Positions 1 through 64,000 of a DNA stretch of 64,000 nt are shown in pieces. The notes beneath the pieces are model-generated. The model did not search any database, had not been told where the DNA came from, and saw nothing but the letters and a program-made list of their open reading frames with translations. The stretch comes from a virus. Every line of letters begins with the position of its first letter. Position 1 is the stretch's first letter. The position numbers and the translations under genes are program-made. The stretch lies in the IMG/VR virus record IMGVR_UViG_3300029258_005088; one strand, written 5' to 3'.

Positions 1-884
1 CCAGACTTTATCTCTACGTCGAAGTTCCTGTCCAGGCTGTAGGGGTTGGCGACGTAGAAGCCGTTGTTGAACGGGAGAATATGCATCATGAAATACTTCG
101 AGGATGACAGCAGAGACTGCCATGCGTTCTGTTGCCTCCATATATTGGCGAACTTCTCGCCTATGTTCCGAAGAAACATGGTGGGAACGAGATTCAACGC
201 CTTCAGCTGACAGCCTGGGTAGGCGTTTATCACCTCGTCGGCGATCACCGACAGATCGTTTCCGGTACCCGTATCCACACCCTGGCTCTCGGCATATAGA
301 CTGGTCGTTATCGATCTCAGAACCTCCGCAGGCCAGTTGTTTGCCTGTGGGTAGTCCTTGAGGAACCTGCTGACGAAGGTCTCTATGGCCAGTATGGAGC
401 TTGCGGCGGATCCGGAGTCCTGGCTACTGAATACGTTGACGTTCAACTTCTTCATCGCGAGCATTGGAAGAGACTCGTTGCCGTCGGAATATACGAAGGA
501 TGCGGATGGGGCCCCGGCGAGCTTGACGGCCTTCCCCTGTATGGATATGGACGCTCCCATGCGACGGGACCTCGGGGATGACTCGTCTGTGGTGGCTATG
601 GAAGATACGTAGCCATCTATAAGAAGCACCTCTTCACCGGCCAGTTCTATGTACAGCTGGGCCGCTTCGTTCTTTCCGATATCGGCCAGAGAATCCCATT
701 CGTTGATCTCCTCCAGAACGGGGGTTCCCGTAGCGGGAACGACCTGGGCAACGGGTATGGAGTCCATAGCGTAATTGACCACGAAGCTGGATACCGGAAG
801 CCGCTTGGTGCCTCCGTTGACGGAGGATACGTCAAGGAATCCTCCTTCCACTCTTCGCTGTTCTATGGTCGCTATGTCAGGCAC
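1..884 (-). CDS. Putative baseplate hub protein (partial, runs off the window start)
   Basis: Not in the ORF track. Translated by hand from GTG at 884 (GTGCCTGA overlaps the upstream stop): MPDIATIEQRRVEGGFLDVSSVNGGTKRLPVSSFVVNYAMDSIPVAQVVPATG..., open to the window edge. Position after tape measure and tube-like genes fits a gp27/gpD-like hub. Confidence 0.55.
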   Translation of the reverse strand, partial: MPDIATIEQRRVEGGFLDVSSVNGGTKRLPVSSFVVNYAMDSIPVAQVVPATGTPVLEEINEWDSLADIGKNEAAQLYIELAGEEVLLIDGYVSSIATTDESSPRSRRMGASISIQGKAVKLAGAPSASFVYSDGNESLPMLAMKKLNVNVFSSQDSGSAASSILAIETFVSRFLKDYPQANNWPAEVLRSITTSLYAESQGVDTGTGNDLSVIADEVINAYPGCQLKALNLVPTMFLRNIGEKFANIWRQQNAWQSLLSSSKYFMMHILPFNNGFYVANPYSLDRNFDVEIKS

Positions 885-1587
885 GGTTGAACAACTCCAC
901 TGCGGACATTACGTATGCCGCCAGGCGTTGATCCCATCTGGGATCCTCTTCCCAGATCCTGGCAAGGGACGGATCCGTCCATACGGGCCTCGTCTTGGAA
1001 ACGCGATCTCTCAGGAAATTCCAGTCCAAAGCCGCCGGCAACGTAGCTCGTATGGTGAATATGTAGAACAGGGATGCGAAATCGCTCCGCATGCGAATGG
1101 ACAGGCCGGGGACTATTCCTATCTTGGAAGACATCCCGTTGGTGACCGTGTAGTTGAACACGGTGTCTCTATAGGTCAGCGTTCCCGCGGACGAATCGAC
1201 GACGCACAGCAGATCCACGCGACCCTGACCTCTTTCCCTAAGAACGTCGTAGTCCACGACGATATCGACACTGAACGGGTCCGGTACGGTGGTCGGTATG
1301 ATATATTCTCCCGGGGCCCCGAACAACGGAAAGGCGGTCTCGTAGCTGTTGTCCGGATCGAAGGTTCTGGCTCTGTCCCCTTGCTCCGAGTTCCACAGGA
1401 ACTGGGTAAGATACTCCGCGTACACCGCTCTTAGATATTCGTCGCTGTAAGGTGTGAGAGCCTCGATCATGTCGCGGCCTTCGTCATTCTCGTATGCATA
1501 CGCGTTCTCCTGGACGAATCTGGAGAACTCGGAGTTTCCGTACGGAAGTCCCTTTGAAAGTATGGAATATATTCTGTTAGTTTTCAT
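877..1587 (-). CDS. Putative baseplate protein
   Basis: 236-aa ORF coupled to both neighbours in the baseplate block; function inferred from position only. Confidence 0.45.
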   Translation of the reverse strand: MKTNRIYSILSKGLPYGNSEFSRFVQENAYAYENDEGRDMIEALTPYSDEYLRAVYAEYLTQFLWNSEQGDRARTFDPDNSYETAFPLFGAPGEYIIPTTVPDPFSVDIVVDYDVLRERGQGRVDLLCVVDSSAGTLTYRDTVFNYTVTNGMSSKIGIVPGLSIRMRSDFASLFYIFTIRATLPAALDWNFLRDRVSKTRPVWTDPSLARIWEEDPRWDQRLAAYVMSAVELFNRA

Positions 1588-2195
1588 GCTAGTCCCTCTA
1601 TGGCGGAAAGACCCGAGCTCCTTACCGGATCAGCTCCCGTGGAATCTCCTTCCAGAGACGCGTATAAAAGCTCGGAAGGAAGGGGCTGAGGGGTTCCCTC
1701 TTCGCTGGCCGGGACGTTCGATCCCGGTATGTTCTTGGTATTGCCCGCTCCTACGAGATTCTGCAGGAGGGCCAGGTACTTCAGATAGAACTTGAACCCT
1801 TCGACGCCGTTCTGGTTATAGTCCTCTATCCGCATGTCCACCAGAAAGCCCTTCATCACGATTCCTGCGAAAGACATCTTCACGATGAGGCCCGTCTTGA
1901 TGTTGTACTCTCTGTAGAACTTCAGAAAGGGAGGATCCCCCTCTACGTCGTTGCCGTTGCAATCCGACAGGATATGGAGTCCCTGAAGATCCCACATGGA
2001 CAGGCGCTCGCTGAACGTATTGAGAAATATGTCGTCTCCCAGGCTGTACATGAGCTGGTAGTTGGGCTTGGATCCTCCGCTGATATTGGTGACGAACAGC
2101 CTGGGATCGTCAAACTCCTCTATGGTCAGTCTCGCCGGCTTGGTATCGGTTATTTCACCCAGCTTGGTCTTCTCGAATAAAATACTCTCTGGCAT
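1584..2195 (-). CDS. Tube-like baseplate / tube-initiator protein
   Basis: Start reassigned to ATG 2195, which overlaps the tape-measure stop (TGATG); 203 aa. Pattern FVTNISGGSKPNYQLMYSLGDDIFLNTFSERLSMWDLQG resembles tube-fold proteins; lies directly after the tape measure gene. Confidence 0.55.
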   Translation of the reverse strand: MPESILFEKTKLGEITDTKPARLTIEEFDDPRLFVTNISGGSKPNYQLMYSLGDDIFLNTFSERLSMWDLQGLHILSDCNGNDVEGDPPFLKFYREYNIKTGLIVKMSFAGIVMKGFLVDMRIEDYNQNGVEGFKFYLKYLALLQNLVGAGNTKNIPGSNVPASEEGTPQPLPSELLYASLEGDSTGADPVRSSGLSAIEGLA

Positions 2196-4831
2196 CAGTC
2201 GTCTCCTGTGGCGTCTTTGGTGGGCTTGGACACGCCTCCGCCGTTTTCGAACCATGCGGCGATCCGCTTAAGCAGCTCTATTATAACGCCCAAGCCGGTG
2301 GCCGTCGAACCAGGAGCCCCAATGCTCTCGTTGGCCGACGATTCCTCTTCCAAGGCTTTCTCGAAGCTCTTTCTGTCCATGGTGTCGGAGGCCTTCCATC
2401 CGCTCCACTCTCGCTTGAACTGCTCGAACGACTTCGGAGCTCCCGATCCTGACCGAAGGGATTCCTCGTATTCTTCTCCAAGCCTCTGCGCGGTGTTCTT
2501 GAACATCTCCTGGGCAGCCTTGTCCTTTCGAAGACCGCCGGACATGAACTTGACGTCATCTGCCGTTATCTGCTCCATGACGGTAAGGGACTCCGCGGCG
2601 CGTTGTATGTCTTCGTCCTCCATCTTCTTTCCGGATCGCTCCAAGGCCTTGTCTATGTCGAACACGTTCTTGGCCATGTCCCACTGGAAACCGCCTCCGG
2701 TAGCCTCTTCCGCATAGTCTATGAGATCCTGGGTCGTGGTCTCCGTGTCTTCGCCGCTCCGGAAATTCATTATTAGATCTCGGGCCGCCGCTATCTGCTC
2801 TTTCGTCGCCGCCTTCCCTCTGTAGGTCCTCTGGAACAAGGTCTTCATGGCCTCGTTGGCACCCATCTCCGCCATCTGTCTGTTGGCGCGTTCCCGGGCA
2901 GTGGCTTCCTTTCCCAGAGGATTGTCCACGAAGTACGATCTGAGATTCTCGGAGCCGCGTTCGAAGCCCTCGAACATCTCCAGAACCTCGGTACCATCCA
3001 CGTTCCTTCCCGGTCCGCCCAGAACGGATTGAACGAAGCCCTTGACGGTTGCGGGATCACTGCTTCCGGCCATCGTCTTTATGTATTCGTTCAGTCCGAC
3101 GATTCCCCCGGATACGTTGCGTCCCCCGAGAGTTTCCATGAAGCGCCTCCCGGTCTCCGTATCCTCCATTATCCTTCTGGTGGTCTCCGTTTCGTAAGTG
3201 GTCGCCAGGAATTGGTCCACTCCTCTGGCCCCTCCGGTGAATCCGGCTGCCTTCGCCTGCAGAGCGAATCTCCGCATTAGACTGCCCCGTAGGGCGTTGG
3301 CCTCGGCATTGGTTCCGAAAGCCTCCCGCATGGCGTCTTCCGTTACAGGACCACTGCGTAGCTGGTTCATGATGCCTTCCCGTCCCTCGACGTTGTTCAT
3401 CTCCAGTGCATTCTCTATCATGGCCAGTCTGTTGGCCTGCAGGGAAGCCATGTTGTGACGAGCCGCTACCCGCGTGCCGACTCCCATGGCTCTGGCTTTC
3501 TCCGCCTCTGCCGTGAAAGACGCATCCCTCACGTCGAATCCGCTTATCCCTTTGATTCCCGTGCTTCTGGCGATCTCGGAGGCATCCATGTTCATCAAGG
3601 CGTCCGGCTCCATATCGCGAAGATTACGCAACCACTCGTCGGCTGACTCCTTTCCGGCGGACTGTTCGATCAAGGCGTATGCACCGGATATGTCGCGTGA
3701 CATCCCGCTCTGCTGGGCTCCCGTGGTCTTCCTCACGACGTCGTTTCGGAACGCTACCTGGTTCACCAACGGCGACGATATGCCGGCCTGTCTCTGCGTT
3801 CCGAGGATCTGTGCGGAATAGGTGGCCGCGGCAGCCGCTCCCCACGGATCCAGACCTGCCTGCAGGGACACCTGTCGGCTCATGCCTCCCAGTGCGGCCA
3901 TCTGCTGAGGAGCGAATCCCGCCACGGCTCCCGCGGCGGACATGTTCTGAAGGAGGGACCTTCCCTGATCGTCGAAGGTAGACATGACGTCCACTCCCAT
4001 AAGAGCGTTGACCTGATCGAGTACGTCGGTTACAGAGCCCTTGAATATCTGCCTGAAAGCCTGTATGGATCTGGACGCTTCCTTGGTTGCCGCAAGCACG
4101 TCCCTCTGCATGATCTCGGTTTCCGACAGCTCGCTCCCGGGCGCTTCCTCCGCGGCATTCCTTTGTATCGCACCCAGCTGACCGGTCCTTCCCATCTCCG
4201 CGTACAATCTACCGACGTCGGCTCCGCGAAGTCCGTAGAAGTCCTGCGGCTTGGACAGGAAAGCCTCGGTCAGGCTGTCGGCCATGGTTCCCGCCCTCTC
4301 CTGTCTCGCGAGAGTCCTGTCGTCGAAGCCCATGGCGGCCGCTCCGAGATATCGGGAGCCTTCTTCCAGACCCGCCTGCAGACCACCCGGCTGAAGCTGG
4401 TTGAACATGAAGTTGGAAGCCATTCCGGTGAACGTGAACCTACCGGCCATGGCCCTGGCCTGTTCCTCGTTCTCGGCGCCGCCGAACGTCATAAGGTATT
4501 TCTCCGCCTGCTCTCTGCGAAGACGGGAAACGGTCTGGGCGGAGGACGCCATAGCCGTCTGGATGCCGAGATCCTGCTGCTGTGCCATCATCTCCGCGCC
4601 GGCATCCCGGGGACCGAACAACGCAGAGGATCCGTAAGGCATCGAGGCGCCGCCGAACATGTTGATGTTCGAGGACATGGTCTGACCGAAGGCTCTCTGG
4701 AAAGCGTCACCGAGGAAGTTGCCGAGACGCGGATCGCCGATGACCTCCAGGATCACCTGGCGTATCTTCGCTACGTCCGTGTCCTGAAGGCCCGAATTGG
4801 TGATAAAGCGGGTATCATTCGGTGGTTGCAT
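2195..4831 (-). CDS. Tape measure protein
   Basis: 878 aa, Ala/Gly/Met/Gln-rich and helical in character, directly downstream of the chaperone pair. Confidence 0.8.
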   Translation of the reverse strand: MQPPNDTRFITNSGLQDTDVAKIRQVILEVIGDPRLGNFLGDAFQRAFGQTMSSNINMFGGASMPYGSSALFGPRDAGAEMMAQQQDLGIQTAMASSAQTVSRLRREQAEKYLMTFGGAENEEQARAMAGRFTFTGMASNFMFNQLQPGGLQAGLEEGSRYLGAAAMGFDDRTLARQERAGTMADSLTEAFLSKPQDFYGLRGADVGRLYAEMGRTGQLGAIQRNAAEEAPGSELSETEIMQRDVLAATKEASRSIQAFRQIFKGSVTDVLDQVNALMGVDVMSTFDDQGRSLLQNMSAAGAVAGFAPQQMAALGGMSRQVSLQAGLDPWGAAAAATYSAQILGTQRQAGISSPLVNQVAFRNDVVRKTTGAQQSGMSRDISGAYALIEQSAGKESADEWLRNLRDMEPDALMNMDASEIARSTGIKGISGFDVRDASFTAEAEKARAMGVGTRVAARHNMASLQANRLAMIENALEMNNVEGREGIMNQLRSGPVTEDAMREAFGTNAEANALRGSLMRRFALQAKAAGFTGGARGVDQFLATTYETETTRRIMEDTETGRRFMETLGGRNVSGGIVGLNEYIKTMAGSSDPATVKGFVQSVLGGPGRNVDGTEVLEMFEGFERGSENLRSYFVDNPLGKEATARERANRQMAEMGANEAMKTLFQRTYRGKAATKEQIAAARDLIMNFRSGEDTETTTQDLIDYAEEATGGGFQWDMAKNVFDIDKALERSGKKMEDEDIQRAAESLTVMEQITADDVKFMSGGLRKDKAAQEMFKNTAQRLGEEYEESLRSGSGAPKSFEQFKREWSGWKASDTMDRKSFEKALEEESSANESIGAPGSTATGLGVIIELLKRIAAWFENGGGVSKPTKDATGDD

Positions 4832-5216
4832 TCTCTTGTTCCTTCCTCATGGCTTTCATCTTTCTATGAGCCTCTATCGTTCTATAGTAGAAATCCTCGA
4901 GATTCTTGTCATCGTCCATCATCTTCTGCTCTTCGGACCTCTTGTCCCGCCTCCACGGTATAATGGACGCGTACGCCTGGTCCAGAGCGTCCATGGACAT
5001 CTTCATTTTCTGCTCAGGCCTTATAGGGCCTCCGGCGATTACCTGGGCCCGTACCTTCGCCAACTCGGCTTCACGGCGCCTCTCAGCCTCCATGAGGATG
5101 AGGCCCTCGTTAACCAGGCTGACCGTGTCGTCTCTGCTGATCTCGGACGGATCCAGTGCTTTGTCGTAAATGGCGCTGAGGGTCAGCTGAGCCCAACGCC
5201 CTTGTAAAAAGTCTCG
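4815..5216 (-). CDS. Tail assembly chaperone, -1 frame extension (gpT-like)
   Basis: The ORF-track ORF 4815..5093 is open upstream to 5216 (FLQGRWAQLTLSAIYDKALDPSEISRDDTVSLVNEGLILMEAERRR...). It lies in the -1 frame relative to the upstream chaperone and opens at its TTTTTAC run. Confidence 0.7.
   Translation of the reverse strand, partial: RDFLQGRWAQLTLSAIYDKALDPSEISRDDTVSLVNEGLILMEAERRREAELAKVRAQVIAGGPIRPEQKMKMSMDALDQAYASIIPWRRDKRSEEQKMMDDDKNLEDFYYRTIEAHRKMKAMRKEQENATTE
5172..5210 (-). promoter_or_regulatory. Candidate -1 programmed ribosomal frameshift signal (slippery T TTT TAC plus downstream stem-loop)
   Basis: Minus strand ACT TTT TAC at 5212-5204, followed by GGCGTTG (5200-5194) that can pair with CAGCGCC (5178-5172). 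Confidence 0.6.
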
Positions 5217-5812
5217 TCAAGCCCCGCCATGGGCAGCATCTCGGTGAGACGAATGAACTCGAGCATCACCTTGATCATCAGAACCGGGACGTCTTCTCCC
5301 ATGCTTCCGTAACGCTCTTTCCATAACGCGGCAAGCTCTTCCTTGTCCGCTGTCTCCGGCGCGGTGAACTCTTCGTCTCCCCATCGACGGAGATAGAACA
5401 GGACCTTGATCCTGACCGCCTTCGAGGCATGCGTGATGAAATCGTCTTCGTCCACCGTCTTGAGCGCCTCTGACAATATCTCGGACTCGTCTCCCGTAAG
5501 CAACGAGTACTGAGCCGTCAACTCGCCGCCGAACAACGAATACGCCTTCTTGAACGTGCGTTTTCCGGTGAGGCATCTGAAGTACTCCCTGATCTCGGAC
5601 TCCTCCGGTTTGAGAGACTCTCTATCCTTCAGCTTGTGTCCGCATCTCGGGCACTCGACCAGTTCGAGCTTCTCTTCCTTGGCCTTCTCCGGCATTTCCT
5701 CCGGAATATCTTGTACTTCCTGCTCGAATTCCTCTACCTGAGAGATGGCTTTGAGAGCCGCTTCTCTTACTTCCTGCTGTTCCGGTGTCTCGTTCACGGA
5801 CTGGGTTTCCAT
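5183..5812 (-). CDS. Tail assembly chaperone (gpG-like)
   Basis: 209 aa, acidic and helical with a CPRC zinc-ribbon-like motif; upstream of the tape measure gene and carries a candidate frameshift site. Confidence 0.7.
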   Translation of the reverse strand: METQSVNETPEQQEVREAALKAISQVEEFEQEVQDIPEEMPEKAKEEKLELVECPRCGHKLKDRESLKPEESEIREYFRCLTGKRTFKKAYSLFGGELTAQYSLLTGDESEILSEALKTVDEDDFITHASKAVRIKVLFYLRRWGDEEFTAPETADKEELAALWKERYGSMGEDVPVLMIKVMLEFIRLTEMLPMAGLDETFYKGVGLS

Positions 5813-5827
5813 GGTTCCTCCAAGCGT

Positions 5828-8392
5828 TTATGACTTCGGTATGTTGGTTTTGTATTGGTTGAGGGCCTTCCTCTCAACCGTCGTACCGTCGGTGACCACG
5901 AGGGGTTTCCCCTCCGTGTGGGCCGTCTTGCCGGGGTACGGGTACGTACTACCTAATATAGCGTGGGCTACTTCTCTTTCTATCCACGTTCTGGATTGGT
6001 CCGGCAACATCTGTTGCCATCTCGGGGCCACGAGCTCGTAGTTCTTCGCTCGATACGCCTCGGTGTCCGAATCCGGGAACGCGAGTTCGGTGATCTTCTG
6101 GCCGCGCTGGGTGGCGGCTCCTTCGGCAACCATCCTGTCCAGCAGGGACTTTCCTACACCTGCCGCCGCACGGGCCAAGTCTCTGTAGCTGGATGACGGG
6201 ATCTGGTCGGTTACCAGGTCCACCCGCACGCGCTCCGCGTCATTGGTCAAGGGCTGTGCGTTGCAGGCGTCGTTCGCCACAACGCCTTTCTCCGTCTGAA
6301 GGGGACCCTTGGACAGGACCCCGGACTTGGACTGGATGAATCCCTCGACTTCGAACGTCGGATCCGCCGCCGGCAGAGTGTCCTTCCTGCTGACGTCCAC
6401 CCGTCTGGCGGTCAGCATCGGACGGAAAACGTTGCCCGTGGACTTGCTCACCACCATTCCCTCTGTCACCGCGGCCACTCTGCTTCTTGCAAGCAGCATC
6501 ATGCTGTCGGACTGAAGGTAAAGGCCCGTTGCCTGCTCCATCATGGTGAGGGCCACGGAGTTCCTGAATGACATGGAGGCGTTGTTTCCGCGCAGCCCCA
6601 GCGTTCCCGATCCGGCGTTCAAAAGTATGTCGCATCCGGAGGCGTTCTCGTCCATGCCTGCCGTACTCTGCTTGCCCTTGGCGTATGCCGATCCGTGCAG
6701 ATAGGAGCCCTGTATGGACGTTCCCGCGTATAAATTCTTGATGATGACTCCCGACCCGAACGGAAGCCCGTTCTTGAGAGCTTCCTCGTCTATCTCCGCA
6801 AGTCCCACGGGCTGAGATCTGTTCTCCAGAACGAGCGCTCCTCCCTCTGTGCCGCCGCTGGTCAGATGCATGTTGGTGGCGGCCTTCTGAACTATGGCTC
6901 CTTCGGTGCTGGATACCTCCACTCTCTTTCCGACTCGGGAAAGACGGTTGCCGGGGACCTGTTCAATCAGGTCTCGCCCAGGAATGACCTGAAGATCCCC
7001 GGCAGCCGCGATGGTGACTGTTCCTCTGTTCATGCGCAGTTCCGCTCCGTAGCCATCTCCCAATATGAGACCTCCGTCGTCGGCCATCAGGAATACGGAA
7101 CTGTTCTTGAACAACCTCACCTTTCTACCGGGATACACCTCGATGTCCTTGCTCACGACGTCTGCAAGTGTGTATTCCCGTTCCTGCTCCTCGAGCGTTC
7201 TCAACGCCGGAGGATTCTCGTCGAATACCTTCTTCTTCACGTCTTCCACGGACGGGAAATACCAGACGTCCCCGTCCCTGCGAAGTCCCTGGAAGAAGGT
7301 CTTCTCTTCTTCCACGGTATCGAAGGCATCGTGCAACAAGGGCCGTAGTGCCGACACCTCGTCGTCGCTCTGCAACTTGAGCTCTTCCTTCTTCAGCTCC
7401 ATATCCACTCTGCTATCCGGTATGAGTGGATCCGAAGGAGGCGCTCCTCTGAGTTCTCGTTTAAGCCATGGAGACACTATGCCGTAGGTCTTCTCGAACT
7501 TGATCTCCTTGGCCGATCGCACGCGCATTATCCCGTCCATGCGCTGCGTCCGGGAAAGCATCCCCGGATAAATATGATCTCCGAATTCGTACGTCGTCCT
7601 GGCGTCGGAGTCCGTACGGAACACGTCCCATAGACCTTCGACCCCTCCCTGGAACAGGGATCGTCTGAACAGGCCGGTCTGCGACTCGGATGCAGGAACT
7701 ACACTGGCGTCTTCTTCCGTGAACGGAGGCTTGCCACCAAGACCTTCGTCCAGCGTGAGCGCGAAGTTGCACACGTCGACCGGGGTAAGTCCTCTGTGTA
7801 TGAGCTCGCGGAACTGGCTGCCGTGATCTTCCGAGAAGTTGTGGCTGATGATCTCCGCCATCTTGTCCAGACCGTTGAAGGAGATGCCGCAATCCTGTGC
7901 GGCTCCTACCTTGGCCATGAACTCGGACAACAAAAAGCACCCGCCGAGTACCGTGGACTTGAACCAATCTCCCGGAAGAACGTCGAGGGGCCGGTTGGCC
8001 CCCCTGTTCTCGTTCATGAAGTTGGTCTCTTCCTGATTCTCGAGGATGCGTCTGTAGGCTTCGTTATTGAGCGCGTTGGCTTTGCTGTCCGGGACTATCT
8101 CCGTTTCCTTGAACTCGGTGCCTTCGTAAACCGGATAAGGGTTGAAGGCTCCTAAGAGTATGTTGGGAAAGGAGAGCCTGGAAGCCGTCTCGTCCGTTCG
8201 AACGATCTGGGCTACCAGGACCTGTGATCCCGGGACGTAACCACCGCCGCCTATGTGACCGCCTCTGCGTCCCGAACCGGTCTCCAGCGAGGTCGCGACA
8301 ATGGTTCCATTGTCGGTACTCACCGTGTACTGATTCTCAAACGGGGCTGCGACGATGATCACACCCGTGTGGAGTGTGACCTGGGCGTTCAT
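5828..8392 (-). CDS. Baseplate central spike (gp5/gpV/VgrG-like)
   Basis: 854 aa. N-terminal OB-fold-like pattern (GVIIVAAPFENQYTV...YVPGSQVLVAQI...ILLGAF) and later beta-rich repeat-like segments (SVFLMADDGGLILGDGYGAELRMNRGTVTIAAAGDLQV). Confidence 0.65.
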   Translation of the reverse strand: MNAQVTLHTGVIIVAAPFENQYTVSTDNGTIVATSLETGSGRRGGHIGGGGYVPGSQVLVAQIVRTDETASRLSFPNILLGAFNPYPVYEGTEFKETEIVPDSKANALNNEAYRRILENQEETNFMNENRGANRPLDVLPGDWFKSTVLGGCFLLSEFMAKVGAAQDCGISFNGLDKMAEIISHNFSEDHGSQFRELIHRGLTPVDVCNFALTLDEGLGGKPPFTEEDASVVPASESQTGLFRRSLFQGGVEGLWDVFRTDSDARTTYEFGDHIYPGMLSRTQRMDGIMRVRSAKEIKFEKTYGIVSPWLKRELRGAPPSDPLIPDSRVDMELKKEELKLQSDDEVSALRPLLHDAFDTVEEEKTFFQGLRRDGDVWYFPSVEDVKKKVFDENPPALRTLEEQEREYTLADVVSKDIEVYPGRKVRLFKNSSVFLMADDGGLILGDGYGAELRMNRGTVTIAAAGDLQVIPGRDLIEQVPGNRLSRVGKRVEVSSTEGAIVQKAATNMHLTSGGTEGGALVLENRSQPVGLAEIDEEALKNGLPFGSGVIIKNLYAGTSIQGSYLHGSAYAKGKQSTAGMDENASGCDILLNAGSGTLGLRGNNASMSFRNSVALTMMEQATGLYLQSDSMMLLARSRVAAVTEGMVVSKSTGNVFRPMLTARRVDVSRKDTLPAADPTFEVEGFIQSKSGVLSKGPLQTEKGVVANDACNAQPLTNDAERVRVDLVTDQIPSSSYRDLARAAAGVGKSLLDRMVAEGAATQRGQKITELAFPDSDTEAYRAKNYELVAPRWQQMLPDQSRTWIEREVAHAILGSTYPYPGKTAHTEGKPLVVTDGTTVERKALNQYKTNIPKS

Positions 8393-8402
8393 CTTACCTC
8401 GC

Positions 8403-8927
8403 TTAGACTAATCCGCTCTGAGGAATCTCGGAGTTCGGTCCCACCTTCAGACTGATGAACTGCATGTCGATGCCTGCGTTGACCACAGTCAGCGCACCAC
8501 CAGTCTGTCTGACGGAAATGCGCAGCGCATTGATGATGCAGCCCGAGCAGATGAAATAGATCTGCGCGAATCTGTTGGTGCATTCCGAATCACCTTTGCT
8601 ATAACGCATACCCGATGGGGATACCCTCAGGGTGTTGTTCTTGATCTCGCATGCTTTGGAATACCGCTCGAGGAAATCCTTGATGGCGGCATGCGGTCCA
8701 ATGATCAAACCAAGGGACAGCTGACCGTCGGCTTCACCGATAGCCAGGTATTTCTTGTTCTGATTCAAGGGAGAGAACTTCTGGCTCTGGCGCCGGTATG
8801 TGATATCGACGGACGTCACTACCAACTCGTCGCCGTCCTCGATCTCGATAACTGCACCATCCAGGGTCCAAGCCCCTCCGATACGAGCATCGATACCAAA
8901 TACGTCTGGTACATCGCTTGATGGCAT
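8403..8927 (-). CDS. Tail tube protein
   Basis: 174 aa directly after the sheath gene; tube-like pattern VVTSVDITYRRQSQKFSPLNQNKKYLAIGEADGQLSLGLIIGP. Confidence 0.8.
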   Translation of the reverse strand: MPSSDVPDVFGIDARIGGAWTLDGAVIEIEDGDELVVTSVDITYRRQSQKFSPLNQNKKYLAIGEADGQLSLGLIIGPHAAIKDFLERYSKACEIKNNTLRVSPSGMRYSKGDSECTNRFAQIYFICSGCIINALRISVRQTGGALTVVNAGIDMQFISLKVGPNSEIPQSGLV

Positions 8928-8940
8928 GTTGTTACTCCTT

Positions 8941-11688
8941 TTAGCTTATCGTGAAGATGATAGGCAGGTTGTTCAGGGGATCCGGCATGGACGGGTCAAC
9001 TTCTACGATGACGCGATCACGCTGTACGGGGTCTCGCTCGATACGAATGATCGTGGCATTGATCATCTGAGGACCTATCTTCTTGGAGTAGTTCCTGTTG
9101 ACGATGCTCTCGATGGTGTTCGTAACGCGGGTTCCGATCAGAGACATCATGTCGTCGCTGATGTTTCCTTGGCCGAACAAGTCGGCGGTGGCCGTCAGGA
9201 AGTCCCTGCTGATGTGGTCGATGTTCGAGGTCTTCGAAGCTTCGCGCTTGCTGAACTCGGCGTCATCCGTGACGGACGTCAACTGGTGACGGGTATAGAC
9301 CCTGCCGGTGTAGTCCTTGTTGACCACCCAGTTGCCACCGCCTGCGACGACGTTGAGCTGATCTCTGCTGAACTCCACCTGCGGATCTCCACCGATGCTC
9401 GAGAGATCGAGCTGGGACATCGGGGCATGAGGAGGAATTCCACCACGCTGGCCGGCAAGGGCCGCCGCGACGTACATCAGAGGGAGAGTCTCTCCGGTTC
9501 CGAGGTCGACGGGGTTGTCCTGCCATACCGATACGACGCGCCTGGTGTTGAAGCGTGCGGGATACTCGCTGAGGAGCTGCGCATACTCGTCCTTGGTCAT
9601 GTCGCGCCAGATCTCGACCTTTACCGCCACTGGAGTGGGGCTGCCGAGGTCTTCCACGGTGATGAGCTGGGTCTGGGTGTTGACGCGATCGACGGTGTAC
9701 TCGTCGTAGGTGACGTTACCGTCGGAGTCCGTAACGAAGTTGATACGGAGCTTGTCGCCCGGACGGACGTCGTTGGACTCGAGAAGAGTTCCGGCGCCGA
9801 AGTCGATCTGACGGTAGGTACCCACCGGGAACAGGCTTACGGTGGCTTCGAGATCGTCGCCGCCCTGAGTCTGATACACCGGAGTGACCCGTGATTCGTT
9901 GTTGGTTACCCAAGCGGTACGCCACTGGTTGTTGATCGGATTCGATCTCTCCCGGACGTGCGTCGAGAAGTTCTGCTTGATCTGCTCGTCTTCGGACAAC
10001 GGAACGAAGCCCCATACGAGATCGTTTTCAGTCAGCAGGTCGAGGGCATCGGTGTAATCCGATTCCGCTTCTCCGGCCGTGGCCAGGTAGAACGTTCCGA
10101 CGCCGCCGTCCACGCTTTCGGCCAGCGAGTGATACGCCGCTTTGCCGAGAGGGTTGAGAACGGAGTTCGGTCCGAGTTCCGACTGGCGCTCGGTATCGTT
10201 GGCGACGTAACCGATTCCCTGGGCGGCCTTGGCCGTGTCCAGTTCGCGGTAGTCCGCATACAGCGTGCCTCCGAATACCGACATCAGCTCCGGAGTGCCC
10301 AGGAGATCGGAGGTAACCGCGGCATTGCCGAGAACCTCGATGTAGTCCTGGTCCAGAGTGAGATAGTCTTCGGGGAACTCGACGGTGACCTTGACGAACA
10401 TGTCGAGGTCCATGTCGGTGAGCGCGGTATACGGGATGGAGTCGCGGAGGGTCAGCGTGTGAATCGCGCCTTCCGTCGGAGCTTCCACCGAGAACGTCCA
10501 GCTGCCGCCGGTATTGAACTGAGTTCCCTTGAAGAACGTCAGCTTCATATCCTTGCTGCCGATGGAGTAGTCGTTGGAGGTCGCAACCGTGAAGTCGGCC
10601 GACGGTATCGTGAGATAACCGGCGGTATCCGCTCCGTTGTTGGTACGGTAATAGATCCGTACGTCGCCCGCAGTGGCGCTCGCCGGGTCGAGGGTACCGC
10701 CCTGAACGACCGTGATGATGTACTTGGTGTTGACGCTGCCGGTATAGTTCGGATCGCCTGCGGCGGCCCATTCACCGGTATTGGTGACGTCGACTTCGGT
10801 GTAGTCCTGCTGGAGCTTGACGTCCCACTGGTCGAGAGCGTTGACGATCCCTGCGCCGGCATCGACGAGGTTGAGGATCGCACCGCGGTCGCCCAACGGA
10901 ATCGGATACTTGGCTCCGTCCCAGGCGACGTCCGTGCCCAGCGTGACCGTGGACGGCGTGTCGTTTCCTTGGGAAGTGATCCTGAGAACGGTACCGTCCA
11001 GAAGACCCGTGCCGGAGCTACCGACGGTGAGAACCTGAATGGTGTAGGTGTCCTGCGGATAGCCGTCGATCAGCCCGTTGTAGGCGGTGACGTCATATGC
11101 AGTGGTGTAACGGGTCGGAGGAGTGGTTACCTCGGAGGATCCCGCGACCAGAGAGGTCTGGGCAAAGCCCACTTCGCGGAAGGGATCTTCCACGGGAGCG
11201 GCCGAGCCTGCGACGACGTCCGCCACGAAACCGGTTACCTGAGTGAAATACTCTTCGGTCGTCGGTCCGCTGACCCATGCCAGGCGTACCCAGTCACCGA
11301 TCTGTACGTCGCGATCGCCGAATGCCGAAGCCGTCCTGTCGGCGGCTGCATTGGACTTGAACACGAGGGAGCTGACGATGGTATTTCCATTGTCTTCGGT
11401 CAGCTGTGCATTCGAGCTGCCTTCCAGATACCGCTGAAGGGTATCCTCGAGCATGATCTTGGCTGAAGCGAGGTCCACTTCACCGCCGGGAATGTGGTCG
11501 GGCCACACGAACTGCTCCGAAGAGGAGTCATAGTTGTAGTCGCCTACTGCGGCTTTTTCGTCTTCCTCGGTGTAGCGGTGCAGGGCATAGCAGGGGCCGA
11601 CCATGCATGGGAACAATGGGGCTGCTCCTTCAGCTTGAGCTGCTGCGAACTCCTGGAAGATCTGTCGACTGGGTTCTGTGTACGGCAT
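8941..11688 (-). CDS. Contractile tail sheath protein
   Basis: 915 aa. C-terminal sheath core (YVAAALAGQRGG...NIDHISRDF...RIERDPVQRDRVIVEVDPSMPDPLNNLPIIFTI) with large beta-rich insertions. Confidence 0.9.
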   Translation of the reverse strand: MPYTEPSRQIFQEFAAAQAEGAAPLFPCMVGPCYALHRYTEEDEKAAVGDYNYDSSSEQFVWPDHIPGGEVDLASAKIMLEDTLQRYLEGSSNAQLTEDNGNTIVSSLVFKSNAAADRTASAFGDRDVQIGDWVRLAWVSGPTTEEYFTQVTGFVADVVAGSAAPVEDPFREVGFAQTSLVAGSSEVTTPPTRYTTAYDVTAYNGLIDGYPQDTYTIQVLTVGSSGTGLLDGTVLRITSQGNDTPSTVTLGTDVAWDGAKYPIPLGDRGAILNLVDAGAGIVNALDQWDVKLQQDYTEVDVTNTGEWAAAGDPNYTGSVNTKYIITVVQGGTLDPASATAGDVRIYYRTNNGADTAGYLTIPSADFTVATSNDYSIGSKDMKLTFFKGTQFNTGGSWTFSVEAPTEGAIHTLTLRDSIPYTALTDMDLDMFVKVTVEFPEDYLTLDQDYIEVLGNAAVTSDLLGTPELMSVFGGTLYADYRELDTAKAAQGIGYVANDTERQSELGPNSVLNPLGKAAYHSLAESVDGGVGTFYLATAGEAESDYTDALDLLTENDLVWGFVPLSEDEQIKQNFSTHVRERSNPINNQWRTAWVTNNESRVTPVYQTQGGDDLEATVSLFPVGTYRQIDFGAGTLLESNDVRPGDKLRINFVTDSDGNVTYDEYTVDRVNTQTQLITVEDLGSPTPVAVKVEIWRDMTKDEYAQLLSEYPARFNTRRVVSVWQDNPVDLGTGETLPLMYVAAALAGQRGGIPPHAPMSQLDLSSIGGDPQVEFSRDQLNVVAGGGNWVVNKDYTGRVYTRHQLTSVTDDAEFSKREASKTSNIDHISRDFLTATADLFGQGNISDDMMSLIGTRVTNTIESIVNRNYSKKIGPQMINATIIRIERDPVQRDRVIVEVDPSMPDPLNNLPIIFTIS

Positions 11689-11703
11689 CGATCGTCTCCT
11701 TGT

Positions 11704-12489
11704 TTAATTTTCTTCGTATTCAAAGCCGATACGTTTTAGTATGGGTGCTTCCGGGATCACGCGCCAGCGGTATACGTACGCCCAGTCCAACCTCACTACC
11801 GTGTAGAAGGTCGTCGTGGCCTCGTCCGTCCTTTGCCTGATCTCGTCCACCGACTTCGCCTGGAAATGTCCCAGTTGAAAGTCCCTCTTTATGATCTGCT
11901 GGTAATGCAGAAACCTGAAATAGATCTCCTGGGCAAGAAGATCCGCCTCTCCGCCGCTTTTTCCACGGCAAATTATCGTATGGGCTCCCATGATATTGAC
12001 TTGCATCATGGTGCCTTCGTAAACGCCTTGTTTGTTCCTTCCTACCAAGGACCTGTCCAGCATCGATATCCTGTCGCTCTGGAACGGCTCGCGCTTCACC
12101 AGTAGCGAAGGGGTCTGTTGAACGGCCTCCTGAGACTGGCTCCAGCTCGGCTTTATCAGCATTCGAGATCCTTGTACATACTGAGAGGTGCCTTCCTCTC
12201 CGACTATCGTGCATCTGCTTTGATAGCCCTCTTCGCTGCTCTCCTCCGAACTCGAACCTTCCTCGTCCGATCCTCCGGAAGGAAGACATCCTTTGTCGCT
12301 CGGCGTCCATATGTAGTCCTTCAGCAACGGTTCCTCTATGTTGCGGGGATCCGAGAAATGATACTGCAACAGACGGAGGAACACACCGCTCAAGGAAAAA
12401 GGGCTCGGCCCCACGTACCAGAAGGAGCTGCATGGCTCCAGGGCTTCCTGTGGAATACACCATTCCGGTTCTGGAAACGTGTTCGTCAT
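11704..12489 (-). CDS. Tail terminator / neck protein
   Basis: 261 aa immediately upstream of the sheath; pattern TPSLLVKRE...GAHTIICRGKSGGEADLLAQEI fits tail-completion proteins. Confidence 0.6.
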   Translation of the reverse strand: MTNTFPEPEWCIPQEALEPCSSFWYVGPSPFSLSGVFLRLLQYHFSDPRNIEEPLLKDYIWTPSDKGCLPSGGSDEEGSSSEESSEEGYQSRCTIVGEEGTSQYVQGSRMLIKPSWSQSQEAVQQTPSLLVKREPFQSDRISMLDRSLVGRNKQGVYEGTMMQVNIMGAHTIICRGKSGGEADLLAQEIYFRFLHYQQIIKRDFQLGHFQAKSVDEIRQRTDEATTTFYTVVRLDWAYVYRWRVIPEAPILKRIGFEYEEN

Positions 12490-12493
12490 TCAT

Positions 12494-13558
12494 TTATGCC
12501 TTGTTGGCCGCGTAGATACCGGCCGCACCTCCGATTCCCGCCCCGGCGAGCGTAGACAGTATGTCTCGCTTGAGGCTTTCATTTCCGGTTGCACTACCAT
12601 ACACGTTCGATGCCGTTCCGCCTGCGGCGGCTCCGATAAGACCGCCGGCCGCGCCATAGGACTTGAGCTTTCTGTCCTTCTCCTGCTCCTGCAGGTGGGC
12701 TCTTTCCACGGCCTGCATCTCTCTTTGCTGATCCAATGAATTCCTCATCCAGTCTCTATGCTGCAGGCTGGATTGTATGCCGCTGGCCGCCGTGCCACCG
12801 AGGATGGCGAGAAGAGTGGCGACACCCAATGCGGTAGTCATCGCAATCCCTTCCTTTTCCATTTCCATGGCGGCGGATTTGAGCATCGGTATGGAAGCGC
12901 CTGCGGCACCGCCGACCAAGGCGAATATGACGTCGCGCTGCAGATTCGGCTTGCCCTTGAGCTTGCCGTAGAGAAGGGATCCCAATCCGCTGAGAGCGGC
13001 GCCGCCTGCGGCGTACATGCCCACTTCTCCGGGATCGACAGATCCTCCGGATGCTCCCGCACCGCTGTAATCGATGGTGTTCTCGTCATCGTCTCCCGGC
13101 ATGGCAAGCCAGGAAAGACCGGATCCGAGAGCAATAGTTCCGGCGCCTCCGCCTAGGACGTATCTGTTGAGAACGCGGTCCTTTACGGTCTTCGGTGGCT
13201 TGGTCGCGCCCTTTGCGTTTTGCTTCGTCTGGGTACTAGGCTTCGTGCCCGGAGGAGTGTAGTTGATCGTCTTCGTGCCTTTGGAAGAGGTACTGGCCTT
13301 GGAGGACTTTCTTCCCCCGGTGGATCTTCTGGAGCCCCTGGACGAGCTCGTACTTGCCTTGGACCTGGACCTAGCGCCGGAGGATCTGGCTCCACGACTG
13401 GCCTTGGCTCCACGACTCGCCGTCGCACCACGGCTGGCTTTCGGCGCTCTGGCGGATGCGTTGGTACGTCCTATCTTCGGAGCGCCCTTGGCCGTGAAGT
13501 AGGGACTGGTGTTTCCGGGACCTGCCTCTTTTTCCAAAATCTCTTGCCATTGTTCCAT
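12494..13558 (-). CDS. Basic low-complexity protein with glycine-zipper membrane helices (putative virion cargo)
   Basis: 354 aa. Leader MEQWQEILEKEAG, a K/R/S/A-rich region with ASRGA repeats, then several GGxAG hydrophobic helices. Confidence 0.6.
   Translation of the reverse strand: MEQWQEILEKEAGPGNTSPYFTAKGAPKIGRTNASARAPKASRGATASRGAKASRGARSSGARSRSKASTSSSRGSRRSTGGRKSSKASTSSKGTKTINYTPPGTKPSTQTKQNAKGATKPPKTVKDRVLNRYVLGGGAGTIALGSGLSWLAMPGDDDENTIDYSGAGASGGSVDPGEVGMYAAGGAALSGLGSLLYGKLKGKPNLQRDVIFALVGGAAGASIPMLKSAAMEMEKEGIAMTTALGVATLLAILGGTAASGIQSSLQHRDWMRNSLDQQREMQAVERAHLQEQEKDRKLKSYGAAGGLIGAAAGGTASNVYGSATGNESLKRDILSTLAGAGIGGAAGIYAANKA
13388..13441. repeat. Three imperfect 18-nt tandem repeats encoding K/T-ASRGA
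   Basis: ggctccacgactggcctt / ggctccacgactcgccgt / cgcaccacggctggcttt. Confidence 0.8.
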
Positions 13559-13583
13559 ATCGTAAATTCCTTCTGCTCTACAT

Positions 13584-13612
13584 AATGTACCAAGTCAAAC
13601 CGGTTTTACCAA
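13584..13612 (-). promoter_or_regulatory. Candidate sigma70-like promoter
   Basis: TTGGTA-N17-TACATT in an AT-rich gap upstream of 12494..13558. Confidence 0.35.
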
Positions 13613-14508
13613 ATCTCTTCCGAAGCAATTCCTCTTCTCCAGCCCTGATCGGACACGAAATTGGCGTCTTCCGGATCCGTAGGATCCAGTGGCTGCTCCA
13701 TCGGAATCGTGTATGCTATGTCGGAAGCGGGCAAAAGCCGCAGCTCCACCGGGAAGTATATCAGAGGGACGCTCCGCATCTCGGCCCCGGTAATCGCGCT
13801 CCTTATAACATAGCGCCTATTTGCCGATCCGTGAACCCATATATCATAAGAACCTAGCCATGGGTAAGCCACTGCCCTGGCATTTCTTATGCGGGTATCC
13901 TCGTATCCGAAGGGTGATTTGACGTCTCCGCCCTTGCGAACGCCGCTGAGATCCATGTAAAAGCCTATTGCATTGTAATACCCTTTCACGAAGCCCGTTC
14001 CGTAGCACACGCTACAGGTGGAAGCGGCTATGGGCTCCTCTAGATCCCAGTCGAAACACTGGTCGCACTTCTCTCCGTGCCTGCGCAACTTCAGGAGATA
14101 TCCGAAAGTTCCGGCATATTTCCGCATACGGAGGTATTCCTTGCGAAGAATCTCACGCGAAAGCCTGTAGTCTCTGGCCGACATCTCTCCATAGGTATGC
14201 GCCGGAGCCGATGCATATTCCTTTCCGGAGGTGTCCACGGCCACGACTCTGTACCAGACGTCGTTCTCCATGCCGCAGCGATACGGTTCCTCGTCCAGAT
14301 ACAGACATACGTTCCTCATCGGCGCGTCGGGATTCAGCCTGGTCCACTCTCCCTTCGTACGGGCCCAGTCGATATAGAAACCGTCCAGTGGAGCATCGAA
14401 CTCGAAGCGGGGATCCATCCACCATTGGATGATCTTGCCGTTCTCCGGGGTGATGTACACCTCTACCCTCTGGAAGGTGAATATCCTGGCTGGTTTGATA
14501 TCGTGCAT
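13606..14508 (-). CDS. Head closure / neck protein with Zn-finger insert
   Basis: 300 aa with CDQC...CSVCYGTGF motif; lies between the adaptor-like gene and the tail module. Confidence 0.6.
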   Translation of the reverse strand: MHDIKPARIFTFQRVEVYITPENGKIIQWWMDPRFEFDAPLDGFYIDWARTKGEWTRLNPDAPMRNVCLYLDEEPYRCGMENDVWYRVVAVDTSGKEYASAPAHTYGEMSARDYRLSREILRKEYLRMRKYAGTFGYLLKLRRHGEKCDQCFDWDLEEPIAASTCSVCYGTGFVKGYYNAIGFYMDLSGVRKGGDVKSPFGYEDTRIRNARAVAYPWLGSYDIWVHGSANRRYVIRSAITGAEMRSVPLIYFPVELRLLPASDIAYTIPMEQPLDPTDPEDANFVSDQGWRRGIASEEIW

Positions 14509-15459
14509 CTACCTGCCTCCGTATCCGCCGTAATTGTCGAAGCTTCTCAAGGAAGTCCTTCCGAAGGCATTGGACACGTTGATCGAGCGCTTCTTCTGAC
14601 GAACCCATTCCCTGTAGGATTCCAGATATCTGACGGATGCCTTGGAATAGAATGCGGCCTGATCCTTGTCGTCGATGTTCAGGCCGGCCGCGGAATACCG
14701 TAGGCGGTTCCTCTCGGTATGTGTAGCGGCCATGGACAGGAGTTCTCCCACCACGCCGTCGAACCAGTTGTATACGAACGGAAAGTTGCTCGTCGTCATA
14801 ACCGTACTCAACGGAGGCAGGGCTTCGTTCCAATAGTCGATCGGACGGCGAAGTGCCCAGGCTATCTCGGTATCGGTGAACTCCACTCGGTCGAGAAGGA
14901 AGTTGTCTTCCTTGCACTTGTCCCGTATGCCTAGACGCACCTCGGCGATCGTCAGAGTATGATACCTGCGATCGGTGTGCCAGAGATCTTCCTGGATCTC
15001 GACATAGCACCGGAGCTTGGCGATTATGGTGCAGGCATCGGTAGAAAGTGAATACGCGTATTCACTTTCTTCTCCGGACGAGGATTCGTCCTCGGCGGCG
15101 GATTCGTCGGAACTCTCCTCGGAGCTTTCCTCGGAGCTTTCCTCTTCGGGTAGGTCCTCTATGATGAACTCTCCGACGAACAAGCCCGGCTCTCGACTGT
15201 CGTTCTCGTCGAGGAGAACCTTCACGATGCCTTGCTGTGCATCGAGGATCTCCGCTACCTTGGCTATTTTGACGAGCTGAGCGTCGACGCCTTCCTTGGC
15301 TATGAGGCAGACGCGCCTGTCCGTCAGGTCGTAGTGCTGCCCGTGATCGTCTCGTAGCTGCACCTCCTGAGCGCTGCATGCGTTCTGGGCATACTTCAGA
15401 GTCGGCCACTCGTTCGGGCACGTCTCCCTGTCTTCTACGCAAATATCTGGAAAGGGCAT
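14509..15459 (-). CDS. Head-tail adaptor (BppU-like N-domain plus adaptor domain)
   Basis: 316 aa. N-terminal QEVQLRDDHGQHYDLT...GIVKVLL...GLFVGEFII and C-terminal FTDTEIAWALRRPIDYWNEALPP, separated by an acidic Ser-rich linker. Confidence 0.6.
   Translation of the reverse strand: MPFPDICVEDRETCPNEWPTLKYAQNACSAQEVQLRDDHGQHYDLTDRRVCLIAKEGVDAQLVKIAKVAEILDAQQGIVKVLLDENDSREPGLFVGEFIIEDLPEEESSEESSEESSDESAAEDESSSGEESEYAYSLSTDACTIIAKLRCYVEIQEDLWHTDRRYHTLTIAEVRLGIRDKCKEDNFLLDRVEFTDTEIAWALRRPIDYWNEALPPLSTVMTTSNFPFVYNWFDGVVGELLSMAATHTERNRLRYSAAGLNIDDKDQAAFYSKASVRYLESYREWVRQKKRSINVSNAFGRTSLRSFDNYGGYGGR
15043..15070. repeat. 28-bp perfect palindrome containing TGAATACGCGTATTCA (copy 1)
   Basis: AGAAAGTGAATACGCGTATTCACTTTCT, inside the adaptor CDS. 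Confidence 0.95.
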
Positions 15460-15460
15460 A

Positions 15461-16243
15461 TCATGCCTCCGTTTTCTGTAGGGATTTCTCCTGGATCATG
15501 TCTACGAGGGCCTTTGTCTCCGGGCGTTGTTCGAGCCTATCCCTCACGGATTCCCAGCGATCGCCGAGCTCCGTCTTGAGAACTTCCACGGACAACACGA
15601 TCTCTTCCAGAGCGACGTTGTTCATCTCGAGATCGCCCTTGGTCTGCAGGTGTCTACGTTCCATCCTCGTGTGCTTGTACAAGGAATATCCGGCGAACAC
15701 TATAATGGCCGCTCCACCGCATATACATACCGTGATGAACTGCTCGACGTACCACGCACCGAACATCCCTATGCATAGGATGACGCCCCCATATATCAGG
15801 AACTCGTCCCAGATCGAGGGTATGGCCGGGAACTTGAACTTGAGAGCGAACAACAGCAGCCCTATGAACATGCCCGCTCCTCCCACCAGGATCATTATCC
15901 GAAAGGCGTTGAACAGGTTGTTGAGTACCTTCTGCCTCCTCTGGTCCGCTGCTTCGTACTGCTCGAGATTGACTGTCTTGACCTTGACCTCCTTGTACGT
16001 CTCCCCTTCCCTGTCGTACAACACACGGGATACGACGAAGGCCGGTTCCACTCTGTCCTCGATGGGAACGGCGACTACAACCGGTTTGTACTGCGCGGTC
16101 TTCGTTATGCAGAGCGTGTACCAGTCTCTGCTGTAGGTCTGTTCGTAGTAGGTCTCCGAGGTGTAGTCGTTCTTCTTCCCACGCTTGCAGCCAACCATGC
16201 AGAGACAGATCAGCGAAATCGAAATCAACGTATATGGGCGCAT
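15461..16243 (-). CDS. Lipoprotein with three predicted TM helices (possible lysis protein)
   Basis: Start reassigned to ATG 16243 (260 aa). Signal MRPYTLISISLICLCMVG-C (lipobox), about 90-aa beta-rich part, three hydrophobic segments and a C-terminal coiled coil. Confidence 0.6.
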   Translation of the reverse strand: MRPYTLISISLICLCMVGCKRGKKNDYTSETYYEQTYSRDWYTLCITKTAQYKPVVVAVPIEDRVEPAFVVSRVLYDREGETYKEVKVKTVNLEQYEAADQRRQKVLNNLFNAFRIMILVGGAGMFIGLLLFALKFKFPAIPSIWDEFLIYGGVILCIGMFGAWYVEQFITVCICGGAAIIVFAGYSLYKHTRMERRHLQTKGDLEMNNVALEEIVLSVEVLKTELGDRWESVRDRLEQRPETKALVDMIQEKSLQKTEA

Positions 16244-16244
16244 A

Positions 16245-16625
16245 CTAATTCCCCTTGTTCTCGAACGGCTTCCGACCAAACCACCGTACCATGTGATATC
16301 TCCTGAGGCCGGATATCAGGGCTGCGTATCTAAGAGGGCGCCACCAGGCAACCGCCTTCTTTATTGCCATGTTCTGGTCCCGTAGCATGGCCTTGTCCGC
16401 GAACTTCCTGTCTTTCTCGGTGGTTCCGTATTCATACCTCATGTCATGGGCGTAATAGCACAGATTGCAGTCTATGCCCCAGATATCTCTGGGTATGAAC
16501 CGAGCTATCCAGTGCCCCTTCGGGCCGCAGTAATCTATCTCAGGATCGTACTTCTCCCAGTTGTCGGGGACCTCTTCGTAGGGCCATATGTAAGAATCTT
16601 TCATACTTAAATCTACCCTTGTCAC
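16245..16625 (-). CDS. PLA2-like / DUF1353-like small protein
   Basis: YCGP...CYYAHDMRYEYG...ADKAMLRD matches the YCGxG / HDxxY / AD signature. Alternative start at 16604. Confidence 0.55.
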   Translation of the reverse strand: MTRVDLSMKDSYIWPYEEVPDNWEKYDPEIDYCGPKGHWIARFIPRDIWGIDCNLCYYAHDMRYEYGTTEKDRKFADKAMLRDQNMAIKKAVAWWRPLRYAALISGLRRYHMVRWFGRKPFENKGN

Positions 16626-16638
16626 GGGGTTATTTCAA

Positions 16639-17250
16639 TTACTCGGAAGAAGGGACGACCCGATCGTCCACGATGGCGTCGATCTGCTCCTTCGTCGTGC
16701 AGCCGTTTACCTGTGCTTTTAGAGCTCGTCCTTCCTCCAGCATCACGGCCACCTGGCCGAAGCCTTTGTAATACATGTCCAGAAGGTGGGGACCGTCCTG
16801 TATGTAATAGGCTTCGTTGTGGACCGTCATTATCTTCATCGGAAAATCTATGGGGACACCGAACAGCTGACTATCCACCAGGTTGTTTCTTCTTGCATGC
16901 CAGGAGGATTGATCGTTGACGTCTAGATTGAATCTGTAATAAGGGCCTGGATCCGGCGGGACCGGATATAAGACACCTGCCGCTATGATGGCCCGCGTCT
17001 TCATGTCTATTTCGTAATTCTTCTCGTCCTTCAGTTTACGCAGGTCCCATATCGTTTCGTACGCAGATCCGTTCCATCTGTTCCACATAAGCGAATCACT
17101 GGCCCTGCACTGGATATTGTCCGGTGCGTCGTCCCTGCGAGTATCCACGGGAAGTCCGTACTCGTCGACGATATATTGAACGGTGAACTCCTGACTGCTG
17201 GCGGACCAGACATCACCGGTCGCCGATTCTATGTATGCGTATCTGCTCAT
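16639..17250 (-). CDS. DUF4376-like fibre assembly protein
   Basis: Start reassigned to ATG 17250, which overlaps the fibre stop. C-terminal LKDEKNYEIDMKTRAIIAAGV...LKAQVNGCTTKEQIDAIV is typical of fibre chaperones. Confidence 0.65.
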   Translation of the reverse strand: MSRYAYIESATGDVWSASSQEFTVQYIVDEYGLPVDTRRDDAPDNIQCRASDSLMWNRWNGSAYETIWDLRKLKDEKNYEIDMKTRAIIAAGVLYPVPPDPGPYYRFNLDVNDQSSWHARRNNLVDSQLFGVPIDFPMKIMTVHNEAYYIQDGPHLLDMYYKGFGQVAVMLEEGRALKAQVNGCTTKEQIDAIVDDRVVPSSE

Positions 17251-19424
17251 CAATTCCTCCAGAAGGTGCCGGCAAGGGACCATCCTACGATATAAACGTC
17301 GTTGTTATAGGTATCGTCGGCATTTCCGGACGTAGCGTCCCTGATAATGGACCATATGAAAGAATCTCCTGGAATGACGTTCGGAAGGTCGAATTCGTGA
17401 GAAGACTCGTATACCTTGTCCGACGTGCCTGCCACCGACACTATGTCGCTCTTAGGTCCGAGCTCTGTAACGGATCCGTTGAGTATGGTTTCCGCGCTTA
17501 CCTCCGCCATGTACATCTCTATCTCTACGTCTCCCGATGCCGTTGAGATGGGTGCGAACAATAACTGGAACGTTATTGGAAGCGCCGTGTTAAGTCCTTC
17601 CGGTATCCTGAACGTGCCTCCGCTACCGTCCTTTCTTGGATAGTCTCGCGCATTGTTCCTGACATCAAGATGGGTGTTGGTGTTCGCATTCACAGAGTAG
17701 TCTTTTGAAAGGAAACCCGTAATGTCCTCCAGGTTGGACAACGGAATACTGCGAACGGGCTGAGCATCTCCGTGATACTCGATATACCCTTTGCGCTCTA
17801 TCACGCAGGTATCGTCGAAATGCTCTATACGGCCTACGACAGGAGACGTCGTTATGGCTGCCGTTATCCTGTATCGTGCCCAGTACGCATTCTGTCCGTT
17901 CAAGGTTTTCTTAGCCCATCCGGGAGTGTCTCCGAAGTATATGTTCTGATCTCCCGTAAGGGTCAAAGCCTGTTGTCCGTACTGTAGCTTGCCTTGAGTC
18001 GTCATGATATTGAACGCAGACCAGGCAGAGCCATCCCAGTACTCTGATATGACGCCTCCCGTACCTGGGTTTAGAATGGTCGTGACTTCCTGCAGCAACA
18101 AGGAGGTAAATATATGGTCCGTCACTCCTGTGTACACGCAGTTTCCCGCTCCCGTTCCTGCAAACAGAGTTATGCTGGTATCCGGATCGTTGTTGTCGGA
18201 AGTCAGGTCGTTCCAAGTACCGGCCTCGCCGTTTGTGTTCGTGAAAACGAACTGCTCGTATACGGATGAATGCCCGGATCCGACCGACACCCTCGACCCT
18301 ATATAATGGCTTCCGAACGACGTATCTCCTATGAATCTATGGCCTTCTTCCCCCTTCTCGAAAGCGACTATCCCTATGAAAAACCCCGTGGCTCCTCCTA
18401 GTTCTATCTTCTCGAAATTGGCGGATCCTTTGTAGTAACCGGTGACTCCTGAATCCAGTACGGATATATCGTTCGTACAGCTCCTGATACCACAGGCGTT
18501 GCCCTGGAAGCTGGTCGTGGATCCATCTATCTGAAGGGCTAGTGTATTGGCGGTTCCGCTGTACGCCGAGGCAATACACAGGTCACAGCTCTCGATGTCC
18601 AAGCCGGTAGTACAGTAGGCCACGGGAACGGACGACAGCGTTATGTTACCGCCACCTACTACGTGTATTCCTCTGGTTATCGTACTTACGGGAGTTCCGC
18701 TGATGGTAACTGCCTGCAAGGTGGCGTCGACCCCGGTATCCATCTTTATTCCGGTGGACATCGTCGTTCCCGGCGAACGGCTTATGATGACGTCCTGAAG
18801 AATGATGTTCGAACTGGATCCTGCAAGGTGAAGGCCGGTCTCGCAGTCGGCGACTATGCATGACCGTATCAAGGACTGGAAGCCCGAGGACTTTATGCCT
18901 ATTCCTCCGGAACCCGAGCACCCCCTTACCTGGAACCCGTACAACTCTGAATAGGATCCGCACGTCACCAGAGTGTCCGTCGAAGTATTCGGATTTACCT
19001 GTACGGACCCCAGACCTCCCACGGCTACGAGATTGCAGAAATCAGGGACTGTGAATGCGTCCTCGTCGTAAGTGCCTGGATACACGAGTACGGTGGCGGG
19101 GTTAGTGGAGGAAGGTGCGGGACTTAGAGCGGCTGCCTGAGCGCAACCGGTCTTTATGCTGGTAGTGTCTCCTCCGGATACCGCAACTATTATACACCGT
19201 CCCGGAGAGAAGCCTCCTGACCCGGAGGCTATCTTCGTCCAGTCCGTAGTAGTCGCCCCGGTCTTCTTCCACTGATCACCGTTGGATTGGAATACGTAGG
19301 ATCCTACCGGGGCGTCGAAGCCCGTCGAAGAGGGATCATAGGTAGTAGCCCATAGACCTAGGAGATTATCACCCAGGGCTATTCCAAAGCGATACGAACT
19401 TGCCTGGTCTATGGGAGACGCCAT
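17250..19424 (-). CDS. Fibre / spike protein with right-handed beta-helix
   Basis: 724 aa. VLVYPGTYDED followed by pectin-lyase-like parallel beta-helix repeats (IRSCIVADCETGLHL, VAYCTTGLDI). Confidence 0.7.
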   Translation of the reverse strand: MASPIDQASSYRFGIALGDNLLGLWATTYDPSSTGFDAPVGSYVFQSNGDQWKKTGATTTDWTKIASGSGGFSPGRCIIVAVSGGDTTSIKTGCAQAAALSPAPSSTNPATVLVYPGTYDEDAFTVPDFCNLVAVGGLGSVQVNPNTSTDTLVTCGSYSELYGFQVRGCSGSGGIGIKSSGFQSLIRSCIVADCETGLHLAGSSSNIILQDVIISRSPGTTMSTGIKMDTGVDATLQAVTISGTPVSTITRGIHVVGGGNITLSSVPVAYCTTGLDIESCDLCIASAYSGTANTLALQIDGSTTSFQGNACGIRSCTNDISVLDSGVTGYYKGSANFEKIELGGATGFFIGIVAFEKGEEGHRFIGDTSFGSHYIGSRVSVGSGHSSVYEQFVFTNTNGEAGTWNDLTSDNNDPDTSITLFAGTGAGNCVYTGVTDHIFTSLLLQEVTTILNPGTGGVISEYWDGSAWSAFNIMTTQGKLQYGQQALTLTGDQNIYFGDTPGWAKKTLNGQNAYWARYRITAAITTSPVVGRIEHFDDTCVIERKGYIEYHGDAQPVRSIPLSNLEDITGFLSKDYSVNANTNTHLDVRNNARDYPRKDGSGGTFRIPEGLNTALPITFQLLFAPISTASGDVEIEMYMAEVSAETILNGSVTELGPKSDIVSVAGTSDKVYESSHEFDLPNVIPGDSFIWSIIRDATSGNADDTYNNDVYIVGWSLAGTFWRN

Positions 19425-19433
19425 CGTTTACCT

Positions 19434-20945
19434 CTATAGGGCGATCCAGCGTACCGATTTGACGTCAGCGCCACCTGCAGTATCGGAGTTCACCAGTAGA
19501 CGCATGTTTCCTGCGTTGATGTCGACGCTGATGTCGAGATCCAGAGGAGGGGTCGATCTCAGGAACGGCGACTCGTCGACGTCTATGACGGCCGTGCCGT
19601 CATGCATTGCCCGCACGGTAGCGGAGTAACGCTGGGTACTGTCCGTGACCCCTTCTCCGTAGACTACCCAGTGGACGACGTCTGCCTGTGTCAGCGGAAC
19701 GCTATCAAGGACTACGTCCGTCGCACCGACTCCGGTATCCGTCTTCTTGACGCCGCCTATCTCCACCGCAGTCTCCAGATCCTGTAGAGCCTGCTTGATC
19801 GTGCGGTTGTCCTGAATGATCTCACCGGTGAACGTACCGAGATCCTGAGCACCGAGGGACACTCCCGTGAGGGTGACCAGGTCGAGTACGTCTTTGTGGA
19901 GCTTGGAGATGGCTGTTTCGACGGTGTCCGAAGCAGCTGGATAAGCCGCCGCAACCGCCGCGGCATAGCCGCTGCTGAGATTGATGCCGGTGGCCAGCTG
20001 CCAGTCGACGTCGGCGATCTTGATCAGATCGGTACCGTCGTACCAGACGATGGCGGAGTTTTCCCCACCGCTGGGATCAGGTAGGTAGTACGTGGTGATG
20101 AAGGTATCGCCAGTGGCCAGAGGATCTACACCGGCCTGGCGTACCTTGAGCGTTCCGCCATCGTCGTAGACCTCGAAGATCTTGTCCGCACCGCTGGTGT
20201 TCTTGGACAGGAGATAGTCCCCATCCGAGAAGGCACCGATAGGGAGCTTGCCGTCGTCGTCATCCGAGAACGGAAGCAGCGTGGTCAGAGCCGTTCCGTC
20301 CGCCGCCGCGTTCAAGTCGGTATCCTCGGTAGTACCGATCGTCAGCGGGCGCCAGTTCTGGGACATCGCGATGGCATCGGCATTTGTCTTGACCTGCGCA
20401 TCGAGGGCGGAGAGATTGGCGTAAATCGAATTGGCCAGAGCGATGTAGTTCGTCGAAGTCATCTCCGAATCCGCTCCTATGGCGTCGTCGATTGCCGCCA
20501 GCATCGTCATAATGCTGTCCGTGGCCGGCGTGAGCTGGCCCTTCGTACGGGTTTCCGCCGTGAACGTGGCTCCGAGCTTCTGATCGATCTTGCCGATAGC
20601 GAGCTCGAGGTTGTCGTTATTCCCGATCCAGTTGACGGTGCCGCCTGTGGCGGCGTTGTAGTCCGGGGTCTCCGGCCCTGCTCCGCTCTTTCCTATGAAG
20701 GCTCTTATATAGCCTTCCTCGAGAGCGCTGCCACCTCCCGTGGAGAAATCCGTCCATGCCGTGGCCCCGTTAGTATTGATGTACAACGCGCCATTGGTCG
20801 TATCCGATACCAAGGAACCCCTGGCGGCCGTGACAACTCCGTTGGGATTCCCGTCATACAGGAAAATGTCGATTGTCGTGTCGGTTCCGTTCTTGTCCCA
20901 GATTTGGAACCCTTTCACTACTCTTGTCAGATCAGCTACGGCCAT
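19434..20945 (-). CDS. Virion fibre / decoration protein
   Basis: 503 aa, acidic and T/G/D-rich, with coiled segments (LSALDAQVKTNAD) and a C-terminal beta-sandwich-like region. Confidence 0.6.
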   Translation of the reverse strand: MAVADLTRVVKGFQIWDKNGTDTTIDIFLYDGNPNGVVTAARGSLVSDTTNGALYINTNGATAWTDFSTGGGSALEEGYIRAFIGKSGAGPETPDYNAATGGTVNWIGNNDNLELAIGKIDQKLGATFTAETRTKGQLTPATDSIMTMLAAIDDAIGADSEMTSTNYIALANSIYANLSALDAQVKTNADAIAMSQNWRPLTIGTTEDTDLNAAADGTALTTLLPFSDDDDGKLPIGAFSDGDYLLSKNTSGADKIFEVYDDGGTLKVRQAGVDPLATGDTFITTYYLPDPSGGENSAIVWYDGTDLIKIADVDWQLATGINLSSGYAAAVAAAYPAASDTVETAISKLHKDVLDLVTLTGVSLGAQDLGTFTGEIIQDNRTIKQALQDLETAVEIGGVKKTDTGVGATDVVLDSVPLTQADVVHWVVYGEGVTDSTQRYSATVRAMHDGTAVIDVDESPFLRSTPPLDLDISVDINAGNMRLLVNSDTAGGADVKSVRWIAL

Positions 20946-20955
20946 GTCAAACCTC

Positions 20956-21516
20956 CTACAAGTCTATGGCTTTACCTATTACAGTTACCGGAAACGGCTG
21001 GTTATTCGTGAACTGGAGAAGTAGGTCCGTACCTACTATGCTCGTGTCCGACGATACACGCATTCTGTCACCGACCTCCGCTGGCACACAGTGAGTGAAC
21101 GAGCCGGGCGAGCCCGATGTGTGCGTAGCCTGTATTTGCATGACCATTGCGTTATCTGTTAGGGCCTCGGATACGTGAAACATATACCAGGCTCCCAGTT
21201 TTGTTAAATCCAAAATGTCGACTATCTCGGTGTCACCGGAGGCGATGACCACCGGACCCACTATCCGTAGGCCCGGTGACGTACCGCCTGCTTCTATAAG
21301 ATACCAATCGGTACCGTTCCATACAACAAAATCTCCGGCATAGAGCGTACGGCCAGTGACAGGGTCAGTGACCGTTGCCTGAATGGCATAAAACCAGCCG
21401 TTCTGGGCCTCGCCGGGAGCGGGGAAGTCTCCGGGTGTGGAGACATCCCCCTTGTTGATCATGACGTTGAAAAGACCCAGGAGAGCTTCAGATAACTGAG
21501 GTCCTCCATGAGGCAT
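20956..21516 (-). CDS. Virion structural protein (fibre-associated)
   Basis: 186 aa with the GDFVVWNGTDWYLI motif common in fibre proteins. Confidence 0.55.
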   Translation of the reverse strand: MPHGGPQLSEALLGLFNVMINKGDVSTPGDFPAPGEAQNGWFYAIQATVTDPVTGRTLYAGDFVVWNGTDWYLIEAGGTSPGLRIVGPVVIASGDTEIVDILDLTKLGAWYMFHVSEALTDNAMVMQIQATHTSGSPGSFTHCVPAEVGDRMRVSSDTSIVGTDLLLQFTNNQPFPVTVIGKAIDL

Positions 21517-21519
21517 ATG

Positions 21520-21834
21520 TCATCGTCCTTCGTGCCAGTACGGTGTATTGTAAGTGGCTTCTTCGGTAACGGCCCTGATGTTACCCCAGTACATGTTCTC
21601 GTACTCGATCTCATGCCAGCCGCCCGGATAGACGACGATTCCCGTTCCAAGTACCGCCGGCTCCGTTGGATGGAGTCTGAGGAACAGGGGATCCGTGGCA
21701 TCCTGGGGCCACATGATGATCAAGTACCTACGGTTCTTGTACTCGGGAACCAGTATGATGGACCCATCAGTGGTGACCACCTGGCCCGGCGCATTCGTCG
21801 GACCTCCGTTATGTAATGAGGGATGAATAGGCAT
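21520..21834 (-). CDS. Small beta-rich virion protein
   Basis: 104 aa in the coupled structural block. Confidence 0.5.
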   Translation of the reverse strand: MPIHPSLHNGGPTNAPGQVVTTDGSIILVPEYKNRRYLIIMWPQDATDPLFLRLHPTEPAVLGTGIVVYPGGWHEIEYENMYWGNIRAVTEEATYNTPYWHEGR

Positions 21835-21852
21835 GGGCCTTACTCCTCGGGG

Positions 21853-22632
21853 TTACTTCTTTGCGGTTTTCCTCGGAGCCTTCCGTGAAGTGGTCTTCCG
21901 CTTGGCCGGAGCCTTCTTCGGAGCCTCTTCCTTCTTCTCCTCGGGCGGTTCGTCTGCAGAGGGGTCTGCCGGTGCTTCGGGCTCTGCCGGATCGGTTCCG
22001 TTCTCGTTGGCAGGAGCTTCGTCGGAAGCCTCGGGCTCTGCCGGTGCTTCGGGCTCTGCCGCGGCTTTCTGGGCCGCTTCGTCTTCGGCTTTCTTTCCTT
22101 CGCCCAGATCAGTCCCCTCCGGGAAGATCTCCAGGGTCTTCGGCTCTCCGTTCTCGTCGGTGGCTCCGGCCTTTTCCATGGCCTCGGCATCCGCCAAGGT
22201 CTCTTCATGTCCGGGAAGGGTCTTCATCGCGGGCTTGCTGCCTTCGATGGTTCCCTGCTGCCAACGCTCGTCCGGCTTTCCTGCAGCCCCTTCGACTGGC
22301 TTCTGATCGGTCAACTCGACCTTACCCTCGTCCATTCCCTCGGGAACGGGAGCGGGAGCGGGCTGGGTCTTTACGGGCTCCGAGGACTTCTCTGCCTTGG
22401 TCGGCTTTCTGCATGGTATGTTGGTTACCAGCTCGAGTTCGACCCTGTCGTTGAGGAAGTCGTACTCGCAACTGGATACGAAACGACGGTTCTGAACGGC
22501 GGTCGGGTACGCACCTTCCACGATGACTTCTTCGTCAGCCTGCAGGTACTGGCCTCTCGGCGCGATCCAGCGGAACAACATTCCTTGACCGCTGGTGTTC
22601 TTGATACGGGTTTTGAGCATTACTTGTTCCAT
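21853..22632 (-). CDS. Protein with acidic Pro/Ala/Glu repeats and a basic histone-like tail
   Basis: Start at 22632 (AAGGAG upstream) or 22620. EPEAPA repeats (exact 25-nt repeat at 21965-21989 and 22037-22061); ends KKAPAKRKTTSRKAPRKTAKK. Confidence 0.6.
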   Translation of the reverse strand: MEQVMLKTRIKNTSGQGMLFRWIAPRGQYLQADEEVIVEGAYPTAVQNRRFVSSCEYDFLNDRVELELVTNIPCRKPTKAEKSSEPVKTQPAPAPVPEGMDEGKVELTDQKPVEGAAGKPDERWQQGTIEGSKPAMKTLPGHEETLADAEAMEKAGATDENGEPKTLEIFPEGTDLGEGKKAEDEAAQKAAAEPEAPAEPEASDEAPANENGTDPAEPEAPADPSADEPPEEKKEEAPKKAPAKRKTTSRKAPRKTAKK

Positions 22633-22673
22633 GATGGACGGGCTCTCCTTGCTTCCAAGCTTTTGTTTCAATG

Positions 22674-22707
22674 AAAAAAGGGGACCGGGGCGGGTGCCCT
22701 GGCCCCC
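22674..22707 (-). terminator. Rho-independent terminator downstream of the capsid gene
   Basis: GGGGGCCAGGGC-ACCC-GCCCCGGTCCCC followed by TTTTTT. Confidence 0.8.
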
Positions 22708-22735
22708 TTGTGTACAGGGTATGTGACCCTACTCC

Positions 22736-23716
22736 TTACGGAGCGATGTCACTCCACTCAGTCACGGGGTTGATGAACTCCGCACGAGCTACGCCGCCCG
22801 AGTTTTTCAGCGTGGCGCCGATCATCTCGTAGCAGAACATCTCGAACAGGAAGTTCTCGTGTTTGGTGGAGCAGGTAACGTCTTCGAACGTGTAGAAGTC
22901 ACCCAACTGATCCGGAGCGGTGAAGTAGTAAATCACGTTTTCGGGAACCAGGTCCGTCTTGATCGTGATGAACCACCGCAGACCCATGATCTGGCGTTCG
23001 GCGAATCCGTTCTTGAACATTTCCTCGGCGAGATCACCACCAATTTCGATCCGGTCCAGAGCGACGATGTCCCAGATCGTGATGTTGTTGATCAAGCCAA
23101 CCGCGGCGTTCAGGTGCCGGTTGGTCGAAGGCAGGGCCTTCATACCGTGACTCAGGCTGTCGCGGGACATCGGTCCTACGGTACAGTTGCCCTGAGCGGC
23201 GACTTCGGCGACACGGGGGTTCGCAGCGGCCGAAGCCGTGTTCTGCGGACCTACCACGGTGTTGACGACGGCCATGTACTTCCGGTCTTCTTCGGCCAGG
23301 ATGTCTTTCAACATCAGGTCGTTGAAGATCTGACGGATGTCCATGTCATAGGTCAACAGGTTGGCAACATCGGCGATGAAGCGGTGGGACATGATGCGGT
23401 CAAACATCACGCGGTACCGCGGAGCGTCGATGTAGTGGTTCATCGGAACGTTCCCGAAGGGGACGCTGTAGGCCGGAGGCGTGTCCGGCTCAACGTCCTT
23501 GACGATCACGGGCTTGACCGTGTCGACCTGACGGTCGAGGTCTGCCGGGGTGACCGGGATCGGGGGTTGGATGCGACGGGTGAAACCATCTTCACGCGCC
23601 CTTAGACGCAGATAGTCGTTTACGCCGCTGGCGGCCTTTTGCATGACGTACGGATCGTGGGATTTGAGTCCGTTGATCACGTTCTCATTGCGGGAGCGAA
23701 CTTCGTGGTTCAACAT
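22736..23716 (-). CDS. Major capsid protein (HK97 / encapsulin-like fold)
   Basis: 326 aa with strong RBS (AAGGAG) and a downstream terminator; follows protease, scaffold and decoration genes. Pattern FTRRIQPP...RYRVMFDRIMSHRF...DMDIRQIFNDLMLKDILAEEDRKYM. Confidence 0.85.
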   Translation of the reverse strand: MLNHEVRSRNENVINGLKSHDPYVMQKAASGVNDYLRLRAREDGFTRRIQPPIPVTPADLDRQVDTVKPVIVKDVEPDTPPAYSVPFGNVPMNHYIDAPRYRVMFDRIMSHRFIADVANLLTYDMDIRQIFNDLMLKDILAEEDRKYMAVVNTVVGPQNTASAAANPRVAEVAAQGNCTVGPMSRDSLSHGMKALPSTNRHLNAAVGLINNITIWDIVALDRIEIGGDLAEEMFKNGFAERQIMGLRWFITIKTDLVPENVIYYFTAPDQLGDFYTFEDVTCSTKHENFLFEMFCYEMIGATLKNSGGVARAEFINPVTEWSDIAP

Positions 23717-23763
23717 TTTTATTTTCTCCTTGTGAAGTTCAGTTCTGGGTTACTCCGGCTACC

Positions 23764-24408
23764 TTACGGCGTTGCGGCACGAGCTGGCAGATAGACAGGC
23801 CAGAAGCGGATCACACGTTGGTCGTAGACCTCGGTGCTGATGCCCTGGGAGTCATCCACGTCCACCTTGGAAACGATACCGACGACCTGCTCTTCGAGAG
23901 CAAGTTCGCCACCGGCCTGGATGGTGCCGACGTCTACCCAACCAGCGGGGTAGGATCCTGCGGCTTCGCCACCAGTTACGGTGTAGGCGACCAGGGGATC
24001 GTTTTCGTTGTAGGTGGATGCCTGGTTGAACTCGGTGGTGACGAGTTCGAAACCGCCGGTGGCGACGTAGCAGCCGACGTGACGACGTTTCACGGTCGTG
24101 TTGTCGGGAGCCAGAGTCTGGCCAGCGATGTTGCCGGCGTCACGACGGTACAGAGGTCCGTCGCCTGCCTGCCAGTCTTCGCCGCCAGCGACGTCGAAGT
24201 CGTAGGAAGCGTTGATGGCCCACATCGGCATGGCGTGCAAGGATGCCATACCTGCTTGGAGCAGGCCGTCAGTCCCGAGGGACATCAGGGAACCGCGATG
24301 GTTGTTCTCACTCGAGTTGAGATACTCGGTGAACTGCAGGTCGTGCATGCCGTCGTAACCGCTGACAGGGTCCAACAGATGGTCATAGTTTTGTCCGGGT
24401 GTCAACAT
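23764..24408 (-). CDS. Capsid decoration / cement protein
   Basis: 214 aa, beta-rich, immediately upstream of the capsid gene. Confidence 0.6.
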   Translation of the reverse strand: MLTPGQNYDHLLDPVSGYDGMHDLQFTEYLNSSENNHRGSLMSLGTDGLLQAGMASLHAMPMWAINASYDFDVAGGEDWQAGDGPLYRRDAGNIAGQTLAPDNTTVKRRHVGCYVATGGFELVTTEFNQASTYNENDPLVAYTVTGGEAAGSYPAGWVDVGTIQAGGELALEEQVVGIVSKVDVDDSQGISTEVYDQRVIRFWPVYLPARAATP

Positions 24409-24449
24409 TGTTAGTTGTCTCCGTGTTGATGGTTATTGACTTCCTCTCT

Positions 24450-24890
24450 CTACGCCTGAGCGTTGAGATTGTCGAACGTCGCCTCGAACGATTTGTCCGA
24501 TGCCCGCTTCTCCGCAGTGGCGGTTGGCGCAGCACTTGTGGGCCTGTCGACTGGTTTTCCTAGACTTGGAACCGATTGAGGCGGAGCGATCCGCTGCGCT
24601 GCCAACTTATCGACGAAGTCCAGCAGAGCTGTGGCGGGATTCTCTTTCACCGAAGTGATAGCCTGTTCACGGCTCGATTCCTTGAGGAAGCCGGCCTGGA
24701 CGAGATGATCCACCACTTCCGTGATCCGATTATCTTCCACGACCCCTTCCGAAGCCTGTTTCTGGCTGCTTGCGGCAGCCTCTTTCAACTGAGCGTTCTC
24801 AGTGCGAAGTTCCGTAATGAGCTCATCGGTTTCCTTGATGTAGGAAGCCATTTTCTGAGACAGTTCCGGAGGTACTTGTTGATTCGACAT
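24450..24890 (-). CDS. Small scaffold / prohead protein
   Basis: 146 aa with a coiled coil (LITELRTENAQLKEAAA) and KxA motifs (QKMAS, QKQAS, EKRAS). Confidence 0.6.
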   Translation of the reverse strand: MSNQQVPPELSQKMASYIKETDELITELRTENAQLKEAAASSQKQASEGVVEDNRITEVVDHLVQAGFLKESSREQAITSVKENPATALLDFVDKLAAQRIAPPQSVPSLGKPVDRPTSAAPTATAEKRASDKSFEATFDNLNAQA

Positions 24891-24912
24891 TGTATGTCTC
24901 CTTCTTGGTCCG

Positions 24913-26154
24913 TTACCGGCTCAGGATCTCGCGAACCTTGCTGGTCCAGTCATCCGAAGCTTCCTTCTCGGCAGCTTCTTCAGCACCCTCTTCGGCCGCT
25001 TCTTCGACTTCGGGAGCTTCCGCTTCCATAGCCTCTTCAGCACCCATTTCAGCGCCCATCTCGCCACCTTCGCCGGTGATTTCGGTCAGGGCCTGTGCGA
25101 GCTCTTCCGGGGGTACGCCGGCTTCCTGCAACGCCTGGACGTCTTCCATGGCCTGCTGCAGTTCTTCCGGGGTGACGCCCGCTTCGTCAAGAGCGGCGGC
25201 CACTGCATCCAGAGGATCGCCCTCGGGCATTTCGCCCATGGCTTCTTCCGGTGCCGGACCTCCGTCCATCGGGACTTCGGGCATTCCTTCTTCCATCGGC
25301 ATTCCGCCTTCGGCCATTACTTCGTCGGGGACGACGGCCTCGGGGAATTCCATGGCGACTTTGTCCAGAAGACCTTCGACGCCACCGACCTTCTCCAAGA
25401 TATTGGGGTCGATATCGGCGTGACTGACTTCGAACTCGTCCTGAGCTCTCTTGATGAGGCCTGCACGATAGCCTTCGAAATATTCTTGAGCTGCGTATGC
25501 GGCAGTCTTGTCGATCTGCATCATGACCTGCTCTTCTACGGAAGCAGTCTTCTCGCCGCCTTCGGGAGAACCGTCGAGATCATTTGGAATACCTGCGGGA
25601 GGATTCACCATCTTGTCCTGACTGTTCTCGCCACCGGGCTGGGGCTTGACTGCGGAACCACCGGCTTCCCCTGCGGGAGCGGCGCCGTTACCGTTGTCGG
25701 AAGCTTCTTTCGAGACACCTGCCAAAATGGAAAGAATGGCGTTGGCCTTCTTGTCGATGCTTGCGACCTTCTGTTCCTGAGTGATCTCCTGGGAGACCTC
25801 TTTGGGGAACTGGGTAGTGGGCTCGTCGACCATCAGGGTTTCGGTCCCTTGGTCGTCGGTGGGTTTCTTTTCGTCCGCTTCCGAGTTCGGCTTGGCCGTT
25901 ACTGCGGGTTGCGGCAGACCTTCAGCCGCCAGCGTGGACTGCTCCTTGCCCAGATTGGTCTGAGCCGTGGAAGCTGCTTGGGGTTTGGCCTGCTCTTCGG
26001 GATTGGCAGCCTTGGTGTCCTTGAAGGACGTCGAGCTGTCGTCAGCGGCTGTCTTCATCGAGGCTTCCTTCTCCGCTTGGCTACGGATGGGGTCTAGGAA
26101 GGTGCTGATGAGCTGCATGCTGTCCTTGATGCTTGCCTGCTTTTCGTGAGACAT
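24913..26154 (-). CDS. Prohead scaffold / core protein
   Basis: 413 aa, acidic low-complexity, with at least eight KxA motifs (EKQAS, EKEAS, MKTAA, QKVAS, SKEAS, EKTAS, DKTAA, EKEAS); directly after the protease gene. Confidence 0.7.
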   Translation of the reverse strand: MSHEKQASIKDSMQLISTFLDPIRSQAEKEASMKTAADDSSTSFKDTKAANPEEQAKPQAASTAQTNLGKEQSTLAAEGLPQPAVTAKPNSEADEKKPTDDQGTETLMVDEPTTQFPKEVSQEITQEQKVASIDKKANAILSILAGVSKEASDNGNGAAPAGEAGGSAVKPQPGGENSQDKMVNPPAGIPNDLDGSPEGGEKTASVEEQVMMQIDKTAAYAAQEYFEGYRAGLIKRAQDEFEVSHADIDPNILEKVGGVEGLLDKVAMEFPEAVVPDEVMAEGGMPMEEGMPEVPMDGGPAPEEAMGEMPEGDPLDAVAAALDEAGVTPEELQQAMEDVQALQEAGVPPEELAQALTEITGEGGEMGAEMGAEEAMEAEAPEVEEAAEEGAEEAAEKEASDDWTSKVREILSR

Positions 26155-26174
26155 AGCGTTCTCCTGGTTAATTC

Positions 26175-27626
26175 TCAGGTTGTGACCTGGTTGTGAACGA
26201 TTACGCGATGTGCATACTTGTCCACCCCGAGGCCAGCCATGAACGCTACCTGATATTTGGCGTATTCTTTCGCCAGGTACCGAGACTCAGCTCTCTGTGT
26301 CGGTGCTACAAGCAGACTCGCCCTCTTGCTTAGACCAGGGCCGCCGTTGATCGAGATCTTGATGATCCTTTTCTTTACCGGCCCATCTGCGGTTGAAAAG
26401 CCGTCGACCAATTTGCCGACCGTCTCTTCCAACCCCGTCCAGTGTCGGGGAGATAGTGGAACGTACGAAGAATCTGAGAAAACGTCGTTGTCTCCACTGC
26501 CTGCTAACTCTGAAAATACTCTTTTTACGCAGCAAGGCAAGTCTTTTGCATTATTTATATCCGATTTAGGCATCTTCAATATCACGCTGCAGAAAGCCTT
26601 CGGAGGCAGAAGAACCTCCTGTTTCTGTAACGCGGCGAGGACGTCTCCGACCGGGTATTGCTTCAATTCTTCAAGGGTTTCGTCGTCGAGATGGTTGTCC
26701 TGGAATGCGTCAGCCAGATCTGATTCTCCCGGGCCCATGCCCTTTGCATGGATCTCCTTCTCGATCTCCGCCGCCTTGGCGAACGCCGCGGCATGTTTCT
26801 GCTCCAGCTTGTCTCCGATCTCTCCGATCATGGAGAGAGGAAGCCAGATGGCATTGGGATCCTCCGGTGCCGGCAGGACTCCATCGGAGGCTACCTTGGA
26901 CAGGGTATATGCCGCACGGAATGCAGGGACACGAACTTCGGAGATGTCGTGGAGGTGCGGCTGGTCGTTTATGGCGGCGGCCTGGTGGCCTTCCTTGGAC
27001 AGCGACATCTTCTGATACTTGAGGTGATCGCAGTAACCCTTCTTGGTCTTCGCCTGGTTTCCGCAGATCGTGCAGATATCGTACGGAACTCCGCAACCCA
27101 TGGACCAGGTAACGTGGTCTCCGTTGGCGAGCTTCTGCAGGGAAGGTCCCCAGAGATCGTTCGGGAGCTTGACCACGAGCTCGCCTCGATGCATCACGGG
27201 ATTGTACCATTCCGCATGGATGCTTCCAAGCTCCGGGCCGCCCTTCTTCGAGTTGTTGTGCTCGCGATAAACGGCGCCATACTTCATGAAGGTTCTGTGG
27301 AACTTCTCCAGACCTCCGTCCAGCTCTATGCGACAGGGCTTGCCCGTCATGTGGTGTTCCGGAACCTCGTACGAAGCGGTCTTCTCGTTGAACCAGTCGG
27401 CGTTGTTGTTGGCGCCGTAGTATTCGCCTGCCCCCATCGTGATGAGATGGACGAAGCTATGACCCGGCTCCGGTGTGACGTCGATGTGCATTACCTGGTC
27501 GGATCCCGCTACCTTCTGAAGGAACTGAGCCTGTCCGAAGTCGATTCCCTTGCTATGCACCTTGAGCAAATGCGCAGTGGGTATATCCCGGAACCAGGAC
27601 GATGGAATGAATCGCTTGTGTATCAT
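26175..27626 (-). CDS. Prohead maturation protease with Zn-finger insert
   Basis: 483 aa. YREH, TWSMGC (candidate catalytic Ser) and LHDISEVRVPAFRAA (cf. HK97-type L-x-EIS-x-V-x-x-PA), with a CTIC...YCDH insert. Confidence 0.75.
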   Translation of the reverse strand: MIHKRFIPSSWFRDIPTAHLLKVHSKGIDFGQAQFLQKVAGSDQVMHIDVTPEPGHSFVHLITMGAGEYYGANNNADWFNEKTASYEVPEHHMTGKPCRIELDGGLEKFHRTFMKYGAVYREHNNSKKGGPELGSIHAEWYNPVMHRGELVVKLPNDLWGPSLQKLANGDHVTWSMGCGVPYDICTICGNQAKTKKGYCDHLKYQKMSLSKEGHQAAAINDQPHLHDISEVRVPAFRAAYTLSKVASDGVLPAPEDPNAIWLPLSMIGEIGDKLEQKHAAAFAKAAEIEKEIHAKGMGPGESDLADAFQDNHLDDETLEELKQYPVGDVLAALQKQEVLLPPKAFCSVILKMPKSDINNAKDLPCCVKRVFSELAGSGDNDVFSDSSYVPLSPRHWTGLEETVGKLVDGFSTADGPVKKRIIKISINGGPGLSKRASLLVAPTQRAESRYLAKEYAKYQVAFMAGLGVDKYAHRVIVHNQVTT

Positions 27627-27635
27627 AACGGTCTC

Positions 27636-29225
27636 CTATAGATAACCGAGTGTCTGGAGCACGCCTTGCTGGGCGTTGTCGGCGTTGCCTACGTGATGTG
27701 CGGTAAGAGCATCTCGCACGGCATTCACCGGAACGGCGTTCTGACGGATGGCGTTCTGGAGGGTCTTCATGTCTCTGTCCACTCGCTTGTCCACCCTGTC
27801 CTCCTGCCTTTCCGCTCTGTCCCGTCGACGATCTCTGCGCTCGAGAGCCCTCTCGGCCTCGTTCGTGACGTTCGTGATTCCCTGTGTGAGAGCATCCGAC
27901 GCGGAGCCGACGTTCACGGCGAATGGCGCGACTTTCTGAGGCTTGTCCTTTTCCTTCTGAGCTTCGAGACGGAGCTTCTCCTCGAGGACTTTCTTCTCGG
28001 TGGCTTCATTGCCCTTGCGTAGCTTCTCGGATATCTCCAGCTCCTGCTTGATCTCGAATGGGTCCTTGATCCCGGAGCTCTGGAGGTTGCGGATCATGAG
28101 GTTCTTGAGAATGGAAGGCTTGTCGTATGCCTCCGGGACGCTCTGGACGGAATCGTTGTAAGCCTTCATCAGAGACTTCTGGTCGTAGTCCTTGAGGTCT
28201 GGATCGTAGAGAGCCAACAACATGAAGGTGCGCTTGGCATCGTAGGATTTCATGCGGTTGTAGAAGGCCGGATCCAGCTGCTCCTCTACCCGCTTAGACT
28301 TTTTTTTTGAGCCCATCATATCCTGCATCGCATCGGGACTCATGCCCATACCTGCCAGCATGTTGGCGATGGTATTGGCGGCCACCGATCCGACGAAGGG
28401 CTCCGCGGCTTTCTTCTCGAACATGTTGAGCTCCACCTCGGCGGACGCCATCTTCTCGGCGGCTTCGTAGAGGCTGGCGATGGATAGGTAAGGCTCCTTG
28501 GCACGGAAGACGATGTGGTTGGCCATCTTCTGGAGATTGTCCGGGACGTCCTTGCGGCTCTTGTGGGATAAAAGCGCGACCAGTCCGGGACCGGTCGTGG
28601 GATAGCCCGTGACGATGCGGCGTGCCATCTTTTCGAACTGGCGATCGGACATCCTCTGGGAGATGCCTACCACGGTGTTCAGGGACTGCTCGAAGGCGTA
28701 TTTATGCTCCTGGATCTTCATCCGTAGCTGCTCGCGCATGCCGTCACAGAATTGCTGATGCTCGATCTTGGCCTGTTTGGAAAGACGGTCTATGGTCTTT
28801 AGCTCGTCCTCGGTAGGCTCTCTCTTCGGATGGTAGTTCTCCATGGCGTCGGATTCCTCCGTTGCCGCCTTCTGCATGACCTTGTCCGAGAAATCGAAGT
28901 CTATGGCTTCGAAGCTGCCCTCTGGAAGAGCGAACTCGCTGGCCGTCTTCTGCGTGGGCTGGAAAATGTTCTGGATGACTACGGAAGGATCGACTATGTC
29001 GAAGGGCTGTGCCCTGTCTTCCTGCCCCGCGGTCTTGAAGACGTGTACCGACTTCGACTTGTTGAATGCTTCCGCCGCCCTCTTTATCATTTCCGGAGGC
29101 ATCTTGCGATCCGATGCTACCTTGGTCAAGGCTTCGTTGGGAGACATGCCGTCGTGCGTAAGCTGGATCGTATGCTCCACGTCCTTGATCAAGTCCTGTT
29201 GTTCGGGTATACTGAGCTGATCCAT
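27636..29225 (-). CDS. Putative prohead core protein
   Basis: 529 aa, helical, with many KxA motifs (TKVAS, FKTAG, QKTAS, EKMAS, EKKAA). Confidence 0.55.
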   Translation of the reverse strand: MDQLSIPEQQDLIKDVEHTIQLTHDGMSPNEALTKVASDRKMPPEMIKRAAEAFNKSKSVHVFKTAGQEDRAQPFDIVDPSVVIQNIFQPTQKTASEFALPEGSFEAIDFDFSDKVMQKAATEESDAMENYHPKREPTEDELKTIDRLSKQAKIEHQQFCDGMREQLRMKIQEHKYAFEQSLNTVVGISQRMSDRQFEKMARRIVTGYPTTGPGLVALLSHKSRKDVPDNLQKMANHIVFRAKEPYLSIASLYEAAEKMASAEVELNMFEKKAAEPFVGSVAANTIANMLAGMGMSPDAMQDMMGSKKKSKRVEEQLDPAFYNRMKSYDAKRTFMLLALYDPDLKDYDQKSLMKAYNDSVQSVPEAYDKPSILKNLMIRNLQSSGIKDPFEIKQELEISEKLRKGNEATEKKVLEEKLRLEAQKEKDKPQKVAPFAVNVGSASDALTQGITNVTNEAERALERRDRRRDRAERQEDRVDKRVDRDMKTLQNAIRQNAVPVNAVRDALTAHHVGNADNAQQGVLQTLGYL

Positions 29226-29242
29226 CTCACGTTCTCCACGTA

Positions 29243-30172
29243 TTAGTTATCAATGGCCTTGTTCATCATTTTCTCTTCCAGTGCGGTATCGGGCTGGAAC
29301 TTCGGATTGAGCGTAGGCTCCGAAATACCGCTTCTGCTGGCTATCTTCTTCTCGAGGTCCGGGTCCAGGAACGCTTCTTCAAGCGTGGTGAGGATCTGCT
29401 GTGCAGTTCCCACGGCCGATCCGGATCCATCGCCATCTCCCAGACTCTTCCTTGCCTGCTCCATGTTCCACAGCCTGTCGGCCTGATCGAAAAGGGCCAT
29501 GGCCGGTTGGCTGAAACTGGCTCGAAGACTCGCAGTCTGGTGATATTCATTATAATAGCGTCTTTTAGTGCTAATTTCTCGCATAAATTTGACATAATCA
29601 TCGCTTAAGTCGGCGCCGCCCCTGAATTTTATCAGATCGTTTATGGCGTCGAAACCTCTGACGTAGGCGAAAGCCTTCCACGTAAAGTCGCAATCCGTGA
29701 CGGTATGCGTCGTATGAAGAGCGGTCGCCAGAATGGTGCAGAATATGGCGGCGGCGTTGTCTTTGTAATGCTCTATGTCGAAGTAGACCTTGCGAAACAT
29801 CTCGATGGTTGCGGCACCGTACAACGGATTGAAGGTATTGGCTATGTCCTTGTCGGAGGCGTCCGTCATGAGCATGGCCTCTATGAGCCACTTGTATCCG
29901 CCGGTGGGCCTGGAGTCGTGGAACAGCATGAAGGCTTCGTGCATTACCGGGTACTTTATCTGAAGTCTGCCGTTGTAGTGAACCAGGTCTTCCCGGCTCT
30001 CGTAGAAACGACATGCCTCTAGAAGCCACTCGTCCTTGGCGGCCATGCTTCTTCGAATGACCTCCTCCGGCAAGATGCCTTCCACGAGGCAGCGAAGCGC
30101 GATGTTCCATCTCCAGCAGGGTGCTCGGAGATAGTTCGGCTTCGCCGTCTCTGACTTCAGGATGTTGCTCAT
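29243..30172 (-). CDS. Hypothetical protein (head module)
   Basis: 309-aa coupled ORF; no family recognised. Confidence 0.6.
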   Translation of the reverse strand: MSNILKSETAKPNYLRAPCWRWNIALRCLVEGILPEEVIRRSMAAKDEWLLEACRFYESREDLVHYNGRLQIKYPVMHEAFMLFHDSRPTGGYKWLIEAMLMTDASDKDIANTFNPLYGAATIEMFRKVYFDIEHYKDNAAAIFCTILATALHTTHTVTDCDFTWKAFAYVRGFDAINDLIKFRGGADLSDDYVKFMREISTKRRYYNEYHQTASLRASFSQPAMALFDQADRLWNMEQARKSLGDGDGSGSAVGTAQQILTTLEEAFLDPDLEKKIASRSGISEPTLNPKFQPDTALEEKMMNKAIDN

Positions 30173-32316
30173 ACGCCGATATCTTCCGACAACTGCCCGA
30201 ACAATGCCTCGGAGGCATCCGGACTGTACGCCGTCTTCTCCTTCAGGAACAGTACCAGGTCGCCCGTGCTCTTGAAGACGTCGCGGAGAGTGTCCTCGAG
30301 CTTGGCCATGTCTTCCTTTCCGTAGCGATCTTCGAACTCGTCGTTGTGCCAGTAGAACAGGAACATCATGCGTCCGATCTTGTCCATGCCGCGGATCATG
30401 TCCACGATGTAGTCCTTTCGGAGATCGGAGACGTCGGCTTTGTCGATCAGGCCCTGCAGGACACTGACGTCGAAGACTTCCTTGACGCCGGCTTCGGCCG
30501 CCTGCATCGCACGCTCGATGGCTTGGTTCGGCATCATGGATCCGTCGGAGCGGCGTGCGCCGTCCAGGGGACGTCCGCTCTTGGCCTCGAACTCCGTTCT
30601 TACCGCGGTATCTTCCTTGGCGGAAGGACCGCCCATGAACGGAACCGGGCTGTCGCCGTATGCCGCCGTATCATAGGGAGCGGCGTGCTTGATCAGGAAT
30701 CCCTTTCTGTGGCCCATGGCGTCCTCTGCCTCTTTCATCAGGCGCTGTGCCGTGGCCGCCTGGATGCCGTGACCCAGTACGAGATGCTGCAGAGCCGCCG
30801 TCTTCTCGACGAGGCCGGTGTTGTTTTCCTTGTAGAATACCTGTGCGGTACCACCATCGGCATAGATCTCGATATGGTCGACGCCCGCTGTCTTGTAGAT
30901 CTGCTGAGCCACGGTCTCGGAATTGCCCAGTAGGATGTCCGGACGGTCGTCGTCCGTGAAGATGCGGGTGCCTTCGGGGATAAATAGATAACCGTCGGTC
31001 GCTTTCAGCCGTGCGTCGGAATCCACGAACTCGACGGCTACCTTTGTCGGGTCAAGACCATCGCCCGACCTGCTCCGGGCATTGTCGCCGGCCGTATTCG
31101 CGATACGAACGTAGACAGCGCCGTCGGGGGACTTGCCTTTCGGCAGGATCTCGGTCTCGAGAACACGCGAGGGGCTTTGAACGAGCATCACGTTGGTTCC
31201 CGGTTCGAGTCCCATAAGGGCCTGCTTCGTGGCTTTGCGTCCGCCTTGGATCGCAGTGATGGCCTTCTCCGGGATGCTTGTAGCCGGCTTGGAGAAAATC
31301 GACGTGGAGTTCATCCGGAGATAGTTTCTTGGCTTGCCGATATCGATCATGGCGACGGTCCGGCCGTTGTTCTGTTGGAACCTACGGTCTTCCATACCGG
31401 GCTGGCTGAGGGACACCGGACACAGAATGATGTAGGGCTTGAAAGTGCCGTCCAACATGAGTACGTCGTAGATGCCCGGACAGGTGGGGTTCTGGATGGC
31501 GGAGGAGTTGACCTCTTCCTGGAAGACCTTCGAGAAGCTGTGACGGTCGTCCTTGACGTAGATGCCCTTGTTCATGAGAAGCTCTTTCTCGCGGTTGGTG
31601 AGATCACGGGCTTCCTTGGACATCGGATCGGTATAGAACTTGACCTTCTGGTCCAGCTCCGGCTTCTGATCCATGGTCATCTGGGCGGCTTGCTTGGCGA
31701 GACCCTCGACCTGATCCAGATCGTAGAAGCGGAACAGACACTGGGCGAAATCGGGATTGTTCAGGAAAGTGTTGAGGAACACTTGAGCGGCTTCCTTGCC
31801 GAGAAGCTTGATGTCCTCGGTGAGATCCACGGCACGATACCCATCCGGGGTCGCACGCTTGGCCATCTTCTGCCAGTCCTCCGTATCGACCAGGGAATTG
31901 GCGTCGAACGCGGCCTTGCCCATACTGGAGTAGGGCTGGTAGACTCTGGTGTTGCCGGGGGTGGCGAAGATGTCGTTCTTGTGACCTTCCTCTCCCTGCT
32001 GGAAACCGTGGCCGAGAGCCGAGAGTCCTTCCTGCTGCAGAGCGGCGATCCAGTTGTCCATGGAAGGTACGAAGAGATCCTGTTGCTTGATCCACAACAG
32101 ATCGAATCCCTTGATCTCCCCTTTAAGGAAGAATACCGGGATGTACAACCACACGCCGTTCATGACGAAAGCCGCCACGCCGACTGCCTGTGTATCATCC
32201 TCGTTCTTGTCGATTATCTGAAAACCGACTCGGTAATCCACCAACGACGGCAACCGTTCATTGATCTGCGCATCAACGAGCTGCCCAAACTTTTGTTCGA
32301 AAGTAATCTCAGCCAT
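30169..32316 (-). CDS. Putative internal head / core protein
   Basis: 715 aa with RBS GAGGA and KxA motifs (AKRAT, AKQAA, YKTAG, EKTAA, IKHAA, EKTAY). Confidence 0.6.
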   Translation of the reverse strand: MAEITFEQKFGQLVDAQINERLPSLVDYRVGFQIIDKNEDDTQAVGVAAFVMNGVWLYIPVFFLKGEIKGFDLLWIKQQDLFVPSMDNWIAALQQEGLSALGHGFQQGEEGHKNDIFATPGNTRVYQPYSSMGKAAFDANSLVDTEDWQKMAKRATPDGYRAVDLTEDIKLLGKEAAQVFLNTFLNNPDFAQCLFRFYDLDQVEGLAKQAAQMTMDQKPELDQKVKFYTDPMSKEARDLTNREKELLMNKGIYVKDDRHSFSKVFQEEVNSSAIQNPTCPGIYDVLMLDGTFKPYIILCPVSLSQPGMEDRRFQQNNGRTVAMIDIGKPRNYLRMNSTSIFSKPATSIPEKAITAIQGGRKATKQALMGLEPGTNVMLVQSPSRVLETEILPKGKSPDGAVYVRIANTAGDNARSRSGDGLDPTKVAVEFVDSDARLKATDGYLFIPEGTRIFTDDDRPDILLGNSETVAQQIYKTAGVDHIEIYADGGTAQVFYKENNTGLVEKTAALQHLVLGHGIQAATAQRLMKEAEDAMGHRKGFLIKHAAPYDTAAYGDSPVPFMGGPSAKEDTAVRTEFEAKSGRPLDGARRSDGSMMPNQAIERAMQAAEAGVKEVFDVSVLQGLIDKADVSDLRKDYIVDMIRGMDKIGRMMFLFYWHNDEFEDRYGKEDMAKLEDTLRDVFKSTGDLVLFLKEKTAYSPDASEALFGQLSEDIGV

Positions 32317-32343
32317 TTCGCTTCCTCTTCTCGCTTCTCGGCT

Positions 32344-32361
32344 ACTTTATACGATTTTCTG
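32344..32361 (-). promoter_or_regulatory. Candidate promoter motif CAGAAAATCGTATAAAGT
   Basis: In the gap before 30169..32316; shares CAGAAAnTCGTATwA with the element at 35655-35673. Confidence 0.35.
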
Positions 32362-32378
32362 CCTCAAACAACCTCGAC

Positions 32379-34211
32379 CTACAATCTCGATGGGTCCATT
32401 AGCTTCGGAATCATCGATGTCTGCTCGTGCTTGCTGCTGGAGCCATGCCGAACTGCCTCCAACATCGAGCGCTTGACACCGAACCCGGCCAGACGCACTT
32501 TCCAGTCCGGGTCCTCCGCAGGAATCCCCATCGCTCTTGTGACGTGAGGTTCGAATGCGGGCTCTCGTTTGTTTGCAACGATAGTCTCCACACCTTCATT
32601 AGCAAGAAACTTAGCCACCTTGGGAGTGATTTTCGTTCCTATGCTATAGTGTAAAACTGGTTTCTCGAGATACTGGCCGACGCCTCTCTTCGGATTCATC
32701 GAAGCCGATCCTTGACGGGGTTCGTAGTTTCTCTGGAGGGTTCCGTAAGGAACCACGTCCCCTATGACGTACCCCTGCAGGCCGTCGGGATCCGTTACCT
32801 TTACCCTGTCGAAGAAAGCCCTGGAAAGGACCTCGACGTTCCGTCTGTGGGTCGGTACGGAGTTCTTCTTGAGTAACTCGTAGAACTTGTTCTGGAAATA
32901 CATGCGTCCCTCGCCCAAGCCCTTGTACTTGGCTATCTCCGCTGGGTTTGGCGTGCCCGAGGTAAGTACGTCTCCGGCATCGACTTCCTGGCCGGGGCTT
33001 ACCTGTATCTTTCTGCCCTCCGGTACGTGAAGCTGCTGATCGTCGACGAACATGTAATGGCCGCCCTGCGGTGCTTTGACTATCTGGCGCACCTTCCCGG
33101 ACTTGGGAGCGAGTACGGCGGCGCCTCGGAACATCTTGGGCACCTGCACGAATTGATTGATCTCGTCGAATCCCTCGACGTTGTCGGAGTTGACGCCCAC
33201 GACTCCTCCGGTATGTTTGGCCGACAGAGCCATGCCCTGGGTCATCGGCTCCGATACCACGCGTCCCACCTCGATGCCTATCTGGGTGCCTATCGCCGGG
33301 AACGTTCCCTTCTCCCGCTTTCCAGAACATTTCTGGCAGACGCCTTCTTCCTGCTGGCACGTCAACAAGCTGCGTACAAGTGGCTTCTTCCCCCTCAGTT
33401 TCGGCAGGTGCCTCTTGTCGATAACCGTCCCCGCCGGTATGCCGTTCACGGTGCGGGAAAGGACGGCTCCGAGGATCTCGGGGTCGTCCCCGTCCACGAG
33501 TATTCCGACGTCATCGGCTCCACAGTCTTCTCCCATCACTCGGACGTGCTGGGACATGGCGGTTAGCTGCTTTCCCAGGAAGCCTGTCTTGGCGGTTGCG
33601 AACTGGACGTCGGCATATCCCTTTCTCGAGGCATAGGATCCGGCCCAGTATTCGGCGGGGGTGACGCCCTCTCCGTAACCATGCAGTCCGGGAATCGGAA
33701 CTGGACGACCCTTGTGGTCTGCGACCAGCATGTCGCCGAACATAAGCTGTATGACCTGCGTCGGGGATCCGCGAAAGCCCTGGGACAGTGCAAGCCCGTA
33801 GGCGTTGTCCCTGCCTTCGAGCTCTTTCATCAGCATGCTCTGGATGGTGGGCATCGCCTTCTTCATGGTGTCTACGATGCGCTTCTGCTTGGTATCCGCG
33901 GACATGCTGGGATTCTGTGCTATCTCCCGTATCCTGCCGCGCAGCTCCTTCCTATAGGCCTTGGTTCTCGGAGGCAGCTCTAGATCTTCCAGACGAAGGC
34001 TGGCGGGGCCCCCGTATTCGGTTCCGGCCACTCTGCTTACGTTGTTGAGGTTCTGCAGAACGTCGACGTACTTTTCGGGATGCTTGTCGGCGAGCTCCTG
34101 AAAGAACTGGGAACTGGACTTCATGTTGAATACTCGATCGCGATCCCGCATATCATCCGGGATCGCTCTCTCGACTAAAAGTCGTCCTATTGTCGTCGCG
34201 TTCTGTGGCAT
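32379..34211 (-). CDS. rpoC: DNA-directed RNA polymerase beta-prime, C-terminal half
   Basis: TTIGRLLV start, bridge helix ATAKTGFLGKQL, Zn site EDCG...RSLLTC...GVCQKC, trigger loop SEPMTQGMALSAKHTGG, and a switch region near the C-terminus. Confidence 0.93.
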   Translation of the reverse strand: MPQNATTIGRLLVERAIPDDMRDRDRVFNMKSSSQFFQELADKHPEKYVDVLQNLNNVSRVAGTEYGGPASLRLEDLELPPRTKAYRKELRGRIREIAQNPSMSADTKQKRIVDTMKKAMPTIQSMLMKELEGRDNAYGLALSQGFRGSPTQVIQLMFGDMLVADHKGRPVPIPGLHGYGEGVTPAEYWAGSYASRKGYADVQFATAKTGFLGKQLTAMSQHVRVMGEDCGADDVGILVDGDDPEILGAVLSRTVNGIPAGTVIDKRHLPKLRGKKPLVRSLLTCQQEEGVCQKCSGKREKGTFPAIGTQIGIEVGRVVSEPMTQGMALSAKHTGGVVGVNSDNVEGFDEINQFVQVPKMFRGAAVLAPKSGKVRQIVKAPQGGHYMFVDDQQLHVPEGRKIQVSPGQEVDAGDVLTSGTPNPAEIAKYKGLGEGRMYFQNKFYELLKKNSVPTHRRNVEVLSRAFFDRVKVTDPDGLQGYVIGDVVPYGTLQRNYEPRQGSASMNPKRGVGQYLEKPVLHYSIGTKITPKVAKFLANEGVETIVANKREPAFEPHVTRAMGIPAEDPDWKVRLAGFGVKRSMLEAVRHGSSSKHEQTSMIPKLMDPSRL

Positions 34212-34212
34212 G

Positions 34213-34791
34213 TCAGTTCTTGCTGAATATTGACGCTAGGGAGCGGTAGGTCGAATCAAGAGGACTCATGAACGGGTTCAGGCTCACACGTCCCTCGAGC
34301 TCGTCCGCGGCTACGGCACTCCTCTCCGCCAGGTCCAGGAACACCTTCTTGTTACGCTCGTGCTTGGCGTGATTGGCGAGGTACCTGTAGCCCTGCTCTC
34401 TGGCTCTATAGGTCTTCGCCGTCTGGTACTCGGCGGCCACCGGCCGTATCGATCTCCTCGCCAACCTGTTTGCTACGTTGCCTCCTCGGGCCGGGATGTC
34501 TCCGTACATGCCCTTCGGAAGCAGCTTGTCGGTTGCCAGGATCTCCTGCTTGGAGGGATCTCCCGTGGGTTTGTGCGTCTCGAGGTAACGAAGATGACCC
34601 TCGGGAGTGGAGATGTCTCCGGGCTCTCCCTTCAAGTACTGCCCCGTCAACAGTCCGGCACCGGCTCCGAGGCCACCGCCTATGAGCATGTTCTTGGCGG
34701 TATGGTCTTTCTTGTCCAGGATGCGTCTGGCGACAAGAACTCCGATAGCCGCCCCGATGGGGGTCGTAACTAGACGAGGGTCGATATTCAT
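34213..34791 (-). CDS. Glycine-zipper membrane-helix protein
   Basis: 192 aa; PIGAAIGVLVA and LIGGGLGAGAGLL helices. Confidence 0.6.
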   Translation of the reverse strand: MNIDPRLVTTPIGAAIGVLVARRILDKKDHTAKNMLIGGGLGAGAGLLTGQYLKGEPGDISTPEGHLRYLETHKPTGDPSKQEILATDKLLPKGMYGDIPARGGNVANRLARRSIRPVAAEYQTAKTYRAREQGYRYLANHAKHERNKKVFLDLAERSAVAADELEGRVSLNPFMSPLDSTYRSLASIFSKN

Positions 34792-34795
34792 GGCA

Positions 34796-35611
34796 CTACC
34801 TCAATTCGTTCATCTGGGAAAGGATGTGGGCCAGTTGATCCTTGTTGTCGGAAGCCATCTTCTCCGGCCCCATTTCCATGGGAACGGTTCCCATATCCAT
34901 CATCTCCGGGGGAGGCATTCCGCCACCTTCTCCGCCAGGTGCTTCGCCCATTGCCGCCATTACCTCCGGAGGAAGTGCGGGCATCCCGCCCTCGGCAGGC
35001 ATACCCATGTCCAGGGGAGGCATTCCAGCCTCTTCCATTGGAAGTTCTTCGGCACCCATTCCGGGAATTTCTCCGGCAGGCTTCAGGTTGAAATGGGACA
35101 TGAGCTGACCGACCATGGTCGAAAGCTCGTCCACCTGCTCGGCGAGTTCTCTGTTGGTGACGCGCCCGGAAGGCTTCTCGTCTTCATCTTCCTGGGCTCC
35201 TCCGATCTGCTGGAACAACGCCATGAGATCGTCTGAGTTCAGCATGATAGGCATGCCTCCTCCCATGGGATCCTCGGCACCTGCTTCGGGAGGCATCCCT
35301 CCAGCCATGGGATCGCCCTGAGGAGGAAGACCACCGACCATGGAAGGATCCATAGGAGGAGCGCCTCCGGCCATTGCGGGATCGGGCATTCCGGGAACGG
35401 GAGGCATTCCGCCGGCCATGGCCATCGGATCCATAGGAGCGCCTCCTCCCATCGGCATGGGAGGTGCAGGCGGAGCCTGTCCACCGGCCGCCATCATTGT
35501 GGGATCCATCATCGTGGGATCCATTCCGGGCTGTCCCGGCATCGGCCCCGGAGGGGCGTACGCCTGCTTGCCCATGAGAACTGTGTTCAGCAAATTCTTG
35601 TCTAAAGGCAT
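34796..35611 (-). CDS. Pro/Met/Gly-rich low-complexity protein
   Basis: 271 aa with RBS AAGGAG, MDP/GGMPP repeats around a short helical core, and KxA motifs near both ends (GKQAY, EKMAS). Confidence 0.65.
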   Translation of the reverse strand: MPLDKNLLNTVLMGKQAYAPPGPMPGQPGMDPTMMDPTMMAAGGQAPPAPPMPMGGGAPMDPMAMAGGMPPVPGMPDPAMAGGAPPMDPSMVGGLPPQGDPMAGGMPPEAGAEDPMGGGMPIMLNSDDLMALFQQIGGAQEDEDEKPSGRVTNRELAEQVDELSTMVGQLMSHFNLKPAGEIPGMGAEELPMEEAGMPPLDMGMPAEGGMPALPPEVMAAMGEAPGGEGGGMPPPEMMDMGTVPMEMGPEKMASDNKDQLAHILSQMNELR

Positions 35612-35654
35612 CGGTGTTACTCCTTATGTTGAAAACCGGCATGCATCTCAAGAG

Positions 35655-35686
35655 ATTATAATACGAGTTTCTGGTTAGTTTTACAA
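35655..35686 (-). promoter_or_regulatory. Candidate promoter
   Basis: TTGTAA-N17-TATTAT(AAT) in an AT-rich intergenic gap. Confidence 0.55.
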
Positions 35687-35692
35687 GTTAAT

Positions 35693-35926
35693 TCATGGTA
35701 AGCCCGCGTTCTTGTGCATGTACCCGTCCATGTAGCCTTGATCGAATACGGATGCTTTCTTCGACATCTTCTTGGACTTCTTCTTTTTCTTTTTGTCCTT
35801 GGGATTCATCTTGCGCTTGTTGGCGGTGGCATAGAACACGCGCTTGCCTTCTTCCTCGCCGTAACGCTCCTGCATCTCTTTCATGACCTTGTCGCCACTG
35901 CCTTTGTAATATTCCTTGACCGGCAT
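35693..35926 (-). CDS. Small basic protein ending in the GYMDGYMHKNA motif
   Basis: 77 aa; start overlaps the upstream stop; RBS GGAG. Confidence 0.65.
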   Translation of the reverse strand: MPVKEYYKGSGDKVMKEMQERYGEEEGKRVFYATANKRKMNPKDKKKKKKSKKMSKKASVFDQGYMDGYMHKNAGLP

Positions 35927-37173
35927 TACACAACTCCCTCTCTAAGTTTGTTATCTTTATTTGCAATGGTCATTCCACTGGATAATGCCTTAAGCACCAG
36001 TTTAAACGCATTTCTATCTGTCAGGTACAGATACCTCATAGCGTCCGTCTTGGAGTGCTTCTTTCTAAGAGAATCATACTTATCCAGTGCCTTTCCGACC
36101 GCTGCGTATTCTTTCTTGTCAAAAGGTGACGGGATGCCCATGGATTTTGCTCTCTCATTGGACCTATGGAAAAGCCTTGCTCTACTCTGAGTCTTCCCTG
36201 GTTTTTCAGATTCCTGTAACCAAATCTTAGACGGACCTCCTAGACGGCTGAAATTTTCCGATCTGGTCATATTAGCGAAGTCTCCAACGAACTTCTTCCA
36301 GTTATCGTCTCCTTCCACCTTGGAGGCTATGTACTGTTTGTATTTATCTACCATATTGCCCCATTCCTCATTCAAAGAAGAGTCTGGGTATAGTGACTGT
36401 TTCACAGGACTGTCATTAGTTATTAAGGCAGTGTTCTTCTTAGGATCGGCCCAATAATTCATTATGCTCCTAAGTTCTTGATACGGCTGTGCCTTGTTCT
36501 TCATATCACTCTCTAACCAAGCCCTCTCTTTATCCGACGGCTCGGTCTTCCATGTCCGTCCATGGAATCGGGCGGCCCTTCTATAGTCTTCGTCTCCTAC
36601 CGGAAGCCCTTTCGCAAGATCGAACGCTGGATACTTGACGTCTGGTCCATCTATATCCGGATTGTGTCCTACAGTATAGGCAGGTGCGCGGCTAACATAC
36701 TTTGGAGGCCTTGTGTCTATCCAATGTCCGGTTCTTCCCTTCCAATTCAGATGACCAAAGTCTTTCATTGCTTTCAGCAGTGCCGGATGACAACCTCCTC
36801 CAAGGTTGCAGGCGTCAATATTCAAAGCATAGTCACCCTTCGAGGGCACTGCCCTGCTGACGTGATTCATGATTGTTGAATTTACTAAGTCCTTGTTGTC
36901 TACAGAGTAGGACGACCTTCCGCCACCATGCCCGTGTATACCTACCGTGGGAAGGCCTTTTACCGACCTAAATTGAGATGGGTCATCCTTAAGTCTAGCG
37001 TCGAATGCGTTATCCGGTCTACTGGGAGAATATGCCGTCGTGTATTTCTCGTTAATAGGGGTTGGTCTCCTTATATTATACTTCCAGGCGCTTTTGGCTT
37101 TTGACTGGTTATCTCCGGCTCTCTTGTTCATATAGCCGTCCTGGTAGCCTGTTCTATAGGACTTATCGGTCAT
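35926..37173 (-). CDS. Leader-tagged protein with a clan-CD (caspase / C80-like) cysteine protease domain
   Basis: Leader SYRTGYQDGYMNKRA; strand-His VGIHGHG and strand-Cys LNIDAC dyad pattern. Confidence 0.55.
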   Translation of the reverse strand: MTDKSYRTGYQDGYMNKRAGDNQSKAKSAWKYNIRRPTPINEKYTTAYSPSRPDNAFDARLKDDPSQFRSVKGLPTVGIHGHGGGRSSYSVDNKDLVNSTIMNHVSRAVPSKGDYALNIDACNLGGGCHPALLKAMKDFGHLNWKGRTGHWIDTRPPKYVSRAPAYTVGHNPDIDGPDVKYPAFDLAKGLPVGDEDYRRAARFHGRTWKTEPSDKERAWLESDMKNKAQPYQELRSIMNYWADPKKNTALITNDSPVKQSLYPDSSLNEEWGNMVDKYKQYIASKVEGDDNWKKFVGDFANMTRSENFSRLGGPSKIWLQESEKPGKTQSRARLFHRSNERAKSMGIPSPFDKKEYAAVGKALDKYDSLRKKHSKTDAMRYLYLTDRNAFKLVLKALSSGMTIANKDNKLREGVV

Positions 37174-39222
37174 TCACAGCACTCCCTTGGTCGCTCTCTG
37201 CAGAGATATTCGTTTTCCGCTCTCGAAGAGGGGCTTGACCTTGTCCAGCCTGGTCCCTGTCTGGCGGGCATACTGGCTGTTTCTGAAAGATTGTCTGAGG
37301 CGCTCGGCGTTTTCCGCCGTGGGATTGACCATGAGAGCGTTCACGGCGTTATGGCCCTGTTGGAACTCCTTGAGATTGTCTCCCAGTGCATAGGCATGGA
37401 TCTTGAGCCAGTTCTGCATCATGGGGTTGAGTTTGCGCCAGTTCGGGTTCCAGGCATCGAGCTGTGTCGGGACGATTTTCTCGAGGTGGTGCTTGGTCGC
37501 CGCCCAATCCTCTTTGGTCTTGATGGTGCCTTTGCCGCTGCGGAGCTGTTTGAATCTGTTGTTCCCCCAGATCTTGGAAAGCTTGGAGGTGTTGGCCGGA
37601 CTCATGTAATGCCCGGTACCGATCGTGGGATAAGGCTCCTTGACGCCTTCGGCATTGGTGACGTGCTTGGCGGTAGGGCTGAAACCCTCGGCCTTGCTGA
37701 GCCACGGGTGTATGGCTTCATGGGCCTTGTCTCCGGCAGTCTTGGACGCCATTCTCGTAGAAGGATCTTTATTTACGAGCCCCAGGAAATCTTCTGCCAT
37801 ATCCCATAATAAGGCTTCCCATTCTTTACCCTTCCCTTCCCTCTCCATTATGCTGCGCAATGCCCGTAGATCAAAAGAATCATCAACCATAGGCTTCAGT
37901 TCACGTTTTATCTTTCTGTCCGGAGACGTCGCCCACTGGAGAAATGCAAAGGCTTTCTTCTTATCGCTGACGTCTACTCCCATGTGACTTGCGAGTGCCT
38001 TGAGATTACCTAATCTTGCTTCTCTTTCTATCTGCCGCATGGTGTAGGGAGCGGTGTGTCTCTTACTTCGAGCCTCTATGAACTTTCCTTTTTCATCCGT
38101 ATCCTGCACCATCTCGCTCATCTTATCGTGAGCCCACGTGTCCGCACTAAGGTGTCTCTTGTTTCTAGCCGCATTCTCCCTTACGACATCTTGTGCCGTT
38201 CCCTTTCCTTCGCCCTTAAGCGGGTACCATTTTCTGGCATGCTGAAGTACGTGTCGATACTCATGAGGAAGGAGTCGAGCCGTATGAGGCCTTATCCAAA
38301 TATCTGGGATGCGTTTACCAGGAGAGTATATGAACCCTCCTCCGCTTTTGTCGGGAGCGTCCTCATTTCTAAGAATCTTGTACGGAAAAGGCCTGTCCAA
38401 TGCCTTGTCATCCAGCCTCATGGCAAACCTATTCTTATACCCTTCTTTCTTCCTATACTCTCTGGCCTGCTCAAGGGACTTCTTGAAGGCTTCTGGACTA
38501 GGATACGTACTGCTTATTACTCTCCTAGGCGTATCCACTCCTGAGACAATAGGCTTTACGACAGGGACGGCTTTCTTAGAAATTTCTTTACTAGCATCTG
38601 CAGGTACCTCTCCCTTGTCTCCGGCAGTCTTCGCTATGATCTTGCCGTCCTTCAGCTCGTAAGGAGCCCATACCTGGCCTTCTACATAGTTGCCCGTCAG
38701 CCTGGGCAGCATGTCGAGCTTGCCTGCTTTCCTAAGCTCCACCAAGGTCATCAGCGTCTTGACCTCCTCACTGAGATTGCTCTTGTTGTGTCGCTCTCTA
38801 CGGAGATAATCGAAGGAGTCGCCGGGCGAAAACGTGGAAGCCTGCAGAAGCTCTTCGTCTATAGGATATACCTGGGTCGACTTGATATCGTGACCCCATG
38901 CCTTCTTCTGCTTGTCGGTACGGAAATACAAAGGATGCTTCAACTGTACCTTGTCGCCGAGTTTCTTGACGGCCTCCTCTCGTAGCGCCTTTTCAAGTCG
39001 AACACGGTCCTGCTTGTACCGATCGGTGTTCTTGTCTGGGGTATGCTCTTTATACCACTGCAGAACCTGCTCCTGCTCCTCTGGAGGCATATCGAGGAAA
39101 TTTCCGGGAAGCTTGCCTCCACGACCATAGTGATATCCCTCGACCTTGGCAGTCTTGTCCATATACCCGTCGAGATATCCCGAGGATCCAGACAACAGAA
39201 CTGCTGTGGTTACCGACATCAT
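37174..39222 (-). CDS. Three-domain polyprotein: ART-like / zincin metallopeptidase / T4-type lysozyme
   Basis: Domains separated by KTA motifs at aa 23-25, 198-200 and 494-496. YHY...FSPGDS...YVEGQVW; HEYRH...EREARLG; AEGF...PTIGTGH. Confidence 0.7.
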   Translation of the reverse strand: MMSVTTAVLLSGSSGYLDGYMDKTAKVEGYHYGRGGKLPGNFLDMPPEEQEQVLQWYKEHTPDKNTDRYKQDRVRLEKALREEAVKKLGDKVQLKHPLYFRTDKQKKAWGHDIKSTQVYPIDEELLQASTFSPGDSFDYLRRERHNKSNLSEEVKTLMTLVELRKAGKLDMLPRLTGNYVEGQVWAPYELKDGKIIAKTAGDKGEVPADASKEISKKAVPVVKPIVSGVDTPRRVISSTYPSPEAFKKSLEQAREYRKKEGYKNRFAMRLDDKALDRPFPYKILRNEDAPDKSGGGFIYSPGKRIPDIWIRPHTARLLPHEYRHVLQHARKWYPLKGEGKGTAQDVVRENAARNKRHLSADTWAHDKMSEMVQDTDEKGKFIEARSKRHTAPYTMRQIEREARLGNLKALASHMGVDVSDKKKAFAFLQWATSPDRKIKRELKPMVDDSFDLRALRSIMEREGKGKEWEALLWDMAEDFLGLVNKDPSTRMASKTAGDKAHEAIHPWLSKAEGFSPTAKHVTNAEGVKEPYPTIGTGHYMSPANTSKLSKIWGNNRFKQLRSGKGTIKTKEDWAATKHHLEKIVPTQLDAWNPNWRKLNPMMQNWLKIHAYALGDNLKEFQQGHNAVNALMVNPTAENAERLRQSFRNSQYARQTGTRLDKVKPLFESGKRISLQRATKGVL

Positions 39223-39230
39223 ACCTTCCC
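39148..39230. repeat. 83-bp direct repeat, copy 1 (RBS + start + leader)
   Basis: 6 mismatches against 40206-40288. Confidence 0.95.
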
Positions 39231-40280
39231 TTTGTGTTTGCCGGGCTGCTGGTCCCTAGCCATAAGACTGCCCTCATCGATGAGGTCCTGCATCAGCTCA
39301 CGTTCCTCTGGCGCCAGGGCCTTGAGAGCCTTCTCTGCGTCCATGGTCTCACGCAGCTTGTCGTACTTCTTGATGAGTGGGTAGATCTTCTTGTAGTACT
39401 CGTCGTAGAACTTGAGGTAGCCGGCGTCATCTTCCTTGGCCTTGGACCTGCCGTACTCGTTGTCGCTGTATCCGTAGTTCCGCGCACGCTGGGCCTTGAG
39501 AAATTCGGCTGTGCGTGCAACCTGCGAAGCATTGAACTGCCCGGTACGCGTCTTTGCCTTGGCCGCATCCGTCTGGCGCTTTATGGAACTCTGTAGGTGG
39601 TCTGCTTTCGGAGCGTAGGGCATCATGCCCATGCTTATGAAGGTGCCTTCCCCACCCCGCATATTCTCTCGTCTGGTTTCTTCATGCTTCCTATCCGCAC
39701 CCTCGAAGGTGTTCGGATACTTGCGCAGTGCCGCACGCATCTTGGCATCGTTGAGCCTCCGATTAGCACTTCTGATGGCGGCCTCGGTTTCATACCTTTT
39801 GCCTGCTATTCCAGTGTGTATCGTCTTGGGGAACGTCTTGGGGTCCGGCAGTGCCGCACGCTCGGCTTCCAGCATCTTCAATCTCCTGGCATCGATCCGC
39901 CTCCCATGCGCACCTTGCTCCCTATTGGTCCACTCTATCATCTTTCGGAGACGTGCCTGATCTGCAGGGTTCTTCGCAGCCTTGAGCTGCTTCTCGTAGT
40001 CCTGGCGTATCTTATCGTAGCCCTGGTAATCCTTCTCCATGCCCTGCAACTGTTGATGAGTAACATTCTTTGGCTTTTCCGCCTTGATTGGCTTCGTCTT
40101 GGATGTAGTTGTCTGCGGAACCTTGATCTTACCGTAGTTCTTGGAGACTCCGCCTTCGACGGGCAGTGCTGCATGCTTGTTCAGCTCGCTCACGAATCTC
40201 ACGCCGGCAGTCTTGTCCATGTACCCGTCGAGATATCCCGAGGATCCAGACGACAAAAATGCTGTGGTCACCGACATCAT
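39219..40280 (-). CDS. Leader-tagged basic hypothetical protein
   Basis: Start reassigned to ATG 40280 (ATGA overlap; 353 aa). Leader MMSVTTAFLSSGSSGYLDGYMDKTA, then a second leader-like segment RFVSELNKHA. Confidence 0.65.
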   Translation of the reverse strand: MMSVTTAFLSSGSSGYLDGYMDKTAGVRFVSELNKHAALPVEGGVSKNYGKIKVPQTTTSKTKPIKAEKPKNVTHQQLQGMEKDYQGYDKIRQDYEKQLKAAKNPADQARLRKMIEWTNREQGAHGRRIDARRLKMLEAERAALPDPKTFPKTIHTGIAGKRYETEAAIRSANRRLNDAKMRAALRKYPNTFEGADRKHEETRRENMRGGEGTFISMGMMPYAPKADHLQSSIKRQTDAAKAKTRTGQFNASQVARTAEFLKAQRARNYGYSDNEYGRSKAKEDDAGYLKFYDEYYKKIYPLIKKYDKLRETMDAEKALKALAPEERELMQDLIDEGSLMARDQQPGKHKGKV

Positions 40281-40288
40281 GCCTTCCC
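40206..40288. repeat. 83-bp direct repeat, copy 2
   Basis: Matches 39148-39230 at 77 of 83 positions. Confidence 0.95.
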
Positions 40289-41887
40289 CATAAACTCCAG
40301 TGTTTTCTGAACCAGCCAAGACCGTCCGGAGGCTTCCTTCTTCATAGACGAGCCTTCTTCTTCGGGAGCTCCGTCCATTTCCTCGACCTCTTCCTCGCCT
40401 TCTTCGCGGAAGTCCTCATCGGTTGGATCCAGCTCCTCGAGCAGAGCTTCCAACTCCCCGACGTGTACCTTCTCCTCGTCGGCTATATCCTGAAGAATCT
40501 GTGCGGCACGCCTGTTCTCGGTGCTGTCGGCCACTGTTTCGTAGTGCTTGATCGCCTTCTGCTCTTCTATGATGGCGTCTCGAACGGCACGAGTCAGTTC
40601 ACGACGACCCAGCCTGGGAAGCTCCTTGACGTTCTCCATGCTACTCGCAGTCTTGGCTATATGTCTCGTCTCGAAAAGCACCTTGATCAGTGCCGCCCGT
40701 TTCTCCTGGCTTATCATAGGTGCCTCCAATTCTGAATACGCGTATTCACTTTTGCCTTCCTTACCTTCCATCTTCTCGAGGTCTGTGTAATAATCAGGCA
40801 TTTCTGTAAGATGATCCAACGCGATTTCTTCTGCAAGCTTCTGGTCTCTTGTATGTTCCTTTTCGACCTTCTTCCCCTTCTTGAGCTCTTCTTTGTCGAC
40901 ATCCTTCGGAGTTACGTTTTCTTTGTCGGCAAGGCCCGTAGTATCGGATCCGACTTTCTGCAGGGGCTTCAACACTTTCGAGGTATCCCCACGGGCGACC
41001 CACTTCTTGAACTGGTCCATGGTAAGTGCGGTGATGGAGCCGAGACCGTCCCAGCCTTTCTCGTAGTTGTCTAGATATCCCTTGCGGGCATCCTTCTCGT
41101 TGGTGAAGCCCAGCATGCACTTGTGCTCGTCGAAGCCTTTGCCTCCTTTGTTCGTCTGGTTGACGACGAACACCATCTCAGAGTCTACGTCCGGTCCGAT
41201 GAAGACGTCTACGTGATCGCCGTCGGCGTCGGACTTAGTCCGCTTGATGTAGCCGTAGTGATGCTTCATCAGGGTCTTCCATTCCGTACCGTCCGGGGAT
41301 TTGCCTTTACGATACTGGCCCTTTAGATTCTCGATGGTGATGTCCATACCATGCAGGCGGGTATGACCCTTGCGATAATTACCTGCTTCGGCCTGTTCCT
41401 TGGACTTCGGCTGAACCGGCGTGCCCTTGATCTTTAGGGAAGCTTCTTTTTCACCCGGCTCCTGCGAAGGGGCTCCATATATCTCGGCCAGTTGTAGCTT
41501 TCTCACCTCCTCGTTACTTAGATAGTTGCCCTCGTCATCGATGGGATGATATAAGTCCTCTCCGCTATTCAACTGCTCGGTCTCGAACTCGGTCAGATAA
41601 CCACGCCTCATTTCCCACAATTTCTTTTCTAGGTACTTACCCAGTGCGTCCTCTTCTTCCGTACCTCCTGTGCCATAAGACGAAGGTATCGCCGCATTTA
41701 TTTTTGTATACAGCCTCAGTCTTTGTCCTGGAGTGAGTTCTTCCCAGTGTGCTTCTTCCAGCTCATTCTGGGCTATTCCTGGTACTGTCTGTGTGGCTCC
41801 TTCGTCTACCACAGCGTCTCGGGCCTCCTTCTGCTGCTTCGCCTCCTTCCACGAAAGGATCATATTCGTAAAATCTGTTCTAGTCAT
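40277..41887 (-). CDS. Polyprotein: unknown domain / InPase / DUF5661-like / ferritin-like
   Basis: Start reassigned to ATG 41887 (536 aa). GNYRKGH...IEN...YGYI...DGDHVDVFIGP...FDEHKCMLGF; VEKEH...IALDHLTEMPDYY; EEQKAIKHYE...EEKVHVGEL. Confidence 0.75.
   Translation of the reverse strand: MTRTDFTNMILSWKEAKQQKEARDAVVDEGATQTVPGIAQNELEEAHWEELTPGQRLRLYTKINAAIPSSYGTGGTEEEDALGKYLEKKLWEMRRGYLTEFETEQLNSGEDLYHPIDDEGNYLSNEEVRKLQLAEIYGAPSQEPGEKEASLKIKGTPVQPKSKEQAEAGNYRKGHTRLHGMDITIENLKGQYRKGKSPDGTEWKTLMKHHYGYIKRTKSDADGDHVDVFIGPDVDSEMVFVVNQTNKGGKGFDEHKCMLGFTNEKDARKGYLDNYEKGWDGLGSITALTMDQFKKWVARGDTSKVLKPLQKVGSDTTGLADKENVTPKDVDKEELKKGKKVEKEHTRDQKLAEEIALDHLTEMPDYYTDLEKMEGKEGKSEYAYSELEAPMISQEKRAALIKVLFETRHIAKTASSMENVKELPRLGRRELTRAVRDAIIEEQKAIKHYETVADSTENRRAAQILQDIADEEKVHVGELEALLEELDPTDEDFREEGEEEVEEMDGAPEEEGSSMKKEASGRSWLVQKTLEFMGKA
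40733..40748. repeat. TGAATACGCGTATTCA palindrome (copy 2)
   Basis: Exact 16-bp palindrome in an inter-domain linker (encodes EYAYS). Confidence 0.95.
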
Positions 41888-44800
41888 TCGTATTCCTCTC
41901 TGACCTATGCGTGTAACCGTCCATATACCCGTGCGAGGCGTATTTCTGTCCACTAGGAAGTGATCGGTTGTCCACTACCAAAGGAAGCTCCTCTGAAAGC
42001 ATGTCAATGAACTTAATCTTCTTATCCGGAGTCAGTGTGTCGTAGTATTCAAGGAACTGCCTGGCACCGTGCTTATAAGGACGGTCTCCTTCGAAGAACT
42101 CCGTCAGTGCCTTTTTCGCCTCTGCCTTATTCCTGGCTCTACCTCCCTTGTTGTACCACCACGCTTTGATATCTCCTAGCCGTACCTCTCTCTCCTTATC
42201 GTCGATGAGGAAATATGCTACGTCGGACTGGCGGTCACTCCATTTGCTATCTACTATGAGTTTTCCATCGGCGTCTTTAACCCGCTCTTTCGTCTTGGGG
42301 TCCGTTTTAAATACGGTCCTTGTCGGGGTCATGTCAGGTTCGAACTCTTTCATATAGGCCATACTTCTCTTGAGTATATCCGGATGCCTTGCGTGTCCTA
42401 GGTTTTTGTTCAAACCAACCGTCTGATAAAAGCGAGGGTATTGTTTGTCCCCTACCTCGGGTATCTGGAAATTATGCCTGCTCTCGTGGATTATGGAATG
42501 ACCTAGGTCGGACACGTCTTTCTTTCCTCTAGCTCCTACGGTCATAGTAGGATGAACGCTCTCTACAGGACCGCTTTTCAAACCGCCCCCCTCCGGATAC
42601 ACGAAATCACTTTTGGTTCCTGCATTATGCTGGGCTCCGTACCACATCTTAGGGTCGAACTTCATCGGAATATACCTTTGAGGAAATCTAGTGGGCATGT
42701 CGATGCGCTCGACCCGCATGTTCGGAACCATGCCCGTGGCCTTCTGGTAGGCCAAGGCATCCTGAACGGACTTGTCTAGATTGCTGGGCTCTCCTGGCTT
42801 GTACACGCCTTGGTGATACCATCCACCGTACTGGTGGTGAAGAGGGAAGTACGTATCTACCTTTCCCTTGTTTTTACCCTTGTCCTCGCCCTTCCAGCCC
42901 CATTCGGCCATCTCCCAGGCTTTTTTATTTCTCTCGGCCCTTGCATTGAACTCCTTCTGCTTGGCTGCCTGAGCCGCCATCATCTGCTTCTTGATGGCCT
43001 CTATCTGCTTCTGATACGCACCTATCCTGTCTTGGTATCCCTTACCCATGTATTTCATCTGGTACTTATCCGTGGCAGGTGCCTTGGTGTCTACGTCAAC
43101 GGTCTTGACGGGAGGAGTTAATACAGGGTTGTTCACGGCCTTCTTGGCAGGTGTCTTGGAAGCTTGTTCGGCAATCGAAGGAACAGCGGGAGCCGCTCCG
43201 GAACTAGCCTCCTTCTGCTGTTTCTTCTTCTGACGTTCTTGCCATTCCTCGTACTTCTTCGGATTGTCCTTGAAGTACTGCAGCATATCGCCGCATGCAA
43301 CTTTCTGGACCTTGCCCGGAGGTCTTATCATCAGAGGGTACGGTCTATTGCGTTCCTCGTCCATAGGCATGATCCCGGACTTCTCGTCACCGGGAAGGAA
43401 CCCGTGCTTCCTGTAAAGGGATATCAGAGCTGCCAGACGGGCTTCGTATTCCTCGTCGTCGAAGTTCTCGTGCTCCTGCAGGTTCTCGTCCAGCTCGAAC
43501 GGCCCGGCTCTGAGAGCCAGGGTCTTCTTCTTGTTGTCTTTGACGATCTGTTTCAAAAGCTTGTCGGCAAAGCCCTTTCCTCGAAAATGAGGATCCGTGT
43601 GGATGTCTCCGACCACGCTGTAGTCGCCGTTGTCCTTCACGGTTGCATAGGATGCATCCACTCCCTTGTCGGTTACGAAATACTCCTTGACCGGTCCGTC
43701 CCCGTGAGTGGATACCTTGGCCTTCTTCTGCATGTCGCCACAGGCCACTTTCTCGTTGTCTATGAGATCCCAGGCGTCGTCCTTGGACATACCTTTCTCC
43801 TGAAGATCCCACGCTCTACGTATCCTGTCCTTTGCAGCGGAAGTCTTCACAGAGATGTCTACGTCCGGACTCGCCGCTGTAGCCGTATGCTCTCCCTCGT
43901 CTCTCTCCTTGAACCGAAACTCTTCGGATTCCGACAACTTCCTAAGTAGACGTACCAGACGAGCCCGCTTCTTGGGATCGTCCTCGAAGATGTGATAGTC
44001 CCAGTCCCTTCCTTCCGGATGAGGTCTTCCGTAAAAATCAGCTCTTCCCCTAGAGCCCGTCAGTTCTGCCTTACGGATCAGACGCTTCTTGAGGTCTGCC
44101 TTCTTCTGCATATTACCCGTATTCTTGTAGACCTTCTTCGCTATGTCATCCCAGATCTCTCTGCAGTGCTGGTCCTTGATGCACGTGATCTGCAGCTCCA
44201 TGCCCAGATGCTCTCTGCACCACTTCTTGATGGCGCGTCGGGCCACGCCGTCGTTGTCTCCGGCCACTCGAGCGGTGAATATCTTGATCTTCTTGCCCCG
44301 GCCGATATAACGCTTCACGCGGTCGACCATCTTCTGGATGGGCGCTCCGATGACGTCCGGACCCTTCCAGCCGTCGTATTTGGCCAGAGTACCGTCGAGA
44401 TCCACGCCGATCCACTCCTCGTCGGAAGCCTCCTTGTCCATCCCCAGAGGATCTCCGTAGTCCATCGTAAGCTCGGTATCTTCCGGAATGTCCCGCAATG
44501 CCTTGAAATAGCAACCATCGGGAGCGGGGTCGAATACGACGTTTGGATCCGATGCGTGGTTGGTGTAGCGTGCTCCGATCGTGCGATGCAGCTCCCTGTC
44601 CAGTGCGAGTGCGAACGACTCTCCCCGTTTTACGGGCTTGGTGACGAACGCGCCTTTTCCCTCTATGTCGGAATCCCTTATCTCTATGGGATCCTCGTCT
44701 GGCTGGGGAATGAGGTCGTCTGCATACTCCGAGTTTTGCCTATGCTCTTCCGCACTCGTTCCGCTCTCCTGCAGGTAGGTCTCGAAATCTGAACCCGTCT

Positions 44801-45026
44801 TCTGGAACAGAGGCGTTGCGACCTCTCTAGGAAGATGGAAGCGGAAACCGCTGGGACGATGGGTGACTCCGACGACGTCCCTCTCCCTGGAATCGATCTC
44901 GAAATCGCCGGGGTTCTTTCGTATGAGATCCGTTGCCAGCCTATGCTTCTCGGTATAGTTCCGTCTGTCCGACTCCTTCTTCAAAAGGAGAAGCGACTGT
45001 ATAAGCTGTCCTCGTCTTTGGTTCAT
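41880..45026 (-). CDS. Polyvalent polyprotein: small N-domain / SET / HAD / nucleotidyltransferase / GNAT / zincin
   Basis: GKGAF...RYTNHASDPN...ELTMDYG; IGVDLDGTLA...IFTAR...WDD; TGSRG...DWDY; DPHFRGKGFA...LYRKHGF; HESRH...EREVRLG. KxA-like motifs lie at each boundary. Confidence 0.8.
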   Translation of the reverse strand: MNQRRGQLIQSLLLLKKESDRRNYTEKHRLATDLIRKNPGDFEIDSRERDVVGVTHRPSGFRFHLPREVATPLFQKTGSDFETYLQESGTSAEEHRQNSEYADDLIPQPDEDPIEIRDSDIEGKGAFVTKPVKRGESFALALDRELHRTIGARYTNHASDPNVVFDPAPDGCYFKALRDIPEDTELTMDYGDPLGMDKEASDEEWIGVDLDGTLAKYDGWKGPDVIGAPIQKMVDRVKRYIGRGKKIKIFTARVAGDNDGVARRAIKKWCREHLGMELQITCIKDQHCREIWDDIAKKVYKNTGNMQKKADLKKRLIRKAELTGSRGRADFYGRPHPEGRDWDYHIFEDDPKKRARLVRLLRKLSESEEFRFKERDEGEHTATAASPDVDISVKTSAAKDRIRRAWDLQEKGMSKDDAWDLIDNEKVACGDMQKKAKVSTHGDGPVKEYFVTDKGVDASYATVKDNGDYSVVGDIHTDPHFRGKGFADKLLKQIVKDNKKKTLALRAGPFELDENLQEHENFDDEEYEARLAALISLYRKHGFLPGDEKSGIMPMDEERNRPYPLMIRPPGKVQKVACGDMLQYFKDNPKKYEEWQERQKKKQQKEASSGAAPAVPSIAEQASKTPAKKAVNNPVLTPPVKTVDVDTKAPATDKYQMKYMGKGYQDRIGAYQKQIEAIKKQMMAAQAAKQKEFNARAERNKKAWEMAEWGWKGEDKGKNKGKVDTYFPLHHQYGGWYHQGVYKPGEPSNLDKSVQDALAYQKATGMVPNMRVERIDMPTRFPQRYIPMKFDPKMWYGAQHNAGTKSDFVYPEGGGLKSGPVESVHPTMTVGARGKKDVSDLGHSIIHESRHNFQIPEVGDKQYPRFYQTVGLNKNLGHARHPDILKRSMAYMKEFEPDMTPTRTVFKTDPKTKERVKDADGKLIVDSKWSDRQSDVAYFLIDDKEREVRLGDIKAWWYNKGGRARNKAEAKKALTEFFEGDRPYKHGARQFLEYYDTLTPDKKIKFIDMLSEELPLVVDNRSLPSGQKYASHGYMDGYTHRSERNTND

Positions 45027-45730
45027 TTCTTCGCACGTTCCGCCATCTTGGCAAGAGCCTCTTTCTTCTTTTTCTCCTCGTCCGCCTCTCCGGAGGCGAG
45101 TGCGAGTTCCTTTTTCTGCAGCTCGAGTTCCTTCTTCTGCAGAGCTTCCATGGCCTTGAGCCTGTTCTGGATCTTCTTCCGTTCGATGACGGTCATTATC
45201 GTGAGAACGAGGGGAAGGCCTATGGCAACTCCTCCCGCTGCGTAGGCATATGGCTTGATCTGGTTCCAGGTGTCCTGTCCCGCCGATGTTATGCCTCTGT
45301 TGATCTGTCCCTGGATATCCAAGTCGGAGTTTGTCTTATCGACTATCTCCTGAACTTTATCCCGGGCGCGGTTGAGACTGGCGTCCACTAGCTCTCGAGA
45401 ACGCCTATCAGCCAAGTCATAGCTCTTGTTTGTCTGCTCTCTCACTCTTTCCGCAGCGGCGTCGATTATGTCTTCATACTCCCTTTTATACAGTCTTCCT
45501 GTCTCTTCAGCCGTGCGGGCAAGCTCGTCTCGCCACTCTCGTCCCTGGTCTCGCCTGGTACGGCCCACTAGACCTTCCACGCCTTTGGAGACTGCCCAGC
45601 CAGGACCTTCCGTGACAACGGTCTTCGCCACGTTCCATGGCGAGAACTTCTCCTTGAGACTTTCATACAAGCGATCACCGAACCCGGATTCCTTGTGCAT
45701 GTAGCCAGCTATGTATGCTTCGTTGTTCAT
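45023..45730 (-). CDS. Leader-tagged coiled-coil protein with one TM helix
   Basis: MNNEAYIAGYMHKES leader; AYAAGGVAIGLPLVLTIMTVI helix. Confidence 0.65.
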   Translation of the reverse strand: MNNEAYIAGYMHKESGFGDRLYESLKEKFSPWNVAKTVVTEGPGWAVSKGVEGLVGRTRRDQGREWRDELARTAEETGRLYKREYEDIIDAAAERVREQTNKSYDLADRRSRELVDASLNRARDKVQEIVDKTNSDLDIQGQINRGITSAGQDTWNQIKPYAYAAGGVAIGLPLVLTIMTVIERKKIQNRLKAMEALQKKELELQKKELALASGEADEEKKKKEALAKMAERAKK

Positions 45731-45739
45731 ATTGATCCT

Positions 45740-46795
45740 CTACTGTGATTGGTACTCTTTGTCTATCTCCTCGTACCACTTCTCCTTGCTGCGCTCGTCC
45801 TGCCTGCCCTGGGCACGCTGGCTCATGTAGGTCAGTATGGCGGCAGGGATCGAGAGAGAAGCCGCGCCTATGCCGGCACCCACCACCGGCGCGTTCTTGG
45901 AATCGGGCATCGCGAGATCGCCTATCGCACCACCCGCTATCGATCCGGGTATTGCCGCCAGTACGGCGACGAGCGCGGCCCTTGCGGTTGGCGACATCTT
46001 GGATATGACCTCCGGCTCTCCGAGAACCTCCAGCGGCATGGAAGGATCGTCGGTAAGCGCCTTGTCGGCTCTCTTCTTGACGTCCTCCACGCGGGGCCCG
46101 ACGAACTTGTTGCCAATGGTGCCGACCACGGTCTGCGGACCTTTCTTCTTGGCATATTTGACGAGATAACCGTCCATATATCCTACGTTCATGATAGATC
46201 CTTCCTTTATGTTGAACAGCTCCGCGGGCAGTCTCATGCGCTTTCCGGGATCGACGCCTGGATGGTCCATCCGTCTTCCGTTGATTCCCGAACGGGAGGC
46301 CAGGCTCTGCGTGAAAGTGTTGGAGTTCTTGCCCCAGCCCAGAAGATTCTTTATTATTCCGGGATACCGAACGGGATCGTTCTTCGTGTTCCCTCTATAG
46401 GCTCTGCCTCTGGCCATGACCTCGTCGATCTTGTCGTCGAGAATATCCTCCTGAACCTCGGTACGGAACACGGTGGCATCCTCTCCCGGATCGTCGTTTA
46501 CGTACCGACGCACGCGCTCGAGATCCTTTGGATGGTTCCTGTGGTACTTCATCACGGCCCTGCCGAATATGTTCTTGATGATGCCGGCATCCGCGTAACC
46601 ACCGACGACCATTCCCTTGACCCCGTTTCCAAGATCCTGGAGCTTGCCCTTGAATCGCTCGACGTCACGAGGTACGAGAACCATGAACTGATGCCTGAAG
46701 TTACCCGGAGCCGGAACCTTTCGGGAACCGATGTATATGCCCGGAGCAAGCCTCTTTCCTCTGAACTCGTTTCCTGTTTGTCTTACGCCTGGCAT
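45740..46795 (-). CDS. Permuted papain-like domain fused to a leader-tagged membrane module
   Basis: RHQFMV...YP...NSNTF in the N-half. Internal AAGGAAGG RBS and MNVGYMDGYLVKYA at 46192, followed by two hydrophobic helices. Confidence 0.55.
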   Translation of the reverse strand: MPGVRQTGNEFRGKRLAPGIYIGSRKVPAPGNFRHQFMVLVPRDVERFKGKLQDLGNGVKGMVVGGYADAGIIKNIFGRAVMKYHRNHPKDLERVRRYVNDDPGEDATVFRTEVQEDILDDKIDEVMARGRAYRGNTKNDPVRYPGIIKNLLGWGKNSNTFTQSLASRSGINGRRMDHPGVDPGKRMRLPAELFNIKEGSIMNVGYMDGYLVKYAKKKGPQTVVGTIGNKFVGPRVEDVKKRADKALTDDPSMPLEVLGEPEVISKMSPTARAALVAVLAAIPGSIAGGAIGDLAMPDSKNAPVVGAGIGAASLSIPAAILTYMSQRAQGRQDERSKEKWYEEIDKEYQSQ

Positions 46796-46798
46796 GCT

Positions 46799-49700
46799 CT
46801 AATCCTCGACTACTCTTATGGGGTCGTCTATCGTTATCTCGCCTCTGCTGAACGCCATCATGGCCTCCTGCATCGACTTGAATATCCTGGTCTGCCCTTT
46901 CTTCGGCGGCTTCGTCGCGAAGTACAGGCCCTGAAGATACTCGTTCGACGGGGTATAAGCGGGCTTGCCGAATCTGGACGAGATCAGATTCTTCTCTGGC
47001 ATCATCAGCTCATTCGCCTGGTCCACTGCCTTCTGTGATACCGGTACAGTAAAACTAGCAGTATCGCCATCGAAATCCATAGCGAACGGACCAACTATGG
47101 TAGGACTTACCTGAATGGTCTTGCCCTTTGTGAGGACCGGCGTGAACGCCATGTTCGAGTACTTGTGCAGCGTAGGCGCTCTGTTGACCAATACAGGACG
47201 CTTCTTGATGACGGATTGCAAGGCTTTGTACGCCGGAGGGCTCTTGGCTTCCACGGCCTTTGCAGCCTGTGTCGCCGGATATCCCTTGCCTACCATCTCC
47301 CTTACCACGAAATCGCCGTATAGATTCCATGCCAGCTTCTCGGGCATGCCTATCTGGTTAAGCTTCAAGGAGGGGTTTGGAGCTACGACGCCCAGACCGG
47401 ACACGTCTATGTTGGTTCCTATGACGCGGCGCTGAACGAAGCCGAACTTGGGAGATCCCTTGCCGAAGATCTGCTTGAGCATACCGCCTACGTTCTTCTG
47501 CTGGAGCTGTTCCTGGTCCGGATCGGTCATGCCCACCAGAGTGTTGTAGGACTTCCACACGTTTCCCCATGCCTCGGACCGGATGTCCTTGGGCATGCCG
47601 TCGGTATCCTTGTAGTCCTGTATGTTCTCCAGAAGGGTCTTGTAGAGATAGTTCGGATCGGCAACCATCGTCATGTCGCTCTGTCTGGATATCGGGCGGA
47701 ACCTCGGAGGCAGTACGGGGACGCGGGTCATCAGGAAGTCTTCCGGCTTGACGTCGTGTTTCTCCATGGCGTCGATATACCGGAACAACTTCACGGCGTC
47801 GTCTCTCTTGGACTTGGCTCCGTGCTTGATCTGCTCCAGAGTGCGCTGCTTCAACGAAGGCATGTTCACCCTGCTCAGCATGTAGGACAACGCCTCGGAT
47901 CCACTCCTGCCCTCCACCTCGGTGTTTCCGGCGACCATGTCGTCGAATTCCTTCTGCTTCATGCCGAGTATGCGTCGGAGGGGTTCGGACATGATGGGGT
48001 TCGGCATCGGAGCCGGGAGCTTGATGTAAGACCACTTGTCTCCGTTGCCCATGCTCCCCGTGGCCTCTGGATCGAACAGGCCGCCGGGTATGGGTCGGAG
48101 GTTCTTGGCGTCGTAGGTCGACGGGTTCTTGATCTCACGGGCACCGGTCAGTGCCTCCGCCTGATTGTTGGTCATGGCGAATACGCTGTCCTTGTCCTTG
48201 TCCTCGTGCAGGTTGATGCCGGCCGCTCGTATAAGGCTCTTGAACTTCTGATAGACCAATGGAGTATCGGGCTGCGTCGGAGTCTCGCCCAGCTTGAGCT
48301 GTCTCCAGAAATTGCTGTTCTTCTGTCCCTTGATGATCTTGAGATCCTTGAGAACCTGGTCGGCGCCATGGGCCTGCAGAGCCTGTATCTCCATATCTCC
48401 GAGATGCTTGGCTCCTTCCTTTCCGCCGCGTGCCGGTTGATCCTCCGCGGTATACCTGGAAGTGCCTCTGGACTTGCCCTTTCCTTCCGCGGTATGCTGG
48501 AGCTTGTAGACGTAGGTCATGCCGGTCAGAATGCCCGGTATGGTCTTGCCCGTCTTCGGATCGTACAGATCTTCGTTGGCCTTGACGTTGTTCTTGTACG
48601 CCTCTCGGGCGGCGAACTTCTTCATGTCCTCGTCCAGGAACCCCGGCAGCACGTACGGCTTTCCGGTCTTTTCCGCTACCTTGCCCAGAACCACTTCCGA
48701 TTTCTGCGCTGGGTTGGTACGGCTGTGGATGCCGAGTGGCGAGAATATGACGTCGATCGGCCGTCCCTTGGAATCCCTAGGCATGTCTTCGTCCCTGATT
48801 ACCTCGGCGACCACGCCTTTGTTGCCGAAGCGCCCGGAAAGCTTGTCGCCCTCTTCCATGGGGACGTTGGCCCTGACGTTGATGTTGTAGCCTTTCTTGC
48901 TGGGCTCGGCATCGGTGACCACGGCCGGGAACTCGTGCTTCCATACGACGCTGTCGTCCGTACGGGTCTTGCGTCCCATCGACTGGGGCGTGGGCTCTCG
49001 CTCTTTCACGGCCAATACCATGGGATCGCCGTAGTTCACCACGGTACCGGTCTTCACGACCCCGTCGTCTCCTATGGTGCCGAGCTGGGACTTGCTGAAT
49101 CTGGATGGGTACAGGGCCTGGAACTTGGCTTTGTCCGTGAACACGTCTTTGTCCTTCTCGAACTTTGTCGTGTACATGTGCTCTGACGTCAGCTTTTCCT
49201 TTGCGGCGGACTGGGATATGACGACGGCGTCCTCGAACACCTTTCCGTCGTAGTTCAGATAGGCCACGCGAAGGTTCGTTCCCAGTGCGGATACGCCATC
49301 CGGATCCGTATAGTTCGAAGTCGCAAGTACTGCGCCTTTTCCCACCTTCTGGCCAGCCTTTACCTTGGGAGTGTTCCTGATGAAGGTCTTGCGGGCATAC
49401 GGGTGGTTGTCGTAAAGGTCTATGGTCTCTTCCGTTCCGTCGTCGTAGGACATCTTGAGGTGATCCTTGTAGACCGCCTTGACGACGCCCGGTTTGGAAG
49501 CTTTCACCGCGCCCATGTAAACGCCCATGCGCTCCTCCTCGGAACCTCCCTTGGGATTGGAAGTCCTTACGAGAGGGGCCTGACGACCAACCAGAGGAAG
49601 TGCCTGTCTGGCGAACTTGTTCCCCATCAGCAGGCGCATGCCTTTGACGCCCGACTTCAACGGAACCAGGTTGGCGGTATCCGAGAACATCTCGTCGCCG

Positions 49701-51205
49701 TCGGGAAGCAGGTAGTCCAGGTCTTTCTTGTGGACGTACTTCATGTCGCGTCCCTTGGACAGAGTCGGTACGTACGAGTCTCCGGGCTCCGACGATCCGG
49801 GCATGCCTATGTTGGCTTCCGTGGCGTCTCTCACGCCCACCCATTCCTTCTTGCCGGTCTTCGCATTGATGAGCTGGGTGTAAAGCTGCCTGTCGGGACC
49901 GCGTCTGACGTTTCTGGCCAGGCGCATGTCGAGACCTATGCGGAGCGACTCCGGGGCCACCACGGGATCGATGTAGCCGAGGTACGACGGTTGTACGTTT
50001 CTGGACTCCTTCGGCGCGGAGTCTATGCTGGGAAGGGCACCCTCTCCGAGGCGGCTGACTCGAACGTTCTGGTCGTAGATGTCGGAGGGATTGATCTCTT
50101 CGATTGCCTGAGCCACTCCCGTGGCAGTGAACAGATGGCTGACGTGCGCGTCCAGAAGGGAAGGCGGTATCTTCTTCATGTCCTGACCGCGGCCGGTAAG
50201 CTTCCACAGAACCTTGCGCAGGGCGCCGCCCTGATCGTTCTTGATCTTCTCCGCCAGGAAATCGGAGACGTCGTATATGTCCTGGTACGCAAGGCTGTCG
50301 CGGCTATCTGTATCGGCTTTGCCTTTGCCAACGTTCAGTATCTTGGTCGTAGCCGCCATGATGGCTTCCGGAGTGGCGTTCATGTACTCGGTTCCCAGCG
50401 TCCGCCGAGTTACCCTGGGACTGAGCTCGGTCCTCGAGAACTCGCCTATGACGTTGGCCTGGAATTCCGGATCGTAATCGGTCTCGGAAGCCTGCTTGTC
50501 CATGTTCTTGAACCCGACTGCCTTGATGAGTTCCTCTCTGGCCTCGTCCCTCTGGGGACGGAACTGCTTCAGGAAATTGACTGCGTAGGGGCTGTTCTGC
50601 AGAGCTTTGTTCTTCTCCGCGAGCTCCTTGCCCCACGTCTTCTCTATGCGTTCGTGAGGAATGCCCATGGCTCTGAGCACGGGGTACATCGGAACCTTGC
50701 GTCCCTTGTAGCGCATGAAGAAATGCCCGCTGCCCGGTTCCATGTATACTCTGAAGCTCGATCCGGTACGGGGTTTGGCATTGAACTGGGCCTCGATGTT
50801 TCCGTCGTCGGTAACCCTGGTGTATACACCGGGCACGAGACGAAACTGCTTCGCTATGGTGTATTCGACGCCCTTGCGGATGTAGGTCCCTCTGTCCGTA
50901 AGGTGAGGGACGTTCATCAGGCGCTTCTGGTTCGTCCTTCCTACTACGGTGCCCGTGGCGTTGTCCACGAGCTCGTAATTACCGACGAGCTTGTCCGATA
51001 GGGATTGTCCGGCCAGTATGGCCTTCTTCTGATCCTTGAGGGAGAAGCTGTCCTTGCCGGAGAACTTTGGATTTACCACGCGCAGAGTGAACTGCTCGTT
51101 AACTGCCGGGGGCGACTCCTGAACCGCTTTCAGGACTTTGTCCCGGAGGTCCTGGCGAACCCTGGGATAGTCCGTATAATCGAGAAGTTGTTGTTCGTTC
51201 ATCAC
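46799..51205 (-). CDS. rpoB: DNA-directed RNA polymerase beta fused to the N-terminal half of beta-prime
   Basis: Beta motifs: YLGYIDPVVAPES, LLMGNKFARQA, GDKLSGRFGNKGVV, YKLQH...GDMEIQAL. Then beta-prime motifs: GGLFD, PVLPPRFRP, NRAPTLH and the catalytic loop AMDFDGD (47063-47083). Confidence 0.95.
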   Translation of the reverse strand: MMNEQQLLDYTDYPRVRQDLRDKVLKAVQESPPAVNEQFTLRVVNPKFSGKDSFSLKDQKKAILAGQSLSDKLVGNYELVDNATGTVVGRTNQKRLMNVPHLTDRGTYIRKGVEYTIAKQFRLVPGVYTRVTDDGNIEAQFNAKPRTGSSFRVYMEPGSGHFFMRYKGRKVPMYPVLRAMGIPHERIEKTWGKELAEKNKALQNSPYAVNFLKQFRPQRDEAREELIKAVGFKNMDKQASETDYDPEFQANVIGEFSRTELSPRVTRRTLGTEYMNATPEAIMAATTKILNVGKGKADTDSRDSLAYQDIYDVSDFLAEKIKNDQGGALRKVLWKLTGRGQDMKKIPPSLLDAHVSHLFTATGVAQAIEEINPSDIYDQNVRVSRLGEGALPSIDSAPKESRNVQPSYLGYIDPVVAPESLRIGLDMRLARNVRRGPDRQLYTQLINAKTGKKEWVGVRDATEANIGMPGSSEPGDSYVPTLSKGRDMKYVHKKDLDYLLPDGDEMFSDTANLVPLKSGVKGMRLLMGNKFARQALPLVGRQAPLVRTSNPKGGSEEERMGVYMGAVKASKPGVVKAVYKDHLKMSYDDGTEETIDLYDNHPYARKTFIRNTPKVKAGQKVGKGAVLATSNYTDPDGVSALGTNLRVAYLNYDGKVFEDAVVISQSAAKEKLTSEHMYTTKFEKDKDVFTDKAKFQALYPSRFSKSQLGTIGDDGVVKTGTVVNYGDPMVLAVKEREPTPQSMGRKTRTDDSVVWKHEFPAVVTDAEPSKKGYNINVRANVPMEEGDKLSGRFGNKGVVAEVIRDEDMPRDSKGRPIDVIFSPLGIHSRTNPAQKSEVVLGKVAEKTGKPYVLPGFLDEDMKKFAAREAYKNNVKANEDLYDPKTGKTIPGILTGMTYVYKLQHTAEGKGKSRGTSRYTAEDQPARGGKEGAKHLGDMEIQALQAHGADQVLKDLKIIKGQKNSNFWRQLKLGETPTQPDTPLVYQKFKSLIRAAGINLHEDKDKDSVFAMTNNQAEALTGAREIKNPSTYDAKNLRPIPGGLFDPEATGSMGNGDKWSYIKLPAPMPNPIMSEPLRRILGMKQKEFDDMVAGNTEVEGRSGSEALSYMLSRVNMPSLKQRTLEQIKHGAKSKRDDAVKLFRYIDAMEKHDVKPEDFLMTRVPVLPPRFRPISRQSDMTMVADPNYLYKTLLENIQDYKDTDGMPKDIRSEAWGNVWKSYNTLVGMTDPDQEQLQQKNVGGMLKQIFGKGSPKFGFVQRRVIGTNIDVSGLGVVAPNPSLKLNQIGMPEKLAWNLYGDFVVREMVGKGYPATQAAKAVEAKSPPAYKALQSVIKKRPVLVNRAPTLHKYSNMAFTPVLTKGKTIQVSPTIVGPFAMDFDGDTASFTVPVSQKAVDQANELMMPEKNLISSRFGKPAYTPSNEYLQGLYFATKPPKKGQTRIFKSMQEAMMAFSRGEITIDDPIRVVED

Positions 51206-51208
51206 TCA

Positions 51209-52318
51209 TCACGTTGTTAGCAGGTGTGCGTAAGGATCATCCTTGTCCACTGCGGGTTTCTTTCCCATGTCTTCGGCCAGCGACTGAGTCGGCTGCTTCG
51301 GAGTTACCACAGGCGGTTTGGGCAACGGCTTCGGCGCGGGGGCCGCTTGCACCTGCTCCGTCGAGATGTCTCTGGTCTTCGGAGGCGTAGGCATCTGGGA
51401 AACGTCCATAAGCACTGGCGCTTCCTTGGACTTGGCTCGTTCCTTCGCGATCTCCTTGAGCTGCTTGACGCGGCGTCTGTTCGGATCCTTCAGGTCGCCG
51501 TAGGTCTTTGCGGCTTTGTAGGTCAGCGCGAACGACGCAACCGCCCAGAGCCACCACAGGGTCTCGACGCCCTTGAACAGGCGGCCGGGATCCGTCAGAG
51601 TTTCCCACAGGCTAGGCTCTCCTGTCGGGGAGCTGCTGACGGAAGGAGTTCCTCTATACGGATTGGCTCCGATATTCGTGGGAGACAGTCGCTCGTTAGC
51701 CTCTTTTTGATTGGTATTCTTCTTCTGGAGCTCTTCGTATAGTAGCTTGTCGATATCGTCCTCTGCCTTGCCTACACGATCCGCGAGCTCCTGAGCACGC
51801 CTTTTGTCCTCTACGTAGTCTGCGAGCTTCCATCCAGCGGTGCCTCCGATTACGGCAGCCGCCGCGGCAAGAGCCAGATGGGCTGGATCCTGAGATCCCC
51901 ACAGCGTCTTCTTGACGAGGTTCTTGGCGGGCTTGGCCGCAGTGAACATACCGGAGGTAGCGGCCTTCTGCTGAAGCTCTCGGATCAATTCCGCATTGGA
52001 TACGCCCGGAGCGGCGTCTTCCTTCTCCTTCTCAGGATCCTCGTCGGGGTCCGCGCTAAGGGTCGGATATTTTGCGGCCGCATAGCTCTTGAGTTTGTCC
52101 TGGGTCTTCTCCGAGTCCAGCTGAGTCTTGTAGTGCATGAGCTTTCTCAAGACAACGGCCAGTCCGCCGTAGCCCAGAGCCAGTCCGCCTGCATGATGCA
52201 ATGCCCTGGACATGGGCGATGCATTCGGAGGCGTCAGGATGTCGTCGTACTCAAAAGGGTTGAACAAGGTATTCAACGTTCTCTTGAAATACTCAGCTTC
52301 CGCCGTCTTCTTCATCAT
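51209..52318 (-). CDS. KxA-containing membrane-helix protein
   Basis: Start reassigned to ATG 52318 (MMKKTAE; 369 aa). Three hydrophobic segments; KxA motifs separate the modules (QKAAT, QKEAN). Confidence 0.6.
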   Translation of the reverse strand: MMKKTAEAEYFKRTLNTLFNPFEYDDILTPPNASPMSRALHHAGGLALGYGGLAVVLRKLMHYKTQLDSEKTQDKLKSYAAAKYPTLSADPDEDPEKEKEDAAPGVSNAELIRELQQKAATSGMFTAAKPAKNLVKKTLWGSQDPAHLALAAAAAVIGGTAGWKLADYVEDKRRAQELADRVGKAEDDIDKLLYEELQKKNTNQKEANERLSPTNIGANPYRGTPSVSSSPTGEPSLWETLTDPGRLFKGVETLWWLWAVASFALTYKAAKTYGDLKDPNRRRVKQLKEIAKERAKSKEAPVLMDVSQMPTPPKTRDISTEQVQAAPAPKPLPKPPVVTPKQPTQSLAEDMGKKPAVDKDDPYAHLLTT

Positions 52319-52955
52319 CTGCGAAGGGTGCCCCGAGTTCGGGGAGGAGGTCTCCGAAGGCTGAGATCGCCTCGTCGAAGGTCCCGTATCTGGATGGTAT
52401 GTCATCGTTCGACTCCACTTGGTTGGAATCCTTGTTCTCGTTCAAATCGTCTGCAGCCACTTTTGCGAGGTCCGCGGGCTGCTGTATCGGAGGATCGTCC
52501 TCGCGTAGCTTCTTCGGGGGAACTGGCTTGGGGAGCCTTCCTCCGCTGGCCTTCGCCTGCTCCCGCACGTTCCTGAGAGCCGTCGAAGGAGGTCCGTAAT
52601 AAGGCTCCATCCAACGAATGAGGATGCGCCAGCTCTTGATGTCGTCGTCGTAGACCTTTTCCTCGTAGGACACGATGGCCTGCTGTCTGCATATCTTCTC
52701 GCATAGCGCCCGGTACTGCTTCATGTCCTCTTCTTCGGCCAGGTTCCATTGAGCGACACAGGCATTGTTCCTGAGCTGAGGCCGTAGATGTTCGGGATCG
52801 TCCTCTTTGTAATCGAGCACGGGACCTATGTACGGGAGCTGTACCCCGTCGTCGGTCTCGTAGAAATGCTCTCCGGCGGCATCCGTTACCAGCGTGCCGT
52901 ATCTCTGAAGAGGATTTCTTCTGCTGTGAGGGTTAGATATGAAGCGTTCGTGCAC
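52293..52955 (-). CDS. Hypothetical protein
   Basis: Start reassigned to GTG 52955 with AAGGA upstream (220 aa); globular N-half and acidic tail. Confidence 0.55.
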   Translation of the reverse strand: MHERFISNPHSRRNPLQRYGTLVTDAAGEHFYETDDGVQLPYIGPVLDYKEDDPEHLRPQLRNNACVAQWNLAEEEDMKQYRALCEKICRQQAIVSYEEKVYDDDIKSWRILIRWMEPYYGPPSTALRNVREQAKASGGRLPKPVPPKKLREDDPPIQQPADLAKVAADDLNENKDSNQVESNDDIPSRYGTFDEAISAFGDLLPELGAPFADDEEDGGS

Positions 52956-53277
52956 TTGGGTTTTCCTTTTCGGCCAAAGCCTGCTGTCCTTCGATCTCTT
53001 CCTGTTTCCTGCGGCGCTCGAGTTCCGCGATGAACTCTTCGAGCTCGGCCGCCTCGAGGGCCTTCTGGACGGCTTCTTCATCCATCGGAGACGGACTCGT
53101 GATCTTCGAGTGAGTCAGGCCGGCACCCGCTCCGAGAAGGATGGGAGCGACCAGAAAGTAAGGAGCCAGGCTCTCTGCGACTTCCTTGCCCGTCCTTACC
53201 GTTTCGGCACCCCCTCTGAGGAGAGATGGGTATGCTTCCTTGTGCATGTATCCGTCTAGATATGCCTGTTTGTTCAT
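52933..53277 (-). CDS. Leader-tagged small TM protein
   Basis: MNKQAYLDGYMHKEA leader; YFLVAPILLGAGAGL helix. Confidence 0.7.
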   Translation of the reverse strand: MNKQAYLDGYMHKEAYPSLLRGGAETVRTGKEVAESLAPYFLVAPILLGAGAGLTHSKITSPSPMDEEAVQKALEAAELEEFIAELERRRKQEEIEGQQALAEKENPSARTLHI

Positions 53278-54083
53278 CGTCCGATCTCCGAAAAAATTCC
53301 AGTGTTTATGATGCCGCCTGCGAGAGCGCCCACTCGGCTGAGTCTCTTGGTAACGGGACTTGGAAGCGCGAGCATCGTACTGGCGGCCCGCCCGAAGACG
53401 TAACCCGTGGCGGCGCCTACTCCAAGGCGTACGGCGGATCGCATGAGAGCCTTTCCGCTGGTGAGACCGCTGCTCGAGTTCTCCGCACCTTCTATTATTA
53501 TATCCGTTATTTCCTTTTGTGGTAGCGTAAGGAAAGGATCTTCGTTGATGAGATCCAGAGATTTGGATATGGGAACTCGAGACTGCTCGAAAGTCGACGG
53601 GATACCATCACTGTAGGACGCCGTCTTCTTGAACGATCTGCCGCTGGAGTATCGACGGGTAGGCGTGTACTGCACGCTCTCCTGGCGTTCCTTTATCCGC
53701 TTCTTGAGGTCTTCCTGGATCTCGGGCCGTTCCCAGTACTTGCGGCCTTCCACGAAACTGTCTTTGAGACCCTCGGCTCCATGTCGTACGTCGAGGTGCT
53801 TCTGGAGGCCATAGGTCGTTCCCGCGATTCCGCCCATACCCGCCATGAGCTTCTGCGCGAGCTCCAGCGTATCGGATGCGTTGTATTCCCGGAGGATGTC
53901 GGCTTTCTCCTGCTCGGTCTTGCCCATCATCATCATGTCTATGAGACGGGGGACGACGAGGCCGGCGCCCATATAGCCCGTGATGGCTCCCGCAGTGCCT
54001 AGAGCCGGAGCCTCTATCCAGGGCTTGGAGCCTATGGTGTTGCCGTAGGCCTTGGTGATCTTCTGTATGGCTTCTTTGTTCAT
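53274..54083 (-). CDS. Glycine-zipper membrane-helix protein
   Basis: 269 aa; two pairs of Gly-rich hydrophobic helices split by FKKTAS. Confidence 0.65.
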   Translation of the reverse strand: MNKEAIQKITKAYGNTIGSKPWIEAPALGTAGAITGYMGAGLVVPRLIDMMMMGKTEQEKADILREYNASDTLELAQKLMAGMGGIAGTTYGLQKHLDVRHGAEGLKDSFVEGRKYWERPEIQEDLKKRIKERQESVQYTPTRRYSSGRSFKKTASYSDGIPSTFEQSRVPISKSLDLINEDPFLTLPQKEITDIIIEGAENSSSGLTSGKALMRSAVRLGVGAATGYVFGRAASTMLALPSPVTKRLSRVGALAGGIINTGIFSEIGR

Positions 54084-54808
54084 CTGTTACCTACCATGTT
54101 CAACCGCATCGGCTTTTGCTGGGCCTGAAGTTGGTTTATCTGCGCCTGGAGCTTGGCTATCTCCGACTGTGACGCGCCCTGGTTCTTTCGTCTGAAAAGC
54201 GTGGCCAGCAGGAATACGAGAGCCCCTCCCCCGAGAAGCCACGGACCGTACTTGGTGACGTACCCGCCTATCTTCTTGTTCATCTCCGCCTTGATCTTCG
54301 GTATGGCCTCTTTCTGTATGATCTCGCGGGCCTTGGGACTGATGGAGTAATACTTCTTCGCCGTCGTGTAATCGCCTCTGGCAGCCTCTTCGCGTATCTT
54401 CTGCTCCACGCCTGCCTGCATGGTGTCGTACACCGACTGAGGCAGTCTCTTGGTGAGCTCGTCCATGGGCTCGGGCTTGTACGGATCCAGAAGCCATCCG
54501 TAGTCTTTGTTGTTCTTCAACGCCCACTTGGTCATCGTCCTGTCGAAGTACCCTTGATGCGGACTGACCCAGTTGGGATCCGGACCCTGACGGACTACCG
54601 GAGCCATTTCCTTGACCTTGTCGATTCCCCGGGAAGCCACGTCCATGGCTTTGTCCGCCCAGGACTGCTTGGCGGCGTTCCACTTGTCGATGTACTTTCC
54701 GAGATCTACCTCCGGAACGTCTCCCTCGGGAGGCTTCGGAGGCGTCGGAGCCGCAGGACCTGCCGCGCTCTTGCAGATATACCCTTGTATGAAAGCTGTC
54801 GTATTCAT
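54080..54808 (-). CDS. Leader-tagged protein with a C-terminal TM helix
   Basis: MNTTAFIQGYICKSA leader; PWLLGGGALVFLLATLF helix. Confidence 0.65.
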   Translation of the reverse strand: MNTTAFIQGYICKSAAGPAAPTPPKPPEGDVPEVDLGKYIDKWNAAKQSWADKAMDVASRGIDKVKEMAPVVRQGPDPNWVSPHQGYFDRTMTKWALKNNKDYGWLLDPYKPEPMDELTKRLPQSVYDTMQAGVEQKIREEAARGDYTTAKKYYSISPKAREIIQKEAIPKIKAEMNKKIGGYVTKYGPWLLGGGALVFLLATLFRRKNQGASQSEIAKLQAQINQLQAQQKPMRLNMVGNR

Positions 54809-57174
54809 CCTACCATGTTGTTCGGTGCTGGCATTGGAGTCGGGGACGCCATCGCCGGACCCGCCGCAGTGGGCTGCTGCAACGTAGCCGTTGGTTGTTG
54901 CGGGCTCTGATTCACGGCTGGGTTCTGTGCCGATGCCATCTGCTGAGCCTGTCCGACCTGTTCGTTCTGCATGTCCATGCGCTTGTTGTTCATGTCGATG
55001 CCTGCCTGTTGCCCGCTGAGATTCATCTCGGCTTGCTTCTTCTTGACGTCTGCATCTGCCTTGGACTGCTCTAGAGCGGCCTGCGCCTTCATCTCGGTGA
55101 CCTTGGCCTGATGCCTAAAAACTTCGGAGGGATCCGGTCCGGATTGTTGCTGAGGCTGTTCCGGAATCATGGCTCCGGGATCCTGTGGAAGGGCCGCATG
55201 CTTGTCGGTCAGGCACTCCCACCACATCGGAGTCTCGTTTCCGGAAAACTCTTTGAACATGTTGTTACTTTTCCTCGGAGCTTTCGGTGAAAATAGAGGG
55301 CTCGTTCGTGGCGAGGGAGTGGGAGTAGGATCTGGCTTGGAAAACTCCTGCCATTTCCTGTTCTCTTCCGGGGTCGACACAAGGCTGCGTGCCACGGCGT
55401 TTCCTTGTAGCGTGGCCCTATCCTGCAATGCCTTCGGAGCGGCGCCTGGATGGGCGGTTACCACGGGAGGTACCCCACCTGCCTTGGTCCTGGCCGCTGT
55501 TCGTTTTCTGAGCTTGTCGAGAACGCCTTGCGTGGTGTAGGGCTCGGAGGCATGCTTATCGGTCAAGCACTCCCACCACATCGGAGTATCGTCGCCGGCA
55601 AATTCTTTCCACTCATCGTTGTTGTCGGGTATAAGCTCTCTAACCATGGCCTCGCCTTCCTTTCTTGCTTTGTCCTGCACAGCCTTTGGAGCGGCTCCCT
55701 TATTCTTGGTCACCTTGGGAGGTTCGTATGTCCCCATACGACCATGCATCATGGCGTTTACACTGCCTGGTTGTTCCCTCTGTATCTTGTCCCGCATAAG
55801 TCTCTTTTTCGTCTGATCCGCGAGGAGAGCCTCCACACCGGGAAACGGCTTTCTGTCTTTCCACAGCTTTCTCAAACCAAGCTTGCGTGCGAGATTTCTC
55901 AACTCTTTCTCGTCTCGGTACTTCGGATGCCAGCCGGCGTATCTCTTGGAGAACGGCACTCTGGACTCATTGGGGTCATTACCGCTTGGAGTCTCGAACC
56001 ACCCCTCGTAAAACTTGTTCATCTCGTACGGATCCTGTCCGTAATAATACCGTCTGGCCCTCTCCATGGTGTCTCTGTATTCGTCGGACAACGCCACTAG
56101 ATCTTCCCATGAATTGGTGTTCCTGGCGGCTGTTTCGAAATCTGGAAGCTTACCTACCTTGGACTCTCCGAACAAGGAGAATCCCTCTCCGGTGAACGGC
56201 AGCCAGTTACGCTTGTCCCTGGAGTATTCGTATCCGGGAACGCCTCTTTCCGCATGCTCCACCGTATCGTTCAGGCGATTTTGTAGGAGCCTGAGCTTCT
56301 TGTCTACGGACTTGGTATTTCCCTTGCTTTTCCTGATCTTGGCCCTCTCAAGTTCCAATTCGGCCTTTCTCTTGACCAGGGCGGCTATGTCTTTCGTATA
56401 GGCGCCTTTGAGAGACGTGTTCATGTCGATTTCGTCCATGTCCTTACCAAAACCCGCCTTGGCGTTTTCAACCGTCTTGTCCACCCAGTTCTTCTCGGCT
56501 TCTCTGCGTGCCTTTCGAAGATATCCTCCGGCTTGTCTCTCCTCACCCTTTCTGTTGGTCGCGCTCGCGATCCGCTTCATCTCCGATACGGAGTTCATGT
56601 TGCCGATCTTCTGAGCTTCGGTCTCATTGGCGGAATTGTCGATATCCAAGACGTTTTGATAGTACATCTTCTTCTGCATGTCTATCCCTTTCGCCTCGCC
56701 TGCCGCCTTCGTGTTCTGGATGAACTCCTTGAACTTGCCCTTGGACCTGGCCTCGAACAGTGCTTCGTACGCCTTTGGGAGACCGATATCGAATACGTCC
56801 ATGACGAATGCCGCCAAACCACCGAGGAACGTTCCCATCAACGCTCCCTGAGCGCCACCCATGAGACCTCCGATCCCCGCTCCGAGAAGAGCGCCTGCAC
56901 CGCCGCTGAACCATTTTCTCTTGGTTTCGTCGGTCAGCATGCCGAGAAGCCAGTCCTTGTTGAGATCCGCGGCCGCCATGTCGAAATATTCCTGACGAAG
57001 CTGTGTGTACTGCTTCTTGAGCTCCGGGTGGTTCTGGGCGTAGACTCTGTACTCGTCGCCGACGAAGCCGGGAGATGCCGGAATGAACGCTCTCTGAAAC
57101 GCGTTTAGCTTCCCTGGAGCGGCAGTCTTGAAAAGGTATCCGTCTTCGTATGCTGTAAACCGTGATGCGTCCAT
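54805..57174 (-). CDS. Large leader-tagged protein with a TM hairpin, internal repeats and a Gln/Pro-rich tail
   Basis: MDASRFTAYEDGYLFKTA leader; GGAGALLGAGIGGLMGG hairpin; duplicated TPMWWECLTDKHA. Confidence 0.65.
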   Translation of the reverse strand: MDASRFTAYEDGYLFKTAAPGKLNAFQRAFIPASPGFVGDEYRVYAQNHPELKKQYTQLRQEYFDMAAADLNKDWLLGMLTDETKRKWFSGGAGALLGAGIGGLMGGAQGALMGTFLGGLAAFVMDVFDIGLPKAYEALFEARSKGKFKEFIQNTKAAGEAKGIDMQKKMYYQNVLDIDNSANETEAQKIGNMNSVSEMKRIASATNRKGEERQAGGYLRKARREAEKNWVDKTVENAKAGFGKDMDEIDMNTSLKGAYTKDIAALVKRKAELELERAKIRKSKGNTKSVDKKLRLLQNRLNDTVEHAERGVPGYEYSRDKRNWLPFTGEGFSLFGESKVGKLPDFETAARNTNSWEDLVALSDEYRDTMERARRYYYGQDPYEMNKFYEGWFETPSGNDPNESRVPFSKRYAGWHPKYRDEKELRNLARKLGLRKLWKDRKPFPGVEALLADQTKKRLMRDKIQREQPGSVNAMMHGRMGTYEPPKVTKNKGAAPKAVQDKARKEGEAMVRELIPDNNDEWKEFAGDDTPMWWECLTDKHASEPYTTQGVLDKLRKRTAARTKAGGVPPVVTAHPGAAPKALQDRATLQGNAVARSLVSTPEENRKWQEFSKPDPTPTPSPRTSPLFSPKAPRKSNNMFKEFSGNETPMWWECLTDKHAALPQDPGAMIPEQPQQQSGPDPSEVFRHQAKVTEMKAQAALEQSKADADVKKKQAEMNLSGQQAGIDMNNKRMDMQNEQVGQAQQMASAQNPAVNQSPQQPTATLQQPTAAGPAMASPTPMPAPNNMVG
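55196..55608. repeat. Internal direct repeat (55196-55254 and 55550-55608) encoding KEFxGxxTPMWWECLTDKHA
   Basis: Shared gcactcccaccacatcggagt core with similar flanks. Confidence 0.85.
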
Positions 57175-57183
57175 GGCTTTCTC

Positions 57184-59061
57184 CTATGCGGCTGGTAGTT
57201 GTCCCTGTCGGGCCATCTGCACGCCCTGGGTCTTCGCTTGCTGTTCAATCTGTGTAAGACGAGACTTTACCTGGGCATGGAGGGCCTCGTTCTGATTCTT
57301 TATGCTGACCAGCTGTCTTCTCCTGGTCAGCGGATCGGCGGTGACGAGCTGTTGCGCTATCTGATCCGCCTGTATCATAAGATCGTCGATGGTACCGCCC
57401 ATGGCTCCTCCTCCCACGGCCATGGGACCTCCCATAGGCATGCCGCCCGGAGGAGGTGCTGCGCCTACCGGAGCGCCGCCGGGCGTGGACGCATCTCCCT
57501 GCTGGGCCTGCATCTCCTGGTTCATGAGCATCTGCTCCCCAGGACCCGGAACGTTGGCCGCTTCCATGTTGGCCATGCGCTCGTTCATGCGCTTCTCGCG
57601 CTCCATCTGTTCCTCGAGCTTCTGCTCCTGCTCGTCGTCGTACTTCTTGCGTTCCTGTTCGGCGTTCATGCCGATCGGACGATACGCGGTGTCGTCGGAG
57701 ATCTTTCCGGCGGCGGCGAGTTCGAGCTTGATCTGGCGTACTTCCGGATCCTCGTACATCGAGACTTCCTTCAGCTTGGCATCGACGTCCTGCCAGTTCA
57801 GCAGATCACCCTGCTTGTTGACGAGCCAGGTAGCCCACTTGTTGAGCTGATTGGCGAACGTCTGCCAGGTGCGTTCGAACATCTTGAAGCCGATTACGGG
57901 ACCGGCCTTGGTGTTGAACTTGTCGAGGGAGGCTTTGTAGAATTCGGGCGGGATCCCCATGCTGTGAAGCAGGCGCAGCTCGAAGTGCTCGAGCACTTCC
58001 ACCGGGACGATGTCCTTGGCTTCGCCGCCCAGTACCTGGTACTCCAAGGGATTGGGCAGGAAGTTCCAGTCAGTGGGATTGGCACGATGGCGTCGAATCA
58101 TTCCCATGACCTGGCCAACGAATTGGCCCATGTTCAAGTTCATCATCGGATCGCCGGTACCCGTTGCCTGAGCAGGCGTCAGGACGCGGAACGGCATCAA
58201 GTACTCGACCAGGATGGTCTCCACGTACTTGTCCAGGAGCGTGACGAGAAGAGCGGTTTCGAAATCCGCCATGAACGGAGGAAGTCCCCAACCCTTGAGG
58301 TTCGGGAGACAACACGCCACGACGGGGAAAGCCATGTGGTAGAGCTCGTCCGGTGCGAACTCGAACTGCTTGTTCTGCTGAACCGCCGAGATGATTTCCC
58401 AGGGAGTGTCCTCGAGATAGAGTAGGTCGTTACCCATCACGCCGTCCCGCAAGGCATCGTACTGACTGAGATCGATGCTGTAGATGGTTCTCTGGCTGAG
58501 AGGGTGCTGCTTGATCATCATGAACTGCGGAGGCCAGCGAGTGATCTTCGGCTTCATGACTTCTTTCGGCAGGGGAATGTCCATGTGCTGCATCTGGCCG
58601 TTCCAGGCGCAAAGAGGACAGCTTCCGTTGAACACTCCCTGTTCAAGTCTAAAATGCCCGAGCCAATGCTTCAACGGCGCACGAAATCCGCAGCTACGGC
58701 ACACTAACTGGCGCTGGAACGGGCGATGCATGGAGGTAAAAGAGTTGCCGAAGGACATGTACTCGTCACCGACCGTGGCGAGATCCTCCAGCACGTCGAA
58801 ATTCTTGTTGATGGCGTCGATGTATTTCTTGCGATCGGAGAACTGCAGATCGTCCCCCTCGATATCCAGCTCCGTCATGAAGTATCTGACTGCCGTGGAG
58901 ATGGACTGAGAATACATCCCATGGTGCATCCAGAGCTCTTCCGCCCAGGCGAAGCATTCACGGATCGTACGTGGATAGACCCTCCTCGTAAGCTTTGAGA
59001 AGGGAGACGCCACTTCGCGATCCCAACGGACAAATGCATCTTGTATGCCTGATGCGGACAT
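57184..59061 (-). CDS. Portal protein
   Basis: 625 aa at the start of the head module. Portal-like pattern WGLPP...YLMPFRVL...LLHSMGIP...AAAGKISDDT, with a zinc-ribbon insert (CRSC...CPLC). Confidence 0.75.
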   Translation of the reverse strand: MSASGIQDAFVRWDREVASPFSKLTRRVYPRTIRECFAWAEELWMHHGMYSQSISTAVRYFMTELDIEGDDLQFSDRKKYIDAINKNFDVLEDLATVGDEYMSFGNSFTSMHRPFQRQLVCRSCGFRAPLKHWLGHFRLEQGVFNGSCPLCAWNGQMQHMDIPLPKEVMKPKITRWPPQFMMIKQHPLSQRTIYSIDLSQYDALRDGVMGNDLLYLEDTPWEIISAVQQNKQFEFAPDELYHMAFPVVACCLPNLKGWGLPPFMADFETALLVTLLDKYVETILVEYLMPFRVLTPAQATGTGDPMMNLNMGQFVGQVMGMIRRHRANPTDWNFLPNPLEYQVLGGEAKDIVPVEVLEHFELRLLHSMGIPPEFYKASLDKFNTKAGPVIGFKMFERTWQTFANQLNKWATWLVNKQGDLLNWQDVDAKLKEVSMYEDPEVRQIKLELAAAGKISDDTAYRPIGMNAEQERKKYDDEQEQKLEEQMEREKRMNERMANMEAANVPGPGEQMLMNQEMQAQQGDASTPGGAPVGAAPPPGGMPMGGPMAVGGGAMGGTIDDLMIQADQIAQQLVTADPLTRRRQLVSIKNQNEALHAQVKSRLTQIEQQAKTQGVQMARQGQLPAA

Positions 59062-59065
59062 AGGC

Positions 59066-60058
59066 TTAGCTCCTTACCATTACTTGGACACCGGTCTTGT
59101 AGAACGGAAGTTCGAATTCGACGCCAACAAAATATACGTCATACTCCTCTTTGTTACAACTCAGTTTGAAAGTCTCCTGCGAAGACGGGGGAGTGAATAT
59201 GTTGGAATCCTCTTCATAAATCAATATAACGAAATCATCGGTTATGTGCACGTATTTGTACATGCCGCGGGAAGTCCCGAACGATCCAGACAGTTTGACG
59301 CGTGTCGGCGGTACGTCGGAGGGGTCGTATCCGAGATCGTCGTCCGTATCCGCCGGCTCCGGTATGGATGGCCTAGCGGCTTCCTTTTCCTTGAACTGTT
59401 CCCACATCTGCATCATCTGACCGAACTGCTGCATATCCATGGCGCTGGGTCCTTGTGTCTGTGGAGGCGCCGCCTGTTGTACCGGAGACTGTGCGGCTTG
59501 CTGCGGGCTGTTCATCTGTTCCAGGATGTCTCCCAACTCGGCTTCCGCCTGAGCCTGTGCCTCGACGGCCGCTCTGGCCTGTTCCTTGTACTTCATGGCC
59601 TGTTCCTGTACGGCGAGATCCGCCGCTTCCTTCTCCTCTGCTGTACCTTCTCCGAGAAGATCGGGAAACGGGATCGCATCGTCTGCGAAGGCACTGGCCG
59701 GTGCCGAAGGCCTTTCGGTGGGTGGGGGTGGTGGTGCCATGGGCTGGGCTCCTCTTTTTTTCTTTACTGCGTCTCCAAGCCAGGTAGGTGTGAAGGGAAC
59801 TTCCTGAAGGCGTCCGTCGATAAGCTTCGTCTCGGTACCCATCACGATCTTGCCGAACGGGTTTCCGGATCCCTTGATTCCTCCGTTGGGAGAGGGTACC
59901 GGAACTAGCGTTCCTATGACGTCTCCCTGGTGATGGTTGAATCGATATGCCGCCGGGTCCTCGGCATCCATTATGGCGACCGCTTTGTGGGTGTCGTGCT
60001 TCAACATGCCGTTAGGCAGTTCGTTGGGAGCCGTCGTGAAGATCTGTTCACTGCTCAT
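59066..60058 (-). CDS. Hypothetical protein
   Basis: 330 aa; two globular ends joined by a Pro/Gln/Ala-rich linker. Confidence 0.6.
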   Translation of the reverse strand: MSSEQIFTTAPNELPNGMLKHDTHKAVAIMDAEDPAAYRFNHHQGDVIGTLVPVPSPNGGIKGSGNPFGKIVMGTETKLIDGRLQEVPFTPTWLGDAVKKKRGAQPMAPPPPPTERPSAPASAFADDAIPFPDLLGEGTAEEKEAADLAVQEQAMKYKEQARAAVEAQAQAEAELGDILEQMNSPQQAAQSPVQQAAPPQTQGPSAMDMQQFGQMMQMWEQFKEKEAARPSIPEPADTDDDLGYDPSDVPPTRVKLSGSFGTSRGMYKYVHITDDFVILIYEEDSNIFTPPSSQETFKLSCNKEEYDVYFVGVEFELPFYKTGVQVMVRS

Positions 60059-60389
60059 CGGGTTCCTCCAAGCTGGTAGTCTGTGCTGCTACCTTCTGTT
60101 TCAACGCGGCGACCTCTTGCTCCTTTTCCGACAAGCCCTGCTGGAGTTCTTCCTCGGTGTACGCCTTGGGCGGGGGTACGGGCTTGAGGTAAGCGGCCAT
60201 TGCGAGTGCCTTGTCCTTGTAGAGATGCTGCAAGATGGCGGCCAGTACTGGGCGGGTGACTGGCTGCATGCTTTCGAGATTGCCTTCGCCGTCGAACAGA
60301 TAATGATACCTTCCGACGATTACCGACGCTCCGTCCGGACGCTTGTAGCAGATCGGATCTCCGGTCCACATGATTTTTGTTTCGGACAT
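60048..60389 (-). CDS. Small hypothetical protein
   Basis: ATG 60389 (ORF track uses TTG 60395); C-terminal coiled coil. Confidence 0.55.
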   Translation of the reverse strand: MSETKIMWTGDPICYKRPDGASVIVGRYHYLFDGEGNLESMQPVTRPVLAAILQHLYKDKALAMAAYLKPVPPPKAYTEEELQQGLSEKEQEVAALKQKVAAQTTSLEEPDEQ

Positions 60390-60397
60390 AATCAAAT

Positions 60398-60417
60398 ACT
60401 GAATACGCGTATTCAGT
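60398..60417. repeat. 20-bp perfect palindrome containing TGAATACGCGTATTCA (copy 3)
   Basis: ACTGAATACGCGTATTCAGT, overlapping the stop codon of the desulfurase-like gene. Confidence 0.95.
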
Positions 60418-61537
60418 TTCCTAAGTTATGACTCCGGAACATCTCGACCGCGGCTTTCACCTTCAGGTAAGCTTCCTCGATGTCCTTCGTCGTGTTGTGT
60501 ACTGACAGGCTGAATCTGAGATTCCTGAAGGGTTCCTCGCCCAGCGCAGTCGTCAAGGGGGTCTGCATCGTGGTCATCGATACCGTGGCACAAGATTCCG
60601 ACACCCGAAGCCCTTGCTTGGCCAATACCATGCAGAGCATCCTGCTGTCTACGTCTCGTATACGATAGTTTGACGTGTTGCAGACCAGAGCCTTGTCTTC
60701 GAAATTAAGGCTTATTCCATCAATATTCAAGAGCATCTCATCCAACCGTGCCCTCATATCCGACAATTGCTCGAAGTCCATGTCTATTCTCTGCGTGCTC
60801 CTGCCGAGAGCGATTCCCATGGCCACGATGCCGACTTCGTTCAGGGAGCCTCCTCGTATGCCGCTCTGAGACCAGGTTCCGGGCATCAACGAATCCAGAC
60901 GACTTGGATCGCGTATCCACAGAGCGCCCGCTCCGGGCAGCGCACCGATCTTGGCTCCCGATATTCCCACGGCATCTACGTGCTCGGGGATGTCGTCCAG
61001 GCGCATGCGTGTACATGCCTGAGAGGCGTCGACGTACACGAACACGTCCTTGTCGATCATCTTTACGAGACGGGCCAACGCTCCCACCGGAGATATGATC
61101 CCGTACTCCCCGTTGACCAAGGTGAGATGCACGGCGGCTATCTCGGAGTCTGCCATCAGCAGTTGTCTAAGATCCTCCGCATGGACGTACGCATGATCGT
61201 CCAGTCCGAGGACCTCGACGTCGGGCTGCATGAGCATACACATCGGATCCAGAACGCTGGCGACTATCTTGCGCCTCTCCGCGTACCTGACACCCGCTGA
61301 TATCAGGAATGCGTTCTCCGTACCTCCGGACGTGAACACGATTTCTCCGTCCGAGCCAAGCACCGTACGAACGACGTCTCTGACGTTCTCCACGGCCTTG
61401 CAACAATCCCCTCCGGCCGCCATGGTCTCCGCTGCCTTGCGGCGGACTATGGGAAGAGGGGGCATTATCGAGTTGTTGTCCATCCAGATCTCTCCGCGAT
61501 GACAACCTCCGGAACAACTGTTTCCCTTACAAGCCAC
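60413..61537 (-). CDS. Cysteine desulfurase-like class V PLP enzyme (IscS/NifS family)
   Basis: WMDNNS, IVFTSGGTE, VDASQA, ISGAKIG (PLP lysine), RGGSLN, LRFSLS. The catalytic loop is divergent (VSESCA). Confidence 0.8.
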   Translation of the reverse strand: MACKGNSCSGGCHRGEIWMDNNSIMPPLPIVRRKAAETMAAGGDCCKAVENVRDVVRTVLGSDGEIVFTSGGTENAFLISAGVRYAERRKIVASVLDPMCMLMQPDVEVLGLDDHAYVHAEDLRQLLMADSEIAAVHLTLVNGEYGIISPVGALARLVKMIDKDVFVYVDASQACTRMRLDDIPEHVDAVGISGAKIGALPGAGALWIRDPSRLDSLMPGTWSQSGIRGGSLNEVGIVAMGIALGRSTQRIDMDFEQLSDMRARLDEMLLNIDGISLNFEDKALVCNTSNYRIRDVDSRMLCMVLAKQGLRVSESCATVSMTTMQTPLTTALGEEPFRNLRFSLSVHNTTKDIEEAYLKVKAAVEMFRSHNLGN

Positions 61538-61546
61538 TGGGAATAC

Positions 61547-63088
61547 CTATTTTGGGAGTTCCACCAGCTCGATCGGCATCTTCTCGAACTTGTTCCACGA
61601 TCCTCGCCAGACACCATCACGACCCAGCTCCAGAGCGCATACCGGATCGTCCAGAGTGGAGCCTATCTTGAGAAGGACCTTCTTGTCCTCGACGAATATT
61701 CCCCAGACCTTTTCCAATCCGGCGTTGCCGTCTCCGATCTGGTTGTTGGCGCGGAACTCGAGTACGCGCTTGTCGTAGCCGACTCGTATGTAGATGAACC
61801 GCTTGTTCTCCAGGGAGTGGTTGTAAGTCGTCGTGCTTCCAGGAGCCACGGGGACGGGCATCGAGGTGGTCGCTCCCTTGGCGGCGCCTACCGGGGTGAG
61901 AACGACGGGCATCTGCTCGAAATCGATCCATTTCCCTTTCAGGACTCCGCCATCCGGACTCTCGTAGTCGGCGTGGAACGTCGGCCTGCTGCCTCCCATA
62001 ACGGACAACCGCACGGGATCCTCCTCTATGCACCAGTGCGTCTCCATGGAGTCGCGGCCTCTGCCGATCTGCCCGTCCGGCAGGAACTCCAGCTCTCGCT
62101 TGTTCGGATCGCCGACGCGCTCGTACATGAACGTACCCTGCTGGACGATCTTCTTGAACATCTCCTTGCCGGCATCGGTCTTCGGAGCCTCGAGCTTGAC
62201 GACCGCATTCCACTTGGACCGTAGGTCCCTGACGTAGGTGAAGCACTCGTCCTCTCGCTCGAACCCACGGATCTTGGCGTTGCCCTCGAACTTGAACTTG
62301 TCCATGTTCCTGTGCTGGAATATCCGGCGGCCGTTGAAGTCGTGCTGACACATCGTGGCCCTGAGCCCGTGTATGGGCTTGGAAGGCATGGAGTAGGGCG
62401 TATTCAGCATGTGCCAAGCCATGTGGAACGTATCCTTGTCTCCGTGTATGTACTTGTAGTAGAACTCACTGTGTTCGTTGAGATGCATAGTCAGATTGAT
62501 CTCTCTCCAGCACTCTTCCTTGTCGATGATGATCTGCCCGGACTCGAACTCCGGCTCGTCTCTGTAGTCCAGACGACAGATCTCCCAGATCTTGCGATCG
62601 GCCTTGAGCCTGCCGTAGTCAGGCCAGAAGATGGACTTGGTTGCTTGGTACTGCGGAGTATCGAACAAGACCTCGGGATTGATCAGAGGTACGTTGTCGG
62701 CATCCAGGAAGATCACTTCCTTGAACCTGGAGTGGATGATGCTGTAGGGGTTGAGCTCCCATCCCCCGAGCTTCCTCACCGGATACTTCTTGTTTACCTC
62801 GTAGGCATCTATGCAGGTAACGCCCAGTGGCTCGACGAGGTTCCGCATGGTATCGTCCATCTCCCGAGGACCGAGGTGCCAGAACTCTATGGGCAGTTCG
62901 CATCCGTTCTTCCGTAGCATATGAACACATACCCAGGCAGGTATGAAATACTTGGGGCCCCCAGCGCATATCACCACGCCCCTGCCTTCGTATCTCTCCG
63001 CGGGATACTCCGGGATGTTTTCGATGTAGGTGTCCTGTAGCTTGTGGTATTGCTCCAGTTCCCCTTGCTGATAGGCTCTCTCCGCCAT
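61547..63088 (-). CDS. GT71-like (Mnn-type) alpha-mannosyltransferase with a duplicated C-terminal domain
   Basis: GRGVVICAGG, LPIEFW, FKEVIFLDADN, FESGQIIIDK, HGDKDTF. Start 63088 (ORF track uses 63151). Confidence 0.8.
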   Translation of the reverse strand: MAERAYQQGELEQYHKLQDTYIENIPEYPAERYEGRGVVICAGGPKYFIPAWVCVHMLRKNGCELPIEFWHLGPREMDDTMRNLVEPLGVTCIDAYEVNKKYPVRKLGGWELNPYSIIHSRFKEVIFLDADNVPLINPEVLFDTPQYQATKSIFWPDYGRLKADRKIWEICRLDYRDEPEFESGQIIIDKEECWREINLTMHLNEHSEFYYKYIHGDKDTFHMAWHMLNTPYSMPSKPIHGLRATMCQHDFNGRRIFQHRNMDKFKFEGNAKIRGFEREDECFTYVRDLRSKWNAVVKLEAPKTDAGKEMFKKIVQQGTFMYERVGDPNKRELEFLPDGQIGRGRDSMETHWCIEEDPVRLSVMGGSRPTFHADYESPDGGVLKGKWIDFEQMPVVLTPVGAAKGATTSMPVPVAPGSTTTYNHSLENKRFIYIRVGYDKRVLEFRANNQIGDGNAGLEKVWGIFVEDKKVLLKIGSTLDDPVCALELGRDGVWRGSWNKFEKMPIELVELPK

Positions 63089-63113
63089 TTTCCGACCTCT
63101 TAGTATATGGTTG

Positions 63114-63752
63114 TTACTTGTTTCTGGTATAAATGTTGTCGGTCTCGCCACGGAAATACTCCACGTAACCGTTGTCCGCCATCCACTGCTCTATCGAGCT
63201 CGTGAACGGATTCTCGTATCCGAATTTTCCTCGCATCTCCAGTCCTATGACCTTTGGTCTGGACACCATTCCAAGGAGGACTCCCCACTCGCCGCCTTCC
63301 GTATCTACGGCAAGCACCTCTATGCCTCCGTCATCGAACTCGGACAAGGGAGCGATCTCTACGCGTATGTCGTCCATCTCCTCTTTGCGGCCGGCGGCCT
63401 CCCTTGCATGGTATGGGCTGCGGACTCCCTGCAGAAACGCCGAAGACCCCGCATTGGGGCAGTTTCTCCGGGCAACGGGGACCTGTAGAATGGCTTGGCC
63501 GTACTCCTCTCCTATGGCTACCTCGTTTATCTCTACGTTCTTGGCCTCTCGAAATGCCGCACGGAGCTTCGACACGCACTCGGGATTCGGCTCGAACAGC
63601 TGAACTCTGCACTTGTCGTCGAACAGGAACGGCAGCACCTGAAGATGCCCTGGATTGAACGTTCCGACTTCGGCTACGTGAGAGGGACGACCAAGTATCT
63701 CCATTGCCGCATAGGCCAAGTCCCTGTCTTCCGTGAAATTGATGTCTATCAT
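63114..63752 (-). CDS. FkbM-family SAM-dependent methyltransferase
   Basis: Start reassigned to ATG 63752 (GAGGAAGG RBS, ATGA overlap). VAEVGTF, VQLFEPNP, INEVAIG, VLAVDTEGGEW. Confidence 0.8.
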   Translation of the reverse strand: MIDINFTEDRDLAYAAMEILGRPSHVAEVGTFNPGHLQVLPFLFDDKCRVQLFEPNPECVSKLRAAFREAKNVEINEVAIGEEYGQAILQVPVARRNCPNAGSSAFLQGVRSPYHAREAAGRKEEMDDIRVEIAPLSEFDDGGIEVLAVDTEGGEWGVLLGMVSRPKVIGLEMRGKFGYENPFTSSIEQWMADNGYVEYFRGETDNIYTRNK

Positions 63753-64000
63753 TTGTCCTTCCTCAAGAAGAATGTCTCGTAATCTCTTTTCTTCCAGCCG
63801 GGATCCCAACAGAACTGAGGATCTCCGAAGCTCGCACACGTCCAGTATGAACCGCTGGACGTACCTGCGGAAACACCGCCTACGTGCTGCACCAAGCAGC
63901 CATTGGAAGCATACCTGGTCCACTCCTTGTCGCTCCACTCCGCATAAAGAAGATCGGCCGGCAGACGCTTCTCGTTCTCCTCTAGATACTGCAGGAGACC
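63749..64000 (-). CDS. Partial CDS, probable glycosyltransferase C-terminus
   Basis: Hand translation GLLQYLEENEKR...GCLVQHVGGVS...FLRKDK*; LVQHxG is common at glycosyltransferase C-termini. Confidence 0.45.
   Translation of the reverse strand, partial: GLLQYLEENEKRLPADLLYAEWSDKEWTRYASNGCLVQHVGGVSAGTSSGSYWTCASFGDPQFCWDPGWKKRDYETFFLRKDK

What the first reader, a model, noticed from the sequence alone, without database searches (positions are those of the whole stretch)
35693..57174. Shared GYxDGYxxKxA leader: a probable capsid-targeting tag on diverse cargo
Ten instances occur in otherwise unrelated proteins. N-terminal: GYQDGYMNKRA (37173), GYLDGYMDKTA (39222 and 40280), AYIAGYMHKES (45730), AYLDGYMHKEA (53277), AFIQGYICKSA (54808), AYEDGYLFKTA (57174). 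Internal with its own RBS: GYMDGYLVKYA (46192). C-terminal: GYMDGYMHKNA (35705-35737) and GYMDGYTHRS (41901-41930). A related YFEGYRAGLIKRA is in the scaffold. A short aromatic helix ending in the putative cleavage motif parallels the T4 capsid-targeting sequence, but this motif is not one I recognise as described. It would amount to a portable bind-package-cleave tag and may be usable for capsid engineering.
Basis: partly seen in the sequence, partly recalled or inferred. Interest (0 to 1): 0.92.

Follow-up and report, generated by a model that had tools for sequence, protein, structure and literature searches.

The report
Shared packaging-type leader on phage cargo proteins
A large uncultured phage puts the same 15-residue peptide, which ends in what looks like the cutting site of its head-maturation protease, on a dozen unrelated proteins encoded beside its head genes. 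It is most likely an address label that loads them into the capsid, as phage T4 does with a different peptide, but no packaging or cutting has been measured.

Summary
All ten instances are at the stated coordinates on the minus strand. Seven are N-terminal, one is internal and two are C-terminal. Codon usage shows selection on the peptide, not on a DNA repeat.

The window lies in a 201-kb phage contig, which carries at least two more copies. Related IMG/VR genomes and nine metagenome contigs carry arrays of the tag. The consensus is M-N-K-x-A-[FY]-L-[ED]-G-Y-[ML]-x-K-x-[AS], and conservation stops after residue 15. The protein bodies are unrelated and mostly basic.

The tag sits among head genes, a virion-type RNA polymerase and polyvalent enzyme proteins. 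The 483-aa neighbour folds like the T4 gp21 prohead protease. K-x-A-[S/A/G] is strongly enriched in scaffold-like proteins and conserved at the capsid protein N-terminus, also in the cultured phage Arash. N-terminal tags are followed by K-x-A, and C-terminal tags are preceded by it.

The best reading (about 0.6) is a T4-CTS-like capsid-targeting propeptide with a new sequence and a new protease rule. Binding partner, packaging and cleavage are inferred. The one complex prediction gave no verdict.

This scan has found T4-type leaders on other genomes before. This motif is different and was not found in the searched literature.

The parts
57121..57174 (-). N-terminal tag of the 789-aa orphan protein (gene 54805-57174): core AYEDGYLFKTA
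   Evidence: The body has no relatives.
54764..54808 (-). N-terminal tag of the 242-aa protein (gene 54080-54808): MNTTAFIQGYICKSA
53233..53277 (-). N-terminal tag of the 114-aa protein (gene 52933-53277): MNKQAYLDGYMHKEA, the canonical form
   Evidence: Gene call confirmed.
46151..46192 (-). Internal tag in the 351-aa ORF (45740-46795): MNVGYMDGYLVKYA. It follows an in-frame ATG with an AAGGAAGG box upstream and lies at a domain boundary.
   Evidence: It is an insertion relative to the G001 orthologue. Use of the internal start is inferred.
45686..45730 (-). N-terminal tag of the 235-aa protein (gene 45023-45730): MNNEAYIAGYMHKES
41901..41930 (-). C-terminal tag of the 1048-aa polyvalent protein (41880-45026; SET and GNAT domains): GYMDGYTHRS, directly preceded by QKYAS
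40206..40280 (-). N-terminal tag of the roughly 353-aa protein (ATG at 40280; ORF 39219-40319): GYLDGYMDKTA after a 14-residue prefix
39148..39222 (-). N-terminal tag of the 682-aa protein (37174-39222). Its leader is a paralogue of the one at 40280.
37117..37173 (-). N-terminal tag of the 415-aa protein (35926-37173): GYQDGYMNKRA
35705..35737 (-). C-terminal tag of the 77-aa basic protein (35693-35926): GYMDGYMHKNA, preceded by SKKAS
26175..27626 (-). 483-aa prohead protease. The N-domain has the T4 gp21 / herpesvirus assemblin fold and the C-terminal domain is helical. The candidate self-cleavage site LSKVAS (aa 242-247) lies in a disordered linker.
   Evidence: AF2 model with pLDDT 84.7. 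Z 10.5 to 5jbl_A and 5.6 to VZV protease. K244/A246 are invariant in 67 homologues.
24913..26154 (-). 413-aa scaffold-like protein with 8 K-x-A-[SAG] sites. The tag-like segment YFEGYRAGLIKRA lies at 25444-25482, inside a confident long helix.
22736..23716 (-). Major capsid protein (326 aa). The candidate propeptide cut QKAAS is at aa 25-29 (K-x-A at 23633-23641).
   Evidence: K26/A28 are at least 90% conserved in 61 homologues.
46799..51205 (-). Fused beta / beta-prime (N part) RNA polymerase, untagged, in the middle of the cargo cluster
   Evidence: The Arash homologue gp206 is the most-detected virion protein.
32379..34211 (-). C-terminal part of RNA polymerase beta-prime (610 aa), which bounds the cargo cluster on the head-gene side
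   Evidence: Arash gp216 is in virions.
40277..41887 (-). Untagged polyvalent protein (InPase, DUF5661, rubrerythrin-like). Probable ATG at 41887. K-x-A-[SAG] is enriched: 4 sites against 0.67 expected.

Best explanation
The peptide is a capsid-targeting propeptide, working in the manner of the T4 capsid targeting sequence (CTS).

The unit is about 15 residues long: M-N-K-x-A-[FY]-L-[ED]-G-Y-[ML]-x-K-x-[AS]. In this window it often takes the form GY(M/L)DGYMxKxA. It is probably an amphipathic helix.

Proposed steps, all inferred:
1. The tag brings whatever protein carries it into the assembling prohead. It may do so by docking on the scaffold core, perhaps by imitating the conserved aromatic helix of the scaffold protein.
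2. The gp21-like head protease then cuts after K-x-A. This removes the tag and frees the cargo inside the capsid.
3. The cargo leaves with the DNA at infection.

What is shown: the shared tag, its terminal position, its unrelated bodies, its genomic home, the fold of the protease, and the enrichment and conservation of K-x-A.

What is inferred: binding, the partner, packaging, cleavage and injection.
For: 1. The tag is real, terminal and under peptide-level selection.
2. It is a family trait. There are 31 canonical N-terminal copies on 12 contigs. M1, A5, G9 and Y10 are invariant, K13 is present in 28 of 31, and nothing is conserved from residue 16 on. The bodies are unrelated, and 20 of 31 are basic, like T4 internal proteins.
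3. Location. In the window, G001 and G004 the tags lie in the same two syntenic regions and nowhere else in 130-160 kb. In L106 the tagged genes sit between the RNAP beta-prime C gene, the 749-aa head gene, the 398-aa head gene and the protease. In the window the tagged genes overlap their neighbours in one operon-like run.
4. The neighbours are typical injected cargo: RNAP that is abundant in Arash virions (PMC10585845), InPase, SET and GNAT polyvalent proteins, and a LysM on one tagged protein.
5. The protease has the T4 gp21 fold.
6. K-x-A-[SAG] is enriched only in the five head-assembly proteins and one polyvalent protein. It is conserved in the protease and at the capsid protein N-terminus, and it is present in Arash head proteins.
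7. N-terminal tags end in K-x-A. Four of five C-terminal tags have K-x-A within 10 residues upstream, as expected if the tag is cut off either way.
8. The T4 precedent (PMC9026906): ten residues suffice for targeting, targeting and processing residues are separable, Alt is also processed at its C-terminus, and the IP genes are hypervariable while their CTS is kept.
Against: - No measurement of any step exists.
- The tag has no sequence likeness to the T4 CTS, and the inferred cut after Ala differs from the Glu rule of gp21 and of the phiKZ-type proteases.
- The RNA polymerase, the 558-aa polyvalent protein and other cluster proteins carry no tag, so the tag is not needed for every packaged protein.
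- A second tag cluster (L104 3116-6513; G001 140-146 kb; G004 20-27 kb) lies among genes of unknown function, beside glycosyl-, methyl- or sulfotransferase genes.
- In G001 about half the tags lack the adjacent K-x-A.
- Arash, the one cultured relative, has the K-x-A pattern but no tag in the 44.5-kb locus (L001) that I scanned, so nothing can yet be tested in culture.
- The Arash virion proteome reports 96-100% coverage of scaffold-like proteins. This neither supports nor excludes processing.
Confidence: 0.6

Rival explanations
1. The tag is a processing propeptide only. It recruits or positions the head protease, or keeps harmful cargo inactive until cleavage. Entry into the head depends on something else, for example riding on the RNA polymerase or on the body of the protein.
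For: The tag directly abuts K-x-A. Untagged proteins of the cluster, such as the RNAP, are packaged in the relative Arash. The T4 literature itself considers that propeptides may serve activation as well as targeting.
Against: The tag works on either side of the candidate cut (N- and C-terminal copies), so it cannot occupy fixed protease subsites. In G001 the core persists without an adjacent K-x-A. The protease must itself be inside the prohead, so a protease-binding tag would also be a targeting tag.
Confidence: 0.12
2. The tag is a working part of the mature proteins. It could be an oligomerisation or docking helix, for assembly of an ejection complex, for binding the virion RNA polymerase or the portal, or for insertion in the host envelope. 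On this reading it is not removed.
For: Several tagged proteins carry hydrophobic or glycine-zipper stretches. Tagged genes flank the RNAP genes. The pattern of small and aromatic residues (A5, G9, F6, Y10) suits tight helix packing, which is inference.
Against: Conservation ends exactly at the K-x-[AS]. Tags at C-termini are preceded by K-x-A. Double tags and tags on enzymes, on basic proteins and on a LysM protein do not suggest one shared mature function.
Confidence: 0.13
3. The tag is the recognition or modification site of a phage enzyme that acts on its two tyrosines, for example by sulfation or glycosylation. This would resemble the shared leaders of peptide-modifying systems and would not be a sorting signal.
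For: Tag arrays lie beside glycosyl- and methyltransferase clusters in the window phage and G001 and beside sulfotransferase and GT2 genes in L108. An acidic residue next to Tyr is typical of sulfation sites, which I state from general knowledge.
Against: No single enzyme family accompanies the tag in all contexts. L106 has tags inside the head module with no such enzyme in 9.9 kb. Synteny alone explains the neighbourhood in the window, G001 and G004. The K-x-A logic and the terminal position in both orientations are not explained.
Confidence: 0.07
4. The repeat is a DNA-level recombination module that shuffles gene cassettes, and the peptide has no role of its own.
For: The cargo set differs completely between relatives while the leader is kept. 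Conserved leaders could favour cassette exchange, as has been proposed for the T-even IP loci.
Against: Synonymous codons vary freely at the conserved residues and the DNA is not conserved, except in one duplicated pair. The strict DNA patterns find few loci, while the peptide recurs widely.
Confidence: 0.03

Closest known systems
Capsid targeting sequence (CTS) of phage T4 internal proteins IPI, IPII and IPIII and of Alt, processed by the prohead protease gp21 (Mullaney & Black 1996; review PMC9026906)
   Same: It is a short terminal peptide shared by unrelated, fast-evolving, often basic proteins. It ends at the consensus site of a gp21-fold head protease. Scaffold proteins carry many copies of the same site. 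Processing also occurs at a C-terminus (Alt). The cargo genes are hypervariable while the leader is kept.
   Different: There is no sequence likeness: MNKxA[FY]LEGY[ML]xKxA against MKTYQEFIAE. The inferred cut is after K-x-Ala, not after L/I-x-Glu. The unit is 15 residues, not 10. It is also used at C-termini and internally, sometimes in tandem. The phage clade is not T4-like: it has a fused virion RNA polymerase and a small 326-aa capsid protein. Nothing has been shown experimentally.
Propeptides of ejection and inner-body proteins of phiKZ-like giant phages (phiKZ gp175; SPN3US gp245; PMC10052503, PMC5694885)
   Same: The virion carries a multisubunit RNA polymerase and many ejected proteins. 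A gp21-family protease cuts at a three-residue motif that is repeated within propeptides.
   Different: In those phages the propeptides are mostly long (111-254 residues) and family-specific. They are not one short portable tag. The motif there is [S/A/G]-x-Glu.
Herpesvirus assemblin with the scaffold maturation site
   Same: The protease fold is shared (Z 5.6 and 4.2 to the VZV and HCMV proteases). The cut is after Ala and before Ser, which I state from general knowledge. The protease is joined to a helical scaffold-like C-domain through a cleavable linker. Cleavage detaches a short terminal peptide that holds the scaffold to the shell.
   Different: Herpesviruses do not use the tail as a portable tag for foreign cargo. 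The P3 Lys preference seen here is not a herpesvirus feature.
Encapsulin cargo-loading peptides
   Same: A short terminal peptide on diverse cargo directs them into an HK97-fold shell.
   Different: Those peptides bind the shell protein directly and are not cleaved. Here the partner is unknown, and a protease site is part of the unit.

Membership tests
T4-type capsid targeting sequence system | One short terminal peptide shared by otherwise unrelated proteins encoded with the head genes | tested here: met
T4-type capsid targeting sequence system | The phage encodes a gp21-family (assemblin-fold) prohead protease | tested here: met
   Model pLDDT 84.7. Z 10.5, rmsd 3.1 over 145 of 165 residues to 5jbl_A, well above the next unrelated rows.
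T4-type capsid targeting sequence system | The tag ends at the protease's cleavage consensus, which also recurs in scaffold and capsid propeptides | tested here: inconclusive
   K-x-A-[SAG] is enriched in five head proteins and conserved in the capsid protein and the protease. The tag ends in K-x-[AS] in 28 of 31 cases. That this motif is the cut site is inference.
T4-type capsid targeting sequence system | Sequence likeness to the T4 CTS and the L/I-x-E rule | tested here: not met
   The consensus shares nothing with MKTYQEFIAE. No Glu at P1.
T4-type capsid targeting sequence system | The tag is sufficient to load a foreign protein into the head and is absent from mature virions | not testable with these tools
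   Needs prohead assembly and mass spectrometry.
Encapsulin-type cargo-loading peptide (direct binding to the shell protein) | The peptide docks on the inner face of the HK97-fold shell protein | tested here: inconclusive
   The single complex prediction of tag with capsid protein gave no verdict.
Leader recognised by a dedicated modifying enzyme (RiPP-like logic) | One enzyme family is encoded next to the tagged genes wherever they occur | tested here: inconclusive
   Transferases are nearby in the window phage, G001 and L108. None is in L106. No common family was identified, and the short contigs limit the test.

The most novel reading that the evidence does not exclude
The tag is a condensed copy of the most conserved helix of this clade's scaffold protein ([YF][YF]E[GSA][YFH]L..G..K[RK]A), bracketed by protease sites. 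By imitating the scaffold it gives any protein, at either end, a seat in the prohead core, and the Ala-specific gp21-like protease then releases it. On this reading it is a second, independently evolved capsid-addressing code. Its cut rule is closer to that of herpesvirus assemblin than to that of T4, and it could be used as a defined 15-residue loading tag.
Probability: 0.3. Interest if true: 0.78.

Novelty: new variant of a known kind. Interest (0 to 1): 0.62.

Why it matters
If the reading holds, a widespread group of 150-200-kb environmental phages with a virion RNA polymerase loads a large and rapidly changing set of proteins into the capsid through one 15-residue label. The cargo includes enzymes, basic proteins and membrane-active proteins.

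This would give three things:
- a simple sequence rule for finding injected phage proteins in metagenomes;
- a second worked example, beside T4, of how heads sort cargo, with a different protease specificity (after Ala, as in herpesviruses);
- a short tag that works at either terminus for loading foreign proteins into capsids.

The K-x-A rule can be tested now in the cultured Salmonella phage Arash.

Tried and rejected
- Complex prediction of the capsid protein (61-row alignment) with the 40-residue leader (11-row alignment): no answer. Score 0.00 against a mark of 0.32, and controls were not run. This is no evidence either way. The scaffold, protease C-domain, portal and RNAP were not tested, because only one job was allowed.
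- Exact DNA pattern for GYMDGYM in IMG/VR: three chance hits that lack the rest of the motif.
- tblastn of the 23-residue leader against 50,697 cultured-phage records: no match at E up to 10.
- Literature search for six motif strings: nothing relevant.
- Foldseek on the whole protease model: no hit at E below 0.001. T4 gp21 appeared only at rank 32. VIA-align then placed it first.
- Pfam and PHROGs on most tagged proteins and on the head proteins: no families.
- PDB sequence search with the 715-aa and 625-aa proteins: nothing, so which of them is the portal remains open.
- Homologue search for the 789-aa tagged protein: it found only itself, so conservation of the tag among orthologues could not be measured for that protein.
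- A beta-hairpin reading of Y-x-D-G-Y was considered and set aside. The wider consensus L-E-G-Y-M-x-K is rich in helix formers, and the similar scaffold segment is modelled as a confident helix. The tag alone folds with low confidence.
- The Arash virion proteome gives coverage only, with no termini, so it does not settle whether cleavage occurs.


Full report
**What is in the sequence.** All genes of the window run on the minus strand. A six-frame scan finds the motif ten times between 35.7 and 57.2 kb, always in the coding frame, and finds nothing comparable elsewhere in the 64 kb.

Seven copies lie within 30 residues of the start codons at 57174, 54808, 53277, 45730, 40280, 39222 and 37173. 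One is internal (46192-46151). Two close the 1048-aa and the 77-aa proteins (41930-41901 and 35737-35705).

The strict core [AG][YF]xxGY occurs 7 times in the first 30 residues, against 0.07 expected from shuffled proteins. The Gly and Tyr codons vary synonymously between copies, so the peptide is selected and not a DNA repeat. Only the leaders at 40280 and 39222 are near-identical at the DNA level, which points to a recent duplication.

The internal copy follows an in-frame ATG with AAGGAAGG seven bases upstream. It is an insertion exactly at a domain boundary when compared with the orthologue in the closest relative. A nested start is plausible but not shown.

**What the surroundings are.** The cluster lies between a 625-aa gene, whose Arash homologue is annotated as portal, and the head-assembly block.

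- In its middle is a 1468-aa fusion of RNA polymerase beta with the N part of beta-prime. At its lower end is the 610-aa remainder of beta-prime.
- Among the tagged and untagged genes are polyvalent proteins with InPase, DUF5661 and rubrerythrin-like domains, and with SET and GNAT domains.
- In Salmonella phage Arash, the nearest cultured relative (29.6% identity in the polymerase), the homologous polymerase subunits are among the most abundant proteins of purified virions (PMC10585845). That preparation contained 116 proteins, so it was not clean.
- Downstream follow a 715-aa protein, 309-aa and 529-aa proteins, a 483-aa protein, an acidic 413-aa scaffold-like protein, 146-aa and 214-aa proteins, and the 326-aa capsid protein.

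The 483-aa protein was folded with 67 homologues (pLDDT 84.7). Its first 233 residues match the T4 prohead protease gp21 at Z 10.5 (rmsd 3.1 over 145 of 165 residues). The next matches are the varicella-zoster and cytomegalovirus proteases, at Z 5.6 and 4.2, and unrelated folds score lower. In relatives an intein sits right after the invariant Ser175.

**The K-x-A motif.** K-x-A-[S/A/G] is far above shuffle expectation in exactly five proteins of the head block:

| Protein | Observed | Expected |
|---|---|---|
| 715 aa | 5 | 0.85 |
| 529 aa | 6 | 0.89 |
| 483 aa | 5 | 0.82 |
| 413 aa | 8 | 1.12 |
| 146 aa | 5 | 0.35 |
| 558-aa polyvalent protein | 4 | 0.67 |

It is at background in the tail and other genes.

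In 67 protease homologues K244 and A246 are invariant, and they lie in the only long disordered linker of the model. K38 and A40 are at least 90% conserved. In 61 capsid protein homologues K26 and A28 are at least 90% conserved, while the 25 residues before them vary.

Arash shows the same pattern. There are seven, six and five sites in gp220, gp223 and gp225, and LVKEAG lies at residues 25-30 of its capsid protein.

This is the signature that T4 (L/I-x-E) and the phiKZ-like phages ([S/A/G]-x-E) show for their prohead proteases. I therefore take K-x-A followed by a small residue as the probable cut site of this clade. That is inference. No terminus has been measured, and the Arash paper reports coverage only.

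**How tag and motif are arranged.** Nine of the ten window copies have Lys or Arg at core position +8, and eight of these have Ala or Ser two residues on. The copies at the C-termini are preceded by the motif instead: QKYAS then the tag in the 1048-aa protein, and SKKAS then the tag in the 77-aa protein. The same holds for C-terminal copies in G004 (NKEA) and G001 (KCAS), but not in G002. A unit that is cut off from either end fits this. A fixed protease subsite does not.

**The tag is a family trait.**
- The window belongs to a 201,176-bp contig, also seen in a JGI sample. Walking 23 kb past the window end found two more tagged proteins.
- Eighty related loci were fetched through the polymerase. 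The tag is abundant only in the nearer relatives.
- The complete 164.9-kb genome G001 (capsid protein 78% identical) carries about ten copies. Half of them are in a looser form without the adjacent Lys.
- G002 has seven. G004 (160.7 kb) has eleven, including a tandem double tag.
- In G001 and G004 the copies fall in the same two syntenic regions as in the window phage and nowhere else in the genome.
- A degenerate DNA pattern for the N-terminal form found nine metagenome contigs with up to six tagged genes in a row.
- In L106, tagged 91-aa and 131-aa genes sit directly between the beta-prime C gene, the 749-aa head gene, the 398-aa head gene and the protease.
- More distant relatives (L010-L013) have single copies of an F-for-Y form.

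Thirty-one canonical copies give M1, N2 (28), K3 (25), A5 (31), F/Y6 (31), L7 (24), E/D8 (23), G9 (31), Y10 (31), M/L11 (27), K13 (28) and A/S15 (28), and no conservation from residue 16 on. Their bodies share one similar pair only, and 20 of 31 are basic. Between the window, G001 and G002 almost none of the tagged bodies are homologous. The 789-aa protein has no relative in 5.8 billion sequences.

**Likely mechanism.** The closest precedent is the T4 capsid targeting sequence. Ten N-terminal residues carry IPIII or a foreign protein into the scaffold core, and gp21 then removes them. Targeting and processing residues are separable, Alt is also trimmed at its C-terminus, and the IP genes are hypervariable while the leader is kept.

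The present system has the same logic with a gp21-fold protease. The tag sequence and the inferred cut rule are different, and use at either terminus appears routine.

The partner is unknown. The scaffold-like protein carries a related segment, conserved across 66 homologues as aromatic-aromatic-E-small-aromatic-L..G..K-R/K-A-Q-D-E. It lies in the best-modelled helix of the protein (residues 204-245, pLDDT 84-95) and follows K-x-A sites. This makes imitation of the scaffold an attractive idea. However, only 18 of 66 homologues fit [YF]xxG[YF], and the spacing to K-R-A is three residues longer than in the tag.

**Rivals and limits.**
- The tag could serve processing only.
- It could be a working helix of the mature proteins.
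- It could be the target of a tyrosine-modifying enzyme. Transferase clusters, including sulfotransferases in L108, lie next to several tag arrays, but not in L106.
- The genes around the second tag cluster have no recognisable function.
- The RNA polymerase and other cluster proteins are untagged.

**Comparison and novelty.** The concept is known from T4 and, more loosely, from phiKZ-like phages and encapsulins. Earlier notes of this scan report many T4-type leaders in other genomes. This peptide, its Ala-type cut rule and its phage clade are not covered by them. The motif strings were not found in the open literature searched nor in cultured-phage records. I file it as a new variant of a known kind.

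Noticed in passing
window 26175-27626; G002 (L097) 6192-8780; G001 (L092) 94489-97080: The prohead protease of three relatives (G001, G002, G004; 862-874 aa) carries a Hint/intein-type insertion of about 380 residues directly after the invariant Ser175 motif (S-x-G-C). The window's copy (483 aa) is intein-free.
   Followed up: partly
window 22736-32316 and Arash locus L001 32595-41473: K-x-A-[S/A/G] looks like the prohead-protease rule of the whole clade, including the cultured Salmonella phage Arash (gp220, gp223, gp225 and residues 25-30 of the capsid protein). This makes the rule testable at the bench now.
   Followed up: yes
L002 9953-15658 (G002): In G002 the polymerase gene is split into 250-aa and 1638-aa ORFs. 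The longer ORF has an extra segment of about 170 residues relative to the window's 1468-aa protein, possibly another intein.
   Followed up: no
window 59062-64000 and beyond (L101 1-9000; L103 and L104): A gene cluster of about 18 kb lies immediately upstream of the cargo cluster. It encodes glycosyltransferases, methyltransferases and a class-V aminotransferase, and it is flanked on both sides by tagged genes. Whether it modifies virion proteins, DNA or the host surface is open.
   Followed up: partly
L108 2362-4212: Two sulfotransferase-like genes and a GT2 gene lie directly upstream of an array of six tagged small genes in an otherwise unrelated 33-kb metagenome contig.
   Followed up: partly
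G004 (L116) about 12770-12850, minus strand: One protein starts with two tags in tandem, 23 residues apart. G001 144418-145890 has two tags 133 residues apart in one ORF.
   Followed up: no
window 53274-54083: The 269-aa protein corresponds to two separate genes in G001 (164 aa and 143 aa). The second of these starts with a tag in G001. The window's fused form has no recognisable tag at the junction.
   Followed up: partly
window 57184-59061 and 30169-32316: There are two portal candidates. The 625-aa protein is homologous to the protein Arash annotates as portal. The 715-aa protein heads the protease, scaffold and capsid block and is rich in K-x-A sites. Neither has a Pfam, PHROG or PDB sequence match.
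   Followed up: partly
window 41880-41887: The last residues after the C-terminal tag of the 1048-aa protein encode the ribosome-binding site and the overlapping ATG (ATGACTAG) of the next polyvalent gene. The longest-ORF start at 41953 is therefore probably wrong, and 41887 is the likely start.
   Followed up: yes

Follow-up and report, generated by a model that had tools for sequence, protein, structure and literature searches.

The window analysed here, a stretch of 64,000 nucleotides of viral DNA (IMG/VR record IMGVR_UViG_3300029258_005088), derives from an uncultured metagenomic phage of ~201 kb, whose distant relatives are Salmonella phage Arash, Vibrio phage D69 and, at a still greater distance, Bacillus phage G. 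The gene under study, P0001 (41880..45026, minus strand, as are its parts and the protease and capsid genes below), encodes a predicted polyvalent cargo protein of 1048 amino acids (aa); both the open reading frame (ORF) and the domain order given by the first-pass annotation proved genuine. It overlaps the gene upstream by ATGA, in which the ATG is its start codon, and its stop codon overlaps the ATG of the gene downstream (ATGACTAG). P0001 belongs to a block of genes that share one orientation and overlap in their start and stop codons, with RNA polymerase genes and head genes on its sides; the gene is flanked by those for a beta/beta'-N fusion and a beta'-C subunit of a virion-type RNA polymerase. 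The block is hypervariable: the core genes on its flanks share 74-84% identity with those of L002, a close relative, and most cargo genes are matched there only in part or not at all. The neighbouring proteins contain InPase and further polyvalent-type domains, and many of the neighbouring cargo genes bear a GYxDGY tag N-terminally. The GY leader that its neighbours have at the N-terminus is missing from P0001, whose GYxDGY tag is found in the 18-residue tail of the chain. The GY-tag motif was not found in the examined stretches of Arash, D69 and phage G.

Results

Domain architecture of P0001

A word-index search with full-length P0001 returned seven matches at 'near' lengths, one of which was the query itself, and seven at 'shorter' lengths, while a scan of viral contigs for relatives found none. 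Apart from the HAD module, no homologue of P0001 was found in 50,697 phage records. The first-pass annotation had assigned five enzyme classes to the chain. Three of them, i.e. SET, HAD and, as a likely assignment, GNAT, were upheld by matches in per-domain HMM searches; the NTase-like insert and the HExxH module had no match in these searches, so that the proposed Pol-beta NTase and zincin are represented by motifs only.

The chain begins with an N-domain (aa 1-79, 44790..45026), which is common to P0002, P0003 and P0008, is internal in P0006 and P0007, and has no match in Pfam or PHROG (E<=10 for both). It ends in QKTGS, and K-M-A-A and K-Q-A-G occupy the orthologous positions. It is followed by a minimal SET methyltransferase domain of about 83 aa (aa 113-195, 44442..44690), which matches the C-terminal half of the Pfam PF00856 profile only, with a score of 34.2 bits against a gathering cut-off of 22.4; as both the NHxxxPN and ELxxDY signatures are intact (NHASDPN and ELTMDY), it is a member of the SET family. 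The next module (aa 203-304, 44115..44420) is a capless HAD-IIIA or T4-Pnk-like phosphatase, in which motifs I-IV (DxDGT, T, K and DD, respectively) are invariant among seven homologues, as is characteristic of HAD phosphatases. It matches PHROG 1238 and PHROG 415, as well as phage HAD genes in tblastn, and a profile built from the seven sequences matches 1xpj (E 0.0012; a 126-residue protein deposited as hypothetical) and the phosphatase domain of T4 polynucleotide kinase (E 0.017-0.07). The NCBIfam HAD-IIIA model scores just 13 bits on it, under the cut-off. Further downstream lies a likely GNAT acetyltransferase domain (aa 438-570, 43317..43715), assigned from its match to Acetyltransf_7 (PF13508; E 1.3e-5), whose 25.9 bits fall just under the curated cut-off of 27. 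The acetyl-CoA binding motif (R/QxxGxG/A) is found in it as RxxGxA, and the homologous region of P0002 has an equal score. With at least three unlike enzymes in one chain, P0001 is, as judged from its domain matches, a polyvalent-type multi-enzyme protein.

Between the HAD and GNAT domains lies an orphan insert of 126 aa (aa 311-436, 43719..44096), which is missing from P0002 and is placed between two MQKKA repeats. It comprises, besides helices, the first KVACGDM and an NTase-like GS...DWD motif. Its first part (aa 311-395) had been taken for a Pol-beta-like NTase. Members of that family are recognized by hG[GS]-x(9-13)-DhD on a beta-strand pair together with an HMM or fold match; in the insert, GS and DWD are 15 residues apart and stand behind a polar rather than a hydrophobic strand. 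The NTase-like part matched nothing in Pfam (E<=10), PHROG (E<=10) or, by phmmer, the PDB sequences, and a word-index search with aa 308-440 found no homologues. An AlphaFold2 model of aa 300-440 computed from the single sequence had a pLDDT of 52 and no strands and was unusable, and the feature search of the ESM Atlas, whose other lead was LPD23 (0.83), gave NTP_transf_2 (0.81), both below threshold. The NTase assignment is thus not upheld.

The C-terminal module (aa 729-1020, 41967..42842) is also an orphan, and is zincin-like only by its HExxH motif, HESRH (aa 847-851, 42474-42488). An exhaustive phmmer search with the C-terminal 444 aa against 1.8 billion representatives returned a single homologue, P0017, which is encoded by a stand-alone gene with its own GY leader and which keeps the HExxH; the chance expectation of an HExxH in P0001 is 0.06. 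The module has no match in Pfam or PHROG (E<=10), the peptidase families of polyvalent proteins included, and no third metal ligand was identified downstream of the HExxH. AlphaFold2 applied to aa 605-1048 with a two-sequence alignment yielded a pLDDT of 40, which is unusable, and a zincin fold was not obtained. Hence the earlier zincin call could not be confirmed, although the HExxH is conserved. We also considered this module as a paralogue of another HExxH protein in the window (37174-39222), and found no significant similarity between the two.

Linkers between the modules

It had been claimed that each enzyme is flanked by KxA-like linkers. This holds in the strict form, K-x-A-[S/A/G], for three of the eight linkers. 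DKEAS (aa 197-201, 44424..44438) joins SET and HAD; QKEAS (aa 604-608, 43203..43217) precedes a low-complexity linker and a long helix (aa 609-728); QKYAS (aa 1027-1031, 41934..41948) lies just ahead of the tail. The predicted cuts at these sites are A200|S201, A607|S608 and A1030|S1031, respectively, the last of which would free the 18-aa tail with its GYxDGY tag. The other five deviate: QKTGS, QKKAD and two KVAC sites match a relaxed motif only, and KTSAA is not a K-x-A motif. QKKAD (aa 307-311, 44094..44108) lies at the C-terminal joint of the HAD domain, where a strict K-T-A-A stands in P0003; it is the first of two copies of an exact 14-nt repeat, which encodes MQKKA and flanks the 126-aa insert. 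This repeat at two linkers indicates that the linkers also serve as recombination joints, which alone could keep them alike. On the other hand, KVACGDM does occur twice, as had been noted, and its two DNA copies are just 68% identical over 37 nt; therefore it is conserved as a peptide, and a recent DNA duplication was ruled out. The second copy, QKVACGDM (aa 574-581, 43284..43307), starts a short conserved helical piece also present in P0002 and P0008.

All three strict and all four relaxed sites fall outside the domain-assigned part, which makes up 64% of the chain. The motif [EQDSM]K.A[SAG] occurs three times in P0001 versus 0.43 expected (p about 0.02), while the plain K.A[SAG] is not significantly enriched (three versus 1.43 expected). 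The residue at P4 of the strict and relaxed sites is D, Q or E, like that of the sites in the head proteins described below. The three strict sites share the P4-P1' pattern of the latter and so resemble substrates of the same protease, and four joints deviate from it: in the head block, no K-x-A site has C or D at P1', and G at P1 is absent or rare.

K-x-A motif in the head proteins

The head genes of the source phage include an ORF for a candidate prohead protease of 483 aa (26175..27626), with homologues in Arash (gp222), D69 (gene 270) and phage G (gp19), the last of which is annotated as head maturation protease (PMC12484599). The similarity underlying this assignment is weak (PHROG, E 3e-4; tblastn to phage G gp19, E 1e-4). 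The protein has a conserved His123, followed about 52 residues on by a conserved Ser175, with a Cys-rich insert behind the Ser. In all four phages, K-x-A aligns just before and just after the catalytic domain of the protease. Furthermore, the major capsid protein homologue (22736..23716) contains K-x-A-S at aa 27-30, which aligns with K-E-A-G in the capsid proteins of Arash and D69. Over the whole head block, K.A[SAG] occurs 31 times, versus three for the reversed motif and one each for A.K[SAG] and R.A[SAG]; among the permuted controls, K.[SAG]A is the least favourable and reaches up to 12. Shuffling of individual proteins gives 0.3-1.1 expected sites, versus 5-8 observed. There is no excess in the tail block, and in the cargo block as a whole the excess over permuted controls is merely about 1.5- to 2.5-fold. 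Arash gp220, gp223 and gp225 carry seven, six and five sites, respectively, and D69 gene 271 carries ten versus 1.0 expected. From these sequence counts and alignments, K-x-A is a genuine head-protein signal that depends on residue order, conserved in three phage genomes and, around the protease, in phage G. As K-x-A is common to phages that have neither P0001 nor the HExxH module, its reader should be the shared head protease.

Module exchange among homologues

In P0002, P0003, P0008, P0004 and P0005, breakpoints of homology and edges of Pfam domains coincide with K-x-A, and the motif persists at domain edges even in relatives of only ~40% identity, P0004 and P0005. P0002, P0003 and P0008 retain K-x-A joints without the HExxH module. 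Among the relatives, the same modules occur fused or split; P0001 modules are fused to InPase/ferritin-like polyvalent-type modules, and MazG, LigD phosphoesterase and a 2H/Acb1-like domain are found as well. Swaps of modules exactly at K-x-A fit cassettes bounded by cleavage sites.

Discussion

Proposed processing of P0001

Since its joints bear the K-x-A of the capsid, scaffold and head-protease proteins of this lineage, P0001 probably enters the capsid and is cut there. The reading that we favour, and to which we give an even chance, is that P0001 is a polyvalent protein carried as virion cargo and cut at K-x-A by the prohead protease in the capsid, most likely at a minimum of three sites; we infer packaging, cleavage, the scissile bond and the targets alike. 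P0001 would be targeted into the prohead, where the head-maturation protease (ORF 26175-27626) would cut it at K-x-A|[S/A/G]. The cut is placed after Ala by analogy with the P3-x-P1 pattern of T4 and phiKZ and with the Ala|Ser bond of assemblin. Cuts at the three strict sites would split off the tag and leave three pieces, namely the N-domain with SET, HAD-insert-GNAT and the HExxH module; the near-motif joints (K-T-G-S, K-K-A-D and the two K-V-A-C) may be cut too, which would separate every module. Ejection of the DNA and the virion RNA polymerase would then carry the pieces along, and their targets for modification would be host proteins or nucleic acids.

Head and ejection proteins of giant phages are known to be processed by prohead proteases, and the cuts mapped in SPN3US, with one exception, take off N-terminal propeptides (PMC10052503); this pattern, carried over by analogy, counts against cuts between retained domains of P0001. 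Furthermore, release of the domains by a prohead protease had been presented as a new processing model, which overstates its novelty, as processing of polyvalent proteins by zincin or assemblin-like peptidases was proposed earlier (PMC5512222).

Alternative explanations

It is conceivable, if unlikely, that P0001 stays a full-length multi-enzyme chain, packaged or not, whose K-x-A joints are uncut flexible linkers or recombination junctions that resemble head sites by composition or ancestry. The exact 14-nt repeat around an insert missing from P0002 reads as a recombination footprint, the departure of four linkers from the head motif and the lack of enrichment of plain K.A[SAG] point the same way, and delivery without cleavage is on record for the N4 virion RNA polymerase and for plasmid polyvalent proteins (PMC5512222). 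This view is at odds with the KVACGDM peptide, kept although its DNA has diverged, with the return of K-x-A at domain edges in P0004 and P0005 at such low identity, and with the alignment, across three to four phages, of the same motif in capsid protein and protease. That the gene stands between virion RNA polymerase and head genes, in a block of uniform orientation whose start and stop codons overlap, could also be a coincidence, with P0001 acting in the cytoplasm as an enzyme of host takeover or nucleic-acid repair; its lack of the GY leader and the likeness of its HAD domain to T4 Pnk, an intracellular repair enzyme, agree with this. We hold it to be improbable, given that setting, the C-terminal GYxDGY tag behind a strict motif, and the fusion of the same modules in relatives to InPase/ferritin-like polyvalent-type modules.

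Cutting from within the chain appears to us more improbable still. The HExxH module would in that case be a polyvalent metallopeptidase that frees the other domains, in the head or after injection, for which speak the HExxH shared with the only homologue against a low chance expectation, and the fact that no domain is commoner in polyvalent proteins than the zincin-like peptidases, for which autoprocessing is predicted (PMC5512222). Yet the module matches no HMM of a peptidase family, its fold was not obtained, and a third metal ligand was not identified. P0017 stands alone with its own leader, which means that there is no need for cis processing of a chain; P0002, P0003 and P0008 keep their K-x-A joints, and the head proteins of Arash and D69 use K-x-A, all without an HExxH module.

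Comparison with known systems

The herpesvirus assemblin and HK97-type prohead proteases are Ser/His enzymes of head maturation that release themselves at sites flanking their catalytic domain, and the assemblin consensus is cut between Ala and Ser. K-x-A|S fits the Ala|Ser bond, and the His-Ser spacing of the candidate protease is like that of assemblin, whereas the sequence similarity is very weak and the Cys-rich insert after the Ser sets the candidate apart. As in the polyvalent proteins described by Iyer, Burroughs, Anand, de Souza and Aravind in 2017 (PMC5512222), unrelated enzymatic domains share one phage polypeptide with a fast-shuffling mosaic architecture, for which delivery with the DNA is predicted and processing was proposed. 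In that work, however, processing is mainly by zincin-like peptidases in cis, and by assemblin-like ones only if C-terminally fused, whereas the joints of P0001 bear the motif of a separate head protease, common to capsid and scaffold proteins, and its HExxH module fits no described peptidase family. Our proposal is closer to T4 gp21, with its internal proteins and Alt, and to phiKZ and SPN3US (PMC10052503, PMC9026906), where copies of a three-residue P3-x-P1 motif mark scaffold, capsid, protease and ejected proteins, one protease also removes short targeting peptides, and the capsid takes up virion RNA polymerase along with other enzymes, as is predicted here. It differs in the motif, which is [L/I]-x-E| or A-x-E| in those phages and K-x-A|[S/A/G] here, and, from SPN3US, in placing its sites, like those of a polyprotein, between enzyme domains that are kept.

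The source phage shares with Arash (OQ632216, PMC10585845), D69 and phage G a homologous protease, the same head gene order, an alike alignment of K-x-A and a fused beta/beta' RNA polymerase, and with Arash and D69 an alignable capsid protein. Mass spectrometry of Arash virions ranks both RNA polymerase subunits among the most abundant proteins (PMC10585845). Unlike the source phage, none of the three is known from the phage records searched to encode a P0001 homologue beyond the HAD module.

Implications

More broadly, and with less assurance than for P0001 itself, we tentatively suggest that the lineage formed by the source phage, Arash, D69 and, distantly, phage G uses an undescribed prohead-protease code, K-x-A|[S/A/G], and that under this code, in the source phage and its close relatives, polyvalent genes would yield true polyproteins, whose cassettes are exchanged, loaded via a removable GYxDGY tag at either chain end, and freed as enzymes in the capsid before ejection. 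The code is testable in the cultured phages Arash, D69 and G without isolating the source phage. If the joints are cut, Lys-x-Ala would be a new specificity beside the few known prohead-protease codes, and the SET methyltransferase, Pnk-like phosphatase and GNAT are predicted to be likely injected effectors. If the proposal is true, the 'domain soup' of polyvalent proteins would evolve as cleavage-bounded cassettes, for which it is irrelevant whether genes are fused or split, and the mature virion proteome of uncultured phages would become predictable from sequence.

K-x-A as a signal of head proteins

In this phage lineage, K-x-A is a real signal. The head block of the window (22736-32316) contains 31 occurrences of K.A[SAG]. 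The reversed motif occurs there 3 times, A.K[SAG] and R.A[SAG] once each, and even the permuted control that comes closest in number reaches no more than 12. Four head-core proteins hold 5-8 sites each where per-protein shuffles lead one to expect 0.3-1.1. The excess is modest in the cargo block (34213-57174; 23 vs 9-16 in controls), and no excess over permuted controls was found in the tail region of the window. Of the 54 K-x-A sites in the head block, 17 are followed by S, 11 by A, 4 by N and 3 by G; C and D never take this place. Similarly, gp220, gp223 and gp225 of Salmonella phage Arash have 7, 6 and 5 K-x-A sites, and gene 271 of Vibrio phage D69 has 10 (1.0 expected). In alignments, K-x-A lines up at residues 27-30 of the capsid protein from three phages, and on either side of the protease's catalytic domain, directly before and directly after it, in four phages. 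In the stretches of Arash (120001-170000) and D69, K-x-A-[SAG] enrichment was restricted to the genes lying between those for RNA polymerase beta' and capsid; gp217 of Arash, an abundant virion protein with a DNA-helicase annotation, shows none. The L/I-x-E of T4 and the A-x-E of SPN3US likewise mark prohead-protease sites (PMC10052503), and K-x-A is distributed as expected of such a site. From the P3-x-P1 register and the Ala|Ser precedent of assemblin, we infer that the cut would fall after the Ala.

A candidate prohead protease is encoded at 26175-27626, with a weak match to a head-maturation-protease PHROG. Its homologues are Arash gp222, D69 gene 270 and Bacillus phage G gp19, the last being annotated as a head maturation protease (PMC12484599); His123 and Ser175 of the catalytic domain are conserved, and the surrounding gene order (protease, scaffold-like genes, major capsid protein, tail) is the same as in Arash. 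A Cys-rich CxxC...CxH insert after Ser175, conserved in all three homologues, may be a zinc ribbon within the head protease.

Domains, linkers and setting of P0001

The window as a whole is a single co-oriented minus-strand block of phage genes. Within it, ORF 41880-45026 encodes the multi-enzyme protein P0001 (1048 aa); its gene start overlaps the stop of the upstream gene, and its stop overlaps the true ATG (41887) of the downstream InPase/DUF5661/rubrerythrin gene. P0001 is also carried by a 201,176-bp metagenomic contig. In L002, a close relative, core genes are 74-84% identical to those of the window and the cargo block is largely replaced. The block between both RNA polymerase genes is hypervariable (window 35926-45730 vs L002 7267-15091), and L002 lacks counterparts of ORFs 37174-39222 and 39219-40319 despite the core-gene identity.

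The first-pass annotation had proposed five enzyme classes for P0001, at domain coordinates agreeing with ours; sequence matches support SET, HAD and GNAT, and the nucleotidyltransferase (NTase) and zincin are represented by motifs only. SET (aa 113-195) scores 34.2 bits in Pfam against a cut-off of 22.4, and has the NHxxxPN and ELxxDY signatures. HAD (aa 203-304) has PHROG and tblastn matches, the latter in phiRSL1 and in phages of Rhizobium and Burkholderia; one of these hits carries a HAD hydrolase annotation. A 7-sequence profile, in which the DxDGT, T, K and DD positions do not vary, matches in the PDB 1xpj (E 0.0012; deposited as a hypothetical protein) and, at E 0.017-0.07, the phosphatase domain of T4 polynucleotide kinase; an NCBIfam HAD-IIIA match is a weak hint only. 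GNAT (aa 438-570) matches Acetyltransf_7 at E 1.3e-5, slightly below the gathering score, with an RxxGxA motif and an equivalent match in the homologue P0002. The NTase-like region (aa 311-395) shows GS and DWD 15 residues apart; it had no match in Pfam, PHROG or PDB sequences, a homologue search came up empty, its AlphaFold2 model failed (pLDDT 52), and the sole lead is a language-model score of 0.81. The zincin-like module (aa 729-1020) has an HExxH (chance expectation in P0001, 0.06), HMM searches matched nothing, and the AlphaFold2 model failed (pLDDT 40); exactly one homologue, the stand-alone P0017, was found among 1.8 billion representatives, with H-E-x-R-H kept.

The claim that K-x-A-like linkers flank every domain holds in part: DKEAS, QKEAS and QKYAS fit the strict motif K-x-A-[S/A/G], QKTGS, QKKAD and two KVAC sites deviate from it, and KTSAA is not the motif. 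The form [EQDSM]K.A[SAG] occurs 3 times in P0001 vs 0.43 expected (p about 0.02), and plain K.A[SAG] 3 times vs 1.43, a difference short of significance. The seven sites, strict and relaxed, all fall outside the domain-assigned 64% of the chain, and at each the Lys is preceded by D, Q or E, matching the head sites. KVACGDM does occur twice, as had been noted, and because its two copies have diverged to 68% identity as DNA, selection on the peptide is indicated.

Module exchange and the GY peptide

The homologues of P0001 are all mosaics, comprising the close P0002, P0003 and P0008, the ~40% identical P0004 and P0005, and P0006 and P0007. Motif sites coincide with Pfam domain edges in P0002-P0005 and in the protein downstream of P0001. 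In four homologues K-x-A stands at both edges of the HAD module, regardless of the neighbouring module; SET lies between the N-domain and HAD in P0001 only, and in P0004 and P0005 SET and HAD travel as a pair with K-x-A at 3/3 edges. In the distant relatives P0006 (1263 aa, 224-kb contig) and P0004/P0005 the N-domain and HAD modules are joined to other domains, namely a 2H/Acb1-like (anti-CBASS type) phosphoesterase, or LigD phosphoesterase, ligase OB, acylphosphatase, SET and GNAT. On the 205-kb contig carrying P0004/P0005, the distance from that protein to an RNA polymerase gene with an intein is about 4 kb. The InPase/ferritin-like modules, in the same chain in P0002 and P0003, form a separate next gene beside P0001. 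A ~17-residue C-terminal peptide, SW[L/I]V...L..[I/M]G, is conserved in that gene's product (40277-40330), P0002 and P0003, following a strict K-E-A-S; each bearer ends in an encapsulin-ferritin-like domain, and the peptide is reminiscent of encapsulin cargo-loading peptides.

Near P0001, seven otherwise unrelated cargo ORFs (35926-57174; starts 37173, 39222, 40280-region, 45730, 53277, 54808 and 57174) are headed by a leader of the form [G/A][Y/F]xxGYxxKx[A/S]. The peptide is also internal to 45740-46795, and a variant forms the last 18 residues of P0001 (41883-41933), directly after the strict QKYAS. P0017, from another metagenome, carries the same leader at its N-terminus, and the motif did not turn up in the stretches retrieved for Arash, D69 and phage G. 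The peptide resembles a removable tag for capsid targeting, with the cleavage motif behind it. Two L002 ORFs are also headed by it.

Proposed processing of P0001

We give an about even chance to P0001 being a capsid-targeted polyvalent cargo cut by the head protease: at a minimum the three strict sites, DKEAS, QKEAS and QKYAS, would be cleaved, and cleavage might extend to every joint. That P0001 is not packaged seems unlikely; its gene lies between the beta/beta'-N fusion and beta'-C RNA polymerase genes, and the RNA polymerase subunits of Arash rank among its most abundant virion proteins by MS (PMC10585845).

It is somewhat more conceivable, if still improbable, that P0001 stays uncut and its joints are linkers and recombination joints. 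An exact 14-nt direct repeat encoding MQKKA (43720-43733 and 44098-44111) brackets the 126-aa NTase-like insert, which P0002 lacks; since an exact repeat flanks an insert missing from a homologue, the linkers also serve as recombination joints, and the repeat pair reads as the mark of a module gained or lost through recombination at linkers. The self-processing model of Iyer et al., with the HExxH module doing the cutting, we hold to be very improbable, as relatives and other phages use K-x-A without that module.

In the first-pass annotation, systematic domain release by the prohead protease would be a new processing model. A 2017 paper already described polyvalent proteins and their likely processing by proteolysis (PMC5512222), and in giant phages the prohead protease is known to process head and ejection proteins (PMC10052503). 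Giant-phage prohead proteases mostly take off N-terminal propeptides (PMC10052503), whereas the P0001 sites lie between retained enzyme domains. What is new is this position of the sites, together with the K-x-A code itself and its conservation in cultured phages, which makes it testable.
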